Assembly (NCBI GenBank): GCA_037134495.1
Contig: JBAXMC010000003.1
Location: 1 to 33,150 of the forward strand
Length of the DNA: 33,150 bases
Direction of reading: 5' to 3'
From: Myxococcaceae bacterium
Lineage (GTDB): Bacteria > Myxococcota > UBA727 > JABDBI01
In this document: positions 1 to 33,150 of the stretch, piece after piece
Numbering within the stretch: position 1 is the stretch's first letter
Layout: every line of letters begins with the position of its first letter
Notes under the pieces: model-generated
What the model was told of the DNA's origin: nothing
The model's input: the letters and a program-made list of their open reading frames with translations, nothing else
Database searches by the model: none
Position numbers and translations under genes: made by a program

Positions 1-225
1 GGTCTTCTCAAAGGCGCTGAGATAACTTCTGGAATTCTCTTGGATCAACACAAACCCATTAACACAGATTTCAGATTACCCAATGAGTGCGCCAGGCATA
101 AAATACTCGATGCTCTAGGTGATTTTGCTTTGCTCGGAGCACCCTTTGTGGCTCGAATCGAACTTTGGAACAATACACACGATTTTCACGGAAAATTGAT
201 CGACAAAATTTCTCGTCTGCTTTAA
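1..225 (+). CDS. lpxC: UDP-3-O-acyl-GlcNAc deacetylase, C-terminal part (truncated by window)
   Basis: Frame open from base 1: GLLKGAEITSGILLD...RLPNECARHKILDALGDFALLG matches the LpxC RHKxLDxxGD Zn motif; lies directly upstream of lpxA. Confidence 0.9.
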   Translation, partial: GLLKGAEITSGILLDQHKPINTDFRLPNECARHKILDALGDFALLGAPFVARIELWNNTHDFHGKLIDKISRLL

Positions 226-234
226 CTTTTCGTC

Positions 235-1005
235 GTGCAGATTCATGCTACGGCTATTATTGATCCAAAGGCTCATCTCTCGAAAGACGTTCACATTGGT
301 GCTTATTCTATCATTGGTCCTGGCGTTTATTTAGAAGACAGAGTAAAAATTCATGAACACGTTGTCATCAAATGCAATACTCGGATTGGCGAAGATTCTG
401 AAATTTATCCCTTTGTATCACTCGGAGAATCTGCACAAGATCTCAAAAGCATCCAAGATAACAATATTCTTATTATTGGGGCCAGAACAACGATTCGAGA
501 ACACAGCAGCATACACGCAGCAAGCCAACCAGGAAAACAAACTCAATTAGGCTCTGATTGTTTTATCATGGGTCAGGTCCATATCGGACATGATTGCAAT
601 ATCGGAAATCACGTTATCATCACCCAAGCTTCTATGTTGGCTGGACACGTCACAATTCACGACTTTGCCAATCTTTCAGGCAACGTCGCTGTTCATCAAG
701 GTGTTAGCATTGGGAAACATGTTTTTGTGGGTGGCAAGACAGGCGTTCGGCAAGATATCGCTCCGTATTGTTCTGTAGAAGGCCACCCTGCTCGTCTACT
801 AGGTTTGAACTCTGTGGGTCTTAAACGTCATGGATTCTTGTTTGAAGACCGATTATTTCTTAAAAAAGCGTTTAAGATTCTTTTTATGAGCAACCTACTT
901 ATAGAAGAAGCTTGCAAGCAGCTCGAGCTCTATCAAAATCCAATGGTCGATGAGCTTTTGCAATTTGCAAGAAATTCGAAACGCGGTTTGTTAAGAAAGC
1001 TATGA
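235..1005 (+). CDS. lpxA: Acyl-ACP--UDP-N-acetylglucosamine O-acyltransferase
   Basis: IHATAIIDPKA start, hexapeptide repeats, QDLK, IREH, HIGHDC, VHQ, GLNSVGLKRHGF; 256 aa. Confidence 0.95.
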   Translation: MQIHATAIIDPKAHLSKDVHIGAYSIIGPGVYLEDRVKIHEHVVIKCNTRIGEDSEIYPFVSLGESAQDLKSIQDNNILIIGARTTIREHSSIHAASQPGKQTQLGSDCFIMGQVHIGHDCNIGNHVIITQASMLAGHVTIHDFANLSGNVAVHQGVSIGKHVFVGGKTGVRQDIAPYCSVEGHPARLLGLNSVGLKRHGFLFEDRLFLKKAFKILFMSNLLIEEACKQLELYQNPMVDELLQFARNSKRGLLRKL

Positions 1006-2003
1006 ACCAAGAAGAAATTAAAAACGCCATTTCAAAAGTCATTGAACATGGACAATTTATTCTCGGACCTGAAGTCTTCGAATTAGAAAATCAACTCGCT
1101 GCTTATACTAAAGCCAAACATTGCATCACGGTATCCAGTGGAACCACAGCAATTCAATTAGCGTTAATGGCCTTGGATATTGGTTTAGGGCATGAAGTTA
1201 TCACAACGCCTTATACGTTTGCAGGTACAGCAGAGGCGATTATATTAGCCGGCGCAAAACCTGTTTTTGTCGATATTGATCCTGAAACTTTCTTGATAAA
1301 CCCTGAAAAGATCGAACAAGTGATTACTCCCCGCACAAGAGCCATTTTACCCGTGAGTTTGTTTGGCCAAATGGCAGACTTAGATTTAATTAATCAAATT
1401 GCTGTGCGACATAATCTCTCAGTCATCGAAGATGCCGCTCAGAGTTTCGGAGCGACTCAAAAAAATTGCAAAAGTACAGCAGCTTCTTTGGTCGGCATTA
1501 CCAGCTTCTATCCAACGAAACCTTTAGGATGTTACGGAGATGGCGGTGCTGTTTTTACAAGCAGCAATATTTTAGCTGACAGAATTCGAGCTCTAAGACA
1601 TCACGGACAAGTTGAGAAAAATCATCATGTCTATGTCGGGCTAACAGGCAGATTAGACACAATTCAAGCAGCTATACTCTTGGTAAAATTACGCCATTTT
1701 GAAACAGAGATTCTCAGACGACAAAGACTGGCCAGTGACTATCAAGCTTCTTTCTCAAATTACCAAATAATTAAAAAATTAGAACAAAACACGCATGTTT
1801 ACGCACAATTTGGAATTTTGAGTAATTCACGCGATGTTTTAAAAGAAGAACTTTTGGCCAGAGGCCTTCAAACAAGCATTCACTATCCAAAATGCTTGCA
1901 TCTGCAACCGGCTTTCGCTTATCTAGGTTACAAAGAGGGAGATTTTCCTTGCGCCGAGAAAGCTTCAAGTTCGATTTTATGCCTGCCCATGTACCATGCC
2001 TAA
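1002..2003 (+). CDS. DegT/DnrJ/EryC1/StrS PLP aminotransferase (GnnB/WbpE-like)
   Basis: IEDAAQSFGA, SFYPTKPLGCYGDGGA (PLP lysine), RLDTIQAAIL; ATGA overlap with lpxA. Confidence 0.92.
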   Translation: MNQEEIKNAISKVIEHGQFILGPEVFELENQLAAYTKAKHCITVSSGTTAIQLALMALDIGLGHEVITTPYTFAGTAEAIILAGAKPVFVDIDPETFLINPEKIEQVITPRTRAILPVSLFGQMADLDLINQIAVRHNLSVIEDAAQSFGATQKNCKSTAASLVGITSFYPTKPLGCYGDGGAVFTSSNILADRIRALRHHGQVEKNHHVYVGLTGRLDTIQAAILLVKLRHFETEILRRQRLASDYQASFSNYQIIKKLEQNTHVYAQFGILSNSRDVLKEELLARGLQTSIHYPKCLHLQPAFAYLGYKEGDFPCAEKASSSILCLPMYHA

Positions 2004-2880
2004 AGATTTAGCACTCATCGGCTGCGGTCGTTGGGGCAAAAACTTGGCCAGAGTGTTTAATAATTTAGGCGTTCTTCATACGATTTACGATCTTAATTTC
2101 GAAGACCTCACCCTAAATCCCTCTCCACCAAGTGTAGAGGGACTTGAAAACAAAATCCGGATAGCTCAGAATTTTGAGACAGCTCTAGATAGTAGCATTA
2201 AAAAAGTAGTTATCGCGACACCCTCTCACACGCATTTTGAGTTGGTTCAGATAGCCTTGGAAGCAGGGAAAGACGTATTGGTTGAAAAACCGATGTGCTT
2301 TGAAACTACACAAGCTGAGATTCTTTGTAAGCTCTCTCAAAAATATCAACGCATCTTAATGGTTGGACATCTGCTCCGATACCATCCAAGCTTTCTCATG
2401 TTACAAAGCTTGATTAAACAAGAATCCATTGGAAAACTGCAGTCTATTCATACGATTCGTTTTCATACAGCCGCTCCTAGACCAGGAGGAGTTTTGATGG
2501 ACTTGGCTATTCATGACTTATCCATGGCATTAGCACTCATGGGCAGCTCTCAGAATATTCATTTAGAAATTCAAGCAGGAAGCTTGCAAGCCGTTAAACA
2601 ACAAAAATTAATCGTAACAGGAACTCTTGGAGAAATTGCTTTTAATGACCAAATGCCTTTTCAGCAGAAACTAAGGCTCAATGGTCGCCTGATTGCTTCA
2701 TTACCCTTGGAGCCTTTAGAATTAGAATGTCGGCATTTTTTAAAAGCTTGTTTAAATCGCTTGCCCCCTTGGACAGATGCCAAAGAATCACTCAGGATAC
2801 TTGGTTTCATGGAACAATGTCAGATCGAAACAAACTCAAATTTTGCAAACTTGGTTTTTGACAGCAGGGAAAACACATGA
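1996..2880 (+). CDS. Gfo/Idh/MocA NAD-dependent oxidoreductase (GnnA/WbpB-like)
   Basis: IGCGRWG Rossmann motif, IATPSHTH, VEKPM, VGHLLRYHP, DLAIHD; contains the in-frame repeat at 2105-2141. Confidence 0.9.
   Translation: MPKDLALIGCGRWGKNLARVFNNLGVLHTIYDLNFEDLTLNPSPPSVEGLENKIRIAQNFETALDSSIKKVVIATPSHTHFELVQIALEAGKDVLVEKPMCFETTQAEILCKLSQKYQRILMVGHLLRYHPSFLMLQSLIKQESIGKLQSIHTIRFHTAAPRPGGVLMDLAIHDLSMALALMGSSQNIHLEIQAGSLQAVKQQKLIVTGTLGEIAFNDQMPFQQKLRLNGRLIASLPLEPLELECRHFLKACLNRLPPWTDAKESLRILGFMEQCQIETNSNFANLVFDSRENT
2105..2141 (+). repeat. Intragenic palindromic repeat, copy 1 (diverged; encodes LTLNPSPPSVEG)
   Basis: acctcaccctaaatccctctccaccaagtgtagaggg, similar to 8363-8399 and 22903-22939. 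Confidence 0.9.
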
Positions 2881-3068
2881 AGCCTTTTGTATTCATGATG
2901 CTGCTGATGGCAGCGCCAATTCATGCCAGCCAAGTTCACGACAAAATGGCACGAAATGCTTGTATTGCTCTGGCTGCAGGCCTAGTATTAGTCGGGCCTG
3001 CTTGGTGGGTCATCTTACTGGCAACACCTGAAGGCTCAAGATTTCTCAGCAATCTGCTCTATCGATAG
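2877..3068 (+). CDS. Small hypothetical protein with signal peptide and one TM segment
   Basis: ATGA overlap with the upstream gene; MKPFVFMMLLMAAPIHA signal-like N-terminus, then hydrophobic IALAAGLVLVGPAWWVILL. Confidence 0.6.
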   Translation: MKPFVFMMLLMAAPIHASQVHDKMARNACIALAAGLVLVGPAWWVILLATPEGSRFLSNLLYR

Positions 3069-3100
3069 ACCATGCCCATGGCTTCGCGAACTTCGTCAAG
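3059..3100 (-). repeat. Displaced duplicate of the trpS 3' end (LDEVREAMGMVYR-stop)
   Basis: 3065-3100 matches 4011-4046 at 32/36 nt; all four differences are synonymous third positions. Confidence 0.93.
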
Positions 3101-3112
3101 AAAGCAGACATA

Positions 3113-3420
3113 TTATGACTTTGCAAATCGCATCAATGGTTCGCAGTTGTTTTGGTCTGCTTCACGCAAAGCCGTCAAATAGTTCTTTCGAAGTTCTCCA
3201 GTCGTTGTAATAGTACCAATATGCCTTGTCTTTAGGCCCCAACTAAAGCGAGGCCCGCCCATTTGAACAACCAGCAAATCAGCCATGAGACGAGCATGTC
3301 GCCCATTGCCATTAGGAAATTGAGCAGATTTTGAGTTGTCACATGCTTAGGCAACAGACCTTTCAAATCATCTGGATCGAGAGGAGTTGAACCCTCAGCG
3401 TCAAAAAACTTGTTAGTCAT
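3113..3420 (-). pseudogene. Mobile mystery protein B (Fic family), internally deleted and frameshifted
   Basis: N-terminus GSTPLDPDDLKGLLPKHVTTQ is joined near 3320 to a second frame reading FPNGNGRHARLMADLL...FSWG...YLTALREAD...PLMRFAKS-stop. Confidence 0.85.
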
Positions 3421-3871
3421 TCCAGAGTTCCCTTGGTTTTGTGTCTATAAGTTCTTTTGCCAATTCACTTATCTGCTGATGCTGTTCTTTCTTGCTAACA
3501 AGCTGGTCTTCAAGCTCCATCGAATGACTTAATATGGCAAGGCGCCCTGAAGCAACTTTTTTTGCCTGTTTTTCTATTATTTCTTCAATGGGTTCTCTAG
3601 GAATCAAAAAATAGACAAAATCACAATTGAGAGCGTCTGCTGCCGCTTGTATACTCTTTAAAGCAGCGGTCCCTTCAATCTCATTTTTTTCTAACTCGCT
3701 TACGCGTTGCTGAGAGACATTGAGCCGTTTACCTAACTGCCCTGCAGTCATCCCGAAAGCTTCGCGCATGGTTTTGACCCATCCCAACGCAGGCCTGCTC
3801 ACTTTTGTTGTAGATTGCAGCCACCTAAGTTGCTGTTCCAACTGACGAATCATGAGTTTTCTCATAAACAC
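3413..3871 (-). CDS. Mobile mystery protein A (XRE-family HTH protein)
   Basis: GWVKTMREAFGMTAGQLGKRLNVSQQRVSELEKNE, HSMELEDQ, C-terminal LW; paired with the Fic remnant. Start GTG 3871 or ATG 3865. Confidence 0.88.
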   Translation of the reverse strand: MFMRKLMIRQLEQQLRWLQSTTKVSRPALGWVKTMREAFGMTAGQLGKRLNVSQQRVSELEKNEIEGTAALKSIQAAADALNCDFVYFLIPREPIEEIIEKQAKKVASGRLAILSHSMELEDQLVSKKEQHQQISELAKELIDTKPRELWND

Positions 3872-3880
3872 AAACCACCT

Positions 3881-3955
3881 ATAACTTGTATCCAGTTAAA
3901 AAAATACATGTTAAAGCTTGTTTTGTCAATATATTTTAACAAGTTATGACTTGTT
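3881..3955 (-). promoter_or_regulatory. Sigma70-like promoter and inverted repeats (putative operators) of mobile mystery A
   Basis: Minus strand TTGACA(3929-3924)-N17-TATTTT(3906-3901); inverted pair ataacttgt (3881) / acaagttat (3939); imperfect palindrome aacaagttatgacttgtt 3938-3955. Confidence 0.55.
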
Positions 3956-4001
3956 CACCGGCAGACAAGCTCAGAAAAACTCAGCGCGAATTTTGAATTT
4001 C

Positions 4002-5069
4002 CTATAAGCCATAAACCATACCCATGGCTTCGCGGACTTCGTCCAGTGTCTTCGCACCGATTTCACGAGCACCTTCGTTGCCAATAGAAAGGACTTTAGA
4101 AACCAGGTTCGGATCTTTGGCAAATTCTAATCTGCGCTGACGCATAGGCGCCAAATAAGCATTGAGGCTCTCTGTAAGCAAAGATTTCAGTTTGCCTGAA
4201 CCCTGATCTCCAATTTGATCAGCGATTTGAATAGGTGTTTGACCTGTACACAAAGAGATTAGCCTCAGTAAATTAGCGACTTCAGGCCTATTCTCAGGCT
4301 CATAAGTGATCTGTCTTTCAGCATCTGTTTTGGCTGATTTGATTAGCTTGGCTGTCTCATCTTCTGTCGCTTTCAAAAAGATCGCATTATTGCGGCTTTT
4401 ACTCATCTTCTGCGAACCATCTAAACCCAAGATAGTGGGTGCTTCACTGAGCAGAGCATCAGGCTCTGGAAAAATATTTTTAAATCTTTCGTTAAAGCGT
4501 CTGGCAATTTTACGCGAGAGTTCTAAGTGCGGCAGTTGATCTTTACCCACTGGCACTAAATTACCCTTACAGAATAAAATATCAGCTGCTTGATGCACTG
4601 GATAAGTCAGCATGGCTGCATTCATAATATTTATGCCAGCTGCACGGATTTCGTCTTTAACCGTTGGATTTCGCTCCAATTCTCGAACACTCACCAAAGT
4701 TAAGAAGGGCAACAAAAGCTGGTTTAACTCTGGAATCGCACTATGTGCAAAGATCACCGTTTTTTGCTTAAACGGATCCAGGCCGGCCGCCAAATAGTCT
4801 AATAAGATCTCGCTTACATTAGATTGGATCTGTCCCACAGAATCTCGATCAGTCAAAACTTGATAATCCGCGATCACAATAAAAGTTTCTAAGCCCATAT
4901 TTTGGAGTCGAACCCGATTTGCAAGGGTTCCAAAATAGTGCCCTATGTGCAAAGCACCCGTTGGCCGATCGCCCGTTAGAACTCGATATTTCTGAGGATT
5001 ATTTAATAAATCAGCCGAAATTAGTTCGCTTTTTCTGATAGCTTCTTCAAAAGTTGAGTGGGATGTCAT
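4002..5069 (-). CDS. trpS: Tryptophan--tRNA ligase
   Basis: TGDRPTGALHIGH, YPVHQAADIL, VPVGKDQLPH, KMSKS; ATG at 5069 preferred over the TTG at 5108. Confidence 0.96.
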   Translation of the reverse strand: MTSHSTFEEAIRKSELISADLLNNPQKYRVLTGDRPTGALHIGHYFGTLANRVRLQNMGLETFIVIADYQVLTDRDSVGQIQSNVSEILLDYLAAGLDPFKQKTVIFAHSAIPELNQLLLPFLTLVSVRELERNPTVKDEIRAAGINIMNAAMLTYPVHQAADILFCKGNLVPVGKDQLPHLELSRKIARRFNERFKNIFPEPDALLSEAPTILGLDGSQKMSKSRNNAIFLKATEDETAKLIKSAKTDAERQITYEPENRPEVANLLRLISLCTGQTPIQIADQIGDQGSGKLKSLLTESLNAYLAPMRQRRLEFAKDPNLVSKVLSIGNEGAREIGAKTLDEVREAMGMVYGL

Positions 5070-5150
5070 AGAAATAAGATCCTTATGGCCTATTGACATT
5101 GGATGCAAGATCGATACAAGTCAAAAGTTCATATTTTTTAGGAGTCAAAC

Positions 5151-5264
5151 ATGAAGGTACGAGCCTCTGTTAAGAGGATTTGTGACAAATGTAAGGTAGT
5201 CAAGCGTAAGGGCGTCGTCCGTGTAATTTGCGAAGACACCCGTCATAAGCAGCGACAAGGATAA
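5151..5264 (+). CDS. rpmJ: 50S ribosomal protein L36 (absent from ORF track)
   Basis: [37 protein letters not shown]; AGGAG Shine-Dalgarno upstream. Confidence 0.98.
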
Positions 5265-5273
5265 CGATCAAAA

Positions 5274-5636
5274 ATGGCACGTATTGCAGGTGTAGATTTA
5301 CCCCGAAACAAAAGAATGGGCACAGCGCTCACTTACATTTATGGCATTGGTCCCGTGATCGCTAAAGACGTTCTGGCCAAAGCTAACGTAGATGAAGACA
5401 AACGCACAGATGCTTTAGGTGAAGACGAGATCGCACGGATTCGTGACGTACTCGAAGCTAACTATAAAGTAGAAGGTGATTTGAGACGCGAAGTTTCCAT
5501 GAACATCAAACGTTTAATGGACCTTGGCTGTTACAGAGGCCTCAGACATCGTAAAGGCTTGCCTGTACGCGGTCAAAGAACCCACTCGAATGCACGAACC
5601 CGCAGAGGCGGCAAACGTGGCGTGGTCCGACGTTAA
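5274..5636 (+). CDS. rpsM: 30S ribosomal protein S13
   Basis: [27 protein letters not shown]. Confidence 0.98.
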
Positions 5637-5657
5637 TAACTTTTGATGAGAGATTAA

Positions 5658-6044
5658 ATGGCAACCGAAACAAAAACAAAAAAACGAGTCAAAAAGAATG
5701 TCACCCAGGGCATCGCTCACGTTTACACAACTTTTAACAACACGATCATAACCATCGCGGATACAACTGGCGCAGCTGTCTCTTGGGCAAGCTGTGGCAG
5801 CAAAGGTTTTAAGGGCTCCAAAAAGAGCACGCCGTTCGCAGCTCAGGTTGCAGCAGAAGAAGCCTGCCGCAGAGCCAAAGATCATGGCATGAAGGCATTA
5901 GAAGTGTACATCAAAGGTCCTGGAGCAGGTCGTGAATCTGCCTTGCGTGCCATTTCCAGCTGTGGAATGCGCGTAACCATGATTAAAGATGTAACTCCTG
6001 TACCACATAATGGTTGCAGGCCTGCAAAACGTAGAAGAGTTTAA
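5658..6044 (+). CDS. rpsK: 30S ribosomal protein S11
   Basis: [29 protein letters not shown]. Confidence 0.98.
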
Positions 6045-6074
6045 ATTTTTTTTAGTTAAGAAGGTGATTTTCAT

Positions 6075-7100
6075 ATGCATCGTAATTGGCGAACATTAAT
6101 TCGGCCTAAAGGCTTAGTTGTTGACCGTGATGTCAGCGACAGCCGTTATGGCAAATTTGTATTAGAACCCCTAGAGCGTGGCTACGGTACTACTTTAGGT
6201 AACGCCTTACGCCGGACTTCACTCTCTTCTTTGCAAGGTTCAGCAATTACAGCGATCAAAATCGAAGGCGCTCAGCATGAGTTTACTTCTTTGCCTGATG
6301 TTAAAGAAGATGGCACTGAAATCGTTCTGAATCTGAAAGAAATCAATCTTAAGTTGCATGATGTCACTCACAAGTCCGCTCGGATTTCTAAAAAAGGTCC
6401 CTGTGAGATTCGCGCTAAAGACATTGAAGTAGATTCTTCGGTTGAAATCTTGGATCCTGAACAATACATCTGTACTGTTGCAGAAGGCGGCGTATTCAAA
6501 GCTGAGCTCACCATCAAAGGTGGCCGTGGCTATGTCCCTGCAGCTCAAATCAGAGATGAAGATCAGCCTGTCGGCACCATCAACATCGATGCTTTGTTCA
6601 GCCCTGTTCGCAAAGTGAACTACCACGTGACCAATGCTCGTGTGGGTCAACAAACCGATTATGATAAGTTGGTGATGGAAATCTGGACCAATGGGTCTGT
6701 GACTCCAGAAGACGCTTTGGGAATCTCTGCGAAGATCATGAAAGAACAGCTTTCAATCTTCATCAACTTCTCTGAAGATCTTGAACCCGTCTTGCCAGAA
6801 GCCACTCACCGTGTTGAGCGCCTCAATGATCATTTAAGCCGTACGGTTGAAGAACTCGAACTTTCAGTTCGATCTGCCAACTGTCTAGCTAACGCAAATA
6901 TTAGATTAATTGGTGATCTGGTACAAAGAAGCGAAAGCGAAATGCTCAAGACTAAGAATTTTGGTCGTAAGAGTCTCAAAGAAATCAAAGAAATCTTGGG
7001 CGAAATGGGCCTCTCATTGGGGATGCGAATCACCAACTGGCCTCCAAAACCAGGAACAACTCCGACTGCTACCCCTTCTGAATCGAGCGATGGAATCTAA
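6075..7100 (+). CDS. rpoA: RNA polymerase alpha subunit
   Basis: [36 protein letters not shown]. Confidence 0.98.
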
Positions 7101-7103
7101 TTT

Positions 7104-7457
7104 ATGCGTCACTTAAACAAAGGCCGAAAACTTAACCGTACCTCTTCTCACCGCAAAGCGATGTTTGCCAATATGGCGACTTCATTGTTCTTGCATGAGC
7201 GCATTACGACAACAGATGCTAAAGCCAAAGATCTTCGCGGTGTTGCTGAAGGTTTGATTCAACTCGGTAAGCGTGGTGATTTGCACGCACGACGTCAAGC
7301 TTTTCAAACCATCAGAGATCAAGCAGTTCTCAAAAAACTATTTGATGTGATCGCACCTAAGTATCAGGACCGTCAAGGTGGCTATACTCGGATCATGAAG
7401 AACGGCATTCGTAAAGGCGACTGCGCTCCTCTTTCTGTTATCGAATTGGTGGCCTAA
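7104..7457 (+). CDS. rplQ: 50S ribosomal protein L17
   Basis: [27 protein letters not shown]. Confidence 0.98.
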
Positions 7458-7466
7458 GGGCCTCTT

Positions 7467-7543
7467 GACGATGTAGCTCAGTTGGTTAGAGCGATGGTCT
7501 CATAATCCATAGGTCGGGGGTTCGAATCCCCCTTTCGTCACCA
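7467..7543 (+). tRNA. tRNA with CAT anticodon, probably elongator tRNA-Met (Ile2 not excluded)
   Basis: Acceptor GACGATG/TTTCGTC, D-arm GCTC/GAGC, anticodon loop CT-CAT-AA, T-arm GGGGG-TTCGAAT-CCCCC, encoded ACCA; paired 1-72 and no GGG/CCC anticodon stem, so not the initiator. Confidence 0.93.
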
Positions 7544-7545
7544 TT

Positions 7546-9888
7546 ATGACCTACGACCCCTCGAAAATAGAAGCAAAGTGGCAAACACGCTGGGAACAAG
7601 ACAAGACTTTTGAAGTCTCCCAGGATTTGACCGAGCTTCGTAAAAAACCCAAATATTATGTTCTAGACATGTTTCCGTACCCCTCTGGAGCTGGCTTACA
7701 CGTAGGTCACCCTGAAGGCTACACCGCGACAGACGTCATGGCGAGATTAAAACGAGCCATGGGTTATAACGTCATGCACCCCATGGGTTGGGATGCATTT
7801 GGACTCCCAGCAGAACGAGCTGCTATGCGGGACAATATTCACCCGGCGATTATTACCAAACGCAACATAGATAACTTTAGAGGCCAGATTAAGCGACTGG
7901 GCTTTAGCTATGACTGGTCCAGAGAAGTCAGTACGACGGATCCTGATTATTACAAATGGACCCAGTGGATCTTTCTAAAACTTTACGAGAAGAATTTGGC
8001 TTATTTAGCTGAAGTGCCTGTCAATTGGTGCCCTGCCCTTTGCACTGTCTTGGCCAACGAAGAAGTGAAAGATGGCAAATACGTAGAAACAGGCGATTTG
8101 GTTGAGCAGCGCGTCATGCGTCAGTGGATGCTCAAGATCACAGCCTATGCCGAAAGATTGCTAGAAGATCTAGAAGGCTTAGACTGGCCAGAAGGCGTGA
8201 AAGAAATGCAGCGCAACTGGATCGGCAAGTCTACGGGTTCTGAAATAGAATTTGAGATCGAAGGTCGTTCAGAAAAACTAAAAATCTATACAACCAGGCC
8301 CGATACTTTGCTCGGTGTGACTTTCTGTGTGATCGCGCATGGGCATGCATTGAACCTCGGAAACCTCACCCCCAACCCCTCTCCACCAAGTGGAGAGGGT
8401 AGTAATACGGGTATGAATGCTATTCACCCGATTACGGGCGAAAAACTGCCGATTTGGGTGGCTGATTATGTTCTGGCTGATTACGGCACAGGCGCGATCA
8501 TGGCTGTTCCCGAAACAGACGAGCGTGATCAGGCCTTTGCGAAACTTCATAACTTGTCGATTAGAACCTACGAGCCTTTGGAAGAATCCAAATGGCCAGG
8601 TGTTCGTAAAACTCAGTATAAGCTACGCGATTGGCTATTTTCGAGACAACGCTACTGGGGTGAGCCGATCCCCGTTGTTCACCTAGAAGATGGCTCTTTG
8701 CATGCTCTGTCAGAAAGCGATCTGCCTTTAGAGCTCCCCAAAGTAGACGCGTATAAACCCACAGATTCAGGTGAACCCCCACTAGCCAGAGCTTCTGAAG
8801 ACTGGCTAGAAGTTAAGTTACCTAATGGTCAAATTGGCCGCCGTGAAACCAATACGATGCCTCAATGGGGTGGGTCTTGCTGGTATTACCTGCGCTATTT
8901 AGACCCTAAGAACTCAGAGAAATTCTGCGCTTCCGAATTAGAACAATACTGGATGCCAGTTGATCTTTATGTGGGTGGTGTTGAGCACGCTGTTTTGCAC
9001 TTACTCTATGCTAGATTCTGGCACAAAGTTTTATATGATTGCGGCGTGGTCTCTACGAAAGAACCGTTTCAAAAGCTCTTTAATCAAGGCATGATTTTAG
9101 CGCACAGCTACCAAGATGAAGCCGGAAAATATTACTATCCAGAAGAAGTGGAACAAAAGGGCGCAGATTGGTTTGTTAAAACTTCGGGTGTGCCGGTCAA
9201 AACTCAAGTCGAAAAGATGTCTAAATCTCGCTACAACGTAGTGAACCCAGACGATGTCATCGCCAAATACGGTGCCGATTCAATGAGACTTTACGAGCTC
9301 TTCATGGGGCCGTTAGATCAAGTAAAACCTTGGCAAACCAATGGCGTTGAAGGCGTTTATAGATTCTTACAGCGCGCTTGGCGTTTAGCGACACGTGAGT
9401 TGTCTGATGATCCTGGCAGTTCAAATCCAGAATTATGGCGCCTGTATCACAAAACCCTCAAACAAGTTCAAGAACATACGCTGGAGCTGCGTTATAACAC
9501 TGCGATCTCACAGATGATGATCTTCGTGAACGAAGCAACAGCTGCAAAAATTTTACCCAAAGAGATTATTCTAGGCTTCTTAAAAACTTTGGCACCCTAT
9601 GCGCCGCATATTTGCGAAGAACTTTGGGAACGCCTGGGTCAAAAAGAGTTAATTTCTAAGACCTCATGGCCTGCTTTTGATTCTGCTCTGTGCGTAGAAG
9701 ATGAAGTAACAATAGGCGTTCAAATCAACGGCAAGCGCCGCGATGAAATGAAAGTAGCACGAGGACTATCGAAAGAAATCTTAGAGAAACAGGCTCTGGA
9801 ACTGGAACAGGTCAAATATTTTCTAAACGGTGCTGTGCCTAAGAAAATAATCGTTGTGCCGGACAGAATTGTGAATCTGGTGGTTTAA
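7546..9888 (+). CDS. leuS: Leucine--tRNA ligase with shortened CP1 editing domain
   Basis: [46 protein letters not shown]. Confidence 0.97.
8363..8399 (+). repeat. Intragenic palindromic repeat, copy 2 (encodes [12 protein letters not shown])
   Basis: acctcacccccaacccctctccaccaagtggagaggg; 9-bp stem ccctctcca/tggagaggg with loop ccaag. Confidence 0.95.
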
Positions 9889-9991
9889 TAATCTCGGGAA
9901 CATCTCCGCTGACACATAAATCAAGATTCATCGACATGCTTCTTGATTAGGCACCTCTTGTTTTACTTTATAAGCCTGTTAAAGAATCCGC

Positions 9992-10603
9992 ATGCTTAAG
10001 TTTATTACTCTTATTTTGTCAGTTTTATTCCTTGTTGGCTGTCAAGCTCATGTGCAATTAAGCGCACCACCACTTGCTGATGCACCTATCAAAGAACGTG
10101 TAAAAGCCTACGATGAACTTAAGCCGATTGTTCACCGAGAACTCTACATTGTTAATGGTTATGGCGGAGTTTCTTCTAACTCAAGTTCGTTAACCCTTGG
10201 CAACGGACAGAGAATTTATCACCCAGAGGACCTCCTTCCTGTCGTGGGACCTAACAACAAATTCGCTGAATCAACTCAGCAATATTTAGAATACAACAGG
10301 CTTGGTACCACTTTCATGTGGTCTGGTCTTGGTGTAGAAATCCTAGGCACATCTTTGATGCTTGCTGGAATTCCTCGTTCATTTGGCCGCAACTCTGGTG
10401 AAATTGGTCCAACATTCGCCATTGGGGCAGGAATGGTCGTCCTGGGATTGGTTGGCGTTATAGTCGGTTATATCTTTGAGGCAAAATCAAGTGATTACAA
10501 AGCAAGCGCTTTTGATGTCTATGATTCCGTACTTTTGAAACGATTGGAATTAGCGCGCACTGGAACAAACACAGTGCTAGTTCCAACCAATCAAGTCGAG
10601 TGA
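9992..10603 (+). CDS. Hypothetical lipoprotein with two C-terminal hydrophobic segments
   Basis: Lipobox LVG-C; Gly-rich TM-like segments near the C-terminus. Confidence 0.75.
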   Translation: MLKFITLILSVLFLVGCQAHVQLSAPPLADAPIKERVKAYDELKPIVHRELYIVNGYGGVSSNSSSLTLGNGQRIYHPEDLLPVVGPNNKFAESTQQYLEYNRLGTTFMWSGLGVEILGTSLMLAGIPRSFGRNSGEIGPTFAIGAGMVVLGLVGVIVGYIFEAKSSDYKASAFDVYDSVLLKRLELARTGTNTVLVPTNQVE

Positions 10604-10998
10604 TTCAAAGCTGATTCCAGAATTTGCCCCAGCTCTCTTCTCAGGGCTGGGTCATCTAAAGCTTGACTTAAGGTATCCAGCAAGTCACTTGGACTCTGAG
10701 GTGCTGGCCTATATGGACCGGCAGCAGGCGTATCAACCCCGAAATAGTTAATCATATCAACGGCACAAATATTAGCTTGGAAAAGAGTGCCAATCGCTGA
10801 GCCAACACAGCCAATATACTGATACCAGCCGGGAAAGTTGCCAAAATAATAGCGAGGCGAAAGAGCTGGGCAATTACTCAACAACCCGAAAAGCTCTGCA
10901 AAAGTAATAGCACAATCACTGGCAACTTGCATTTTAGGTGGAGCATCTGCAAACGCGGGTGTTAAGCAAAGAAAAACACAAAACACACTGAGATGCAT
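10591..10998 (-). CDS. Hypothetical secreted protein
   Basis: Signal peptide ending TPAFA; four Cys in the mature part. Confidence 0.65.
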   Translation of the reverse strand: MHLSVFCVFLCLTPAFADAPPKMQVASDCAITFAELFGLLSNCPALSPRYYFGNFPGWYQYIGCVGSAIGTLFQANICAVDMINYFGVDTPAAGPYRPAPQSPSDLLDTLSQALDDPALRRELGQILESALNHST

Positions 10999-11053
10999 TA
11001 CCCATCAACTTTTCAAAACACAGGATTATTCCTAAGGAGTCCTACGTTTAAAC

Positions 11054-11350
11054 TTGGTGGTTTTGTTCGTTGTTATTTTCAGCTTTTTTTCACACCCCAG
11101 CTTGTCACAAGCACAGAATAATACTTCGTCTGCAACTCTGAACTATTATGGAGTAGGACCCTCGACCATACAAGCCGTTGTCGCAACGCTTTTAGCTCCC
11201 AATGCCTGCTATGTCGAAAGCCTTATCCAAACTGAATTTCGGATCAAATACAAAGCATGTGCTGCTATGGCACTTAACGCTGCCAATGCTTGGTACACTC
11301 TTGGTTGCAATGTTTGCAAACAATATGACTCAGACTGTTGGGGATGTTGA
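11054..11350 (+). CDS. Small secreted Cys-containing hypothetical protein
   Basis: Hydrophobic N-terminus ending SQA; six Cys; start uncertain (TTG). Confidence 0.55.
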   Translation: MVVLFVVIFSFFSHPSLSQAQNNTSSATLNYYGVGPSTIQAVVATLLAPNACYVESLIQTEFRIKYKACAAMALNAANAWYTLGCNVCKQYDSDCWGC

Positions 11351-11370
11351 TTTCTCAATTTCGTCCAGAT

Positions 11371-11886
11371 TTAAGTACTTGAGCAGGTTCCGGCTGTATC
11401 AACAAAGTGACAGTTGGGGTTATCGGCTTTTTCAAAGCACGTTTGATTAGCACCCTCCCCAGAACAGCAAAAATTAGATTTTGGATTAAAAGAACACTTG
11501 GAAGGATTTTTCTCATTGCATACGGGAAGAACAAACTCACAATTAGCATCAGTATTCGTACAACTCGTATCTGTCCCTGCACAACAGGCTGATTTAGCTG
11601 CATTAAGTGTACAGATAACAGATTGATTAAGAACACAAGCATCGGCAGAAGTAATTGTCCATATGCATTTCTTGTCTGAAAACGCCGATTCTGTGCAAGC
11701 AACCAAGTTCTTGATCTGTAAACACTGCGTATAAGCAACACACTTCTTCTCATTAGACCAGGTGCAAGCGCTAGCAGGACAGGTTGACTGTGTATACACG
11801 CCACAATGTAAGCTCTTATTATCGTAGCTCGTGTCACAGCCAACGAACATCAATCCCAGTAAAATAAGTGAGCAAAATAGTTTCAT
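11371..11886 (-). CDS. Cys-rich lipoprotein
   Basis: Lipobox FVG-C followed by 20 further Cys, with CxW/CxF motifs. Confidence 0.8.
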   Translation of the reverse strand: MKLFCSLILLGLMFVGCDTSYDNKSLHCGVYTQSTCPASACTWSNEKKCVAYTQCLQIKNLVACTESAFSDKKCIWTITSADACVLNQSVICTLNAAKSACCAGTDTSCTNTDANCEFVLPVCNEKNPSKCSFNPKSNFCCSGEGANQTCFEKADNPNCHFVDTAGTCSST

Positions 11887-12152
11887 GCAACTTACTTCAC
11901 CCGCTCACAAAAAATGTGCAAGAGCCTAAGGACAATGAATCTGCCGTGAGTGCTTGTGATACCTATTAATAAAACCTGTGTGAAGCGGACGTTTGGGGCT
12001 GGATGTCAGAGCAAGCTCAATCCAGAGCATTTTTACTGAAGCTGAGATTTTAGATTTGATGACGTGAAGGGGAACGCGTACGCAGCGGCTCATGATTGCT
12101 CCAATTGACAAACGTGGCCGTCGACATTATTTTTGTCTCGGCTCTAAAGGCT

Positions 12153-12195
12153 GCCGTTTCCTAACTCTTACCGGAATATGGAAACGGCTTTTTTT
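12153..12195 (+). terminator. Intrinsic-terminator-like hairpin
   Basis: gccgtttcc-N18-ggaaacggc followed by T7; loop unusually long. Confidence 0.5.
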
Positions 12196-12303
12196 GCAGA
12201 CACCATGTCTACAAGCAATCACTGTAAAACAGGCATATTCTAAAAAGCTATCGGATGAATGACCGATCCTGTGGAACCAACAACAGATTTCAAGAAATTA
12301 CTT

Positions 12304-12348
12304 TCCAACGTTTCAAACGTTTGATACACTAACGTTATGAACGTTGGA
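12304..12348 (+). promoter_or_regulatory. Symmetric array of four AACGTT palindromes around a TACACT -10 box and the start codon
   Basis: AACGTT at 12307, 12316, 12331 and 12340; TACACT 12325-12330; ATG 12337. Confidence 0.65.
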
Positions 12349-13656
12349 CAAATAAACCAAGCTCTTATGCAGGGGGAAATCCAGGCACAAGGTGTTCTAC
12401 CGCATCTCAATAATTTATCTTTAGCGCCATTCCAATTTGAAATTGATTTCGGACTACGAAAACTGCCCATAGAACCAGGCATCTTACTGATCCGTGGTGC
12501 CAGACAATACGGTAAAAGTACTTGGTTGGAGCAGCAGATTGCGGAAACCATTAAGGAGTTTGGAGCTGGTTCTGCTTTGTACTTAAATGGCGATATTCTG
12601 GCAAACAAAGAGCAATTGGTTTCTGAAATCCGCTTGGTTACTCAGTTTTTTCATCCAAAATCAAAAGTTAAACGTTTGTTCATTGATGAAATTACCGCTG
12701 TAGAAAACTGGGAAAAAGCCTTAAAATACGTAATCGATGCGGGCGAATTAATAGACGTGTTGGTGATCACAACAGGCTCCAAAGCTGCCGATTTACGTCA
12801 TGGGAGCGAACGACTTCCAGGTAGAAAAGGACGCTTGGCGCGGACCAATTATATTTTTACACCAATTTCTTATGCCGAATTCAAGAAACAATGCGGCGTG
12901 AAACTAGGAGATCAAACTTTAAATAGCTACTTACTTTCAGGTGGATCACCTATCGCAGCCTGCGAGCTTGCTCAAACCGGTCGACTTCCTGAATACATCA
13001 TTGAACTTGTTTCAGACTGGATTCTAGGTGAATTTACGGCTAGTGGTCGCACCCGTTCAGCATTGCTCAGCGTCATAAAAACCCTGTTTCAATTTGGAAC
13101 AAATCCCATCGGTCAGTCTAAATTAGCAAGAGAAAGTGGGCTCTCAAACAACACTGTAGCACTAGGTTACGTTGCTCTTTTGCAAGACTTACTCGTGCTC
13201 TGCCCTGCTTACCCTATCGATGGGAACAACGGCAAACCTCTATGGCGTCAACCTTGCAAGTATCATTTCATTAACACACTTGCAGCGATGTGTTGGCATC
13301 CAGAGGCCATCAGAACCCCTTATGCACTTCAAAACTCTCCTAAAGTACATAGTCACATGCTTGAGTGGGCTGTTGCTCAGGAACTATTTAGAAGACGCTG
13401 TCTGCTTGGTTTAGAACCTGTTCCAGAAGATATCTCATTTTGGCAATCTAAGACTCATGAAATTGATTTCGTTGCCTCTTTCCCAGATGATTGGATCGAG
13501 GTCAAAAGAGGAATTGAAGATCCTTTTCATTATCAATGGTTCCTGACGACACATCCAACCGGACGCCTGACTCTCATTAATCCAAATCGTTTCGAAACCA
13601 ATCGAATTCGAGGCATAACTCTAGAAGACTTCTTAATGGATCCATCTTGCATTTAA
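12337..13656 (+). CDS. AAA_14-type ATP-binding protein with DUF4143 / PD-(D/E)xK-like C-terminus
   Basis: Walker A GARQYGKST, Walker B FIDEI, TGS, GGSP, C-terminal EIDFV...IEVK. Confidence 0.85.
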   Translation: MNVGQINQALMQGEIQAQGVLPHLNNLSLAPFQFEIDFGLRKLPIEPGILLIRGARQYGKSTWLEQQIAETIKEFGAGSALYLNGDILANKEQLVSEIRLVTQFFHPKSKVKRLFIDEITAVENWEKALKYVIDAGELIDVLVITTGSKAADLRHGSERLPGRKGRLARTNYIFTPISYAEFKKQCGVKLGDQTLNSYLLSGGSPIAACELAQTGRLPEYIIELVSDWILGEFTASGRTRSALLSVIKTLFQFGTNPIGQSKLARESGLSNNTVALGYVALLQDLLVLCPAYPIDGNNGKPLWRQPCKYHFINTLAAMCWHPEAIRTPYALQNSPKVHSHMLEWAVAQELFRRRCLLGLEPVPEDISFWQSKTHEIDFVASFPDDWIEVKRGIEDPFHYQWFLTTHPTGRLTLINPNRFETNRIRGITLEDFLMDPSCI

Positions 13657-13684
13657 GTGAAAAAAACAGCACAGTGCACAGCTT

Positions 13685-14683
13685 ATGGGTCGAAAATTCA
13701 ATGTGGCGATTGTAGGCGCGACGGGAGTCGTGGGTCAGGAGCTCATCTCTATTTTGCATGAACGCCGATTCCCCTTAGAGAATCTTAAATTACTGGCCTC
13801 TGAAAAATCCGCGGGCTGCAAACTAGATTTCGGCGAAGAAGAGATCGTTGTTGAGTTACTCGGGCCTAAATCTTTCGAAAATATCGACATCGCTTTTTTA
13901 GCCATCGACGGGTCTCTTGCCAAACAAATCGCTGATTGGACACGTGGCACCAAAACAGTTTTGATCGATAAATCAAGCGCTTTCAGATTAGACCCTGAAG
14001 TTCCATTGGTGATTCCAGAAGTCAACGCTGATAAAATTGCTGACTATCGTCACAAGAATATTATCGCCTGCCCTAACTGTACCTCAACACCTTTGGTTCA
14101 AATGCTTGCTCCGCTCAATCAAAAAGCAGGTTTGAAGCACGTAACCGTTGCTTCATATCAAGCTGTATCAGGCGCAGGCAAAGCTGGCATGGAAGAACTC
14201 GATAAACAAACACGCGATTTGTTTAATATGCGTGAAAGTGCACCCGGGTATTTTGCACATCGCATTGCTTTCAACGTACTGCCGTATATTGCTGACGAAG
14301 AAGAGAAAATGATCTCGGAAACGCGTCGGATCATCAACCTGCCAGAGCTCAAAATCGCTGCTACTTGCGCACGTGTGCCTGTATTCAATGGCCACAGCGC
14401 GGCTGTTCACATGGAGTTTGAGCGAGCGATTTCTGCTCAGGAAGCACGTGAAATTTTAAGCCACAGCCCAGGCATAGAAGTTGTAGATGATTTAAGTCAG
14501 AATCTCTACCCAACTCCAGCGGATGCATCCGGTGGAGATATGACATTGGTGGGACGCATTCGAGTAGATGCTTCTGTGCAACATGGTTTAGCTGCTTGGT
14601 ATTCAAGCGATAACCTACGTACCGGTGCAGCACTTAACGCCGTCAAAATTGCCGAGATTCTTTGCAAGGAGTATTTGAAGTGA
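13685..14683 (+). CDS. asd: Aspartate-semialdehyde dehydrogenase
   Basis: VGATGVVG, SSAFR, PNCTS, SYQAVSGAG, RVPVFNGHS, DNLRTGAALNA. Confidence 0.96.
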   Translation: MGRKFNVAIVGATGVVGQELISILHERRFPLENLKLLASEKSAGCKLDFGEEEIVVELLGPKSFENIDIAFLAIDGSLAKQIADWTRGTKTVLIDKSSAFRLDPEVPLVIPEVNADKIADYRHKNIIACPNCTSTPLVQMLAPLNQKAGLKHVTVASYQAVSGAGKAGMEELDKQTRDLFNMRESAPGYFAHRIAFNVLPYIADEEEKMISETRRIINLPELKIAATCARVPVFNGHSAAVHMEFERAISAQEAREILSHSPGIEVVDDLSQNLYPTPADASGGDMTLVGRIRVDASVQHGLAAWYSSDNLRTGAALNAVKIAEILCKEYLK

Positions 14684-16263
14684 AAAGGCTAAGCTTTCTT
14701 TTGTTCATGATCAGTATCGGCACGTTGGCTCAAACTGCAATAACAACTACTCTCCCAGGTATTTTAACTGATTGCAATTCGGCAGATTCAGCTGTGCTGC
14801 AACCTCACTCTAGCAACACGCAAGGGACTCCTTTTAAGGCCCTTATCGTTCCAAACAGCACTCCACCAAAATCGACAGATGTCTGTCCTAGCACCAATAC
14901 AGCCGCTCAAGGTGCTTCTTACACGACGGACTCCGCAGGAAAATTGAACTTTCCTGTCAAAGATCTTTTAAGCAACTACTGCGGAGCCTCTAAAGGACAA
15001 GGAAATGCCACACTTTGTGTCTATGCAGTTGGCGGAACTCAAGCACTCGCAGCGCAAGTAAACTATTCGTACAATACCGCTCCTAACAATCTCCCCTCTC
15101 CGACCCTCTCTGAGGGCAACAAACAAATTATTGTTACGATTAATGATCCAAGCATAGGCAGAGTGGCTAATTATAACCCCACATACGAAGTTTGCTACGC
15201 TGACAGCCAGCATCAAGCTCTGATTAATAGCCTTGTGAATACAACAAACAGTTGCCCCACTCCAACGACAGGTACATCGACAACCATTACCTTAGGAAAC
15301 CTAGACAATGGAACGACTTATTATGTCATAGCTAGAGTCCAAGGCTCTTCTAATCAGTGGACACCGGCTCTAACTGGCAAACCCATGAACACCGATGGCT
15401 TTGCCGAAGTTTATGACGGCGCACAAAATCCACTGTCTTTTGGCTGCTCACAAACATCAGGTGGACCCGCTACATGGGGGTTGTTTTTGTTACTGGGATT
15501 GTTTTTAAGACGTCCCAGGCGTTTTTTGGATTGCTTGGCTGTTCTCGCAATGACGATATCAATTCCGGCGTTCGCAGACGTAGGTCAAATGAACTTCAGC
15601 ACCATCGGTTCAACCTACAAACCCAACCTAGATGCCAGTACTAAATCAGACGGCAGCACTGCACGCCAATTTTATGGTCCGATGTTCTCTGACAAACTAC
15701 TCCCCTTGATAGGCGTTGAAGTCGATTGGCACTTGTTTGATGATTTCGGAAGCCTGCAACTAGGCTTTGGAGCCGCTTATGCCTATGCAGGCGGCAGCGC
15801 TCTTACAGTCGATGCAAATAACCAACCAACAACAACACAATCTTCTGACCCGGCTGGTTTGCACATGCTGCACCTGCGGCCACAGCTCACTTATCTTCTT
15901 GATTCTTGGGTCGATTACTTCCCCCTCGTTCCCTATATTCGCGGAGGCATTGTTGCCGCAAGCTATATGTTCACTTACCAAGGCGGACTCGACAAAGAAG
16001 ACCTGAATAAAAATAAACCAATGGGCGTCGTGTTCGGCTATGAAGCTGCTGCCGGGCTCATGCTCGCTCTAGATTGGATGGAACCCAGTGTTTCTAAAGC
16101 CGCCAGAGCTAATAACGTCTATGATCATATCTATTTGAAATCAGAAGTCGCTTACATGCCGATTAATAATTTCCATCAAAATGGCCTTGATTTTTCGCCT
16201 GCTTGGCCAAAGCAAGATCTTCCCCTCATGCTCACTTTTGGACTCGTGTTTGAATTTAAGTGA
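14680..16263 (+). CDS. Secreted FN3-like protein with internal MYXO-CTERM-like motif fused to an outer-membrane beta-barrel-like domain
   Basis: GTG 14680 with AAGGAG SD; signal peptide; LDNGTTYYV FN3 motif; GC-linker-TM-RRPRR at 15442-15522; second signal-like PAFA; amphipathic strands ending LTFGLVFEFK. Confidence 0.7.
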   Translation: MKRLSFLLFMISIGTLAQTAITTTLPGILTDCNSADSAVLQPHSSNTQGTPFKALIVPNSTPPKSTDVCPSTNTAAQGASYTTDSAGKLNFPVKDLLSNYCGASKGQGNATLCVYAVGGTQALAAQVNYSYNTAPNNLPSPTLSEGNKQIIVTINDPSIGRVANYNPTYEVCYADSQHQALINSLVNTTNSCPTPTTGTSTTITLGNLDNGTTYYVIARVQGSSNQWTPALTGKPMNTDGFAEVYDGAQNPLSFGCSQTSGGPATWGLFLLLGLFLRRPRRFLDCLAVLAMTISIPAFADVGQMNFSTIGSTYKPNLDASTKSDGSTARQFYGPMFSDKLLPLIGVEVDWHLFDDFGSLQLGFGAAYAYAGGSALTVDANNQPTTTQSSDPAGLHMLHLRPQLTYLLDSWVDYFPLVPYIRGGIVAASYMFTYQGGLDKEDLNKNKPMGVVFGYEAAAGLMLALDWMEPSVSKAARANNVYDHIYLKSEVAYMPINNFHQNGLDFSPAWPKQDLPLMLTFGLVFEFK

Positions 16264-17110
16264 GAGTCAGGTTATTGAGCTGATTAAAGCCAGCTTAAAA
16301 CCTGTTTTGGCTGCTGGTGCCCATGACTTGCTCGATGACGGTGCGTCTTTACCTCCCTGCCCGCCCGGTTGCACACGTGTTGTCAGTCTAGATGCCTTCC
16401 AAGAAAACAACGATTTTAAAATAGGCCTCGGATCTCTAGAGTCTGCTGGTTACAGAGCTCTTGTTCAAAATTTATCAGACTTAGCTGCCATGGGCGCAAA
16501 ACCCGTTGGGTTTCTTTGGTCTTTAGAGTTACCGAGTGCATGGCTCAGCAATAACGCCCTTTATTTAGGGCAATTTTGTACAGGTGTTTTACAAGCTTGC
16601 CAAAAATATAACTTGGAATTTTATGGTGGCGATTTGAGCACCACGAAACACGCTTTCAGTTGCGCCATCACAATCTTTGGAGATGTCTTAGGCAAGCCTC
16701 TTGGAAGACAAGGCGCAAAACCAGGCGATAAAATTTATGTCAGCAGAGAGTTGGGAGCATCAGCTGCGCTAAAATATCAGTCATATCCTGAACCTGAACT
16801 TGAATTGGGGCAACAACTTATTAGTACCGCGACAGCTTGCATGGATATCTCCGATGGGCTGGCAAAAGATCTCACGCGACTGTGTAAAGCTTCCAAAGTA
16901 GGCGCGCGCATACACACAATACCTACTCATCACCTAGCCACAAAAGAGCAAGCACTCTATGGCGGTGAAGATTATGCGTTGTTATTCACGGGGAAAAAAG
17001 GGCTTGTAGAGATAGGTGAAATCACCGAAAGCCCTGAAATCTTAATTTTGAATGATTCTGAATATAAGCCCCTGATAAACAAGGGCTTCGATCATTTCGA
17101 AAAAGCTTAG
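16250..17110 (+). CDS. thiL: Thiamine-monophosphate kinase
   Basis: DDGA, NLSDLAAMGAKP, GGDL, MDISDGL, GGEDYALLFT, GFDHF; probable TTG start at 16250. Confidence 0.93.
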   Translation: MNLSESQVIELIKASLKPVLAAGAHDLLDDGASLPPCPPGCTRVVSLDAFQENNDFKIGLGSLESAGYRALVQNLSDLAAMGAKPVGFLWSLELPSAWLSNNALYLGQFCTGVLQACQKYNLEFYGGDLSTTKHAFSCAITIFGDVLGKPLGRQGAKPGDKIYVSRELGASAALKYQSYPEPELELGQQLISTATACMDISDGLAKDLTRLCKASKVGARIHTIPTHHLATKEQALYGGEDYALLFTGKKGLVEIGEITESPEILILNDSEYKPLINKGFDHFEKA

Positions 17111-17775
17111 TCTTGTTTTGAGGACTCAGCTTTAGGCGGAGAGAGCCAAACACCTTTGTAACTTGGACGTCCGCGCAATCGCTCACGCCAAGATAACACA
17201 TGCGGATAGCCATCCAAATCCAGGTCTTTGACTTGATCGAGCAAATCTAGCAAGGGTGTCGCCAATGTATCGGCAATAGAATAGTCTCCGGCCAAGAAAG
17301 CACGTCTTGCCAAATGCTTATCTAAAACATCGATTTGTTGTTCTAGCTCTTCATGAAACGCAGCCAACATTTTAGGTCTCGCGTCTGGACCTTCGTACAC
17401 ATGAGCTTCTGTAAGAACACGCCAGAGCAAGTCTCCAAAGCCTGAAGCCAAGAAACTCAGCCAAGATAAAGCCTGAGCCTTTGAACTCAAATCATTGAAA
17501 CCTAAACTCGATTTTTCAAACCGCTCTGCCAAAAAGTGCAGAATCGCTGGAGATTCAAAAATCGAAAGCTCGCCACTGGGTCTGTGCTCAACCAAGGCAG
17601 GCAAACGCCCAAAAGGACTTCTGCGTAAAAAAGCAGCTGTTCTCTCTTTGTCGGGCTCTACTTCTCTAGGGGTAAAAGTCACACCACATTCATTGAGTGC
17701 TATTCGAACTGCAACGCAAAAAGGCGAAGCTCTATATTCATACAAAGTAAAAGGAGGAGCTTTGGAAGTAGCCAT
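17107..17775 (-). CDS. Glutathione S-transferase family protein
   Basis: SPFC, PFGRLPAL, FESPAILHFL, FLAGDYSIAD. Confidence 0.92.
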   Translation of the reverse strand: MATSKAPPFTLYEYRASPFCVAVRIALNECGVTFTPREVEPDKERTAAFLRRSPFGRLPALVEHRPSGELSIFESPAILHFLAERFEKSSLGFNDLSSKAQALSWLSFLASGFGDLLWRVLTEAHVYEGPDARPKMLAAFHEELEQQIDVLDKHLARRAFLAGDYSIADTLATPLLDLLDQVKDLDLDGYPHVLSWRERLRGRPSYKGVWLSPPKAESSKQD

Positions 17776-17784
17776 AATACTGGA

Positions 17785-18816
17785 TTATGGCATAACCACC
17801 GTTTTTTGGGAAGACAGCATGTTGTCCACCAATGACCCCAGTGTCCATGACAAGGTTGTTTCTCCAATCGTCTTCGCTGAGATTAATTTTTGGTTCCGCT
17901 TAAACCCAATTTTTTCTAACACAACAGACATATAAGCCGTCTGAAAACAAACTCTTTTCAAATATTGTTCTGCAAAAGGAGACGGCAATTCTTGTTTCAA
18001 AGCCCCAAGATCCTTACTGCAAATTTTAGGGCCTTGCTGATCTAAAATCTCAGATGACACTTTCTCTAGTTTAAGCAAAGAAGCCAGCTGCTCAAAATTA
18101 TCAACCAAGTAAAACTTCCCTTGAAGTTTTGGCTTGTGAATCACTTTGAGTTGACGTGCCAAAGATTTTCTACAAAGGGCATATTTAAGGGGAATCTTCT
18201 TGCAGTCTTTAGAACCAAACTCTTTCCAAGCTCGCAGCTCTCCAAGGCCATCATAGGTTCGAGAGTAAATCTCTTTCGTAGAAGAGGGTTTAAACGTCAC
18301 TTGCAATGAAGCCCCGCCCATTTCTAACAAACCTACGCTAGGCTTCGAAGTATTTTTGAGAGAACCGAGCAGATAATTAATCGATATCCACTCATAAACC
18401 CCCTCTGCAACACCCGAAATCACTTCAGCTACCGGCGATCCAAATCCAGATTCCAAAAACACTTTTTGCACCTCTGCTATAATGCGCTCTTGGCTTATTT
18501 TAGAGAGTGCCCTAACACCTCCTGTTGCTTGCAACCTAAGAGAGACTTGTTCAACAGGAATATTTTTACCGATTTGCTCTTTGGCAAAATCGAGCAGTTT
18601 TTCAAGATAAAGCCTGATACCTGGTAAGTTATGCTCAAATGCAGACAAACCCGGTTCTATTTTTAAGTTGCTTTTGTATTTGACGATGCTGTTACCGATT
18701 TCATAAACAAACACACGAGTTCCACTGCTTCCTGCATCCATCATGACTGCATAGTCAACAGCTAAGATCGGAGAAGCAGTCAAAACAAGAAGCATTAGCA
18801 AAAGAGTCTGTCTCAT
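17785..18816 (-). CDS. Secreted GDA1/CD39-family NTPDase (apyrase)
   Basis: Signal peptide; apyrase conserved regions DAGSSGTR, ATGGVR, EGVYEWISINYLLG, EMGGASLQ, SWTLG. Confidence 0.9.
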   Translation of the reverse strand: MRQTLLLMLLVLTASPILAVDYAVMMDAGSSGTRVFVYEIGNSIVKYKSNLKIEPGLSAFEHNLPGIRLYLEKLLDFAKEQIGKNIPVEQVSLRLQATGGVRALSKISQERIIAEVQKVFLESGFGSPVAEVISGVAEGVYEWISINYLLGSLKNTSKPSVGLLEMGGASLQVTFKPSSTKEIYSRTYDGLGELRAWKEFGSKDCKKIPLKYALCRKSLARQLKVIHKPKLQGKFYLVDNFEQLASLLKLEKVSSEILDQQGPKICSKDLGALKQELPSPFAEQYLKRVCFQTAYMSVVLEKIGFKRNQKLISAKTIGETTLSWTLGSLVDNMLSSQKTVVMP

Positions 18817-18831
18817 GGTAAATCCTAGAAC

Positions 18832-19200
18832 ATGATTCCGCGTCTTTTAAAATGGACCTTGGCAAGTATAATCGTTACAGGTCTCATATTTATTTCATGG
18901 CCAAAGTTTGAAGCATTCCAGTGCAGGTCGATTCAAAGCGAAGCCAAAGCACAGCTTAGTCATTTATATGAAGCCGAGCAATTTTACTTTGCCCACCATC
19001 ACAGCTATACTTCTTTAGAGATGCTCATCCAAGAAGGCCTAATTAAATCAAATGAAAAAAATTATACTTATAAAACTTCTTACTACGATGATAAAACTTT
19101 TGAAATTGTAGCCACGTCTAAAACCCTCAACCAAGATGTCTGGAGTATTAACCAGGCAGATCGACTCCAATCCATTAAAAATGCTTGCACCTTCAAATAA
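18832..19200 (+). CDS. Type IV pilin-like protein lacking the prepilin cleavage motif
   Basis: TM segment followed by PKF..FQCRSIQSEAKAQL..LYEAEQFYF, and DVWSIN near the C-terminus. Confidence 0.7.
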   Translation: MIPRLLKWTLASIIVTGLIFISWPKFEAFQCRSIQSEAKAQLSHLYEAEQFYFAHHHSYTSLEMLIQEGLIKSNEKNYTYKTSYYDDKTFEIVATSKTLNQDVWSINQADRLQSIKNACTFK

Positions 19201-20137
19201 AGTTGTCCAACGCTGGAAAATACCTGATTTCTTAAGCGGCATCCGCGCTGATCACTACTTGGTTCACCATGTAGGCCGTATCTCACGAAACAAAGCTCAG
19301 CGCATTATCGAATCTGGCGACTTTCGGTTAGAACACCAAATGCTCAAAGCGAGTAAGCGCCTCAAAGCAGGCGACCCTGTTGAACTTTGGCGCACGCCTC
19401 CTGATTCTCCCAAAATCGAAAATCTCAAAGTTTCCGTTTTGTATGAAGATAAGCGTTTTTTAGTCATCAATAAACCTGGAAATTTAGCCATACATCCAAC
19501 AGCGCGTTATTTGTATCAAACCCTCACGCACTGGCTAAAAACCAATTATCCTGGCGAACCCATTCACCCTTGTCACAGGCTCGATCGAGAAACCAGTGGC
19601 GTCTTAATTTGCACACGTGATTCCGAAACCGAGTCACTTATTAAACGCGCTTTTATGGCCGGCAAGATCGACAAAACTTACTGGGCCCTGGTTGAAGGTC
19701 GTCTCCCTAAACCCATTTCATGCAGTAGGCCTTTAGCTTTACAAGGCTCACGCGGCTTGGTGGGGATCAAGATGATCGAAGACCCAGAGGGCCTTGCTTG
19801 TCAAACAGACTTCACTCCCTTGCACTATGACCCGGTCTCCAATTGGAGCTTGGTTGAATGTACTCCAAAAACTGGACGTCAGCATCAGATTCGGGCTCAT
19901 TTGGCCTTGGAAGGCTACCCTATTGTAGGAGACAAACTCTATGGCATGGGCGAAGAATTTTTCGATGCTTACACAAAATACGAAGCCAATTTAAGTTCGC
20001 TCCCACTCCACCGCCAGGCTTTACATGCTAAACGAGTTTGCTTAGAGCTTGAGGGTAAAAAATATGCTTTTGAGGCAGAGAACCCATTCTTTGATGCATT
20101 TCGATTAGGCACAGCTCCTCTTGACAAAACATTGTAA
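19181..20137 (+). CDS. RluA/RluD-family pseudouridine synthase
   Basis: S4-like N-terminus, INKPGNLAIHP, HRLDRETSG, TGRQHQIRAH, PIVGDKLYG, RQALHA; probable ATG at 19181. Confidence 0.93.
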   Translation: MLAPSNKVVQRWKIPDFLSGIRADHYLVHHVGRISRNKAQRIIESGDFRLEHQMLKASKRLKAGDPVELWRTPPDSPKIENLKVSVLYEDKRFLVINKPGNLAIHPTARYLYQTLTHWLKTNYPGEPIHPCHRLDRETSGVLICTRDSETESLIKRAFMAGKIDKTYWALVEGRLPKPISCSRPLALQGSRGLVGIKMIEDPEGLACQTDFTPLHYDPVSNWSLVECTPKTGRQHQIRAHLALEGYPIVGDKLYGMGEEFFDAYTKYEANLSSLPLHRQALHAKRVCLELEGKKYAFEAENPFFDAFRLGTAPLDKTL

Positions 20138-20148
20138 AGTATTATTAT
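20121..20148 (+). promoter_or_regulatory. Sigma70-like promoter of the AAA-vWA-RCC1 operon (probably leaderless)
   Basis: TTGACA-N16-TATTAT, then 6 nt to ATG 20155; no SD. Confidence 0.6.
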
Positions 20149-20154
20149 TTCGCA

Positions 20155-21546
20155 ATGTTTAAAACAATATTTTCAATACTATTGCTAACCACTCCGGTTC
20201 TTGCTCAGAACTTATTTAAGCACGAAAATCTTAAGTATCAAGGTCTTACAGAGCATGGCCTCTCTGAACTTAAGCAGATTCGAGACGCTTTGCGCCAACG
20301 TTTTGGACTGTTTGAACAAGAGTTCAAAGGCCTCTCCAATATACACCATGCAGCCACAGTGGCTCGTATGGCTAAAGCCAACATGTTCTTGTACGGCCCT
20401 CCAGGTGGTGCTAAGTCCATGCTTATTCAGTGGCTTTTTTCTGGAGAAGCAGAACCAGCTTTTCAGGTCCAATTACATCAAATGATGAGCGAACAAGCTT
20501 TTATTGGTGGCCAAAACTTTGAAGCTGCCAAAGAAGGACGTTTCGTATTAAACACTGAAAGCAGTTTGGCTAATTTCAGAGTCGCTCTTTTGGACGAAGT
20601 AGAAAAAGGAAACCCTGCGACACTCGCAGCTCTATTGAGTCTATTAAACGAACGTAAAGTCTTGGCAGGTAATCAGGTATTTGACGCCAAAACAGAGACT
20701 GTTTTCGCAACCAGTAACGCAAACTTGCCTGAATTTTTTTTGCAGTTCCTAGAATCCGGTCAGCGTTCAACAGCCCCTGCTTTATTAAACCGATTCCAAT
20801 TTAAGGGTTTTATGTACAACTGGTTGTCAGCGAATGACCAAGCTGATTTGGATGCCAGACGCGAGAAAAAAGCACTTTGCAAAATTTTTGAGACTTGCGC
20901 TAACGATGCTGTTTTCTTAACACCTCATCAACTAGATTGGGAAAAAATGCGTTCTTTTGCAAAAGTACTTTTTGTGAAGAGCTCATTTTTTAACACTGCT
21001 TACAATGAAATGGCTAATTTGCTACGCGACTCTACCAACAATGCTGTACGTGAATCAGAACTCAAACATCAGAAAGATCGATATAACGAACCTTTCGTTT
21101 ATTTCCCATCTTGCGATTGGACTGAGCGTTTACGTCAGCAAATCCCAGATGCAGTGCAATACTCAGCACTGGTTGATTTCCTTTTATCATCTTGGGCTGA
21201 TGACGCAAATCTTGAGAAAATGACGCGTAAACAACGTGAACTCGGACCCTACTCTTTGTGGCGTGCTTTCTTGATTACGACAACGCCTGGACCAGGAAAA
21301 GCTCAGTTAGAGTTAGACGGCGAAAAAATGAATATTAATTTTGGAACGCTTATTAATGCAGAGAAAGCTAGAGACGTGCGTGAGCAACGCATGATCCAAA
21401 ACTTGCTTGATGAACAAAATCGATTTAAAAGTGTTTATGTAAGTTTGACTGAAAAGTTCCAAGAATCGATCAAAAATGCAGCCAAATTTAGTTCTAACTC
21501 AGATGAATCCAATCAAGACTTTGAATTTTTAGTCATGAAGAAATAA
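20155..21546 (+). CDS. RavA/MoxR-type AAA+ ATPase with N-terminal signal peptide
   Basis: Walker A GPPGGAKS, Walker B LLDEVEKG, LLSLLNERK, ATSN, ALLNRF; N-terminus MFKTIFSILLLTTPVLA-Q. Confidence 0.85.
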   Translation: MFKTIFSILLLTTPVLAQNLFKHENLKYQGLTEHGLSELKQIRDALRQRFGLFEQEFKGLSNIHHAATVARMAKANMFLYGPPGGAKSMLIQWLFSGEAEPAFQVQLHQMMSEQAFIGGQNFEAAKEGRFVLNTESSLANFRVALLDEVEKGNPATLAALLSLLNERKVLAGNQVFDAKTETVFATSNANLPEFFLQFLESGQRSTAPALLNRFQFKGFMYNWLSANDQADLDARREKKALCKIFETCANDAVFLTPHQLDWEKMRSFAKVLFVKSSFFNTAYNEMANLLRDSTNNAVRESELKHQKDRYNEPFVYFPSCDWTERLRQQIPDAVQYSALVDFLLSSWADDANLEKMTRKQRELGPYSLWRAFLITTTPGPGKAQLELDGEKMNINFGTLINAEKARDVREQRMIQNLLDEQNRFKSVYVSLTEKFQESIKNAAKFSSNSDESNQDFEFLVMKK

Positions 21547-21548
21547 TT

Positions 21549-24500
21549 ATGAAGAATTTTATCTTAATCTGGGCACTGGCCTTGCCAGTGCTTTCAAGTA
21601 CACCTGCCCAGCTGATCTCTCAGTATGAAAACGACTTGTTTCCATACACGGATCCGTTTGTTCGCGTTCAAAATCTTGAACAAGGTCAGTTGATTTTTGA
21701 CAAGCTCAAGACATTTAAGCCGTTAGCGCTTGTGTCTGATGCCCTGGTTACGTTTCATTCACGGTCTGTAGAACCAGATGCAAACATGATCCAGTTTGTG
21801 ATGGAGCAAACCGAAAAAGTGATTACTTCAAGCGGTTATAGCAAGCTAGAAAAGCAATCTAACTTGCTAGCTTTGTATTACTTGCGCGATTACTTAAGTC
21901 GTTTTGAACAAAAAGAAGCTGTCGATCGTGATGGTGTTCAAGCAGGCGAAAACAAGAAAAAACAGGATCCAAAGCATCCTGAGATGCCAGAAGAATATAA
22001 ACCAACCACCAAAGACACAGAAAAAGATAAGGAACCAGGCAGCAAGGATGAACAAGTTGTTATCTTAGAAACCAATTTTGCAACCCCTTATTTGGGTCAA
22101 CGAACTTATGCAGAAGTCGTTCGGCATGCTGCTGCGCCTTTTAAAAGCATTGAATTGCCTACACAATTGCCTACGCCAGAGGCTTATAAAAACACCGGCA
22201 AAGAAATGTCAGTCTACATGCTTGGTGAAACAGAAATCACATTGTTTATCCCTCCAGGATATGAACCCAGACAACCTGAAGATTCTCGCGCTCGAATTAC
22301 ACGAAGCTCCAAGGGTGCCTATCACTTAAAAGTTTCAGAAGTTCTGCTCTTGGTAACAATTCCACTACAACCAACAAGCTCCCATAACCTCAGCCCTGTT
22401 TTGCATGAAATCTACACAAGACCTGTTGGTTTTCTAGACTCAGAATGGCCAGCGTTAATTCGCAGTGATTTATTTGACAAGAAATTCTCAAATTCTTTAA
22501 CCACCGCAGAAGCTGTAAGTAAGCACTTGGCAACAAAATATCTATACAGTGTTGGAGCAAGACCAGAAACAGACCCTGTCGACGCCCTCAACGCCGGTGC
22601 TTTTCAGTGCGATATGGCAGCTTATTTAATGGTCGGCATTTTACGCGATGTTTACAAAATCCCATCTCGTGTTGTTTCAGGCTATCGCGCTAAAAAACAT
22701 GGCAATGGTAAAAATCAAAGAAGTTACTTGGTCTTGCCAGGTGATGCTCATGCTTGGGTAGAAGTCTATGACAATGGCATCTGGCGCCCCATGGATCCAA
22801 CGCCTATTCTAAAAGACAAAGAGAAAGAGGACGAAGAGAAAGGCGAAAAAGATGAATATTCAGATCGGGAATTGGAAGATCAGCCTAAACCTGAATCGAA
22901 AAACCTCACCCCTAACCCCTCTCCACCAAGTGGAGAGGGTAATAAATCTGAAACCAGCGCTGGGAATTCCACTTTATCTATGGATTCTGAAGAACTAGCC
23001 AGCATGTTAACGCTCGGATCTTTGGAACTAAACCCTTCTGAAGACAGCGATCCACTTAGAGACAGAGCCATTCGCGTATTGCTGCGTTTAATTTTGGACC
23101 CAAATCTAGACGGCGTCAAAACTTACGAAAGGCTTTATCAATCAAGACAGCTATTTTTATCTATCTCGGAGCTCAAAAGCTTGGTTCAAGAATTGCTGGT
23201 AATTCATGAGAAGAAGCACCCTAATCTAAAAACTTGGTTGGAAGATATTTTGGTCTTTTTAGACCAGCGTGATTTGCCCACCACTTATCAAAATATTTAT
23301 CGCATCAAAAAATCTTTAGAGCTTTATGCAAAGCTCTTGGACAAAAACATGCGCTACCCAAGCGAGTTATTGGACCAGTTAGACGGTATTTTGCGAGACA
23401 TCTATGGACTTTCACACAGTGATTCAGCCGAAATAGCCATGGTCGCTGAATTCTATGATTCACTGCCTTCTTTGGTTCAAACACTGCTTGCTCAGCAATA
23501 TGGACTGATTCGAGTAGGCCCCAATGCGCCAACCAAAGAAGTTGCGAGGCTTTTAAAAGGTGGAACTCTCAATGATCTTAAGTTATTGGCCATTTTATCG
23601 CCTCTGACAGAGTTTATTTTGAATTCAACCCCTCGACCAGAATTCGAAGAAGTCAGAACTTGGACTCGGGATTCACGGCGATTAATGGGCAATGATTTGT
23701 TACCTCTGAATAGATTTTCAGATCTAACACGTTCGCTCATTACCAAACCAGGTCAAGATCTAGAAAAAAACTTAAGAGAAGGCAACATCTATACTCGCAC
23801 ACATCGTCAACGAATCGATGTACCAACTGGGTTTGGTAAAGATGATGCAGAACGTATTACGATTGTTTTGTATGACACTTCAGGCAGTATGTATGGAGAC
23901 CCTGAGCGTTTCCAGGCCGGCCTCATTTCTGCGTTTACAGCACGTGCTTTGAGTGATTTGGCACCCAGCGGAGCACATCGACATCGTATTGTCTTGGTGC
24001 CTTTTGATGATAAACCTGGCAACCCTGTTAAAGTTACGAATACCCAAGAAGCGCTGGATATTATCCATAATTACCGTTCTAAATTAGCCAATACTGCTGG
24101 CGGAACTGATATTCAAGCAGCTTTGATTCAAGCAATGGCCTTGATTGCTGATGCTGAACGTCGTTCAGGAGAGCCGCTAGCTGCTGCCAATATTATTCTG
24201 ATGACAGATGGCCAGTCACCACTTGATATTCCTAAGTTGGCAGAAGCCAGAAGCGCTATTGACAGAACAACACCTCTACAAATCATGTTTGTGGCCATTG
24301 GAACCAGCAATGATGAGTTGGTTAAATTCGTACAAGATTCTGAAAAAGCAGGCATCGAGACGGGTTTTTATCGAGAGTTTAATTCGGGTCTCATGAGCGA
24401 ATATATGAAAAAAGCGGATGCGCCTCCCGCACAAGGCTCTGCGGATAAGATTTACACAGAGAAAACATCTAGAGATTTGAGTCCGCAAACTCGAAACAGT

Positions 24501-24848
24501 TTAATTCAGGCGCTGCAATTAATGTCTGAGTTTTCATTGCAAGTACAACAGGCTTCTACTTATACAGCTTCGCAAGAACATTTGAGAGCATTAGAAACCA
24601 GCACTTGGAGCAAACCCGAATCTGTTGCACGTCCGTTACAAGTCTGGATCCAAAATCTGCGTCGTATGGCTTATGGACAGGTATTTAGGTCAGATTTGCC
24701 ACTGAGAGCTCAAGTCGCAGATGATATCTGGAAGCACTTTGACAAACTCACAGGTGTTTCAATGCAGCATTTGAGCCAAAACGAGTGGACCGAATTAAAA
24801 CATTATTATTGCCACGCGGCTGCCCTAGGAGCTTTAGGATGCCCATAA
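21549..24848 (+). CDS. Signal-peptide-bearing transglutaminase-like + vWA (ViaA-like) domain protein
   Basis: Triad FQC...HAWVEVY...MDPTP with IPSRVVSGY; MIDAS DTSGSM, GGTDI, LMTDG; N-terminus MKNFILIWALALPVLS. Confidence 0.85.
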   Translation: MKNFILIWALALPVLSSTPAQLISQYENDLFPYTDPFVRVQNLEQGQLIFDKLKTFKPLALVSDALVTFHSRSVEPDANMIQFVMEQTEKVITSSGYSKLEKQSNLLALYYLRDYLSRFEQKEAVDRDGVQAGENKKKQDPKHPEMPEEYKPTTKDTEKDKEPGSKDEQVVILETNFATPYLGQRTYAEVVRHAAAPFKSIELPTQLPTPEAYKNTGKEMSVYMLGETEITLFIPPGYEPRQPEDSRARITRSSKGAYHLKVSEVLLLVTIPLQPTSSHNLSPVLHEIYTRPVGFLDSEWPALIRSDLFDKKFSNSLTTAEAVSKHLATKYLYSVGARPETDPVDALNAGAFQCDMAAYLMVGILRDVYKIPSRVVSGYRAKKHGNGKNQRSYLVLPGDAHAWVEVYDNGIWRPMDPTPILKDKEKEDEEKGEKDEYSDRELEDQPKPESKNLTPNPSPPSGEGNKSETSAGNSTLSMDSEELASMLTLGSLELNPSEDSDPLRDRAIRVLLRLILDPNLDGVKTYERLYQSRQLFLSISELKSLVQELLVIHEKKHPNLKTWLEDILVFLDQRDLPTTYQNIYRIKKSLELYAKLLDKNMRYPSELLDQLDGILRDIYGLSHSDSAEIAMVAEFYDSLPSLVQTLLAQQYGLIRVGPNAPTKEVARLLKGGTLNDLKLLAILSPLTEFILNSTPRPEFEEVRTWTRDSRRLMGNDLLPLNRFSDLTRSLITKPGQDLEKNLREGNIYTRTHRQRIDVPTGFGKDDAERITIVLYDTSGSMYGDPERFQAGLISAFTARALSDLAPSGAHRHRIVLVPFDDKPGNPVKVTNTQEALDIIHNYRSKLANTAGGTDIQAALIQAMALIADAERRSGEPLAAANIILMTDGQSPLDIPKLAEARSAIDRTTPLQIMFVAIGTSNDELVKFVQDSEKAGIETGFYREFNSGLMSEYMKKADAPPAQGSADKIYTEKTSRDLSPQTRNSLIQALQLMSEFSLQVQQASTYTASQEHLRALETSTWSKPESVARPLQVWIQNLRRMAYGQVFRSDLPLRAQVADDIWKHFDKLTGVSMQHLSQNEWTELKHYYCHAAALGALGCP
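22903..22939 (+). repeat. Intragenic palindromic repeat, copy 3 (encodes [12 protein letters not shown])
   Basis: 22901-22945 matches 8361-8405 at 43/45 nt. Confidence 0.95.
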
Positions 24849-26032
24849 TATTTTTATTCTTACTCAGTCTATCTCTTCAAGCCGAGCTCTCGCCCATAGA
24901 CAATTATTTTGGATTGATCGGTGAGCAGCTGGAACAAAAAATCCTGAACGATGAGCATTTATTGCGCATGATCGCTGCCGCTGAACAGGGCAAGATTATT
25001 AACCCGATTACAGAACAAGAAGCTGCGATTAATCTACAGCGAGCAGTTGCTAAGCAAGTTTTGGATCAAATTATTGAGGATTGCTCTGAGCACACGCGAA
25101 TTATCCCCTGGGCAACGGAGCGCCTCAGCGAGCAAGCACGCGAAGATAAAGAAAAGAAGCAAAAACAAGAAGAGACAAAGAAACCTTGGAAGGTTCAAAA
25201 AAATCAAAAATTAAGCTTAGGTCAATATTACACTTGCGCAATCACAGCGGAAGGTATCGCCAAATGCTGGGGATTTGATTACAGAGCTCAAACCATTGTT
25301 CCTGCTGATTTAGGCATCGTTCAGAGTATCTCTTCTGGCGCACAGCATAATTGTGCAATCACAACCCAACACGAAGTCAAATGCTGGGGAGATAATATTG
25401 CTGAACAGACAAATATCCCTTCCGATTTAGGCTTTGTTCAGAGTATTTCTGCTGGTCTGGATCATACTTGTGTCATCACAACTGAAGGAGCAGCCAAATG
25501 TTGGGGAACCATTATGTATGGTATAACAAAGATTCCACTAGATTTAGGCATCGTTCAAAGTATTTCCACTGGTGGATACTATACTTGCGCACTGACAGTC
25601 GAAGGAACAGTCCGATGCTGGGGAGATAAGGAAATGGATCAAAGCAAAGTTCCTGAAGACTTAGGCACCGCTCAAAGCATTGCCACTGCGAGTAATCATG
25701 CTTGCGTACTCACAGTTGCAGGAAGAATTAAATGTTGGGGAGACAACAGATACGGTCAAACTGATGTTCCAGCCGATTTAGAAACTGTTCAGAGTATTGC
25801 TTTAGGTTGGGGCCATACTTGCGCGGTCAAAAACGATGGCACAGTCAAATGCTGGGGAGATAATAGTGACGGTCAAACCCATGTCCCTCCAAATCTAGGA
25901 ATCGTTCAAAGTATCGCTGCTGGGGCAGATCACACTTGCGCCATCACAGCCGATAGCACACTCAGATGCTGGGGGAATAACGAAGTGGGTCAACTCAACG
26001 TCCCTGAAGGTTTAAGGGTAGCGGTGGATTAA
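24839..26032 (+). CDS. Secreted RCC1/BLIP-II-like repeat protein A (7 x 39 aa)
   Basis: ATG 24839 with AGGAG, overlapping the vWA gene stop; signal peptide ending SLQA; seven HTCA...KCWG repeats; 397 aa. Confidence 0.9.
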   Translation: MPIIFLFLLSLSLQAELSPIDNYFGLIGEQLEQKILNDEHLLRMIAAAEQGKIINPITEQEAAINLQRAVAKQVLDQIIEDCSEHTRIIPWATERLSEQAREDKEKKQKQEETKKPWKVQKNQKLSLGQYYTCAITAEGIAKCWGFDYRAQTIVPADLGIVQSISSGAQHNCAITTQHEVKCWGDNIAEQTNIPSDLGFVQSISAGLDHTCVITTEGAAKCWGTIMYGITKIPLDLGIVQSISTGGYYTCALTVEGTVRCWGDKEMDQSKVPEDLGTAQSIATASNHACVLTVAGRIKCWGDNRYGQTDVPADLETVQSIALGWGHTCAVKNDGTVKCWGDNSDGQTHVPPNLGIVQSIAAGADHTCAITADSTLRCWGNNEVGQLNVPEGLRVAVD

Positions 26033-26063
26033 TATCTCAAATGTATTGAACCCGGACAAAGAG

Positions 26064-26092
26064 TTGACAAATTATGGACTATGATGTATTAA
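26064..26092 (+). promoter_or_regulatory. Sigma70-like promoter of the antitoxin-mazF pair
   Basis: TTGACA-N17-TATTAA upstream of ATG 26108. Confidence 0.5.
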
Positions 26093-26107
26093 TTAATAGA
26101 GCTGACT

Positions 26108-26350
26108 ATGAATACGAATGCAAGAACAGTGAATGCGACCTTCTCTCTCCCGGTGGAGGTTTACACTCTTTTACATGGCTTCGTTGAAAAACGAGGTTTG
26201 AGTCGATTTGTCAGCGAAGCGATCCAAAACGCATTGCAGTCGAAACAGAATAATTTGCGCCAGGCTTATCTTGAAAATAACCAAGATGAATTGATGCAGC
26301 GTGAGTTGAAAGATTGGGATAATATACAGACAGAGGGGTGGGATGAGTGA
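26108..26350 (+). CDS. Putative antitoxin (ribbon-helix-helix, MazE-like role)
   Basis: ATFSLP...SRFVSEAI...LRQAY, acidic C-terminus; overlaps the toxin start. Confidence 0.8.
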   Translation: MNTNARTVNATFSLPVEVYTLLHGFVEKRGLSRFVSEAIQNALQSKQNNLRQAYLENNQDELMQRELKDWDNIQTEGWDE

Positions 26351-26678
26351 TTTTCCGAAAAGAGGCGATATTTACTCGGTTAATTTAGATCCAACGGTTG
26401 GCTCAGAAATCCAGAAAACGAGACCCGCTTTGGTTATCTCAAATGACGCTGGAAATGAACTCACTAGTCGTATTATCATAGCACCCATTACATCGTCGGC
26501 AGCCAAAAACTATCCTTTTCAGGTTGTGATTGAACTCAATGGTAAAGCAAGAAAAATATTATTGGATCAAATCCGGACAATTGATAAACAGAGACTCAAA
26601 AATAGAATAACGACTGTTTCTCGTTCAACCATGACTTTGGTTGAAAAGGCCATTAAGATTTCATTGGCTTTATCGTAG
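26343..26678 (+). CDS. mazF: PemK/MazF-family mRNA interferase toxin
   Basis: KRGDIYSVNLDPTVGSEIQKTRPALVIS, APITS, DQIRTIDKQRL. Confidence 0.93.
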   Translation: MSDFPKRGDIYSVNLDPTVGSEIQKTRPALVISNDAGNELTSRIIIAPITSSAAKNYPFQVVIELNGKARKILLDQIRTIDKQRLKNRITTVSRSTMTLVEKAIKISLALS

Positions 26679-26686
26679 GCAACCAC

Positions 26687-26732
26687 TACGGTCAAACCGA
26701 TGTCCCTGATGGTTTAAGGGTAGCGGTAGATT
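26687..26732 (+). repeat. Orphan copy of the RCC1 gene 3' end (YGQTDVPDGLRVAVD)
   Basis: Matches the ends of both RCC1 genes (GQLNVPEGLRVAVD at 25988-26029; YGQTNVPEGLRVAVD ending at 30433). Confidence 0.92.
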
Positions 26733-26796
26733 GGCCATCACGGTGTTTTTCATGAGCTGGCTTGTCTTAATTTCTTTGTTGTCATAGATAGGATAC

Positions 26797-27192
26797 ATGG
26801 GAATAGATATTCGTTGGCAACAACGGTTACAGAATTTTGAAAAGGCTTATGCAGAGCTTCATGCTGCTTGTCAGAGAAAAAAATATTCAAAACTTGAAAG
26901 AGGCGGTCTCATACAAGCATTTGAGTTCACTTTTGAATTGGCTTGGAAAACACTTCAGGATTTACTGATTAGTCGAGGTTACGAAGTACGTGGTCCAAGA
27001 CCTGTTATAGAGCAAGCATTTCAAGATGGTCTTATTGTAAAGGGCGAAGATTGGGCCAAAATGCTGCTTAGCCGAAATCTAACAGCACACACTTACAATC
27101 AAGATACAGCTGAAAATATCGCTCAATCAATTAAAGCACACTATGAACCTTTGTTTGGCGATCTCATCAAAAAACTGCATCAAGAGAAATAA
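26797..27192 (+). CDS. HEPN protein (HI0074-family nucleotidyltransferase substrate-binding protein)
   Basis: RWQQRLQNF, GLIQAFEFTFELAWK, RNLTAHTY (R-x4-H). Confidence 0.92.
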   Translation: MGIDIRWQQRLQNFEKAYAELHAACQRKKYSKLERGGLIQAFEFTFELAWKTLQDLLISRGYEVRGPRPVIEQAFQDGLIVKGEDWAKMLLSRNLTAHTYNQDTAENIAQSIKAHYEPLFGDLIKKLHQEK

Positions 27193-27199
27193 TAAAACC

Positions 27200-27499
27200 A
27201 TGCACTCTGGATTATCTCAGGCCGTATTTGAAAAAATTTGCCAAGCTTTAAAAAAGAATCCCAAGCTTAAGAAAGTCTACTTATTTGGTTCAAGAGCTAT
27301 GGGAAGGCACAAACCAGGTTCAGATATCGATTTAGCAGTAGATGGTATTGAACTGTCTTTTGATGATATTTTATCCATGAGATTGGATTTGGACCGTTTA
27401 ATGCTTCCCTATAAATTTGACATTGTGAACTATGCAGAAGCCGATCCGGCACTATTAGAGCATATCAAAAGGGTTGGCGTGGAAATAATCCACCTTTGA
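27200..27499 (+). CDS. Minimal nucleotidyltransferase (MNT)
   Basis: LFGSRAMG...GSDIDLAV, LPYKFDI, HIKRVG; probable ATG at 27200. Confidence 0.92.
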   Translation: MHSGLSQAVFEKICQALKKNPKLKKVYLFGSRAMGRHKPGSDIDLAVDGIELSFDDILSMRLDLDRLMLPYKFDIVNYAEADPALLEHIKRVGVEIIHL

Positions 27500-27502
27500 C
27501 TT

Positions 27503-27555
27503 TGACTATGAATACGAATGCAAAAACAGTGAATGCGACCTTCTCTCTCCCGGTG
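27503..27555 (+). repeat. Truncated duplicate of the antitoxin 5' end
   Basis: 52/53 nt identical to 26103-26155, exactly 1400 bp downstream. Confidence 0.95.
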
Positions 27556-27565
27556 ACTGAAGAAA

Positions 27566-28807
27566 TTACCGCAAAGCTTCTTCGCGTTGTTGTTTTAAAA
27601 AAGGTCTATCAATCTGTTCAGCCAGCATTTCAATATCGCTTCGAGTGACACCACAGGCCATAAAATGCTCTTTCCAAAGATTCACAGCTTTAGCAACGAT
27701 AGAAATCTCAGTCGCAGCTTGATCTTTTGTAAGTCCAAACATGGAGCAGAGCGACATTGCATTGCTGAGCGTTGAATCAGCTTCCTCTAAGCCAACACGC
27801 ATTTGTTGATAACCCAGCGCTTGTCCCGAAGGAAGAACATCGTAAGCTGGAGATAACTCATATTGCTGCGATTCGTTCACTAAAAGCGCATGATTCTTTT
27901 CATGGTCATCCGTATTATCGATCAAAATATTGAACACCATGCGACGAAACAATTCTCGCATTTGCTGAATATTAATATCGTCGGCAGTGACACCACGTCT
28001 GCGCAATAACAGAGCCAGTTCCGGATACCCAAAGCGTTCTTCTGCAGCTTGAAGTGCGACTCGCGCAGAAAGAGCATGCACTCGTCTATTTGCAATACGA
28101 TCAAAGCGTTTGATTGCAACAGCATGACCATAAGTCGTACGAATTGGTATCGTTTGAGCAACACAGATGGCCGCCTGAGAAGCCAACGTCATGGAAGCAT
28201 GTTCAATAAGCGGTGTATCTATAGGTTCGCCGTCCGAAAATTTAATTACCCAAGGTTCACCCTCAATGTTTAGCAAAGCCTTAGGTCTGGCTCCTCCCAA
28301 ACTAACACCAGGAGAAATTAGACGTTTTTGCTCTTCTGGAATTGATTCGTTTGCTAATACTTTTCTCACCAGCTCTTGCATGGCAGCTACATCACCTAAA
28401 ACAGGCAACGGACTTGCATGGCAAGGCTCATATTTTTCATTGGATACCGAGACTCCAAGCGCACCAAATCGGTCATCTCCTGCAAAATACAGATATTCAA
28501 GAAGCGACAAGCGAAGTGGCTTATCCAAAACGCGGATAACTTGTTCTCCCCATCGATCTGGTCTGGCATCATCTACTGCACCTGGAGCTGTATCTTTCTC
28601 AACCGGAAAGAATTCATCTGGGCCGTTCAAGGGAAGATCTTCGCTGACGCCAAACCCATGCTCTCTCCATGATTTTGCATAACGCAATGAAACCCCACGC
28701 GGGTTGCGCATCAGGTTAAGCTCACCAATCAGTTTTGGATTTTCAGGCTGAGTGAGCATCCAAAGAAACAATTGATCCACTGGTTGGTAAGAACTATGTC
28801 GACTCAT
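27566..28807 (-). CDS. hipA: HipA-family kinase toxin
   Basis: PDRWG, SLGGARPKA, KRFDR, NTDDHEKNH, LSPAYD. Confidence 0.93.
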   Translation of the reverse strand: MSRHSSYQPVDQLFLWMLTQPENPKLIGELNLMRNPRGVSLRYAKSWREHGFGVSEDLPLNGPDEFFPVEKDTAPGAVDDARPDRWGEQVIRVLDKPLRLSLLEYLYFAGDDRFGALGVSVSNEKYEPCHASPLPVLGDVAAMQELVRKVLANESIPEEQKRLISPGVSLGGARPKALLNIEGEPWVIKFSDGEPIDTPLIEHASMTLASQAAICVAQTIPIRTTYGHAVAIKRFDRIANRRVHALSARVALQAAEERFGYPELALLLRRRGVTADDINIQQMRELFRRMVFNILIDNTDDHEKNHALLVNESQQYELSPAYDVLPSGQALGYQQMRVGLEEADSTLSNAMSLCSMFGLTKDQAATEISIVAKAVNLWKEHFMACGVTRSDIEMLAEQIDRPFLKQQREEALR

Positions 28808-29135
28808 TTGTTTTTTTCCTCAGTGAACGCCGTCTTTTGATCTCACGGACATGCAGCTCGAGTGCACCTCGGTCATATTGAGGGTTTGCCAACTCAGCAA
28901 GCGCTTCTGTACGACCTATCATCCAAAGAGCTGTGGCATAGATGCCCATGCCGACACCTGAATCACCCTGCTCCATCCGAATCAACGTAGGAACCGATAC
29001 ACCAAGGCGCTTGGCCCACACACGCTGTGATTCATGACGCCGCATCCGCGCAACAGCCAAATCTTCCCCAAGCCGTTTCAAGGCATCGAAAGCTCTAGGA
29101 GGAAGCGAAGAGAGCGCAAGCGGAGACTTTGGCAT
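28794..29135 (-). CDS. XRE-family HTH protein (HipB-like antitoxin)
   Basis: LGEDLAVARMRR...AKRLGVSVPTLIRMEQGD; overlaps the hipA start. Confidence 0.88.
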   Translation of the reverse strand: MPKSPLALSSLPPRAFDALKRLGEDLAVARMRRHESQRVWAKRLGVSVPTLIRMEQGDSGVGMGIYATALWMIGRTEALAELANPQYDRGALELHVREIKRRRSLRKKTNEST

Positions 29136-29142
29136 AACATAG

Positions 29143-29170
29143 ACTTTATCAAAATAGAAAATTTAGTCAA
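29143..29170 (-). promoter_or_regulatory. Sigma70-like promoter of HTH-hipA (probably leaderless)
   Basis: Minus strand TTGACT-N16-TAAAGT, then 7 nt to ATG; no SD. Confidence 0.55.
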
Positions 29171-29208
29171 GTTTATATGTTCAATTCTCTCCAAAGCCAG
29201 CCATCGCA

Positions 29209-29236
29209 TTGACTTTCTTGTTATAAGATATATAAA
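29209..29236 (+). promoter_or_regulatory. Possible promoter of RCC1 protein B
   Basis: TTGACT-N16-TATAAA, then 6 nt to ATG 29243; no SD. Confidence 0.45.
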
Positions 29237-29242
29237 ACAAAC

Positions 29243-30436
29243 ATGTTCAAAGTTATCTTACTCTTACTCAGCCTCTCTCTCCAAGCGCAGCTCGCGCCTA
29301 TAGACAACTATTTGGGTTTGATCGGTGAACAACTTGAGCAAAAAATCCTGAACGATGAGCATTTGCTGCGCATGATTGCTGGCGCCGAGCAGGGCAAAAT
29401 TATTAACCCGATTACCGAACAAGAAGGCAGGATTAACTTACAGCGAGAAGTTTCCAGACAAGTTTTGGAGCAAATTATTCCGGGCTGTTTAGATGCTTCG
29501 CAGATTATCCCTTGGGTAACGGAGCGCCTGAGCCAGCAAACACGCGAACGCAAAGAAAAGAAGCAGAAACAAGAAGAGACCAAGAAACCCTGGAAAATTA
29601 AAAAAAACTCTATACTCTCTGCCGGTTATGTAAACAGTTGCACCATTCATACCAATGGTTTGCTCGAATGCTGGGGAGATAATTATTATGGTCAAACCAA
29701 CGTCCCTATCGATTTAGGACCTGTTCTGAGTGTTGCTGCAGGAGGTTATCACACCTGCGCCATCAAAGCCGATGGCACAGTCAAATGCTGGGGCAATAAT
29801 GGAAACGGTCGAAGCGAGGTCATCACTGATTTAGGACCTGTTCAAAGCATAGCTGCAGGCCACTATCATACTTGCGCCATCAATATTGATGGATTGCTCA
29901 AATGTTGGGGAAACAATGATAAAGGTCAAACCGATGTCCCCGCTGATTTAGGACCTGTTCAAAACCTCGCTGCAGGCTACTCTCATACTTGCGCCATCAA
30001 TATTGATGGATTGCTCAAGTGTTGGGGAAACAAGGGACAGGATCAAAGCGATGTCCCCACTGATTTAGGACCTGTTCAGATTATCGCCACAGGACATTTT
30101 CACACCTGCGCCATCACAGCAGAAGGGACAGTCCGATGCTGGGGTGATGATAGAAACGGCCAAACAAATGTCCCAGACGATTTAAGAGCTGTTCAAAGCC
30201 TCGCTGCAGGCCATTCTCATACTTGCGCCATCAATATTGATGGATTGCTCAAGTGTTGGGGAAACAATGAAAGTGGTCAAACGAAAGTTCCCGCTGATTT
30301 AGGACTTGTTCTAAGCATCGCTGTAGGCGACTATCATACTTGCGCCATCAATATTGATGGATTGCTCAAGTGTTGGGGAAACAATGGATATGGTCAAACC
30401 AACGTCCCTGAAGGTTTAAGGGTGGCGGTGGATTAA
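29243..30436 (+). CDS. Secreted RCC1/BLIP-II-like repeat protein B (paralog of A)
   Basis: Same length (397 aa), near-identical N-terminal domain, seven 39-aa repeats with a 117-nt period. Confidence 0.92.
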   Translation: MFKVILLLLSLSLQAQLAPIDNYLGLIGEQLEQKILNDEHLLRMIAGAEQGKIINPITEQEGRINLQREVSRQVLEQIIPGCLDASQIIPWVTERLSQQTRERKEKKQKQEETKKPWKIKKNSILSAGYVNSCTIHTNGLLECWGDNYYGQTNVPIDLGPVLSVAAGGYHTCAIKADGTVKCWGNNGNGRSEVITDLGPVQSIAAGHYHTCAINIDGLLKCWGNNDKGQTDVPADLGPVQNLAAGYSHTCAINIDGLLKCWGNKGQDQSDVPTDLGPVQIIATGHFHTCAITAEGTVRCWGDDRNGQTNVPDDLRAVQSLAAGHSHTCAINIDGLLKCWGNNESGQTKVPADLGLVLSIAVGDYHTCAINIDGLLKCWGNNGYGQTNVPEGLRVAVD

Positions 30437-30903
30437 TTTTGGCAGTTTTGTCGCATGGCCTCGAACACAAAAACGGCTGCACATTGAGCCAGATTTAAAG
30501 ACCTTATAGGCCCTGGTTGGGGCAATGTCAGAATCCGGTCACGATAAATGTCTTGGACTTCCTTTAAAACACTCGCTGTTTCAGGACCTAGAACCAATAC
30601 GTCGCCAGGTTCTATGTTTGCTTCCCAAGGCGCTTTAGAACCCCCTACTTCGATAATCCAAGGGTCTTTCCCTAAGAGTTTTAAGCACCGAAATATATCC
30701 TGGTGAAAATGAACGCGTGCACCTTCAAAATAATCTAGGCCAGCACGCCATTTGGTTTTGTCATTTTGCTCAAAAACCAGAGGGCCACAAATATGTAAAG
30801 CCACCTCTGTTCCAGCGCACAGCCTAACAATAGAAGCGATATTGGCAATAATGCGCGGCCTATCTAAAACCAGATGCAACCAAGGATCATTGAGCAGATT
30901 CAT
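30433..30903 (-). CDS. trmL: tRNA (cytidine(34)-2'-O)-methyltransferase, SpoU family
   Basis: PRIIANIASIVRLCA, RAGLDY, LGPET, RSLNLA, EAMRQ. Confidence 0.88.
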   Translation of the reverse strand: MNLLNDPWLHLVLDRPRIIANIASIVRLCAGTEVALHICGPLVFEQNDKTKWRAGLDYFEGARVHFHQDIFRCLKLLGKDPWIIEVGGSKAPWEANIEPGDVLVLGPETASVLKEVQDIYRDRILTLPQPGPIRSLNLAQCAAVFVFEAMRQNCQN

Positions 30904-30922
30904 ATCAAGGCTTTATAGCTGA

Positions 30923-31303
30923 TTAGAACTCAGTCTCATAAGCTTCTTTTCGTTTACTCCAGCTTGAATGCAACAAGACACTTAATTTGTGGTCTGTTAC
31001 TGTAATTTTAACGCAATCTCCCCAATCAAGTGTCTTAAACTCAACTTGAGCTGATTTTTTCTTGTCATGCAGCTCAGCATGGCATGTAAATTTTGTACCT
31101 GGCTCAGGGAAACCCAACCCGTCTCCCCAACCCAAATCATATTGCTCAAAATGGCTTTTAGCATTCTGCGTATCCAACTGAGCCTTAAAAGAAACTCCAT
31201 ATACTTTGGGGTCTGTGCTTGTACAAACTAAATCAACTTTATGAAGATTCATTCGTGGCATCCCAGCAGGATCTGCTAGTATCTCCGCACTCCGCATGAA
31301 CAT
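30923..31303 (-). CDS. Hypothetical protein, 5' end possibly frameshifted
   Basis: 126-aa ORF filling the gap; an out-of-frame ATG at 31343 (MKLLACC) and a signal-like LATFYVHA in a third frame. Confidence 0.45.
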   Translation of the reverse strand: MFMRSAEILADPAGMPRMNLHKVDLVCTSTDPKVYGVSFKAQLDTQNAKSHFEQYDLGWGDGLGFPEPGTKFTCHAELHDKKKSAQVEFKTLDWGDCVKITVTDHKLSVLLHSSWSKRKEAYETEF

Positions 31304-31404
31304 AAAAAGTCGCTAAAACAAAGCAACAAGCGAGTAGTTTCATACCTGGAGAACTCGGTTTCATGCTTGGATATTCCAAAGAATAGGCCGCTTGATTTCT
31401 GGCG

Positions 31405-32247
31405 CTAGAAAAGTCCTAATTCTATCAATCGATCCTTCAAAAAATCATCCGCTGTTCGAGCATGTGTCAAATACGCATCTTTTCGAGGATGCATAAAAAA
31501 CGGCATCGAATATCGATACCGATGGGCAGCATCCCCTGAAGGGTTCACCACTTGATGCGTGGTTGCTTTGTAATATCCAGCCGTCGCGATTTGAAGCATT
31601 TCTGCCGTGTTAATAATCATATCCCCGGGACCACAGTTCACCTCATGCCAAACGCCCTTCAAATCTTTAACTTGTAAACCAGGAGCCGTTCCAGCTGGCA
31701 AAAGCGTAATCAAATTCATGTCTTCATGAGCAGCCGACCGAACAGCTCTTTCCGCTTCATGACCTGTCAGCGGTGGATAATGAATCGGACGCAACAAATG
31801 CTCTTGGCTTTCCAAAACCATGTCTTTCAGTGAACTCACAAGTTTCTCGCGTGCTACCCCTGGCATTTCGCCTTCTATCCAGTCCAACAAAATATCAGCT
31901 AATTTGAGCATCTCAGACCGAAGTTCTCTCGTATGTTCTTGAGTATACATAGGACAAAGGCTGATATCTCGGACGTTATAGAATTCTTTCAAATCTTTTA
32001 GCCCGTAGCCTTTAGCTGTCTCAGATTTGTTTGGCGGAACATAACCCATCTGAGTTTGAGTACTAAACAGATAATCCCAGCGACTCTCAGAAGCAAAAAA
32101 AGCAGCCCAATCTTGATAAGTGCTTGAAATCAATCTCTGACTAATCGGGTGATTGATTAAAATCGCAAAACCCGTTTGGAGCAGAGAATCACTGAACTGG
32201 CGTTGGGCATCTGGTTTTGAATAATCAACGAGGCCGAGTGCTTGCAT
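31405..32247 (-). CDS. Isopenicillin N synthase-family 2OG-Fe(II) oxygenase
   Basis: HYPP, AAHEDMNLITLL (HxD), TTHQV, RYSMPFFMHP (RxS). Confidence 0.9.
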   Translation of the reverse strand: MQALGLVDYSKPDAQRQFSDSLLQTGFAILINHPISQRLISSTYQDWAAFFASESRWDYLFSTQTQMGYVPPNKSETAKGYGLKDLKEFYNVRDISLCPMYTQEHTRELRSEMLKLADILLDWIEGEMPGVAREKLVSSLKDMVLESQEHLLRPIHYPPLTGHEAERAVRSAAHEDMNLITLLPAGTAPGLQVKDLKGVWHEVNCGPGDMIINTAEMLQIATAGYYKATTHQVVNPSGDAAHRYRYSMPFFMHPRKDAYLTHARTADDFLKDRLIELGLF

Positions 32248-32307
32248 GCTTGTTTAGTAACTTAAAAACAGCTCTCATAAAAGTTTTTCTTTTTTTTGAA
32301 AGGCCAT

Positions 32308-32790
32308 TCAGCAGGAACCTCGCATGACCTGTGTACGCATCTCTTGTCCGTTCATACAGCAATGCCGAGCTGTCATTTTTACTCGTAACCACTTAGGCTC
32401 CAAAACAACAAACAAGACTTCTGCAACTTCAGCATTCAAACGTTCTTGCAGCTGGAGACGTTTAGCAAACGCCTCGACAACCAAACCAAATGCACCCGCT
32501 CCAGCAATGTATGCTCTAGGCTCATAGGCAATCTCAACCATCCCTAAGAATGGAAGAAAAGTATGTTCGCAGAGCGACATAAACGGGATATCTGGAATTT
32601 CAATCGTGCCGTTATAATTTGCAGGTGCTTCGATTCTATCTTTTTTAAGAATCAAGTGCGGCTCTAGAGCATAACCTTTTGTTAACTCGGTGAAAGCCTT
32701 GGCAGCCATAACAGGAGTTTTTTGAAGATCGAGGCGTTTAGGGTCATCACCAATCTTGTTTAATAAATCATGAAAAACGAGTTCCAGCAT
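32308..32790 (-). CDS. folE: GTP cyclohydrolase I-like protein (divergent)
   Basis: GDDPKR..L.KTP, SLCEH..LPF.G, AKRLQLQERL, ARHCCM; probable ATG at 32790. Confidence 0.8.
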   Translation of the reverse strand: MLELVFHDLLNKIGDDPKRLDLQKTPVMAAKAFTELTKGYALEPHLILKKDRIEAPANYNGTIEIPDIPFMSLCEHTFLPFLGMVEIAYEPRAYIAGAGAFGLVVEAFAKRLQLQERLNAEVAEVLFVVLEPKWLRVKMTARHCCMNGQEMRTQVMRGSC

Positions 32791-32833
32791 AGCTTGACAA
32801 CCTACGCCAAGTCCTGAATTCTGCCAACTGCCC

Positions 32834-33150
32834 ATGAAACCTATTAAATTTGAACATATCCCTGATGTAGGGCTGAGCATAAAACAAGAGTTCAGCGTTG
32901 ATGCTTTGTCGGAACTCTTAGATGAACCCAGTCGCGATCTCAGTTACAAAGCCATCGAGCCAGCCCATGTTCAGTTTATTTTAGAACGCAGTGGCAAAGA
33001 TGTTCTACTCACTGGAGGAGGCGATTTTGTATTCTCTCATCCTTGTGTAAGATGTTTAGAGCCGGTTAAAATCAAATATGAACTCTTACTTGATTTGAAG
33101 CTAGAGCACCCAGAAGTCATCGACTTGGAAGAATGCATGAGAGAAGAACT
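32834..33150 (+). CDS. YceD/DUF177-family protein (truncated by window)
   Basis: Open frame MKPIKFEHIPDVG...PCVRCLEPV...IDLEECMREE with the CxRCL motif. Confidence 0.85.
   Translation, partial: MKPIKFEHIPDVGLSIKQEFSVDALSELLDEPSRDLSYKAIEPAHVQFILERSGKDVLLTGGGDFVFSHPCVRCLEPVKIKYELLLDLKLEHPEVIDLEECMREE

Follow-up and report, generated by a model that had tools for sequence, protein, structure and literature searches.

Among the closest described counterparts of the repeat reported here, a hairpin-bearing unit of ~39 nt that is called the arm below, are the Rickettsia palindromic elements (RPEs), for which we know of no associated enzyme, the passage on them in PMC10969869 naming none. Like the arms, RPEs are palindromic, lie in frame in many copies in unrelated housekeeping genes of a small genome, and add a conserved peptide where the protein fold permits it (passages in PMC10969869). 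RPEs are ~100–150 bp long and confined to Rickettsia, whereas the shorter arms occur under ~14 phylum-level labels; the arms, unlike RPEs, also use at least four frames and both orientations and form the terminal repeats of a nuclease cassette. The two families are set apart here by description, not by sequence. REP sequences and REPINs, like the arms, are short hairpin repeats found both singly and as inverted doublets, and in each family the repeats also border one protein gene, but that gene encodes a Y1 HUH transposase in REP/REPIN systems and a PD-(D/E)xK (DUF559) nuclease in the present case, and the arms lack a GTAG or CGTC tag, lie mostly inside genes as singlets and are conserved across phyla. 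The small dispersed repeats (SDRs) of cyanobacteria, reportedly presented by Elhai and colleagues in 2008 as very small mobile repeats, can like the arms lie inside genes and inside other repeats, a likeness of description and not of sequence. MITEs share with the arms terminal inverted repeats, short gene-less derivatives in far larger numbers than the form with a gene, presence in one genome and absence from a close one and, in the passages of PMC10969869, occasional in-frame fusions. Unlike in MITE families, the gene-bearing 'autonomous' cassette codes for a small nuclease and for no recognisable transposase, no consistent target-site duplication was found, and single arms, which are half-elements, are commoner than any other form. 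Homing endonucleases of the Vsr-like (EDxHD) kind are encoded within introns or inteins, and each homes to a single allelic site. The VSR, DUF559 and DUF2726 families are placed in one superfamily group, which includes the homing endonuclease I-Bth0305I (passages in PMC3424549; PMC9403480). Elements of the I-Bth0305I type and the cassette are both selfish elements built around a small nuclease; unlike the former, the cassette gene is free-standing between hairpin-bearing inverted repeats, which also occur at ~58 sites per genome.

The window, which is the whole 33,150-nt stretch of DNA analysed, contains three arms and their three host genes:

Positions 1996..2880, plus strand: host gene 1, a Gfo/Idh/MocA-family oxidoreductase of 294 aa (Pfam PF01408, GFO_IDH_MocA, E 4.8e-17).
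Positions 2104..2141, plus strand: arm copy 1, a diverged 'CCCTAAAT' variant, found by hairpin-core and profile matches.
Positions 7546..9888, plus strand: host gene 2, leucyl-tRNA synthetase, LeuS (Pfam PF00133 and PF13603; orthologue alignment).
Positions 8362..8400, plus strand: arm copy 2, a C-rich tail and a hairpin with a 10-bp stem, found by hairpin-core and profile matches.
Positions 21549..24848, plus strand: host gene 3, a transglutaminase-core and VWA protein of 1099 aa (Pfam PF01841 and PF13519; orthologues).
Positions 22902..22940, plus strand: arm copy 3, found by hairpin-core and profile matches.

The original prediction held that a 37-bp palindromic element had been inserted in frame into three unrelated genes, with copies at 2105, 8363 and 22903, and the sequences at these positions agree with that reading. 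The repeat is real: its 23-nt hairpin core matched the plus strand at 2119 (one mismatch), 8377 and 22917 (no mismatch at either) and was matched in 0 of 100 dinucleotide shuffles of the window. Identity between copies 2 and 3 is 43/45 nt (window 8361-8405 vs 22901-22945), and each of the three copies is read in the sense frame of its long ORF. As had been claimed, the window holds no intergenic copy, because a profile search of its contig returned no arm beyond the three. The arm hairpin has a 10-bp stem and a 3-nt loop, with a DNA folding energy of -10.7 kcal/mol (z -4.3 and -4.6), which falls to -6.8 kcal/mol in copy 1 with its one stem mismatch; RNA folding of the arm hairpins gave -18.8 and -13.1 kcal/mol. 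In copy 1 the conserved sequence extends to ~2151 (ACTTGAAAAC), as in other copies of the 'CCCTAAAT' variant. A separately assembled public contig of 3518 bp covers window positions 7600-9800 including the LeuS arm with 0 differences, the assembly being independent and the sample possibly not, since its run may be the source sample; runs X2-X4 contain parts of the stretch, and among the pieces listed none bridges the LeuS arm.

Copy 1 encodes LTLNPSPPSVEG, residues 37-48 of the oxidoreductase, and copies 2 and 3 each encode a 12-letter peptide, in the former case at residues 273-285 of LeuS within the editing (CP1) domain and in the latter in an acidic/Pro-rich linker of low complexity, at residues 452-464 of the transglutaminase/VWA protein. 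The peptide is missing from 12 LeuS orthologues, 17 oxidoreductase homologues and 2 of 3 VWA orthologues (those of G008 and G005), as expected of inserted DNA and not of an ancestral motif. LeuS of this genome has 780 aa, vs 832-876 aa in most relatives. Orthologues of the oxidoreductase at E<=1e-20 were found in none of G001, G002, G008, G011 and G005, and the comparison for this protein used wider homologues instead; the closest is exactly 12 aa shorter at the position of copy 1. When mapped on the predicted structure of the oxidoreductase, the arm residues fall in the lowest-confidence loop of the N-terminal domain (pLDDT 56).

The genome, a metagenome-type assembly of 1.99 Mb in 270 contigs, contains 74 arms by profile search (E<1e-3), which bears out the expectation of many copies genome-wide. 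These comprise 42 single arms of ~39 nt and 16 inverted pairs, 15 of them gene-less (92-124 bp, MITE-like) and one enclosing a DUF559 gene (447 bp). The 37-mer is therefore indeed repeated, but it is not the whole element; it is rather the terminal arm of the pairs and of the DUF559 cassette. Each arm is built of an A-rich/C-rich tail ((A)AACCTCACCCC-TAA-) followed by the hairpin CCCTCTCCAC-loop-GTGGAGAGGG with its 10-bp stem. ORFs of at least 150 aa contain 30/42 single arms and 6/16 pairs, so that most single copies are intragenic and the arm, like an RPE, is a palindromic repeat in many unrelated genes, with a unit size, pair size and host range in many phyla that differ from those of RPEs. 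The arms are not enriched in genes, as long ORFs hold 71% of single arms and 38% of pairs and cover 87% of the genome. The shared strand and frame of the three window copies is a coincidence, because genome-wide the in-ORF arms use at least four frames and both orientations: the 30 single arms in ORFs lie in two of the sense frames (7 and 11), in the third sense frame (2), in mixed frames (2) or antisense (8). A single arm is free of stop codons in 4/6 frames and contributes ~13 codons that encode Pro/Ser/Thr/Gly-rich peptides. Pfam matches were obtained for 34/36 host ORFs, and the housekeeping hosts of arm peptides include LeuS, TruB, MurE, CoaBC, FeoB, Mfd, AcrB, DHFR and NuoL. The arms often lie between domains (E1 alpha|beta, TrpE|TrpG, PGM I|II, lipoyl|E3-binding), and that of FeoB directly follows the G domain. 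These results support the earlier view of a mobile-type repeated mini-element tolerated in protein loops and linkers.

A nuclease or transposase gene flanked by copies had been proposed as a thing to look for, and a DUF559 gene was found between two inverted arms:

C6:17967-18413: cassette of 447 bp, with an arm at 17967-18005(+), the DUF559 match at 18041-18361, within the protein-coding stretch 18017-18400, and an arm at 18374-18413(-).

This gene is the sole DUF559 match of the genome (G000:C6:18041-18361, E 4.3e-31) and scores 107.8 bits against PF04480, with a curated cut-off of 20.6 bits. The arms are inverted with their tails outward; GGAGAGGGGG of the left arm lies 10 nt upstream of the ATG, the position expected for a ribosome-binding site, and the stop codon of the ORF is a TAG within the tail of the right arm. 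No recognisable transposase is encoded, the DUF559 nuclease being the only gene. The cassette and the gene-less pairs carry the same arms as terminal inverted repeats, as in MITEs, and this also holds in other phyla. Among 38 aligned DUF559 loci, each of the motif positions R..R...T..E...W...R....FRRQ....DF....L..E.DG..H....D..R, including the catalytic motif D...E.DG..H, is kept in at least 85%. In passages of PMC9881135, 'DUF559 domain-containing protein' shows enrichment (odds ratio 14.3) among genes that lie between inverted repeats and are predicted targets of programmed inversion. Among the open-access titles and abstracts listed for DUF559, and in passages of some of these papers, no description of a repeat-flanked DUF559 cassette was found; searches for the arm and its peptides as strings returned one unrelated paper and nothing describing the arm, and those on Vsr with inverted repeats or homing endonucleases, or on bacterial MITEs, returned nothing related.

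With a probability of roughly 0.6, the arms are a family of small mobile elements whose full form is the DUF559 cassette and whose pairs and single arms are non-autonomous derivatives. The full form would be a ~450-bp cassette in which two inverted arms enclose the gene of DUF559, a Vsr-like PD-(D/E)xK nuclease, and the gene-less pairs and single arms would derive from it. The nuclease would mobilise the arms by recognising the arm, probably as a hairpin or cruciform, and cutting there; repair of the break, copied from other arms, could then spread and homogenise the family, and an element of one type could by this route be replaced by one of another type at a given position in a protein. Arms in frame at the ends of proteins, in linkers between domains or in loops on the surface would escape purifying selection, because four of the six frames are open and the ~13 codons specify Pro/Ser/Thr/Gly-rich peptides, and would persist in a gene-dense genome, the three window genes included. 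By analogy, we read the arms in genes as a Rickettsia-RPE-like in-frame tolerance of what may be nuclease-cassette derivatives. We know of no transposase that consists of a nuclease of 110-130 aa alone, which counts against this explanation.

The arm-DUF559-arm layout recurs in the relatives G014, G011 and G037, in a Gracilibacteria locus (L040), and at 4/4 DUF559 loci of the Chloroflexota genome G041, where the profile places an arm on each side of L180, L183 and L185 and on one side of L175, the other arm of L175 being recognised by eye. How often close DUF559 relatives are arm-flanked rests on genome searches: an arm was matched at 7/11 stand-alone DUF559 loci of G041 and its relatives (nhmmer, E<0.01), and an arm-like hairpin with a G-rich tail was recognised by eye on at least one side at 10/11. 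Exact inverted repeats of 14-48 nt flank 11/15 DUF559 loci, these being other repeats of the same build. In a quick tree search of DUF559 proteins, with repeat types B, C and D and several 'arm-like' assignments made by eye, the three type B loci form one clade (support 100), the three type C loci another (support 96), and the A-type proteins of G000, G014 and G011 a third (support 98). The B-type hairpin is likewise multi-copy and includes pairs (19 copies in G002, 32 in G004, 7 in G008 and 27 in G011). Within family f1, a strong DUF559 match occurs in 5/5 arm-positive genomes vs 2/15 arm-negative ones, with weak matches in two more of the latter. Counts across genomes are not independent, as most compared genomes are relatives. 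The exact arm pattern occurs in genomes under ~14 phylum-level labels, so that the lineage restriction of RPEs, to which the repeat had been likened, does not extend to it; its presence or absence also varies among species of one genus.

Several observations in these genomes were counted against the proposed origin from a cassette. In G002 (92% complete) and G008 (96%), which have A-type arms, the repeats beside the DUF559 genes are of type B or C, and no A-type cassette was found in either genome; G011 yielded no B-type cassette despite its 27 B-type hairpins; and G043, in which arms are present (L007, L010 and L058), gave no DUF559 match at E<=1e-10. At loci L176 and L208 the arm tails point inward.

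An alternative that we consider unlikely is that the arm pairs are primary and are moved by another enzyme, DUF559 being a free-standing homing-endonuclease gene that parasitises the space between the arms. This would account for the arms in G002, G008 and G043, where no matching cassette was found, for the five gene-less pairs that share their own conserved AT-rich palindromic spacer, and for the grouping of DUF559 with Vsr and I-Bth0305I (passages in PMC3424549; PMC9403480). However, no other candidate enzyme is associated with the arms, the likely ribosome-binding site and the stop codon of the gene come from the arms, gene clades and repeat types co-vary, and single arms are far more numerous than pairs, all of which count against this alternative.

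It is much less probable that selection maintains the repeat as a nucleic-acid signal (a terminator, a hairpin that stabilises mRNA, a G-rich structure or a site bound by a protein, for example), with the in-gene copies as exapted linkers. The hairpin is very stable, many arms lie exactly at domain junctions, and the orthologous arms of C114 and L198 are conserved at 37/40 positions vs ~85% in their flanks, as such a signal might be; yet the arms take both orientations and at least four frames inside genes, differ in presence among species of one genus, and are linked to a nuclease cassette, which suggests selfish spread. An Rfam search of the window at the gathering threshold matched only a tRNA at 7467-7540 and no family covering the arms.

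Marginally less credible again is the proposal that a Y1 transposase of the RAYT type (IS200-like) moves the arms, which would then be REP/REPIN sequences with an incidental DUF559 link. The inverted doublets do resemble REPINs, whose inverted-doublet architecture was reportedly set out by Bertels and Rainey in 2011, 10/16 pairs lie outside long ORFs, and the genome has seven Y1_Tnp matches, one of them a single-copy ORF of 171 aa at C1:43078-43590; yet the 42 singlets dominate and 30 of them are intragenic, 0/7 Y1 matches are arm-flanked (the arms nearest the C1 gene are 4-5 kb off), and Y1 presence does not track the arms, Y1_Tnp occurring in 10/12 family-f1 genomes of which seven are arm-negative. 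Near-identical copies across phyla, as seen for the arms, are unusual for REPINs. The arm consensus also carries no GTAG or CGTC end tag (tags as given in the abstract of PMC3733652).

There is next to no chance that the copies arose in assembly, or that they reflect a peptide motif, ancestral or convergent, in place of inserted DNA: a fragmented metagenome-type assembly of 270 contigs would invite the former, but the bridging contig across the LeuS copy, the nucleotide identity of copies 2 and 3 and the peptide-free homologues largely refute both.

For the mobile-element reading, filled and empty sites were compared. A 121-bp pair in G002 (L189) faces a clean empty site in G000 (C13, ~8596), the sole clean filled/empty pair, which allows a TAA duplication; the flanks of five conserved pairs share no target-site duplication, and none is consistent overall. 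No filled/empty comparison was obtained for the cassette, because in G001, G002, G008, G011 and G014, which keep the flanking genes, the intergenic DNA differs in length and content. Orthologue alignment, from which empty sites had been anticipated, showed a clean empty site of 39 nt for none of the intragenic single arms, and this, with the lack of a consistent duplication, was also counted against the explanation.

At the intragenic positions, relatives have a different sequence of similar length or other elements, and five proteins have, in other genera, palindromic elements of other types at the very position of the arm. This slot pattern suggests a little-studied route of linker turnover and possibly of gene fusion. 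A wider proposal, possible but on balance doubtful, is that DUF559 cassettes are an undescribed cross-phylum class of mobile elements, with a small Vsr-like nuclease gene between hairpin-bearing inverted arms, whose nuclease cuts arm hairpins anywhere; repair from another arm would spread single arms and pairs, hold the copies close to identity and overwrite one type by another at slots. If so, slots in essential proteins would be long-lived, heritable insertion points, where selfish DNA keeps rewriting the linkers and adjacent genes may fuse. RPE-like behaviour is not peculiar to Rickettsia, as a second and far more widespread repeat family does likewise, writing peptides of 12-13 residues into dozens of housekeeping enzymes. 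The DUF559 family is very common, and a link to hairpin repeats would supply it with a function and the repeats with a mechanism. Recurrent arm-encoded peptides in the predicted proteins of many phyla can also mislead alignments and annotation. In the window, the transglutaminase/VWA orthologue of G011 carries a different (B-type) arm at the place of copy 3.

The + strand of the window carries exact copies of the hairpin core CCCTCTCCACCAAGTGGAGAGGG at 8377 and 22917 and a copy with one mismatch at 2119, and 0/100 shuffles of the window matched it. Each copy, together with the C-rich tail beside it, forms an element (hereafter arm, about 39 nt) that lies in the sense frame of its ORF and adds a peptide of ~12 residues:

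1996-2880, + strand, ORF hosting copy 1, Pfam match to Gfo/Idh/MocA oxidoreductase
7546-9888, + strand, ORF hosting copy 2, matches to leucyl-tRNA synthetase families (LeuS)
21549-24848, + strand, ORF hosting copy 3, matches to transglutaminase-core and VWA

The original prediction of a palindromic element inserted in frame into three genes is confirmed, as are the sequence of its tail and the near-identity of copies 2 and 3 (43/45 bases agree); the stem is likewise present, with one mismatch in copy 1, but measures 10 bp with a 3-nt loop instead of 9 bp. Folded as DNA, the hairpin reaches -10.7 kcal/mol, a stability never attained by shuffles. An assembly artefact is contradicted by a separately assembled public contig (possibly from the source sample), which covers the LeuS copy with zero differences. 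In run X1, a lake-water metagenome, contig depths add up to 238 across the arm (window 8340-8413) vs about 9 elsewhere in leuS, and the arm is also found on many other contigs of that run. The leuS start lies 6 bp downstream of a tRNA gene (7467-7540).

The arm peptide is present in 0/17 aligned homologues of the oxidoreductase, the closest of which (50% identity) is shorter by exactly 12 residues at the arm site, and in 0/12 LeuS orthologues, as an insertion had implied. In the oxidoreductase structure model (mean pLDDT 90), residues 41-50 average 56 and are predicted as coil after strand 2. Most LeuS orthologues have about 35 editing-domain residues at the arm site and G001, an arm-free genome of the same genus, has a different 17-residue stretch, so the arm sits where the genus had already lost a segment. 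In this genus, LeuS lacks about 70 residues (780 aa in the source genome G000 and about 780-800 aa in G001 vs 832-876 aa in relatives, loci L117-L131), with editing-domain segments missing and the TTRPDT and GTG...DERD motifs kept. The VWA-protein arm, within a variable acidic/Pro-rich linker, is missing from the orthologues of the compared genomes G008 and G005, but a B-type arm (AAAATCCCCCCTAGCCCCCCTTCTTCAAAGGGGGG) occupies the same place in G011, B and C being other inverted-repeat types, assigned by eye, that flank genes of the Vsr-like nuclease family DUF559.

Three copies in the window had suggested many genome-wide, and a profile made with 36 strict copies gives 74 arms (E<1e-3) in the G000 assembly (1.99 Mb, 270 contigs, 96% complete, 42.9% G+C; the window is contig C3), namely 42 single arms, five of them "two-tailed" (a single hairpin with a tail either side), and 16 inverted pairs. 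Conservation begins at (A/G)ACCTC, preceded by a TCGGA-like stretch of weaker conservation, and stops just past the hairpin. Fifteen pairs are gene-less (92-124 bp), and an AT-rich palindromic spacer common to five of them indicates a true MITE-like family. This bacterial family has further small palindromic families (G000: C4, C15:10657, C52, C89:2741; G014: L268, L278, L282), one of them a GCCTGCC...GGCAGGC hairpin with an GGTGAGGTTTT tail, the same tail as that of the arm.

With stop-to-stop ORFs >=150 aa (87.1% of G000) as gene proxy, 30/42 single arms (p 0.009) and 6/16 pairs (p 5e-6) lie within ORFs, both fewer than random, and genes therefore tolerate arms rather than attract them. The shared strand and frame of the window copies did not prove general, since the 30 in-ORF single arms use all open frames: the sense frame of the window copies (7, including those 3), the second (11) and third (2) sense frames, a mixed frame through indels (2), and two antisense frames (6 and 2), giving 22 sense vs 8 antisense (p 0.016). 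Pfam matches were obtained for 34/36 host ORFs, which include NuoL, DapF, TruB, SufBD, phosphoglucomutase, two Mur ligases, E2 acyltransferase, FeoB, AcrB, MacB, Mfd, DHFR, CoaBC, Fmt and RsmE. Arms reside in frame in loops and linkers and, by Pfam boundaries, are often inter-domain, as in E1 alpha/beta (residues 312-325, between domains 6-299 and 334-505), TrpE/TrpG (118-131, between 1-109 and 139-322), PGM I/II, lipoyl/E3-binding and B12/MeaB, while the FeoB arm lies directly past the G domain. The arm is the linker of fused enzymes at G000:C144:2650-4278 and G000:C231:3-983 (E1 alpha/beta dehydrogenase; TrpE/TrpG), the E1 alpha/beta linker arm being common to G000 and G002, and insertion between neighbouring genes may have fused both.

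Arm presence differs between species. In four additional host genes, picked for conservation and blind to outcome, the position (slot) of the G000 arm holds other palindromic elements in other genera:

TruB slot: G002, two-tailed B-type element; G008, A-type pair (A being the G000 arm type); G011 and G014, other hairpin repeats; G001, nothing recognisable
MurE slot: G008, two-tailed B-type element; G002, GCCTGCC...GGCAGGC hairpin; G014, long CACCCCGGC-type repeat
CoaBC slot: G014, small hairpin then ACCTCTCCCC
FeoB slot: G011, A-type arm in reverse orientation; G014, its own repeat type

Conversely, of the in-gene A-type sites of G002, 2 hold that arm in G000 too and 3 hold different or degenerate sequence there (CTTGCCTGCC type in two). 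Orthologous arms are more conserved than their flanks (37/40 positions vs about 85%). Of the empty sites anticipated among orthologues, no clean one was found for an intragenic arm, the sole clean filled/empty pair being an intergenic 121-bp pair (L189 vs C13). Many slots are probably old, with their contents replaced in place; alternatively, the sharing may reflect insertions that struck the same, very few permissive sites independently and more than once. The G014 CACCCCGGC...GCCGGGGT repeat type encodes HPxL..GSSTGSR peptides within TruB, MurE and FeoB. In G001 (L283) FeoB is interrupted by a stop exactly at the slot, leaving ORFs of 180 and 414 aa, and G011 has two CoaBC matches with identical scores on two contigs (C4:8429-9565, C8:8555-9691), which could be duplication or assembly redundancy (assembly contamination 5%).

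A nuclease gene flanked by copies, which the original prediction had proposed to look for, lies in the sixteenth pair (447 bp, G000:C6:17967-18413), whose ORF is the sole DUF559 match (PF04480, E 4.3e-31) in G000. The GGAGAGGGGG of the left arm is 10 nt upstream of the ATG and the stop is a TAG within the tail of the right arm, so that gene and arms form one compact unit, and the anatomy of arm, pair and cassette is established. The same layout, tails outward, is seen in G014 (nuclease 56% identical), G011, G037 and a Gracilibacteria locus, as well as in the Chloroflexota genome G041, at 4/4 of its DUF559 loci (arms on both sides by profile at L180, L183 and L185; one side by profile and the other by eye at L175). 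When DUF559 loci that stand alone in G041 and its relatives were considered, nhmmer (E<0.01) found an arm in 7/11, and inspection by eye found one on one or both sides in 10/11. Tails point inward at two loci, L176 and L208. Intact DUF559 genes are associated with arms across phyla; within the source family f1, a strong match occurs in 5/5 arm-positive and 2/15 arm-negative genomes (weak in 2 more of the latter). Other DUF559 genes in relatives have different inverted repeats of the same build, hairpin and G-rich tail (e.g., B type, AAATTCCCCCTTTGAAAAAGGGGGTAGGGGGATTTT), and 11/15 DUF559 loci are flanked by inverted repeats of 14-48 nt that match exactly. In a quick tree of 38 DUF559 proteins, B-type loci (support 100), C-type loci (96) and the A-type nucleases of G000, G014 and G011 (98) each form one clade, and each position of the motif R..R...T..E...W...R....FRRQ....DF....L..E.DG..H....D..R is kept in >=85% of the 38 loci. 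The B hairpin is multi-copy, including pairs, in G002, G004, G008 and G011. DUF559 is also a domain in ORFs of 720-1780 aa of Chloroflexota relatives (L202-L205, L207, L209-L213, L215, L216), which resemble helicase-type fusions.

The DUF559 nuclease may act on the arm hairpin, and break repair templated by other arms would then spread, homogenise and replace arms. This agrees with the predominance of single arms among the products, with the absence of consistent target duplications, with several sites where sequence was replaced and not purely inserted, and with turnover at the slots. Against it, no A-type cassette was found in G002 and G008, which hold A-type arms, no B cassette in G011, which holds B hairpins, and no DUF559 match (E<=1e-10) in G043, which holds arms. 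DUF559 may instead be a homing gene parasitising arm pairs that something else moves; DUF559 nucleases have been grouped with the homing endonuclease I-Bth0305I (in the part of PMC3424549 available). That arms are REPINs moved by a RAYT is unlikely, as the Y1 genes of G000 lack flanking arms and Y1 genes are present in 7 arm-negative relatives. One IS605-type pair, a TnpB-like 403-aa ORF beside a Y1 transposase, lies at a contig end (G000:C185:1544-3084), and further Y1 genes are on C268, C229, C154 and C1, none near an arm.

Rickettsia palindromic elements (RPEs) are nearest to arms in behaviour, going by the accessible portion of PMC10969869, but size and lineage place arms outside them; the architecture resembles REPINs and MITEs, except that the gene flanked is a Vsr-like nuclease. 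The accessible part of PMC9881135 lists an enrichment of DUF559 proteins among the predicted targets of inversion, which fits genes between inverted repeats, and contains no description of a DUF559 cassette. No description of the arm family or the cassette was found in the open-access literature. We rate the repeat as real, of a known kind and new as a variant, and the nuclease cassette and slot turnover have a fair chance of being new.

The exact arm pattern, scanned in one genome per species, gave at least 111 stretches. Among the matches listed, of which 80 titles were tallied, labels were Chloroflexota-type (at least 44), Myxococcota-type (at least 8), Bacteroidota, Armatimonadota and Spirochaetota/Leptospirales (at least 5 each), Planctomycetota, Zixibacteria, CPR and Betaproteobacteria-type (at least 2 each), and Ignavibacteria, Acidobacteriota, Cyanobacteria, SAR324 and "Deltaproteobacteria" (at least 1 each). 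At loci with G+C <0.56, 13/38 arms lie inside ORFs >=200 aa, and in-frame residence is therefore general and not peculiar to G000.

Follow-up and report, generated by a model that had tools for sequence, protein, structure and literature searches.

In the 33,150-nt window analyzed here, a stretch of contig DNA from a Myxococcaceae bacterium, three adjacent genes raise the question of whether a MoxR-type AAA+ ATPase can be exported from the bacterial cytoplasm together with its partners. In the textbook view, the bacterial periplasm is without ATP and extracytoplasmic chaperones are ATP independent. The source is described as a small-genome, host-dependent bacterium, an uncultured relative of the myxobacteria and bdellovibrios. 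The preliminary description of this DNA had read the genes as an apparently exported operon for a RavA-like ATPase, a transglutaminase-vWA protein, and an RCC1 propeller. We give about an even chance to the reading that the operon encodes a Sec-exported MoxR-vWA ternary system, i.e., an ATP-driven remodeling or modification complex with exchangeable receptors. The features of the locus are collected in the table below.

Features of the locus in positions of the 33,150-nt window; aa numbers are those of the protein named
Feature	Position	Strand	Details
GDA1/CD39 NTPase gene	17785..18816		signal peptide-bearing product; two genes upstream of the operon
Promoter-like site	20121..20148	+	TTGACA-16 nt-TATTAT; 11/12 consensus matches, best in 19800-26400
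Gene 1	20155..21546	+	RavA-like MoxR-clade AAA+ ATPase, 463 aa; starts MFKTIFSILLLTTPVLA
Gene 1, predicted Sec signal peptide	20155..20205		aa 1-17
Gene 2	21549..24848	+	transglutaminase-core + vWA/MIDAS adaptor/effector, 1099 aa; starts MKNFILIWALALPVLS
Gene 2, N-terminal part			predicted signal peptide aa 1-16; N-terminal helical domain 20-117; disordered linker; beta-sandwich 166-280
Gene 2, middle part			transglutaminase-like core 283-440 (C354, H401, D416); acidic disordered linker 441-500; helical domain 500-690
Gene 2, C-terminal part			vWA with full MIDAS 699-957 (D776, S778, S780, T853, D887); C-terminal helical domain 979-1090
Gene 3	24839..26032	+	third component, RCC1 propeller, 397 aa; from the ATG at 24839, MPIIFLFLLSLSLQA
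Gene 3, N-terminal part			predicted signal peptide aa 1-15; N-module of ~120 aa (AYLxxLLExxIIG...NPI)
Gene 3, C-terminal part	25220..26029		seven-blade RCC1_2 propeller, aa ~128-397
P0151	29243..30436	+	paralogous third component, 397 aa; predicted signal peptide + N-module + RCC1 layout

The three tightly packed genes were found again as open reading frames, with a gap of 2 nt between genes 1 and 2 (21546 to 21549) and an overlap of 10 nt between genes 2 and 3 (24839-24848). The ATG of gene 1 at 20155 is the earliest start past an in-frame stop. The gene 3 frame has alternative starts at 24785 and 24839, of which the ATG at 24839 is favored by alignment with orthologs and paralogs. As for the single promoter proposed ahead of the operon, no other site in the region fits the consensus as well, but the 8 promoter-like sites in 19800-26400 are not above the 10.7 +/- 2.9 in shuffled sequence, so the promoter is a consensus match only. 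Its -10 hexamer ends 6 nt ahead of the gene 1 ATG, and the mRNA may therefore be leaderless or nearly so.

Gene 1 was matched by the Pfam families bpMoxR (PF20030; 64.9 bits against a cutoff of 27) and AAA_5 (55.8 bits). PF20030 is not specific, because it also matched 12 of 14 control genomes, E. coli among them. The best match with a solved structure was RavA (E = 6e-14), with the alignment confined to the AAA+ core (aa 58-208). Foldseek searches with the AlphaFold model (pLDDT 94, pTM 0.92, low confidence only at residues 1-20) gave as top matches the MoxR protein CHU_0153 (2r44, E = 1.3e-11), RavA (4upb and 3nbx), and then MCMs, in agreement with the earlier label of a RavA-like ATPase. 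The RavA equivalog family proper (NCBIfam NF010054) was rejected, at 39.6 bits against a cutoff of 681 and over aa 69-193 only. The motifs comprise a GPPGGAKS P-loop (K87), Walker B D147-E148, sensor-1 N188, R213, and R370. K87, D147/E148, N188, and R213 are invariant in an alignment of the 5 closest orthologs, and across 65 diverse family members, down to 20% identity, G81, G84, K87, E148, N188, R213, and R370 never change. The earlier description of the Walker motifs as apparently intact needs one qualification: the P-loop has the G-A-K-S form known from RavA, with Ala at the site of the classical second Gly as in E. coli RavA (GPPGIAKS). The P-loop ends in GAKS in 34 of the 113 family representatives, in GAKT in 29, in AAKT in 14, in AAKS in 8, and in TAKS in none. 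Judged by its catalytic residues and modeled fold, gene 1 belongs to the MoxR clade of AAA+ ATPases.

The gene 2 protein carries Transglut_core (PF01841) at aa 315-417 with 47.4 bits (cutoff, 23) and VWA_2 at aa 771-889, and its Foldseek matches include vWA folds. Transglut_core is present in 13/13 homologs. The Cys-His-Asp triad and MIDAS, described earlier as intact, proved well conserved across 48 homologs: Q353, D355, H401, D416, and all five MIDAS residues are invariant, and C354 is kept in at least 90%. The nearest relative of the transglutaminase core (aa ~283-440) is the periplasmic domain of TgpA, both by sequence (E = 1.9e-5) and by fold (E = 5.9e-8), and the lowest-ranking homologs include distant TgpA-family proteins. 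Membership in the TgpA family itself was rejected, as DUF3488 (PF11992) was found in the remote TgpA matches only and in neither gene 2 nor its 13 homologs. No propeller family was detected in any of these 13 homologs, and the model after the vWA (aa 979-1090) is all helical.

RCC1_2 (PF13540) matched gene 3 at 206 bits in 6 to 7 stretches. Seven C-x10-CW units, one pair per blade, recur in the propeller with a 39-residue period. It is most similar to BLIP-II, a secreted protein (E = 4e-35), and to the ectodomain of ACR4 (E = 2.7e-17), while nuclear RCC1 follows at an E value of about 1e-4. The propeller is of the seven-blade RCC1_2/BLIP-II type, and with these as its closest relatives the analogy drawn earlier to the RCC1 effectors of Legionella is weak. 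We compared 17 third components, which contain RCC1_2 (9), FGE-sulfatase (6), an ACSF4-like propeller (2), or LRRs (2), and in all 17 a conserved N-module precedes the variable C-terminal domain. The same genome encodes four further third-component paralogs. P0151, located 3.2 kb downstream of the operon past a toxin-antitoxin gene block, is 73% identical to gene 3 in the N-module and 55% in the RCC1 part. The common N-module, swapped C termini, and additional paralogs fit the proposal of exchangeable receptors.

The operon was found in 16 loci, with MoxR identities of 39 to 68%. Full-length orthologs (58 to 68% identical) occur in 4/20 same-family genomes, and 11 further loci (39 to 56%) come from other MAGs. 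It is present in 5/21 family genomes; it was not found in the two same-genus genomes, and full-length matches were absent from all 380 remaining genomes sampled from the phylum. Wherever the DNA continues, the order is MoxR, transglutaminase-vWA (13 loci), and one to three third components. The linkage to a third gene is kept in relatives, with a third component following in 11/11 loci that have downstream DNA. Clustering of the wider ATPase family at 50% identity (E < 1e-30) gave 122 clusters, among them tandem-AAA forms and fusions to WD40 or FGE-sulfatase domains.

Signal peptides were scored with our own crude and lenient heuristic for the Sec (type I) pattern of a basic n-region, an h-region of 7 to 15 residues, and small side chains at positions -3 and -1. 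Of the 1,199 genome ORFs of at least 200 aa, 330 qualify from their first start and 500 from any start within 60 codons (28 to 42%), and one Bat-operon MoxR passed as a false positive. By this lenient measure, all three proteins have the Sec-type N termini ascribed to them. Across the 16 loci, 42/46 operon proteins were signal peptide-like at any start (MoxR, 14/16; vWA, 12/13; third component, 16/17) versus a background of 500/1199, and 33/46 passed at the first start versus 330/1199. In the wider ATPase family, 93/113 N-complete representatives were signal peptide-like. The failures (4/46 and 20/113) count against export, and a few of them (P0004, P0016, P0034, and P0036) appear genuinely to be without a hydrophobic N terminus. 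In an alignment of five MoxR orthologs, the first ~17 residues drift but remain hydrophobic, and conservation begins just past the predicted cleavage site. Conservation of hydrophobic N termini in homologs had been set beforehand as a refutation test, which the finding of export signals survived. The model of gene 1 exceeds a confidence of 90 from about residue 21 only, which we counted in favor of export. The uncharged N-terminal runs span 10 to 20 residues, which is short for a membrane anchor. All six MoxR ATPases of the neighboring clade in same-order genomes (GPPGTGKS or GPPGTAKS) were not signal peptide-like. The seven C-x10-CW pairs of the propeller would also fit an oxidizing compartment; in ACR4, each blade has a disulfide, which the authors of that report explain by adaptation to conditions outside the cell. 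The nearest relatives of the two other folds point the same way, with secreted BLIP-II and extracellular ACR4 for the propeller and the periplasmic domain of TgpA for the transglutaminase core. At the level of sequence comparison, the export signals are not start-codon artifacts, since they recur across 16 loci.

An exported complex need not be directed at other cells, and the TgpA-like core leads to the first competing explanation, which we regard as unlikely: that the complex matures or repairs the cell's own wall or outer membrane assembly and that the propellers bind self. The similarity to the TgpA periplasmic domain in sequence and fold and the remote TgpA-family proteins in the homolog list agree with such housekeeping. 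MoxR-DUF58-TgpA operons, with their transglutaminase domain facing the periplasm, would be the model, and MoxR-vWA pairs are, according to the main text of Kaur et al. (PMC7159879), generally maturation chaperones. However, the DUF3488 membrane domain is absent, the range of the operon is patchy down to the two same-genus genomes, the third components are multicopy and domain swapped, and a toxin-antitoxin block adjoins the locus.

Whether the ATPase can work as a motor after export depends on nucleotide. Sec substrates cross as unfolded chains; therefore, the ATPase cannot bring ATP along and needs an outside supply. The genome encodes a full TLC ATP/ADP translocase (640.8 bits, with 0/14 control genomes matched) and a GspD-type secretin, the latter with a PDZ protein gene ahead of it. 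Known energy parasites have their ATP/ADP translocase in the inner membrane, where it takes up periplasmic ATP; a translocase-bearing bacterium should therefore have a periplasm that is not ATP free. Because the translocase, the secretin, and the exported-type CD39 NTPase are all encoded, host ATP plausibly reaches the periplasm here. Of 20 family genomes, 16 have a TLC match of 500 bits or more; since TLC is thus family-wide and the operon is not, the two are not specifically linked. Among five distant operon-bearing genomes, TLC was strong in one, scored ~80 to 87 bits in one, and was none or marginal (19 bits) in three, so the ATP argument does not generalize. These three genomes and the textbook ATP-free periplasm are in line with an exported but ATP-independent device, in which the AAA+ ring would be the scaffold or one-shot latch of a surface or secreted vWA/MIDAS-propeller adhesin with no nucleotide turnover outside. 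Surface MIDAS adhesins are indeed present in predatory bacteria, e.g., Bd0875 (PMC11003981). We nevertheless consider this device quite improbable, because a Walker A Lys, Walker B Glu, sensor-1 Asn, and two Arg would hardly stay invariant in 65 members unless nucleotide is bound and hydrolyzed.

Very improbable in our judgment is a cytoplasmic or inner-face anti-invader conflict system of the Kaur et al. type, with the N termini as miscalled starts or inward tethers: bpMoxR is the best family match of gene 1 and the grammar agrees (constant core, variable third component, tandem paralogs, patchy range, and toxin-antitoxin neighbors), but gene 1 begins at the first start past an in-frame stop, basic n-regions and small -3/-1 residues recur in 16 loci and would place the C-terminal bulk outside by the positive-inside rule, the h-regions are below anchor length, neighboring-clade MoxRs with the published GxxxTAKS P-loop are without such N termini, the periodic Cys pairs fit an oxidizing compartment, and none of the three proteins matched a PADLOC-DB 2.0 family at E values up to 0.01.

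In the Sec-exported ternary complex that we favor, gene 1 would be a RavA-like AAA+ motor, gene 2 a vWA/MIDAS cofactor fused to a TgpA-like cysteine enzyme of transglutaminase fold, and gene 3 one of several interchangeable receptors, in which a docking module at the N terminus precedes a variable domain for ligand binding (in this case an RCC1 propeller of the disulfide type). Sec would translocate all three proteins, the short signal peptides would be removed, and the complex would act in the periplasm or, via the type II secretion system of this genome, past the outer membrane. The receptor subunit would bind its target (a host, prey, or envelope protein or glycan), and a peptide from either the receptor or this target may sit in the MIDAS site. 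The MoxR ring would hydrolyze ATP to remodel or release the complex, upon which the cysteine enzyme would cleave, cross-link, or deamidate the target; the source of ATP here would be the host cell. What the sequences show directly is the gene content and its linkage, the conservation of catalytic residues and of signal peptide-like N termini, the modular build of the third components, and the genes for the translocase and secretin. We infer actual export, cleavage, and assembly, as well as the ATP supply, chemistry, and target of the complex. That the complex acts within a host or prey compartment, and that its chemistry is of the protease or deamidase kind, were both proposed in the preliminary description and are conceivable.

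A broader proposal, to which we give somewhat less than an even chance, is that the whole RavA-like AAA+ clade is Sec exported and hydrolyzes host- or prey-derived ATP beyond the cytoplasm. Cotargeting would apply to all three partners, with a shared mature-N-terminal "C-[ED]-x-[LA]-[LF]" tag in most lineages, and parasites or predators would use them to remodel or modify proteins in the periplasm or at the host/prey interface. If true, this would contradict the textbook rule of ATP-independent extracytoplasmic chaperones in bacteria and be an exception to the assumption that no ATP-driven machine works past the inner membrane unless coupled to a cytoplasmic ATPase. The motors would then belong to organisms living on or inside other cells, some of which, this one included, would take up ATP from their hosts. 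It would extend the published MoxR-vWA ternary grammar to an extracytoplasmic setting with swappable RCC1, FGE-sulfatase, LRR, and other propeller receptors. The operon would then be a candidate host- or prey-recognition device in small-genome uncultured relatives of the myxobacteria and bdellovibrios.

The arrangement had not been recognized as described, but MoxR-vWA-third-component systems are in print, including a beta-propeller subtype of the ternary conflict systems (Kaur, Burroughs, Iyer, Aravind 2020, eLife, PMC7159879), and Pfam holds the bpMoxR model. The general ternary kind is therefore known, whereas the defining features of the beta-propeller subtype differ from what we found. 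As in that subtype, going by its main text, one operon combines a MoxR AAA+ ATPase, a large vWA protein, and a third gene whose product joins a variable region to a beta-propeller and carries a hydrophobic segment; the range is patchy, the third components vary, and the P-loop is a nonclassical AKS type. The published vWA protein has about four C-terminal propeller blades and no conventional effector, whereas the one here ends in helices and has a transglutaminase core N-terminal to the vWA. The same text gives a GxxxTAKS P-loop, called frequent but not universal; here it is GPPGGAKS, with GPPGTAKS in signal peptide-less same-order MoxRs. The published third component combines TPRs and a beta-propeller with a variable N-region and a segment that spans the membrane, while here no TPR family was found in the third component, the N-region is conserved, and the C-terminal domain varies. 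Signal peptides are predicted on all three proteins here; "signal peptide" and "secreted" are absent from the main text of Kaur et al., and our literature search found no description of export.

E. coli RavA-ViaA (PDB 3nbx, 6q7l, and 4upb) shares the GPPG-x-AKS P-loop and a vWA partner and is the closest solved relative, although the similarity of gene 1 to RavA stops past the AAA+ core. RavA is an active ATPase, and RavA-ViaA is cytoplasmic; to our knowledge, the pair has no transglutaminase and no third component. P. aeruginosa TgpA (PDB 6g49) has a periplasm-facing Cys-His-Asp domain of transglutaminase fold that is genetically tied to a MoxR ATPase. TgpA spans the membrane several times, carries DUF3488, and has no vWA; the MoxR tied to it is cytoplasmic, whereas the enzyme here is predicted to be a soluble exported fusion with a vWA. 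BLIP-II, a secreted beta-lactamase inhibitor of Streptomyces, and the ACR4/CRINKLY4 ectodomain are, like gene 3, seven-blade RCC1-like propellers with a period of ~39 residues, and both bind proteins extracellularly; neither has the N-module or ATPase link of gene 3. ACR4 has one disulfide per blade, and the propeller here has one Cys pair per blade, a match in count. AAA+ proteins outside the cytosol include HSP101 of the Plasmodium PTEX and the ER-lumenal torsins. The Acidianus two-tailed virus (ATV) adds the MoxR/vWA pair p618/p892, as cited in the main text of PMC7159879. These systems are eukaryotic or viral, with no bacterial Sec-exported AAA+ family among them, and the operon would resemble them in placing an AAA+ motor beyond the cytosol of the producing cell, with the ATV pair likewise joining MoxR specifically to a vWA protein.

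The three ORFs of the operon, predicted to encode a RavA-like MoxR AAA+ ATPase (gene 1), a transglutaminase-vWA protein (gene 2), and an RCC1-propeller third component (gene 3), are co-directional. Gene 1 and gene 2 are separated by 2 nt, and gene 2 and gene 3 overlap by 10 nt, given a gene 3 start at the ATG at 24839 (MPIIFLF...), which we preferred because an alignment of orthologs and paralogs supports it. The gene 1 ATG is the first start past an in-frame stop. Since sigma-70-like matches were no more numerous in this region than in shuffles, we regard the best of them, TTGACA-16-TATTAT, as a consensus match only. Its −10-like hexamer ends 6 nt ahead of the gene 1 ATG, with no Shine-Dalgarno-like sequence visible between the two, and the gene 1 transcript may be leaderless. 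Directly upstream of the neighboring pseudouridine synthase gene lies a gene whose small product resembles a type IV pilin and has a hydrophobic segment at its N-terminus (Pilin_GH, 27.4 bits, slightly below the cut-off). On the other side, a toxin-antitoxin-type gene block separates the operon from a second RCC1 paralog.

Features of the operon, its surroundings, and the modeled gene 2 product (nucleotide positions refer to the window unless a contig is named)
Feature	Position	Strand	Remark
GDA1/CD39 nucleoside phosphatase	17785-18816	-	152 bits; signal-peptide-like N-terminus MRQTLLLMLLVLTASPILA
Type IV pilin-like protein	18832-19200	+	
Pseudouridine synthase gene	ends 20137		upstream of operon
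Sigma-70-like match	20121-20148		
TATTAT to gene 1 ATG	20142-20157		
Gene 1	20155-21546	+	463 aa
Gene 2	21549-24848	+	1099 aa
Gene 3	24785/24839-26032	+	
Toxin-antitoxin-type block	26108-28807		
Small ORF and PemK/MazF toxin	26108-26678		in block
Nucleotidyltransferase substrate-binding protein and Pol-beta-type nucleotidyltransferase	26797-27499		in block
HipA-like kinase	27566-28807	-	in block
Further third component	29243-30436		
TLC ATP/ADP translocase (locus L034)	G000:C7:15214-16668		640.8 bits; full length
Gene 2, N-terminal helix			takes in predicted signal peptide
Gene 2, helical domain	aa 20-117		
Gene 2, disordered linker			Lys/Glu/Pro-rich; between helical domain and beta-sandwich
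Gene 2, beta-sandwich	aa 166-280		
Gene 2, transglutaminase core	aa 283-440		Pfam Transglut_core, aa 315-417
Gene 2, disordered linker	aa 441-500		acidic
Gene 2, helical domain	aa 500-690		
Gene 2, vWA domain	aa 699-957		Pfam VWA_2, aa 771-889
Gene 2, C-terminal helical domain	aa 979-1090		

The preliminary description had made signal peptides on all three proteins its central claim and their conservation in homologs its own test. Signal-peptide-like N-termini did prove to be conserved. Using our own heuristic (basic n-region, uncharged hydrophobic core, and small residues at −3 and −1, accepted at any start within 60 codons unless the first start is stated), 42 of 46 operon proteins from 16 loci passed (MoxR, 14/16; vWA, 12/13; third components, 16/17), and the four failures still start with hydrophobic stretches. 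The heuristic is lenient, as 500 of the 1199 ORFs of 200 aa or longer in the window's genome pass at any start in 60 codons and one Bat-operon MoxR was a false positive; at the first start, 33/46 operon proteins passed compared to 330/1199 of these genome ORFs. More telling than these counts, in our view, is the N-terminal conservation pattern of gene 1. In an alignment of five orthologs, residues 1 to 17 vary freely yet remain hydrophobic, and near-identity starts at LFKHE, right past the predicted cleavage site. The uncharged runs in the N-termini of the operon proteins span 10 to 20 residues, which is short for anchors.

We then considered the wider ATPase family. A profile was searched against 1.84 billion representatives and returned 3042 relatives, 122 of them below 1e-30. 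Among the best 150 of the 3042, 113 have both a complete N-terminus and a P-loop, and the heuristic accepted 93 of the 113. The nearest other MoxRs from same-order genomes, with P-loops GPPGTGKS or GPPGTAKS, failed in 6/6 cases. We conclude that predicted export signals are a conserved trait of the gene 1 clade, and that the proteins are probably translocated. Also in the clade are two-AAA-module proteins of about 1000 aa (e.g., P0072 and P0079), a 1394-aa fusion to an FGE-sulfatase domain (P0098), and WD40 propeller fusions (P0134 and P0139, in forms of 780 to 980 aa). In the majority of distant relatives (loci L022-L030, proteins P0001-P0211), a motif C-[ED]-x-[LA]-[LF] common to all three components stands a few residues past the predicted cleavage site. 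The post-signal Cys occurs in 84/117 N-complete MoxR representatives, 65 of the 84 having L, F, or I at +4, and in 33/51 vWA proteins, 28 of which have L at +4. A lipoprotein signal was rejected, since the Cys is preceded by S, K, P, E, or D residues, which form no lipobox; the motif might act as a tag for co-targeting or provide a disulfide between subunits. It is absent from the window's own operon, whose clade has lost it.

By its sequence, gene 1 is a predicted RavA-like MoxR ATPase with active-site residues intact. Pfam assigned bpMoxR (64.9 bits) and AAA_5; bpMoxR also matched in 12/14 control genomes and is therefore not specific. With a profile of five orthologs, the best solved-sequence match was RavA (E 6e-14), the similarity being confined to the AAA+ core (aa 58-208). 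Both proteins have an unusual P-loop variant, GPPGGAKS in gene 1 and GPPGIAKS in RavA. Gene 1 is not a RavA ortholog, scoring 39.6 bits where the cut-off is 681. The AlphaFold model (65 sequences; pLDDT 94, pTM 0.92) is poorly defined at residues 1 to 20 only, and its top fold matches were Cytophaga MoxR (2r44), RavA (4upb and 3nbx), and MCM proteins. Across the 65 relatives, with identity down to 20%, G81, G84, K87, E148, N188, R213, and R370 are invariant.

The gene 2 product is a predicted multidomain adaptor and enzyme. Its structure model, built from 48 homologs (pLDDT 84.8), contains no propeller. In the homologs, Q353, D355, H401, and D416 are invariant, C354 is conserved in at least 90%, and the MIDAS residues D776, S778, S780, T853, and D887 are invariant. 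Among solved proteins, the enzyme part comes closest to the TgpA periplasmic domain of Pseudomonas aeruginosa (sequence E 1.9e-5; fold E 5.9e-8), and the other fold matches of gene 2 were vWA domains.

The third component is modular. Each of the 17 sequences aligned, from 11 loci, has a hydrophobic N-terminus, a conserved module some 120 residues long (AYLxxLLExxIIG ... NPI ... basic/acidic helix), and a C-terminal domain that differs. Pfam identifies RCC1_2 in nine sequences, FGE-sulfatase in six, and an ACSF4-like propeller and LRRs in two each. At several loci, the third components form tandems of two or three, and the window's genome has four besides gene 3, one in the window and the rest on contigs C87, C228, and C71. 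No Pfam or NCBIfam family covers the N-module, and a protein-atlas search gave low scores (best, 0.76; TM up to 0.33) that assign no fold or family. A complex prediction of the N-module (aa 16-135) with gene 2 aa 17-120 and aa 500-1099, the MoxR chain left out, scored 0.00 (mark, 0.32) and is evidence neither way. The gene 3 propeller (RCC1_2, 206 bits) is built of seven C-x10-CW units that repeat strictly every 39 residues. Its nearest matches are BLIP-II, a secreted protein (E 4e-35), and the ectodomain of ACR4 (E 2.7e-17), and it is distant from nuclear RCC1 (E about 1e-4). The ACR4 structure paper describes a disulfide stabilizing each blade, possibly an adaptation to the extracellular environment; the C-x10-CW pairs of gene 3 may lie at positions equivalent to the ACR4 cysteines.

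Orthologs of gene 1 (58 to 68% identity) were found in 4/20 same-family genomes. Eleven further loci (39 to 56% identity) all come from MAG records labeled Bdellovibrionales, Bacteriovoracales, Oligoflexales, Pseudobdellovibrionaceae, Deltaproteobacteria, and the like, and gene order is retained at all ortholog loci wherever the DNA continues. We judged the taxonomic range of the wider family from the labels of 14 loci and a scan of the window's phylum, in which 52 of 401 sampled genomes matched. Full-length matches (>600 bits) came from five genomes only, all of the window's family; the remainder, the unpublished genome G200 among them, matched in the AAA core only, at about 110 bits. The operon is absent from the two same-genus genomes, and the next relatives beyond the family are MAGs labeled bdellovibrio-like. 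This patchiness, read from occurrence rather than from a tree, suggests horizontal spread among bacteria living on or in other cells.

Rickettsia- and Chlamydia-type ATP/ADP translocases are the mark of energy parasites, in which the inner membrane imports periplasmic ATP. In the window's genome (2.0 Mb, 96% complete) there is a full-length TLC translocase, a family matched in 0/14 control genomes, which by analogy appears to mark the organism as an energy parasite; its periplasm would therefore hold host ATP. Of the 20 family genomes (0.3 to 3.4 Mb), 16 have TLC matches of 500 bits or more, and the family as a whole gives the impression of host-dependent energy parasites within an order whose genomes measure 5 to 8 Mb. 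A eukaryote-type ecto-NTPase of the GDA1/CD39 type with a signal-peptide-like N-terminus, encoded on the opposite strand two genes ahead of the operon, again points to extracytoplasmic nucleotides, and the genome's GspD-type secretin, which follows a PDZ protein, is a sign of a type II secretion route. We rejected TLC as a specific partner of the operon: it is family-wide, whereas the operon is in 5/21 genomes, and 3/5 distant operon-bearing genomes have no convincing TLC (strong in one, about 80 to 87 bits in one, and none or one marginal match in three). This argues against host-ATP supply via TLC as a general rule for operon bearers.

Beyond the observed parts list, we infer the mechanism. 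The three proteins would first be exported through Sec. The variable domain of the third component would bind a target and its N-module would dock, an acidic peptide being held by the gene 2 vWA MIDAS; the MoxR ring would then spend ATP to remodel or release the assembly, so licensing the cysteine enzyme. Among rival readings, we hold a self-directed role in the envelope to be unlikely. Somewhat less probable still is an ATP-independent scaffold or adhesin. That this is a cytoplasmic conflict system with misread N-termini is improbable.

PADLOC gave no match for the three operon proteins. Bd0875 of Bdellovibrio was rejected as the same system, being a lipoprotein vWA MIDAS adhesin; the main text of its paper mentions neither MoxR nor transglutaminase, and its sole "operon" refers to another gene. 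In the open-access literature covered, we came across no account of MoxR ATPases bearing signal peptides and no occurrence of periplasmic, extracytoplasmic, secreted, exported, or extracellular AAA+; the supplements of Kaur et al. 2020 may list such loci. The words "signal peptide" and "secreted" are absent from the main text of Kaur et al. (PMC7159879), where "transglutaminase" appears once, for VMAP proteins; the available text of the 2021 follow-up (PMC8195603) is likewise without signal peptides on MoxR ATPases. The main text of Kaur et al. describes four MoxR-vWA ternary systems, and the beta-propeller subtype among them has the same three-part grammar as our operon but differs in its particulars. 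Its vWA protein ends C-terminally in about four propeller blades and it lacks a conventional effector, while the vWA protein here has no propeller and carries a transglutaminase core. Its P-loop is often GxxxTAKS, as opposed to GPPGGAKS. Its third protein is variable in the N-region and also carries a membrane-spanning segment, TPRs, and a propeller; in ours, there are no TPRs, the N-module is conserved, and it is the C-terminus that varies. Set against these particulars, all three proteins of the window's operon carry predicted signal peptides.

Follow-up and report, generated by a model that had tools for sequence, protein, structure and literature searches.

How did three toxin-antitoxin (TA) modules come to be stacked between two paralogous beta-propeller genes, with copies of neighboring gene ends lying at their junctions? 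The locus is part of the window, the whole 33,150-nt stretch of DNA that was analyzed. The original prediction read it as a hotspot to which TA and defence cassettes are added serially, with gene ends used as anchors.

Gene content and assembly of the locus

The locus reads RCC1-A, antitoxin-mazF, an orphan RCC1 3′ end (R′), HEPN-MNT, a copy of the antitoxin 5′ end (M5′), hipA and its HTH gene, and RCC1-B. Features are on the forward strand unless noted otherwise. To the left lie genes for a MoxR-type AAA+ ATPase (20155..21546; Pfam bpMoxR PF20030, E = 6.8e-18, 64.9 bits against a cut-off of 27) and for a vWA protein with a transglutaminase-like domain (21549..24848; Pfam Transglut_core and VWA_2). 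The ATPase gene is the first gene of a MoxR-vWA-beta-propeller set. The vWA gene is the conserved left anchor of the locus: its orthologues (49-61% amino acid identity) are followed by RCC1 genes in four relatives, G005, G008, G011 and G014. RCC1-A (24785..26032; RCC1_2, E = 2.8e-62) and RCC1-B (29243..30436; RCC1_2, E = 1.2e-64) share 80% identity over their first 300 nt.

The six TA genes between the two paralogs are all intact and form three modules, RHH-antitoxin/MazF, HEPN/MNT and HTH/HipA. Upstream of the first antitoxin gene is a spacer with a GC content of 32% (26034..26107). Reading it by eye, we found a candidate promoter, TTGACA (26064-26069) and TATTAA (26087-26092) with a 17-nt gap; the pair is absent from the listing of a consensus promoter scan. 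The 80-aa antitoxin (26108..26350) is MazE/RHH-like by two matches that are both below the cut-off (NCBIfam MazE, E = 3e-4; Pfam RHH_6, E = 0.057), and no match to it was found in the 20 other genomes of the family. Its gene overlaps by 8 nt with mazF (26343..26678), which encodes a PemK-family toxin (PF02452, E = 3.8e-33, profile positions 1-109 of 109; NCBIfam MazF) whose closest relatives elsewhere have 59-62% identity. The two are a type II MazEF gene pair, with a toxin/antitoxin function predicted from sequence.

The second module consists of a HEPN-type gene of the HI0074 family (26797..27192; PF08780 NTase_sub_bind, E = 1.2e-36; TIGR01987) and a gene for an MntA-like minimal nucleotidyltransferase, MNT (27200..27499; PF18765 (Polbeta), E = 6e-20; NF047752). 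Their translations contain RNLTAH and GS-10 residues-DID, which we take to fit the motifs Rx4-6H and GSx10DxD, respectively. By gene content they are a HEPN-MNT (type VII) TA pair; the HEPN gene comes first, presumably the reverse of the order in MntA-HepT. The third module is on the reverse strand. It comprises a gene for a hipA-family kinase toxin (27566..28807; HipA_C, E = 5e-41, profile positions 1-208 of 213, with a weak Couple_hipA match) and, upstream of it and overlapping it by 14 nt, a gene for a HipB-like HTH antitoxin partner (28794..29135; weak HTH_31 match). The two proteins have 73% and 69% amino acid identity to the HipA copy in G005 and to the product of the gene upstream of it, and their genes are those of a HipBA TA pair. 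The GC contents of the cassettes are 38-47%, against 43% in the genome. The inserts at the locus are 0.6-1.6 kb long, and Pfam detected TA domains only.

The original prediction also noted no integrase, insertion sequence or attC site, and our searches agree. There was no integrase-family match (Phage_integrase, tyrosine recombinase) on the contig of the window (C3), no intI integrase beside the array on that contig, and no transposase or integrase by Pfam among the scanned ORFs of the window. No attC-like inverted repeat was seen between 24700 and 30500, where a scan with no dedicated attC model gave a single weak, distant inverted repeat. In the genome, Ku was not found; ComEC and DprA are present, as in most control genomes.

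The pattern might have come from an assembly artefact, a contig chimera of co-occurring strains joined via short repeats. The genome is a 2-Mb metagenome bin of 270 contigs with 3% contamination, and some 55-nt repeats at contig ends resemble assembler overlaps. We compared the locus with public contigs from runs X1 (the probable source), X2, X3 and X5. The only breaks between the X1 contigs fall at the core of the 53-nt repeat described below, where 31 nt are identical, and a variant strain is present in X5, both of which would suit a chimera. However, a single X1 contig covers 26126-27554, that is, the rest of mazE, mazF, R′, HEPN-MNT and the antitoxin copy, and the three X1 contigs have equal depth (9.3, 10.2 and 9.7). 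In the other samples, a 177-nt X3 contig (26613-26789) spans the junction between the mazF stop and R′, and a 151-nt X2 contig (26081-26231) spans the native antitoxin 5′ end (M5) with both flanks, each with zero differences (100% identity). Moreover, in a chimera formed via a shared word, a single copy of that word would be expected, and here there are two. The M5′/hipA junction rests on the window's own assembly and the equal X1 depths. The X5 strain (95-99% alike) keeps the RCC1-A/antitoxin junction and has unrelated sequence exactly after the mazF stop. Since contigs of three samples span the mazF/R′ junction or M5, we conclude that the locus is not misassembled, and we regard a chimera as extremely unlikely. 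The coordinates, genes and order of the predicted three-module stack thus hold.

Two gene-end copies in interleaved order

The gene-attached RCC1 3′ end, R (repeat family D3), was located by alignment at 25988..26030, and the orphan, R′, by in-frame alignment at 26678..26732. Over 26690-26732, identity is 86% with the RCC1-A terminus and 87-88% with that of RCC1-B. In the in-frame alignment, the similarity reaches further back, as far as 26678, where the G belongs to the stop codon of mazF. R′ reads TGG at the position of the stop codon TAA that RCC1-A and RCC1-B have in common. The second pair emerged from repeat comparison. Its source copy, M5 (26103..26155), is matched at 52 of 53 bases by M5′ (27503..27555; E = 2.7e-20, blastn-short, 2-Mb genome), which comprises 5 nt upstream of the antitoxin gene and 16 codons. 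M5′ begins 3 nt past the MNT stop, ends 10 nt before the hipA stop and has neither of the native flanks. The expected scars of about 50 nt near stop codons are therefore both present, one at the mazF stop and one between the stops of MNT and hipA. M5 occurs twice in the genome, and R-type sequence three times (the RCC1-A end, the RCC1-B end and R′), all at this locus and from paralogy; neither repeat has further copies elsewhere in the 2 Mb.

R and R′ (43-55 nt, 86%) bracket the mazEF cassette, and the two pairs are interleaved in the order R, M5, R′, M5′. This order excludes two independent target-duplicating insertions. The copies made by target duplication start identical, so the low identity of R to R′ and the missing stop in R′ also argue against that process. 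M5′ is not a simple target duplication either, because it is without its native flanks. As the RCC1 genes of relatives form tandem arrays with one to four members, R′ could be the relic of a lost paralog.

Gene-end repeats elsewhere in the genome and in relatives

The original prediction had noted the same logic at trpS and suggested a genome-wide mechanism. We scanned the genome for direct repeats on the same contig (24-200 nt, at least 80% identical, 150-8000 nt apart). Nineteen of the 51 resulting pairs were judged to be of the islet type, namely 18 gene-end pairs and the 53-nt antitoxin pair. Of the 32 dropped pairs, 6 were at contig ends, 14 lay within ORFs on either side, 3 joined RCC1-A to RCC1-B, 2 belonged to retroelements and 7 were unclear or unexamined. 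Besides the RCC1 locus, about 17 further islets were thus selected, bracketed by direct repeats of 25-85 nt. In the usual form, the 3′ end of a flanking gene is followed by a compact cassette and then by an orphan copy of that end a few bases from a stop codon. In 16 of the 18 gene-end pairs, one of the copies is no more than 32 nt from the stop of an islet-facing flanking gene; among random 40-nt windows, 230 of 5000 overlapped a stop codon, a narrower criterion that makes this a rough comparison.

Most islets carry toxin-antitoxin, restriction or ATPase genes. Their cargo includes AbiEi, MazE-like, HicB, HipB/S/T, ParDE, DUF2442, DUF2281 and DUF4258 genes, an Eco29kI restriction-modification system and two AAA ATPases. 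About 16 other orphans copy single-copy genes, for example trpS, a sigma-factor gene, bamA, brnQ and a GHMP-kinase gene. The trpS islet (3065..4046, reverse strand) lies between an orphan copy (3065-3100) and the gene-attached copy (4011-4046) of the trpS 3′ end, 33-36 nt with 89-91% identity; by Pfam, it holds an HTH_3 gene and two small ORFs. Comparing the islet repeats by eye, we found no common motif, core or inverted-repeat structure, which argues against one site-specific recombinase.

Comparisons for empty sites were run at the RCC1 locus and at islets on contigs C19, C27, C10, C54, C74, C2 and C78. Clean empty sites in congeners were found at two islets, with both repeats aligning to one copy. 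The hicAB islet at C19 has its empty site in G002, where both copies of a 40-nt repeat align to a single copy. The hipBST islet at C27 has empty sites in G002, G001 and apparently G008. It has a 27-nt perfect repeat, and the flank matches overlap by 39 nt. Its gene-attached copy is a diverged version of the gene's tail, a sequence feature that hints that the cassette may have come in with its donor's gene end. No empty site was found for the RCC1 locus: the vWA protein has no match in G001 and G002, and the other relatives have no downstream synteny in common with the locus. One to four RCC1 genes stand in tandem directly after the vWA gene, four in G008 and at least two in G005 and G014.

In G005, of a related genus, there are four copies of the 30-nt terminus of a methyltransferase gene, three of them with 97%, 77% and 87% identity to the gene-attached one. 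This array bounds three cassettes, a Sel1 gene, a DUF3592 gene and hipBA. In G011, an intact RCC1 gene is followed by a two-gene nucleotidyltransferase module and then by a degraded RCC1 3′ end. We also surveyed mazEF homologues. Direct repeats bracketed 8 of 42 loci in reference genomes, against 0-2 of 42 at eight mock positions. In metagenome loci there was no enrichment (2 of 16, against 1-4 of 16 at mock positions), and the generality of the footprint is uncertain. The genome-wide part of the prediction was thus borne out by the 18 gene-end pairs, two of them with empty sites. Serial accretion gained support from the array of G005, but the proposed anchoring mechanism did not.

Explanations of the locus and known systems

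It seems somewhat probable that the locus is a small defence/addiction island in a beta-propeller array, with three TA cassettes added by host recombination and the scars as their footprints. Self-contained cassettes without an integrase of their own would enter the array through host recombination, and the gene-end copies would be traces of these additions. With its end duplicated, the host gene would stay intact although the genome is densely packed. The promoter-antitoxin-mazF cassette (26031-26677) may have entered at the RCC1 gene end, leaving R′. Alternatively, the stretch from R′ to M5′ (26678-27555) may be one contiguous 878-bp piece pasted after mazF, whose source would be an allelic arrangement RCC1 - HEPN-MNT - mazEF. 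Such an arrangement was seen nowhere. A single import of 878 bp would explain both scars and the interleaved order, and a single imported allelic fragment or the relic of a second mazEF copy fits better than two simple insertions. Either way, the repeats would then offer RecA short homologies at which cassettes could be stacked, lost or exchanged.

Deletion scars in a tandem array would need no special insertion mechanism at the RCC1 locus. The ancestor would have carried RCC1-A, mazEF, a third RCC1 paralog, HEPN-MNT, a second mazEF, hipBA and RCC1-B, and two ordinary deletions would have left little of the third RCC1 gene and of the second mazEF. The tandem RCC1 genes after vWA in relatives would suit such an ancestor, as would the RCC1 3′ relic after a module in G011 and the fact that R′, with its own tail, is about equidistant from the ends of RCC1-A and RCC1-B. 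A second TA copy is also dispensable without harm while the first stays. However, one deletion endpoint must hit the mazF stop codon exactly, and another pair must trim the second antitoxin gene from both sides to 53 nt. The identities of R to R′ (86%) and M5 to M5′ (98%) speak against one duplicated RCC1-mazEF unit, what survives in this genome (G000), as in G011, is precisely the 3′ terminus, and the orphans that copy single-copy genes cannot be relics of paralogs. We therefore consider deletion a somewhat doubtful alternative, with some weight of its own. Site-specific recombination in trans, with integron- or Xer-like cassettes, a recombinase encoded elsewhere and sites within the repeats, appears very unlikely. 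It could draw on the seven tyrosine recombinase genes elsewhere in the genome, the sharp cassette borders and the resemblance of the four-copy array in G005 to a cassette array. Yet the repeats of the 18 sites differ in sequence and length with no common core by eye, the window's contig encodes no recombinase, and the target is whatever gene end is at the site.

Insertion with long target duplication was reportedly described for restriction-modification gene complexes by Nobusato et al. in 2000. According to passages of Furuta, Abe and Kobayashi (2010; PMC2853133), the direct repeats around restriction-modification inserts are tens to hundreds of bp long and unique to the site, both match one and the same copy in a relative's genome, and they often overlap the 3′ end of a neighboring gene (15 bp and 2 bp in the legend of Figure 3). 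The cause proposed in these passages is the DNA breaks made by the enzyme itself. Passages of a 2013 review by the same group (PMC3874152) ascribe long duplications to restriction-modification systems only. Our islets are alike in that a short selfish unit without mobility genes lies between site-unique repeats, with single-copy empty sites at C19 and C27, and that the repeat is at the 3′ end of the neighboring gene. The RCC1 locus too has an insert below 20 kb with no mobility gene and a site-unique repeat. In contrast, the cargo here is classical TA genes and ATPases, with restriction-modification in one case, so that the break-making enzyme is absent. The sites are also dense, with about 18 over the 2 Mb, one gene end is reused serially in G005, and at the RCC1 locus the repeats are interleaved and one of them is the 5′ end of a gene.

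Chromosomal integrons likewise hold compact cassettes, promoter-poor or self-promoted, head to tail beside a fixed point, with TA pairs as frequent cargo and a repeated element after each cassette. Unlike in integrons, the contig has no intI and no attC-like imperfect palindrome, and the repeated element is a local host gene end that differs at each locus. The islets would also resemble the products of homology-facilitated illegitimate recombination, in which a homologous anchor at one end (here the gene end) guides foreign DNA in, the other end joins without homology, and no element-encoded enzyme is needed. That process is known from natural transformation in Acinetobacter and Streptococcus pneumoniae; it usually deletes recipient DNA rather than duplicating it, and to our knowledge it has not been linked to cassette arrays. 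A further likeness concerns the host locus and not the scars. The stack is surrounded by a bpMoxR-type ATPase, a vWA protein and propellers with a variable N-terminal region, as in the MoxR-vWA-beta-propeller ternary conflict systems outlined in parts of Kaur et al. (2020; PMC7159879). In the systems of that paper, the vWA protein itself carries a propeller, and RCC1 is absent from the text matches of that paper.

It is also conceivable, though we think it unlikely, that duplicated host-gene ends serve as attachment sites that are portable and private to their locus, which would amount to an integron lacking its integrase. If so, RecA would loop out and re-insert cassettes that carry a gene-end copy, with stacking at the same end and swaps between strains. 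Small-genome lineages would then keep an exchangeable pool of TA and defence cassettes at the ends of many housekeeping genes, and the interleaved scars would have arisen when one such allelic piece was inserted next to its homologue.

The footprint is of the known long-target-duplication kind, in a variant form with TA cargo and many sites. For annotation, short orphan gene ends beside stop codons can mark cassette borders. How TA and small defence modules move outside phages, plasmids, transposons and integrons is poorly understood, and the gene-end route would be an entry path for selfish or defence genes that needs no integrase and has seldom been documented. For working out this route, the two empty sites, the four-copy array and the interleaved mosaic form a compact natural system. 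That the footprint recurs at many sites of one small genome and again in a sister genus, around cassettes that encode no DNA-cutting enzyme, suggests a route that is general and driven by the host.

Gene content and assembly of the stack

ORFs and family matches agree with the gene order of the original prediction, in which three toxin-antitoxin modules were stacked between two RCC1 paralogs. The window is an entire contig (C3, 33,150 bases) of the metagenome bin G000 (1.99 Mb, 270 contigs, 96% complete, 3% contaminated, 43% GC). RCC1-A (24785-26032) is followed by an 80-aa antitoxin gene with weak MazE/RHH matches (26108-26350), mazF (26343-26678), a HEPN gene of the HI0074 family (26797-27192) and an MntA-like nucleotidyltransferase gene (MNT, 27200-27499). 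Then come hipA (27566-28807) and its HTH partner (28794-29135), both on the minus strand, and RCC1-B (29243-30436). Each of the six toxin-antitoxin genes is full length when compared with its profile. The closest relatives of the MazF protein in reference genomes were 59-62% identical and occurred in Babeliales and Rickettsiaceae bins. A protein scan of metagenome contigs gave a closest relative of 58% identity. The mazF scan of reference genomes revealed no near-identical cassette that would define the borders. A consensus scan of 25900-29400 found 4 promoter-like sites (7.2 expected) and 6 terminator-like sites (3.2 expected), which was not above shuffled sequences. A weak hairpin resembling a terminator overlaps the stop of hipA. 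The single Rfam match in the whole window was a tRNA at 7467-7540.

Two scars lie between the modules. The orphan RCC1 3′ end (R′, 26690-26732) is 86% identical to the RCC1-A end (R) and 87-88% identical to the RCC1-B end, and its in-frame similarity extends back to 26678, the final base of the mazF stop codon. It has TGG at the position of the TAA common to RCC1-A and RCC1-B, and it ends in a seven-codon tail and stop of its own. The copy of the antitoxin 5′ end (M5′, 27503-27555) matches its source (M5) at 52 of 53 bases. It is situated 3 nt past the MNT stop and 10 nt ahead of the hipA stop, and the antitoxin start within it comes 8 nt after the MNT stop. Neither native flank accompanies this copy: the promoter spacer is absent on the left and the rest of the antitoxin gene is absent on the right. 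The two repeat pairs are interleaved, in the order R, M5, R′, M5′. An exact 27-base pattern from the RCC1 end had no match in the metagenome contig collection, and no strain variants were recovered with it.

Public contigs over 24000-31000 showed that the stack is not a product of misassembly. In the probable source run (X1), a single contig spans 26126-27554, including both internal junctions on the left. The only breaks between the contigs of this run fall at the 31-nt core over which the two copies of the 53-nt repeat are identical, and all three contigs have equal depths (9.3, 10.2 and 9.7). The link from M5′ to hipA is supported by the original assembly and by these depths. In two further runs, a 151-nt contig (X2) covers the first copy of the 53-nt repeat with both flanks and a 177-nt contig (X3) crosses the junction between mazF and the orphan, both with no differences. 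A strain in run X5, 95-99% alike, has the same junction between RCC1-A and the antitoxin gene, and carries 24 unrelated letters directly after the mazF stop (26677/26678). These letters were absent from G000 and from 20 other genomes of the family when up to 3 mismatches were allowed. The mazEF cassette therefore has, at its right edge, a genuine breakpoint between strains.

The gene upstream of the vWA/transglutaminase gene matches the MoxR family (bpMoxR) of MoxR-vWA-beta-propeller ternary systems, which are predicted conflict systems according to PMC7159879. The MoxR, vWA/transglutaminase and RCC1 propeller genes (20155-26032 and 29243-30436) look like such a system, and the toxin-antitoxin stack thus sits within a defence-type locus. 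Four relatives (G005, G008, G011 and G014) have a vWA gene followed by one to four tandem RCC1 genes, and in G008 the RCC1 tandem has no toxin-antitoxin genes in between. The vWA protein had no match in the two congeners (G001 and G002). No empty site for this locus was found in the genomes searched.

A 45-nt element with a palindromic core was noticed in three ORFs of the window: an oxidoreductase gene (2103-2147), leuS (8361-8405) and the vWA gene (22901-22945). Within the vWA gene, the reading frame continues through it and yields a peptide rich in proline and serine. The relatives G002, G008 and G011 contain dozens of copies (84-100% identity). The element resembles the in-frame palindromic elements of Rickettsia.

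Gene-end repeats across the genome

We compared each contig of G000 with itself and surveyed direct repeats whose two copies measured 24-200 nt, shared at least 80% identity and were separated by 150-8000 nt. Among the 51 pairs found, 32 were set aside: 6 at contig ends, 14 with both copies inside ORFs, 3 between RCC1-A and RCC1-B, 2 template/variable repeats of diversity-generating retroelements and 7 that were unclear or unexamined. Of the remaining 19, one was the 53-nt antitoxin pair and 18 were gene-end pairs. The original prediction suggested a genome-wide mechanism, and the signature itself, seen in the 18 gene-end pairs, is real. For 16 of the 18, one copy is no more than 32 nt away from the stop codon of a flanking gene that faces the islet, i.e. 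the small insert bracketed by the repeats. As a rough comparison, random 40-nt windows overlapped a stop codon in 4.6% of trials, which is a narrower criterion. Often, 0-13 nt separated the orphan copy from the stop codon of the outermost gene in the cassette. The duplicated ends come from single-copy genes, such as trpS, a sigma-factor gene, bamA, brnQ, a GHMP-kinase gene, two doxX genes and apbC.

The cargo of the islets was mostly toxin-antitoxin or defence-like: AbiEi, a MazE-like gene, HicB with a 57-aa partner, HipB/HipS/HipT, ParDE, an Eco29kI restriction-modification pair, two AAA ATPases, and DUF2442, DUF2281 and DUF4258, which we take to be linked to toxin-antitoxin systems. Four islets carried other or unknown genes. 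Between leuS and asd, the window also contains an AAA_14 ATPase gene and three ORFs without family matches (9992-13656). Since ATPases of the same kind are cargo of islets on contigs C54 and C74, this segment may be a further islet; no flanking repeats were found around it.

Two kinds of repeat from the set-aside pairs deserve a remark. The exact 55-nt repeats at the ends of contigs C109 (6467-6521) and C135 (1-55) look like assembler word overlaps and should be left out when repeats of this bin are counted. The two retroelements lie on C66 (2580-2703 / 6652-6775) and C112 (3479-3593 / 4201-4315), and their variable and template copies appear to differ mainly where the template has A. Each has a reverse transcriptase, and that on C66 adds an Avd-like gene. 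Their targets carry Lcl_C domains; among them is a protein of 1129 aa that also contains a eukaryote-type kinase and a FYVE finger.

Empty sites and arrays in relatives

Definite empty sites were revealed for two islets. The flanks of the hicAB islet (C19) are adjacent in G002, where their matches overlap by 40 nt, and both 40-nt copies of G000 align with the single copy of G002. The hipBST islet (C27) likewise has an empty site in G002, where the flank matches overlap by 39 nt, and in G001, where the overlap is 21 nt; the spacing suggests one in G008 as well. This module (8803-10266) encodes HipB, a HipS-like protein (103 aa, the HipA N-terminal domain alone) and a HipT-like protein (307 aa, the kinase domain alone), and was inserted with a 27-nt duplication. 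In the gene-attached copy, about 15 bases before the 27 perfect ones resemble the native gene tail yet differ from it. At most, this hints that the cassette came along with a diverged copy of the gene end. For the islets on C10, C2, C78, C54 and C74 and the trpS islet, the relatives had other genes at the site or the flank was missing. No direct repeats were found in the C10-site stretches of G002 and G001, and the trmL neighbourhoods of six relatives showed no synteny.

Repeated gene ends were also found in relatives. On contig C32 of G005 (locus L019, 3658-7692), the terminal 30 nt of an FtsJ-like methyltransferase gene are present four times. One orphan follows a Sel1-repeat gene, another follows a DUF3592 gene, and the third spans the stop codon of a hipBA module that shares 69% identity with that of the window. 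Each of three cassettes is thus followed by an orphan of the same end, and the hipA frame terminates inside the last copy. G011 carries an intact RCC1 gene, behind it a nucleotidyltransferase module of two genes, and next a frameshifted RCC1 3′ end; flanking repeats were absent from the hipBA locus of this genome.

Beyond these relatives, full flanks were available for 42 of the 80 reference-genome loci with mazF relatives that we sampled. In 8 of the 42, the mazF pair was bracketed within 2.5 kb by direct repeats of at least 22 nt and 85% identity, compared with 0-2 of 42 at eight mock positions. At one of these loci (L041) the repeats were interleaved too. A metagenome replicate showed no enrichment (2 of 16 loci, and 1-4 of 16 at mock positions), and a wider occurrence is therefore only a possibility.

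Origin of the scars

The footprint most likely equals an insertion with long target duplication. For restriction-modification units, this mode has been established by comparing filled with empty sites; the repeats exceed 30 bp, mobility genes are lacking, and the repeats often overlap the 3′ end of a neighboring gene, according to PMC2853133. The open-access texts searched credit restriction-modification systems and do not describe it for classical toxin-antitoxin pairs. The window contig has no integrase match, no Ku is present in the 96%-complete genome, and no motif common to the repeats was seen by eye. Therefore, a host route is more likely than an element-encoded one. A Ku-based end-joining origin was ruled out by the same lack of Ku.

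Independent insertions that each duplicate their target would give nested or separate pairs, never interleaved ones. A duplicated RCC1-mazEF unit was rejected as the origin: the identities of the two repeat pairs are unequal (86% for R/R′ versus 98% for M5/M5′), which argues against such a unit having been duplicated recently. In the main rival reading, deletions would have cut down a third RCC1 paralogue and a second mazEF. The best explanation comprises two readings. In the first, mazEF would have entered at the RCC1 end and left R′, with M5′ being the remnant of an older mazEF copy behind HEPN-MNT. In the second, 26678-27555 would be one contiguous 878-bp piece of an allelic RCC1 - HEPN-MNT - mazEF arrangement, pasted after mazF, and its two ends would be the two scars. 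This pasting, as a single event, would account for the interleaving, for the tail and stop of R′ and for the position of the antitoxin start behind MNT.

The original prediction also interpreted the locus as a hotspot of cassette accretion that uses gene ends as anchors. This interpretation is supported in part: the hotspot and the genome-wide signature are real, and the anchor mechanism is no more than a proposal. It seems that the same insertion mode serves cassettes of this genome that make no DNA breaks. The locus is a variant of an insertion mode that is already known but poorly understood.
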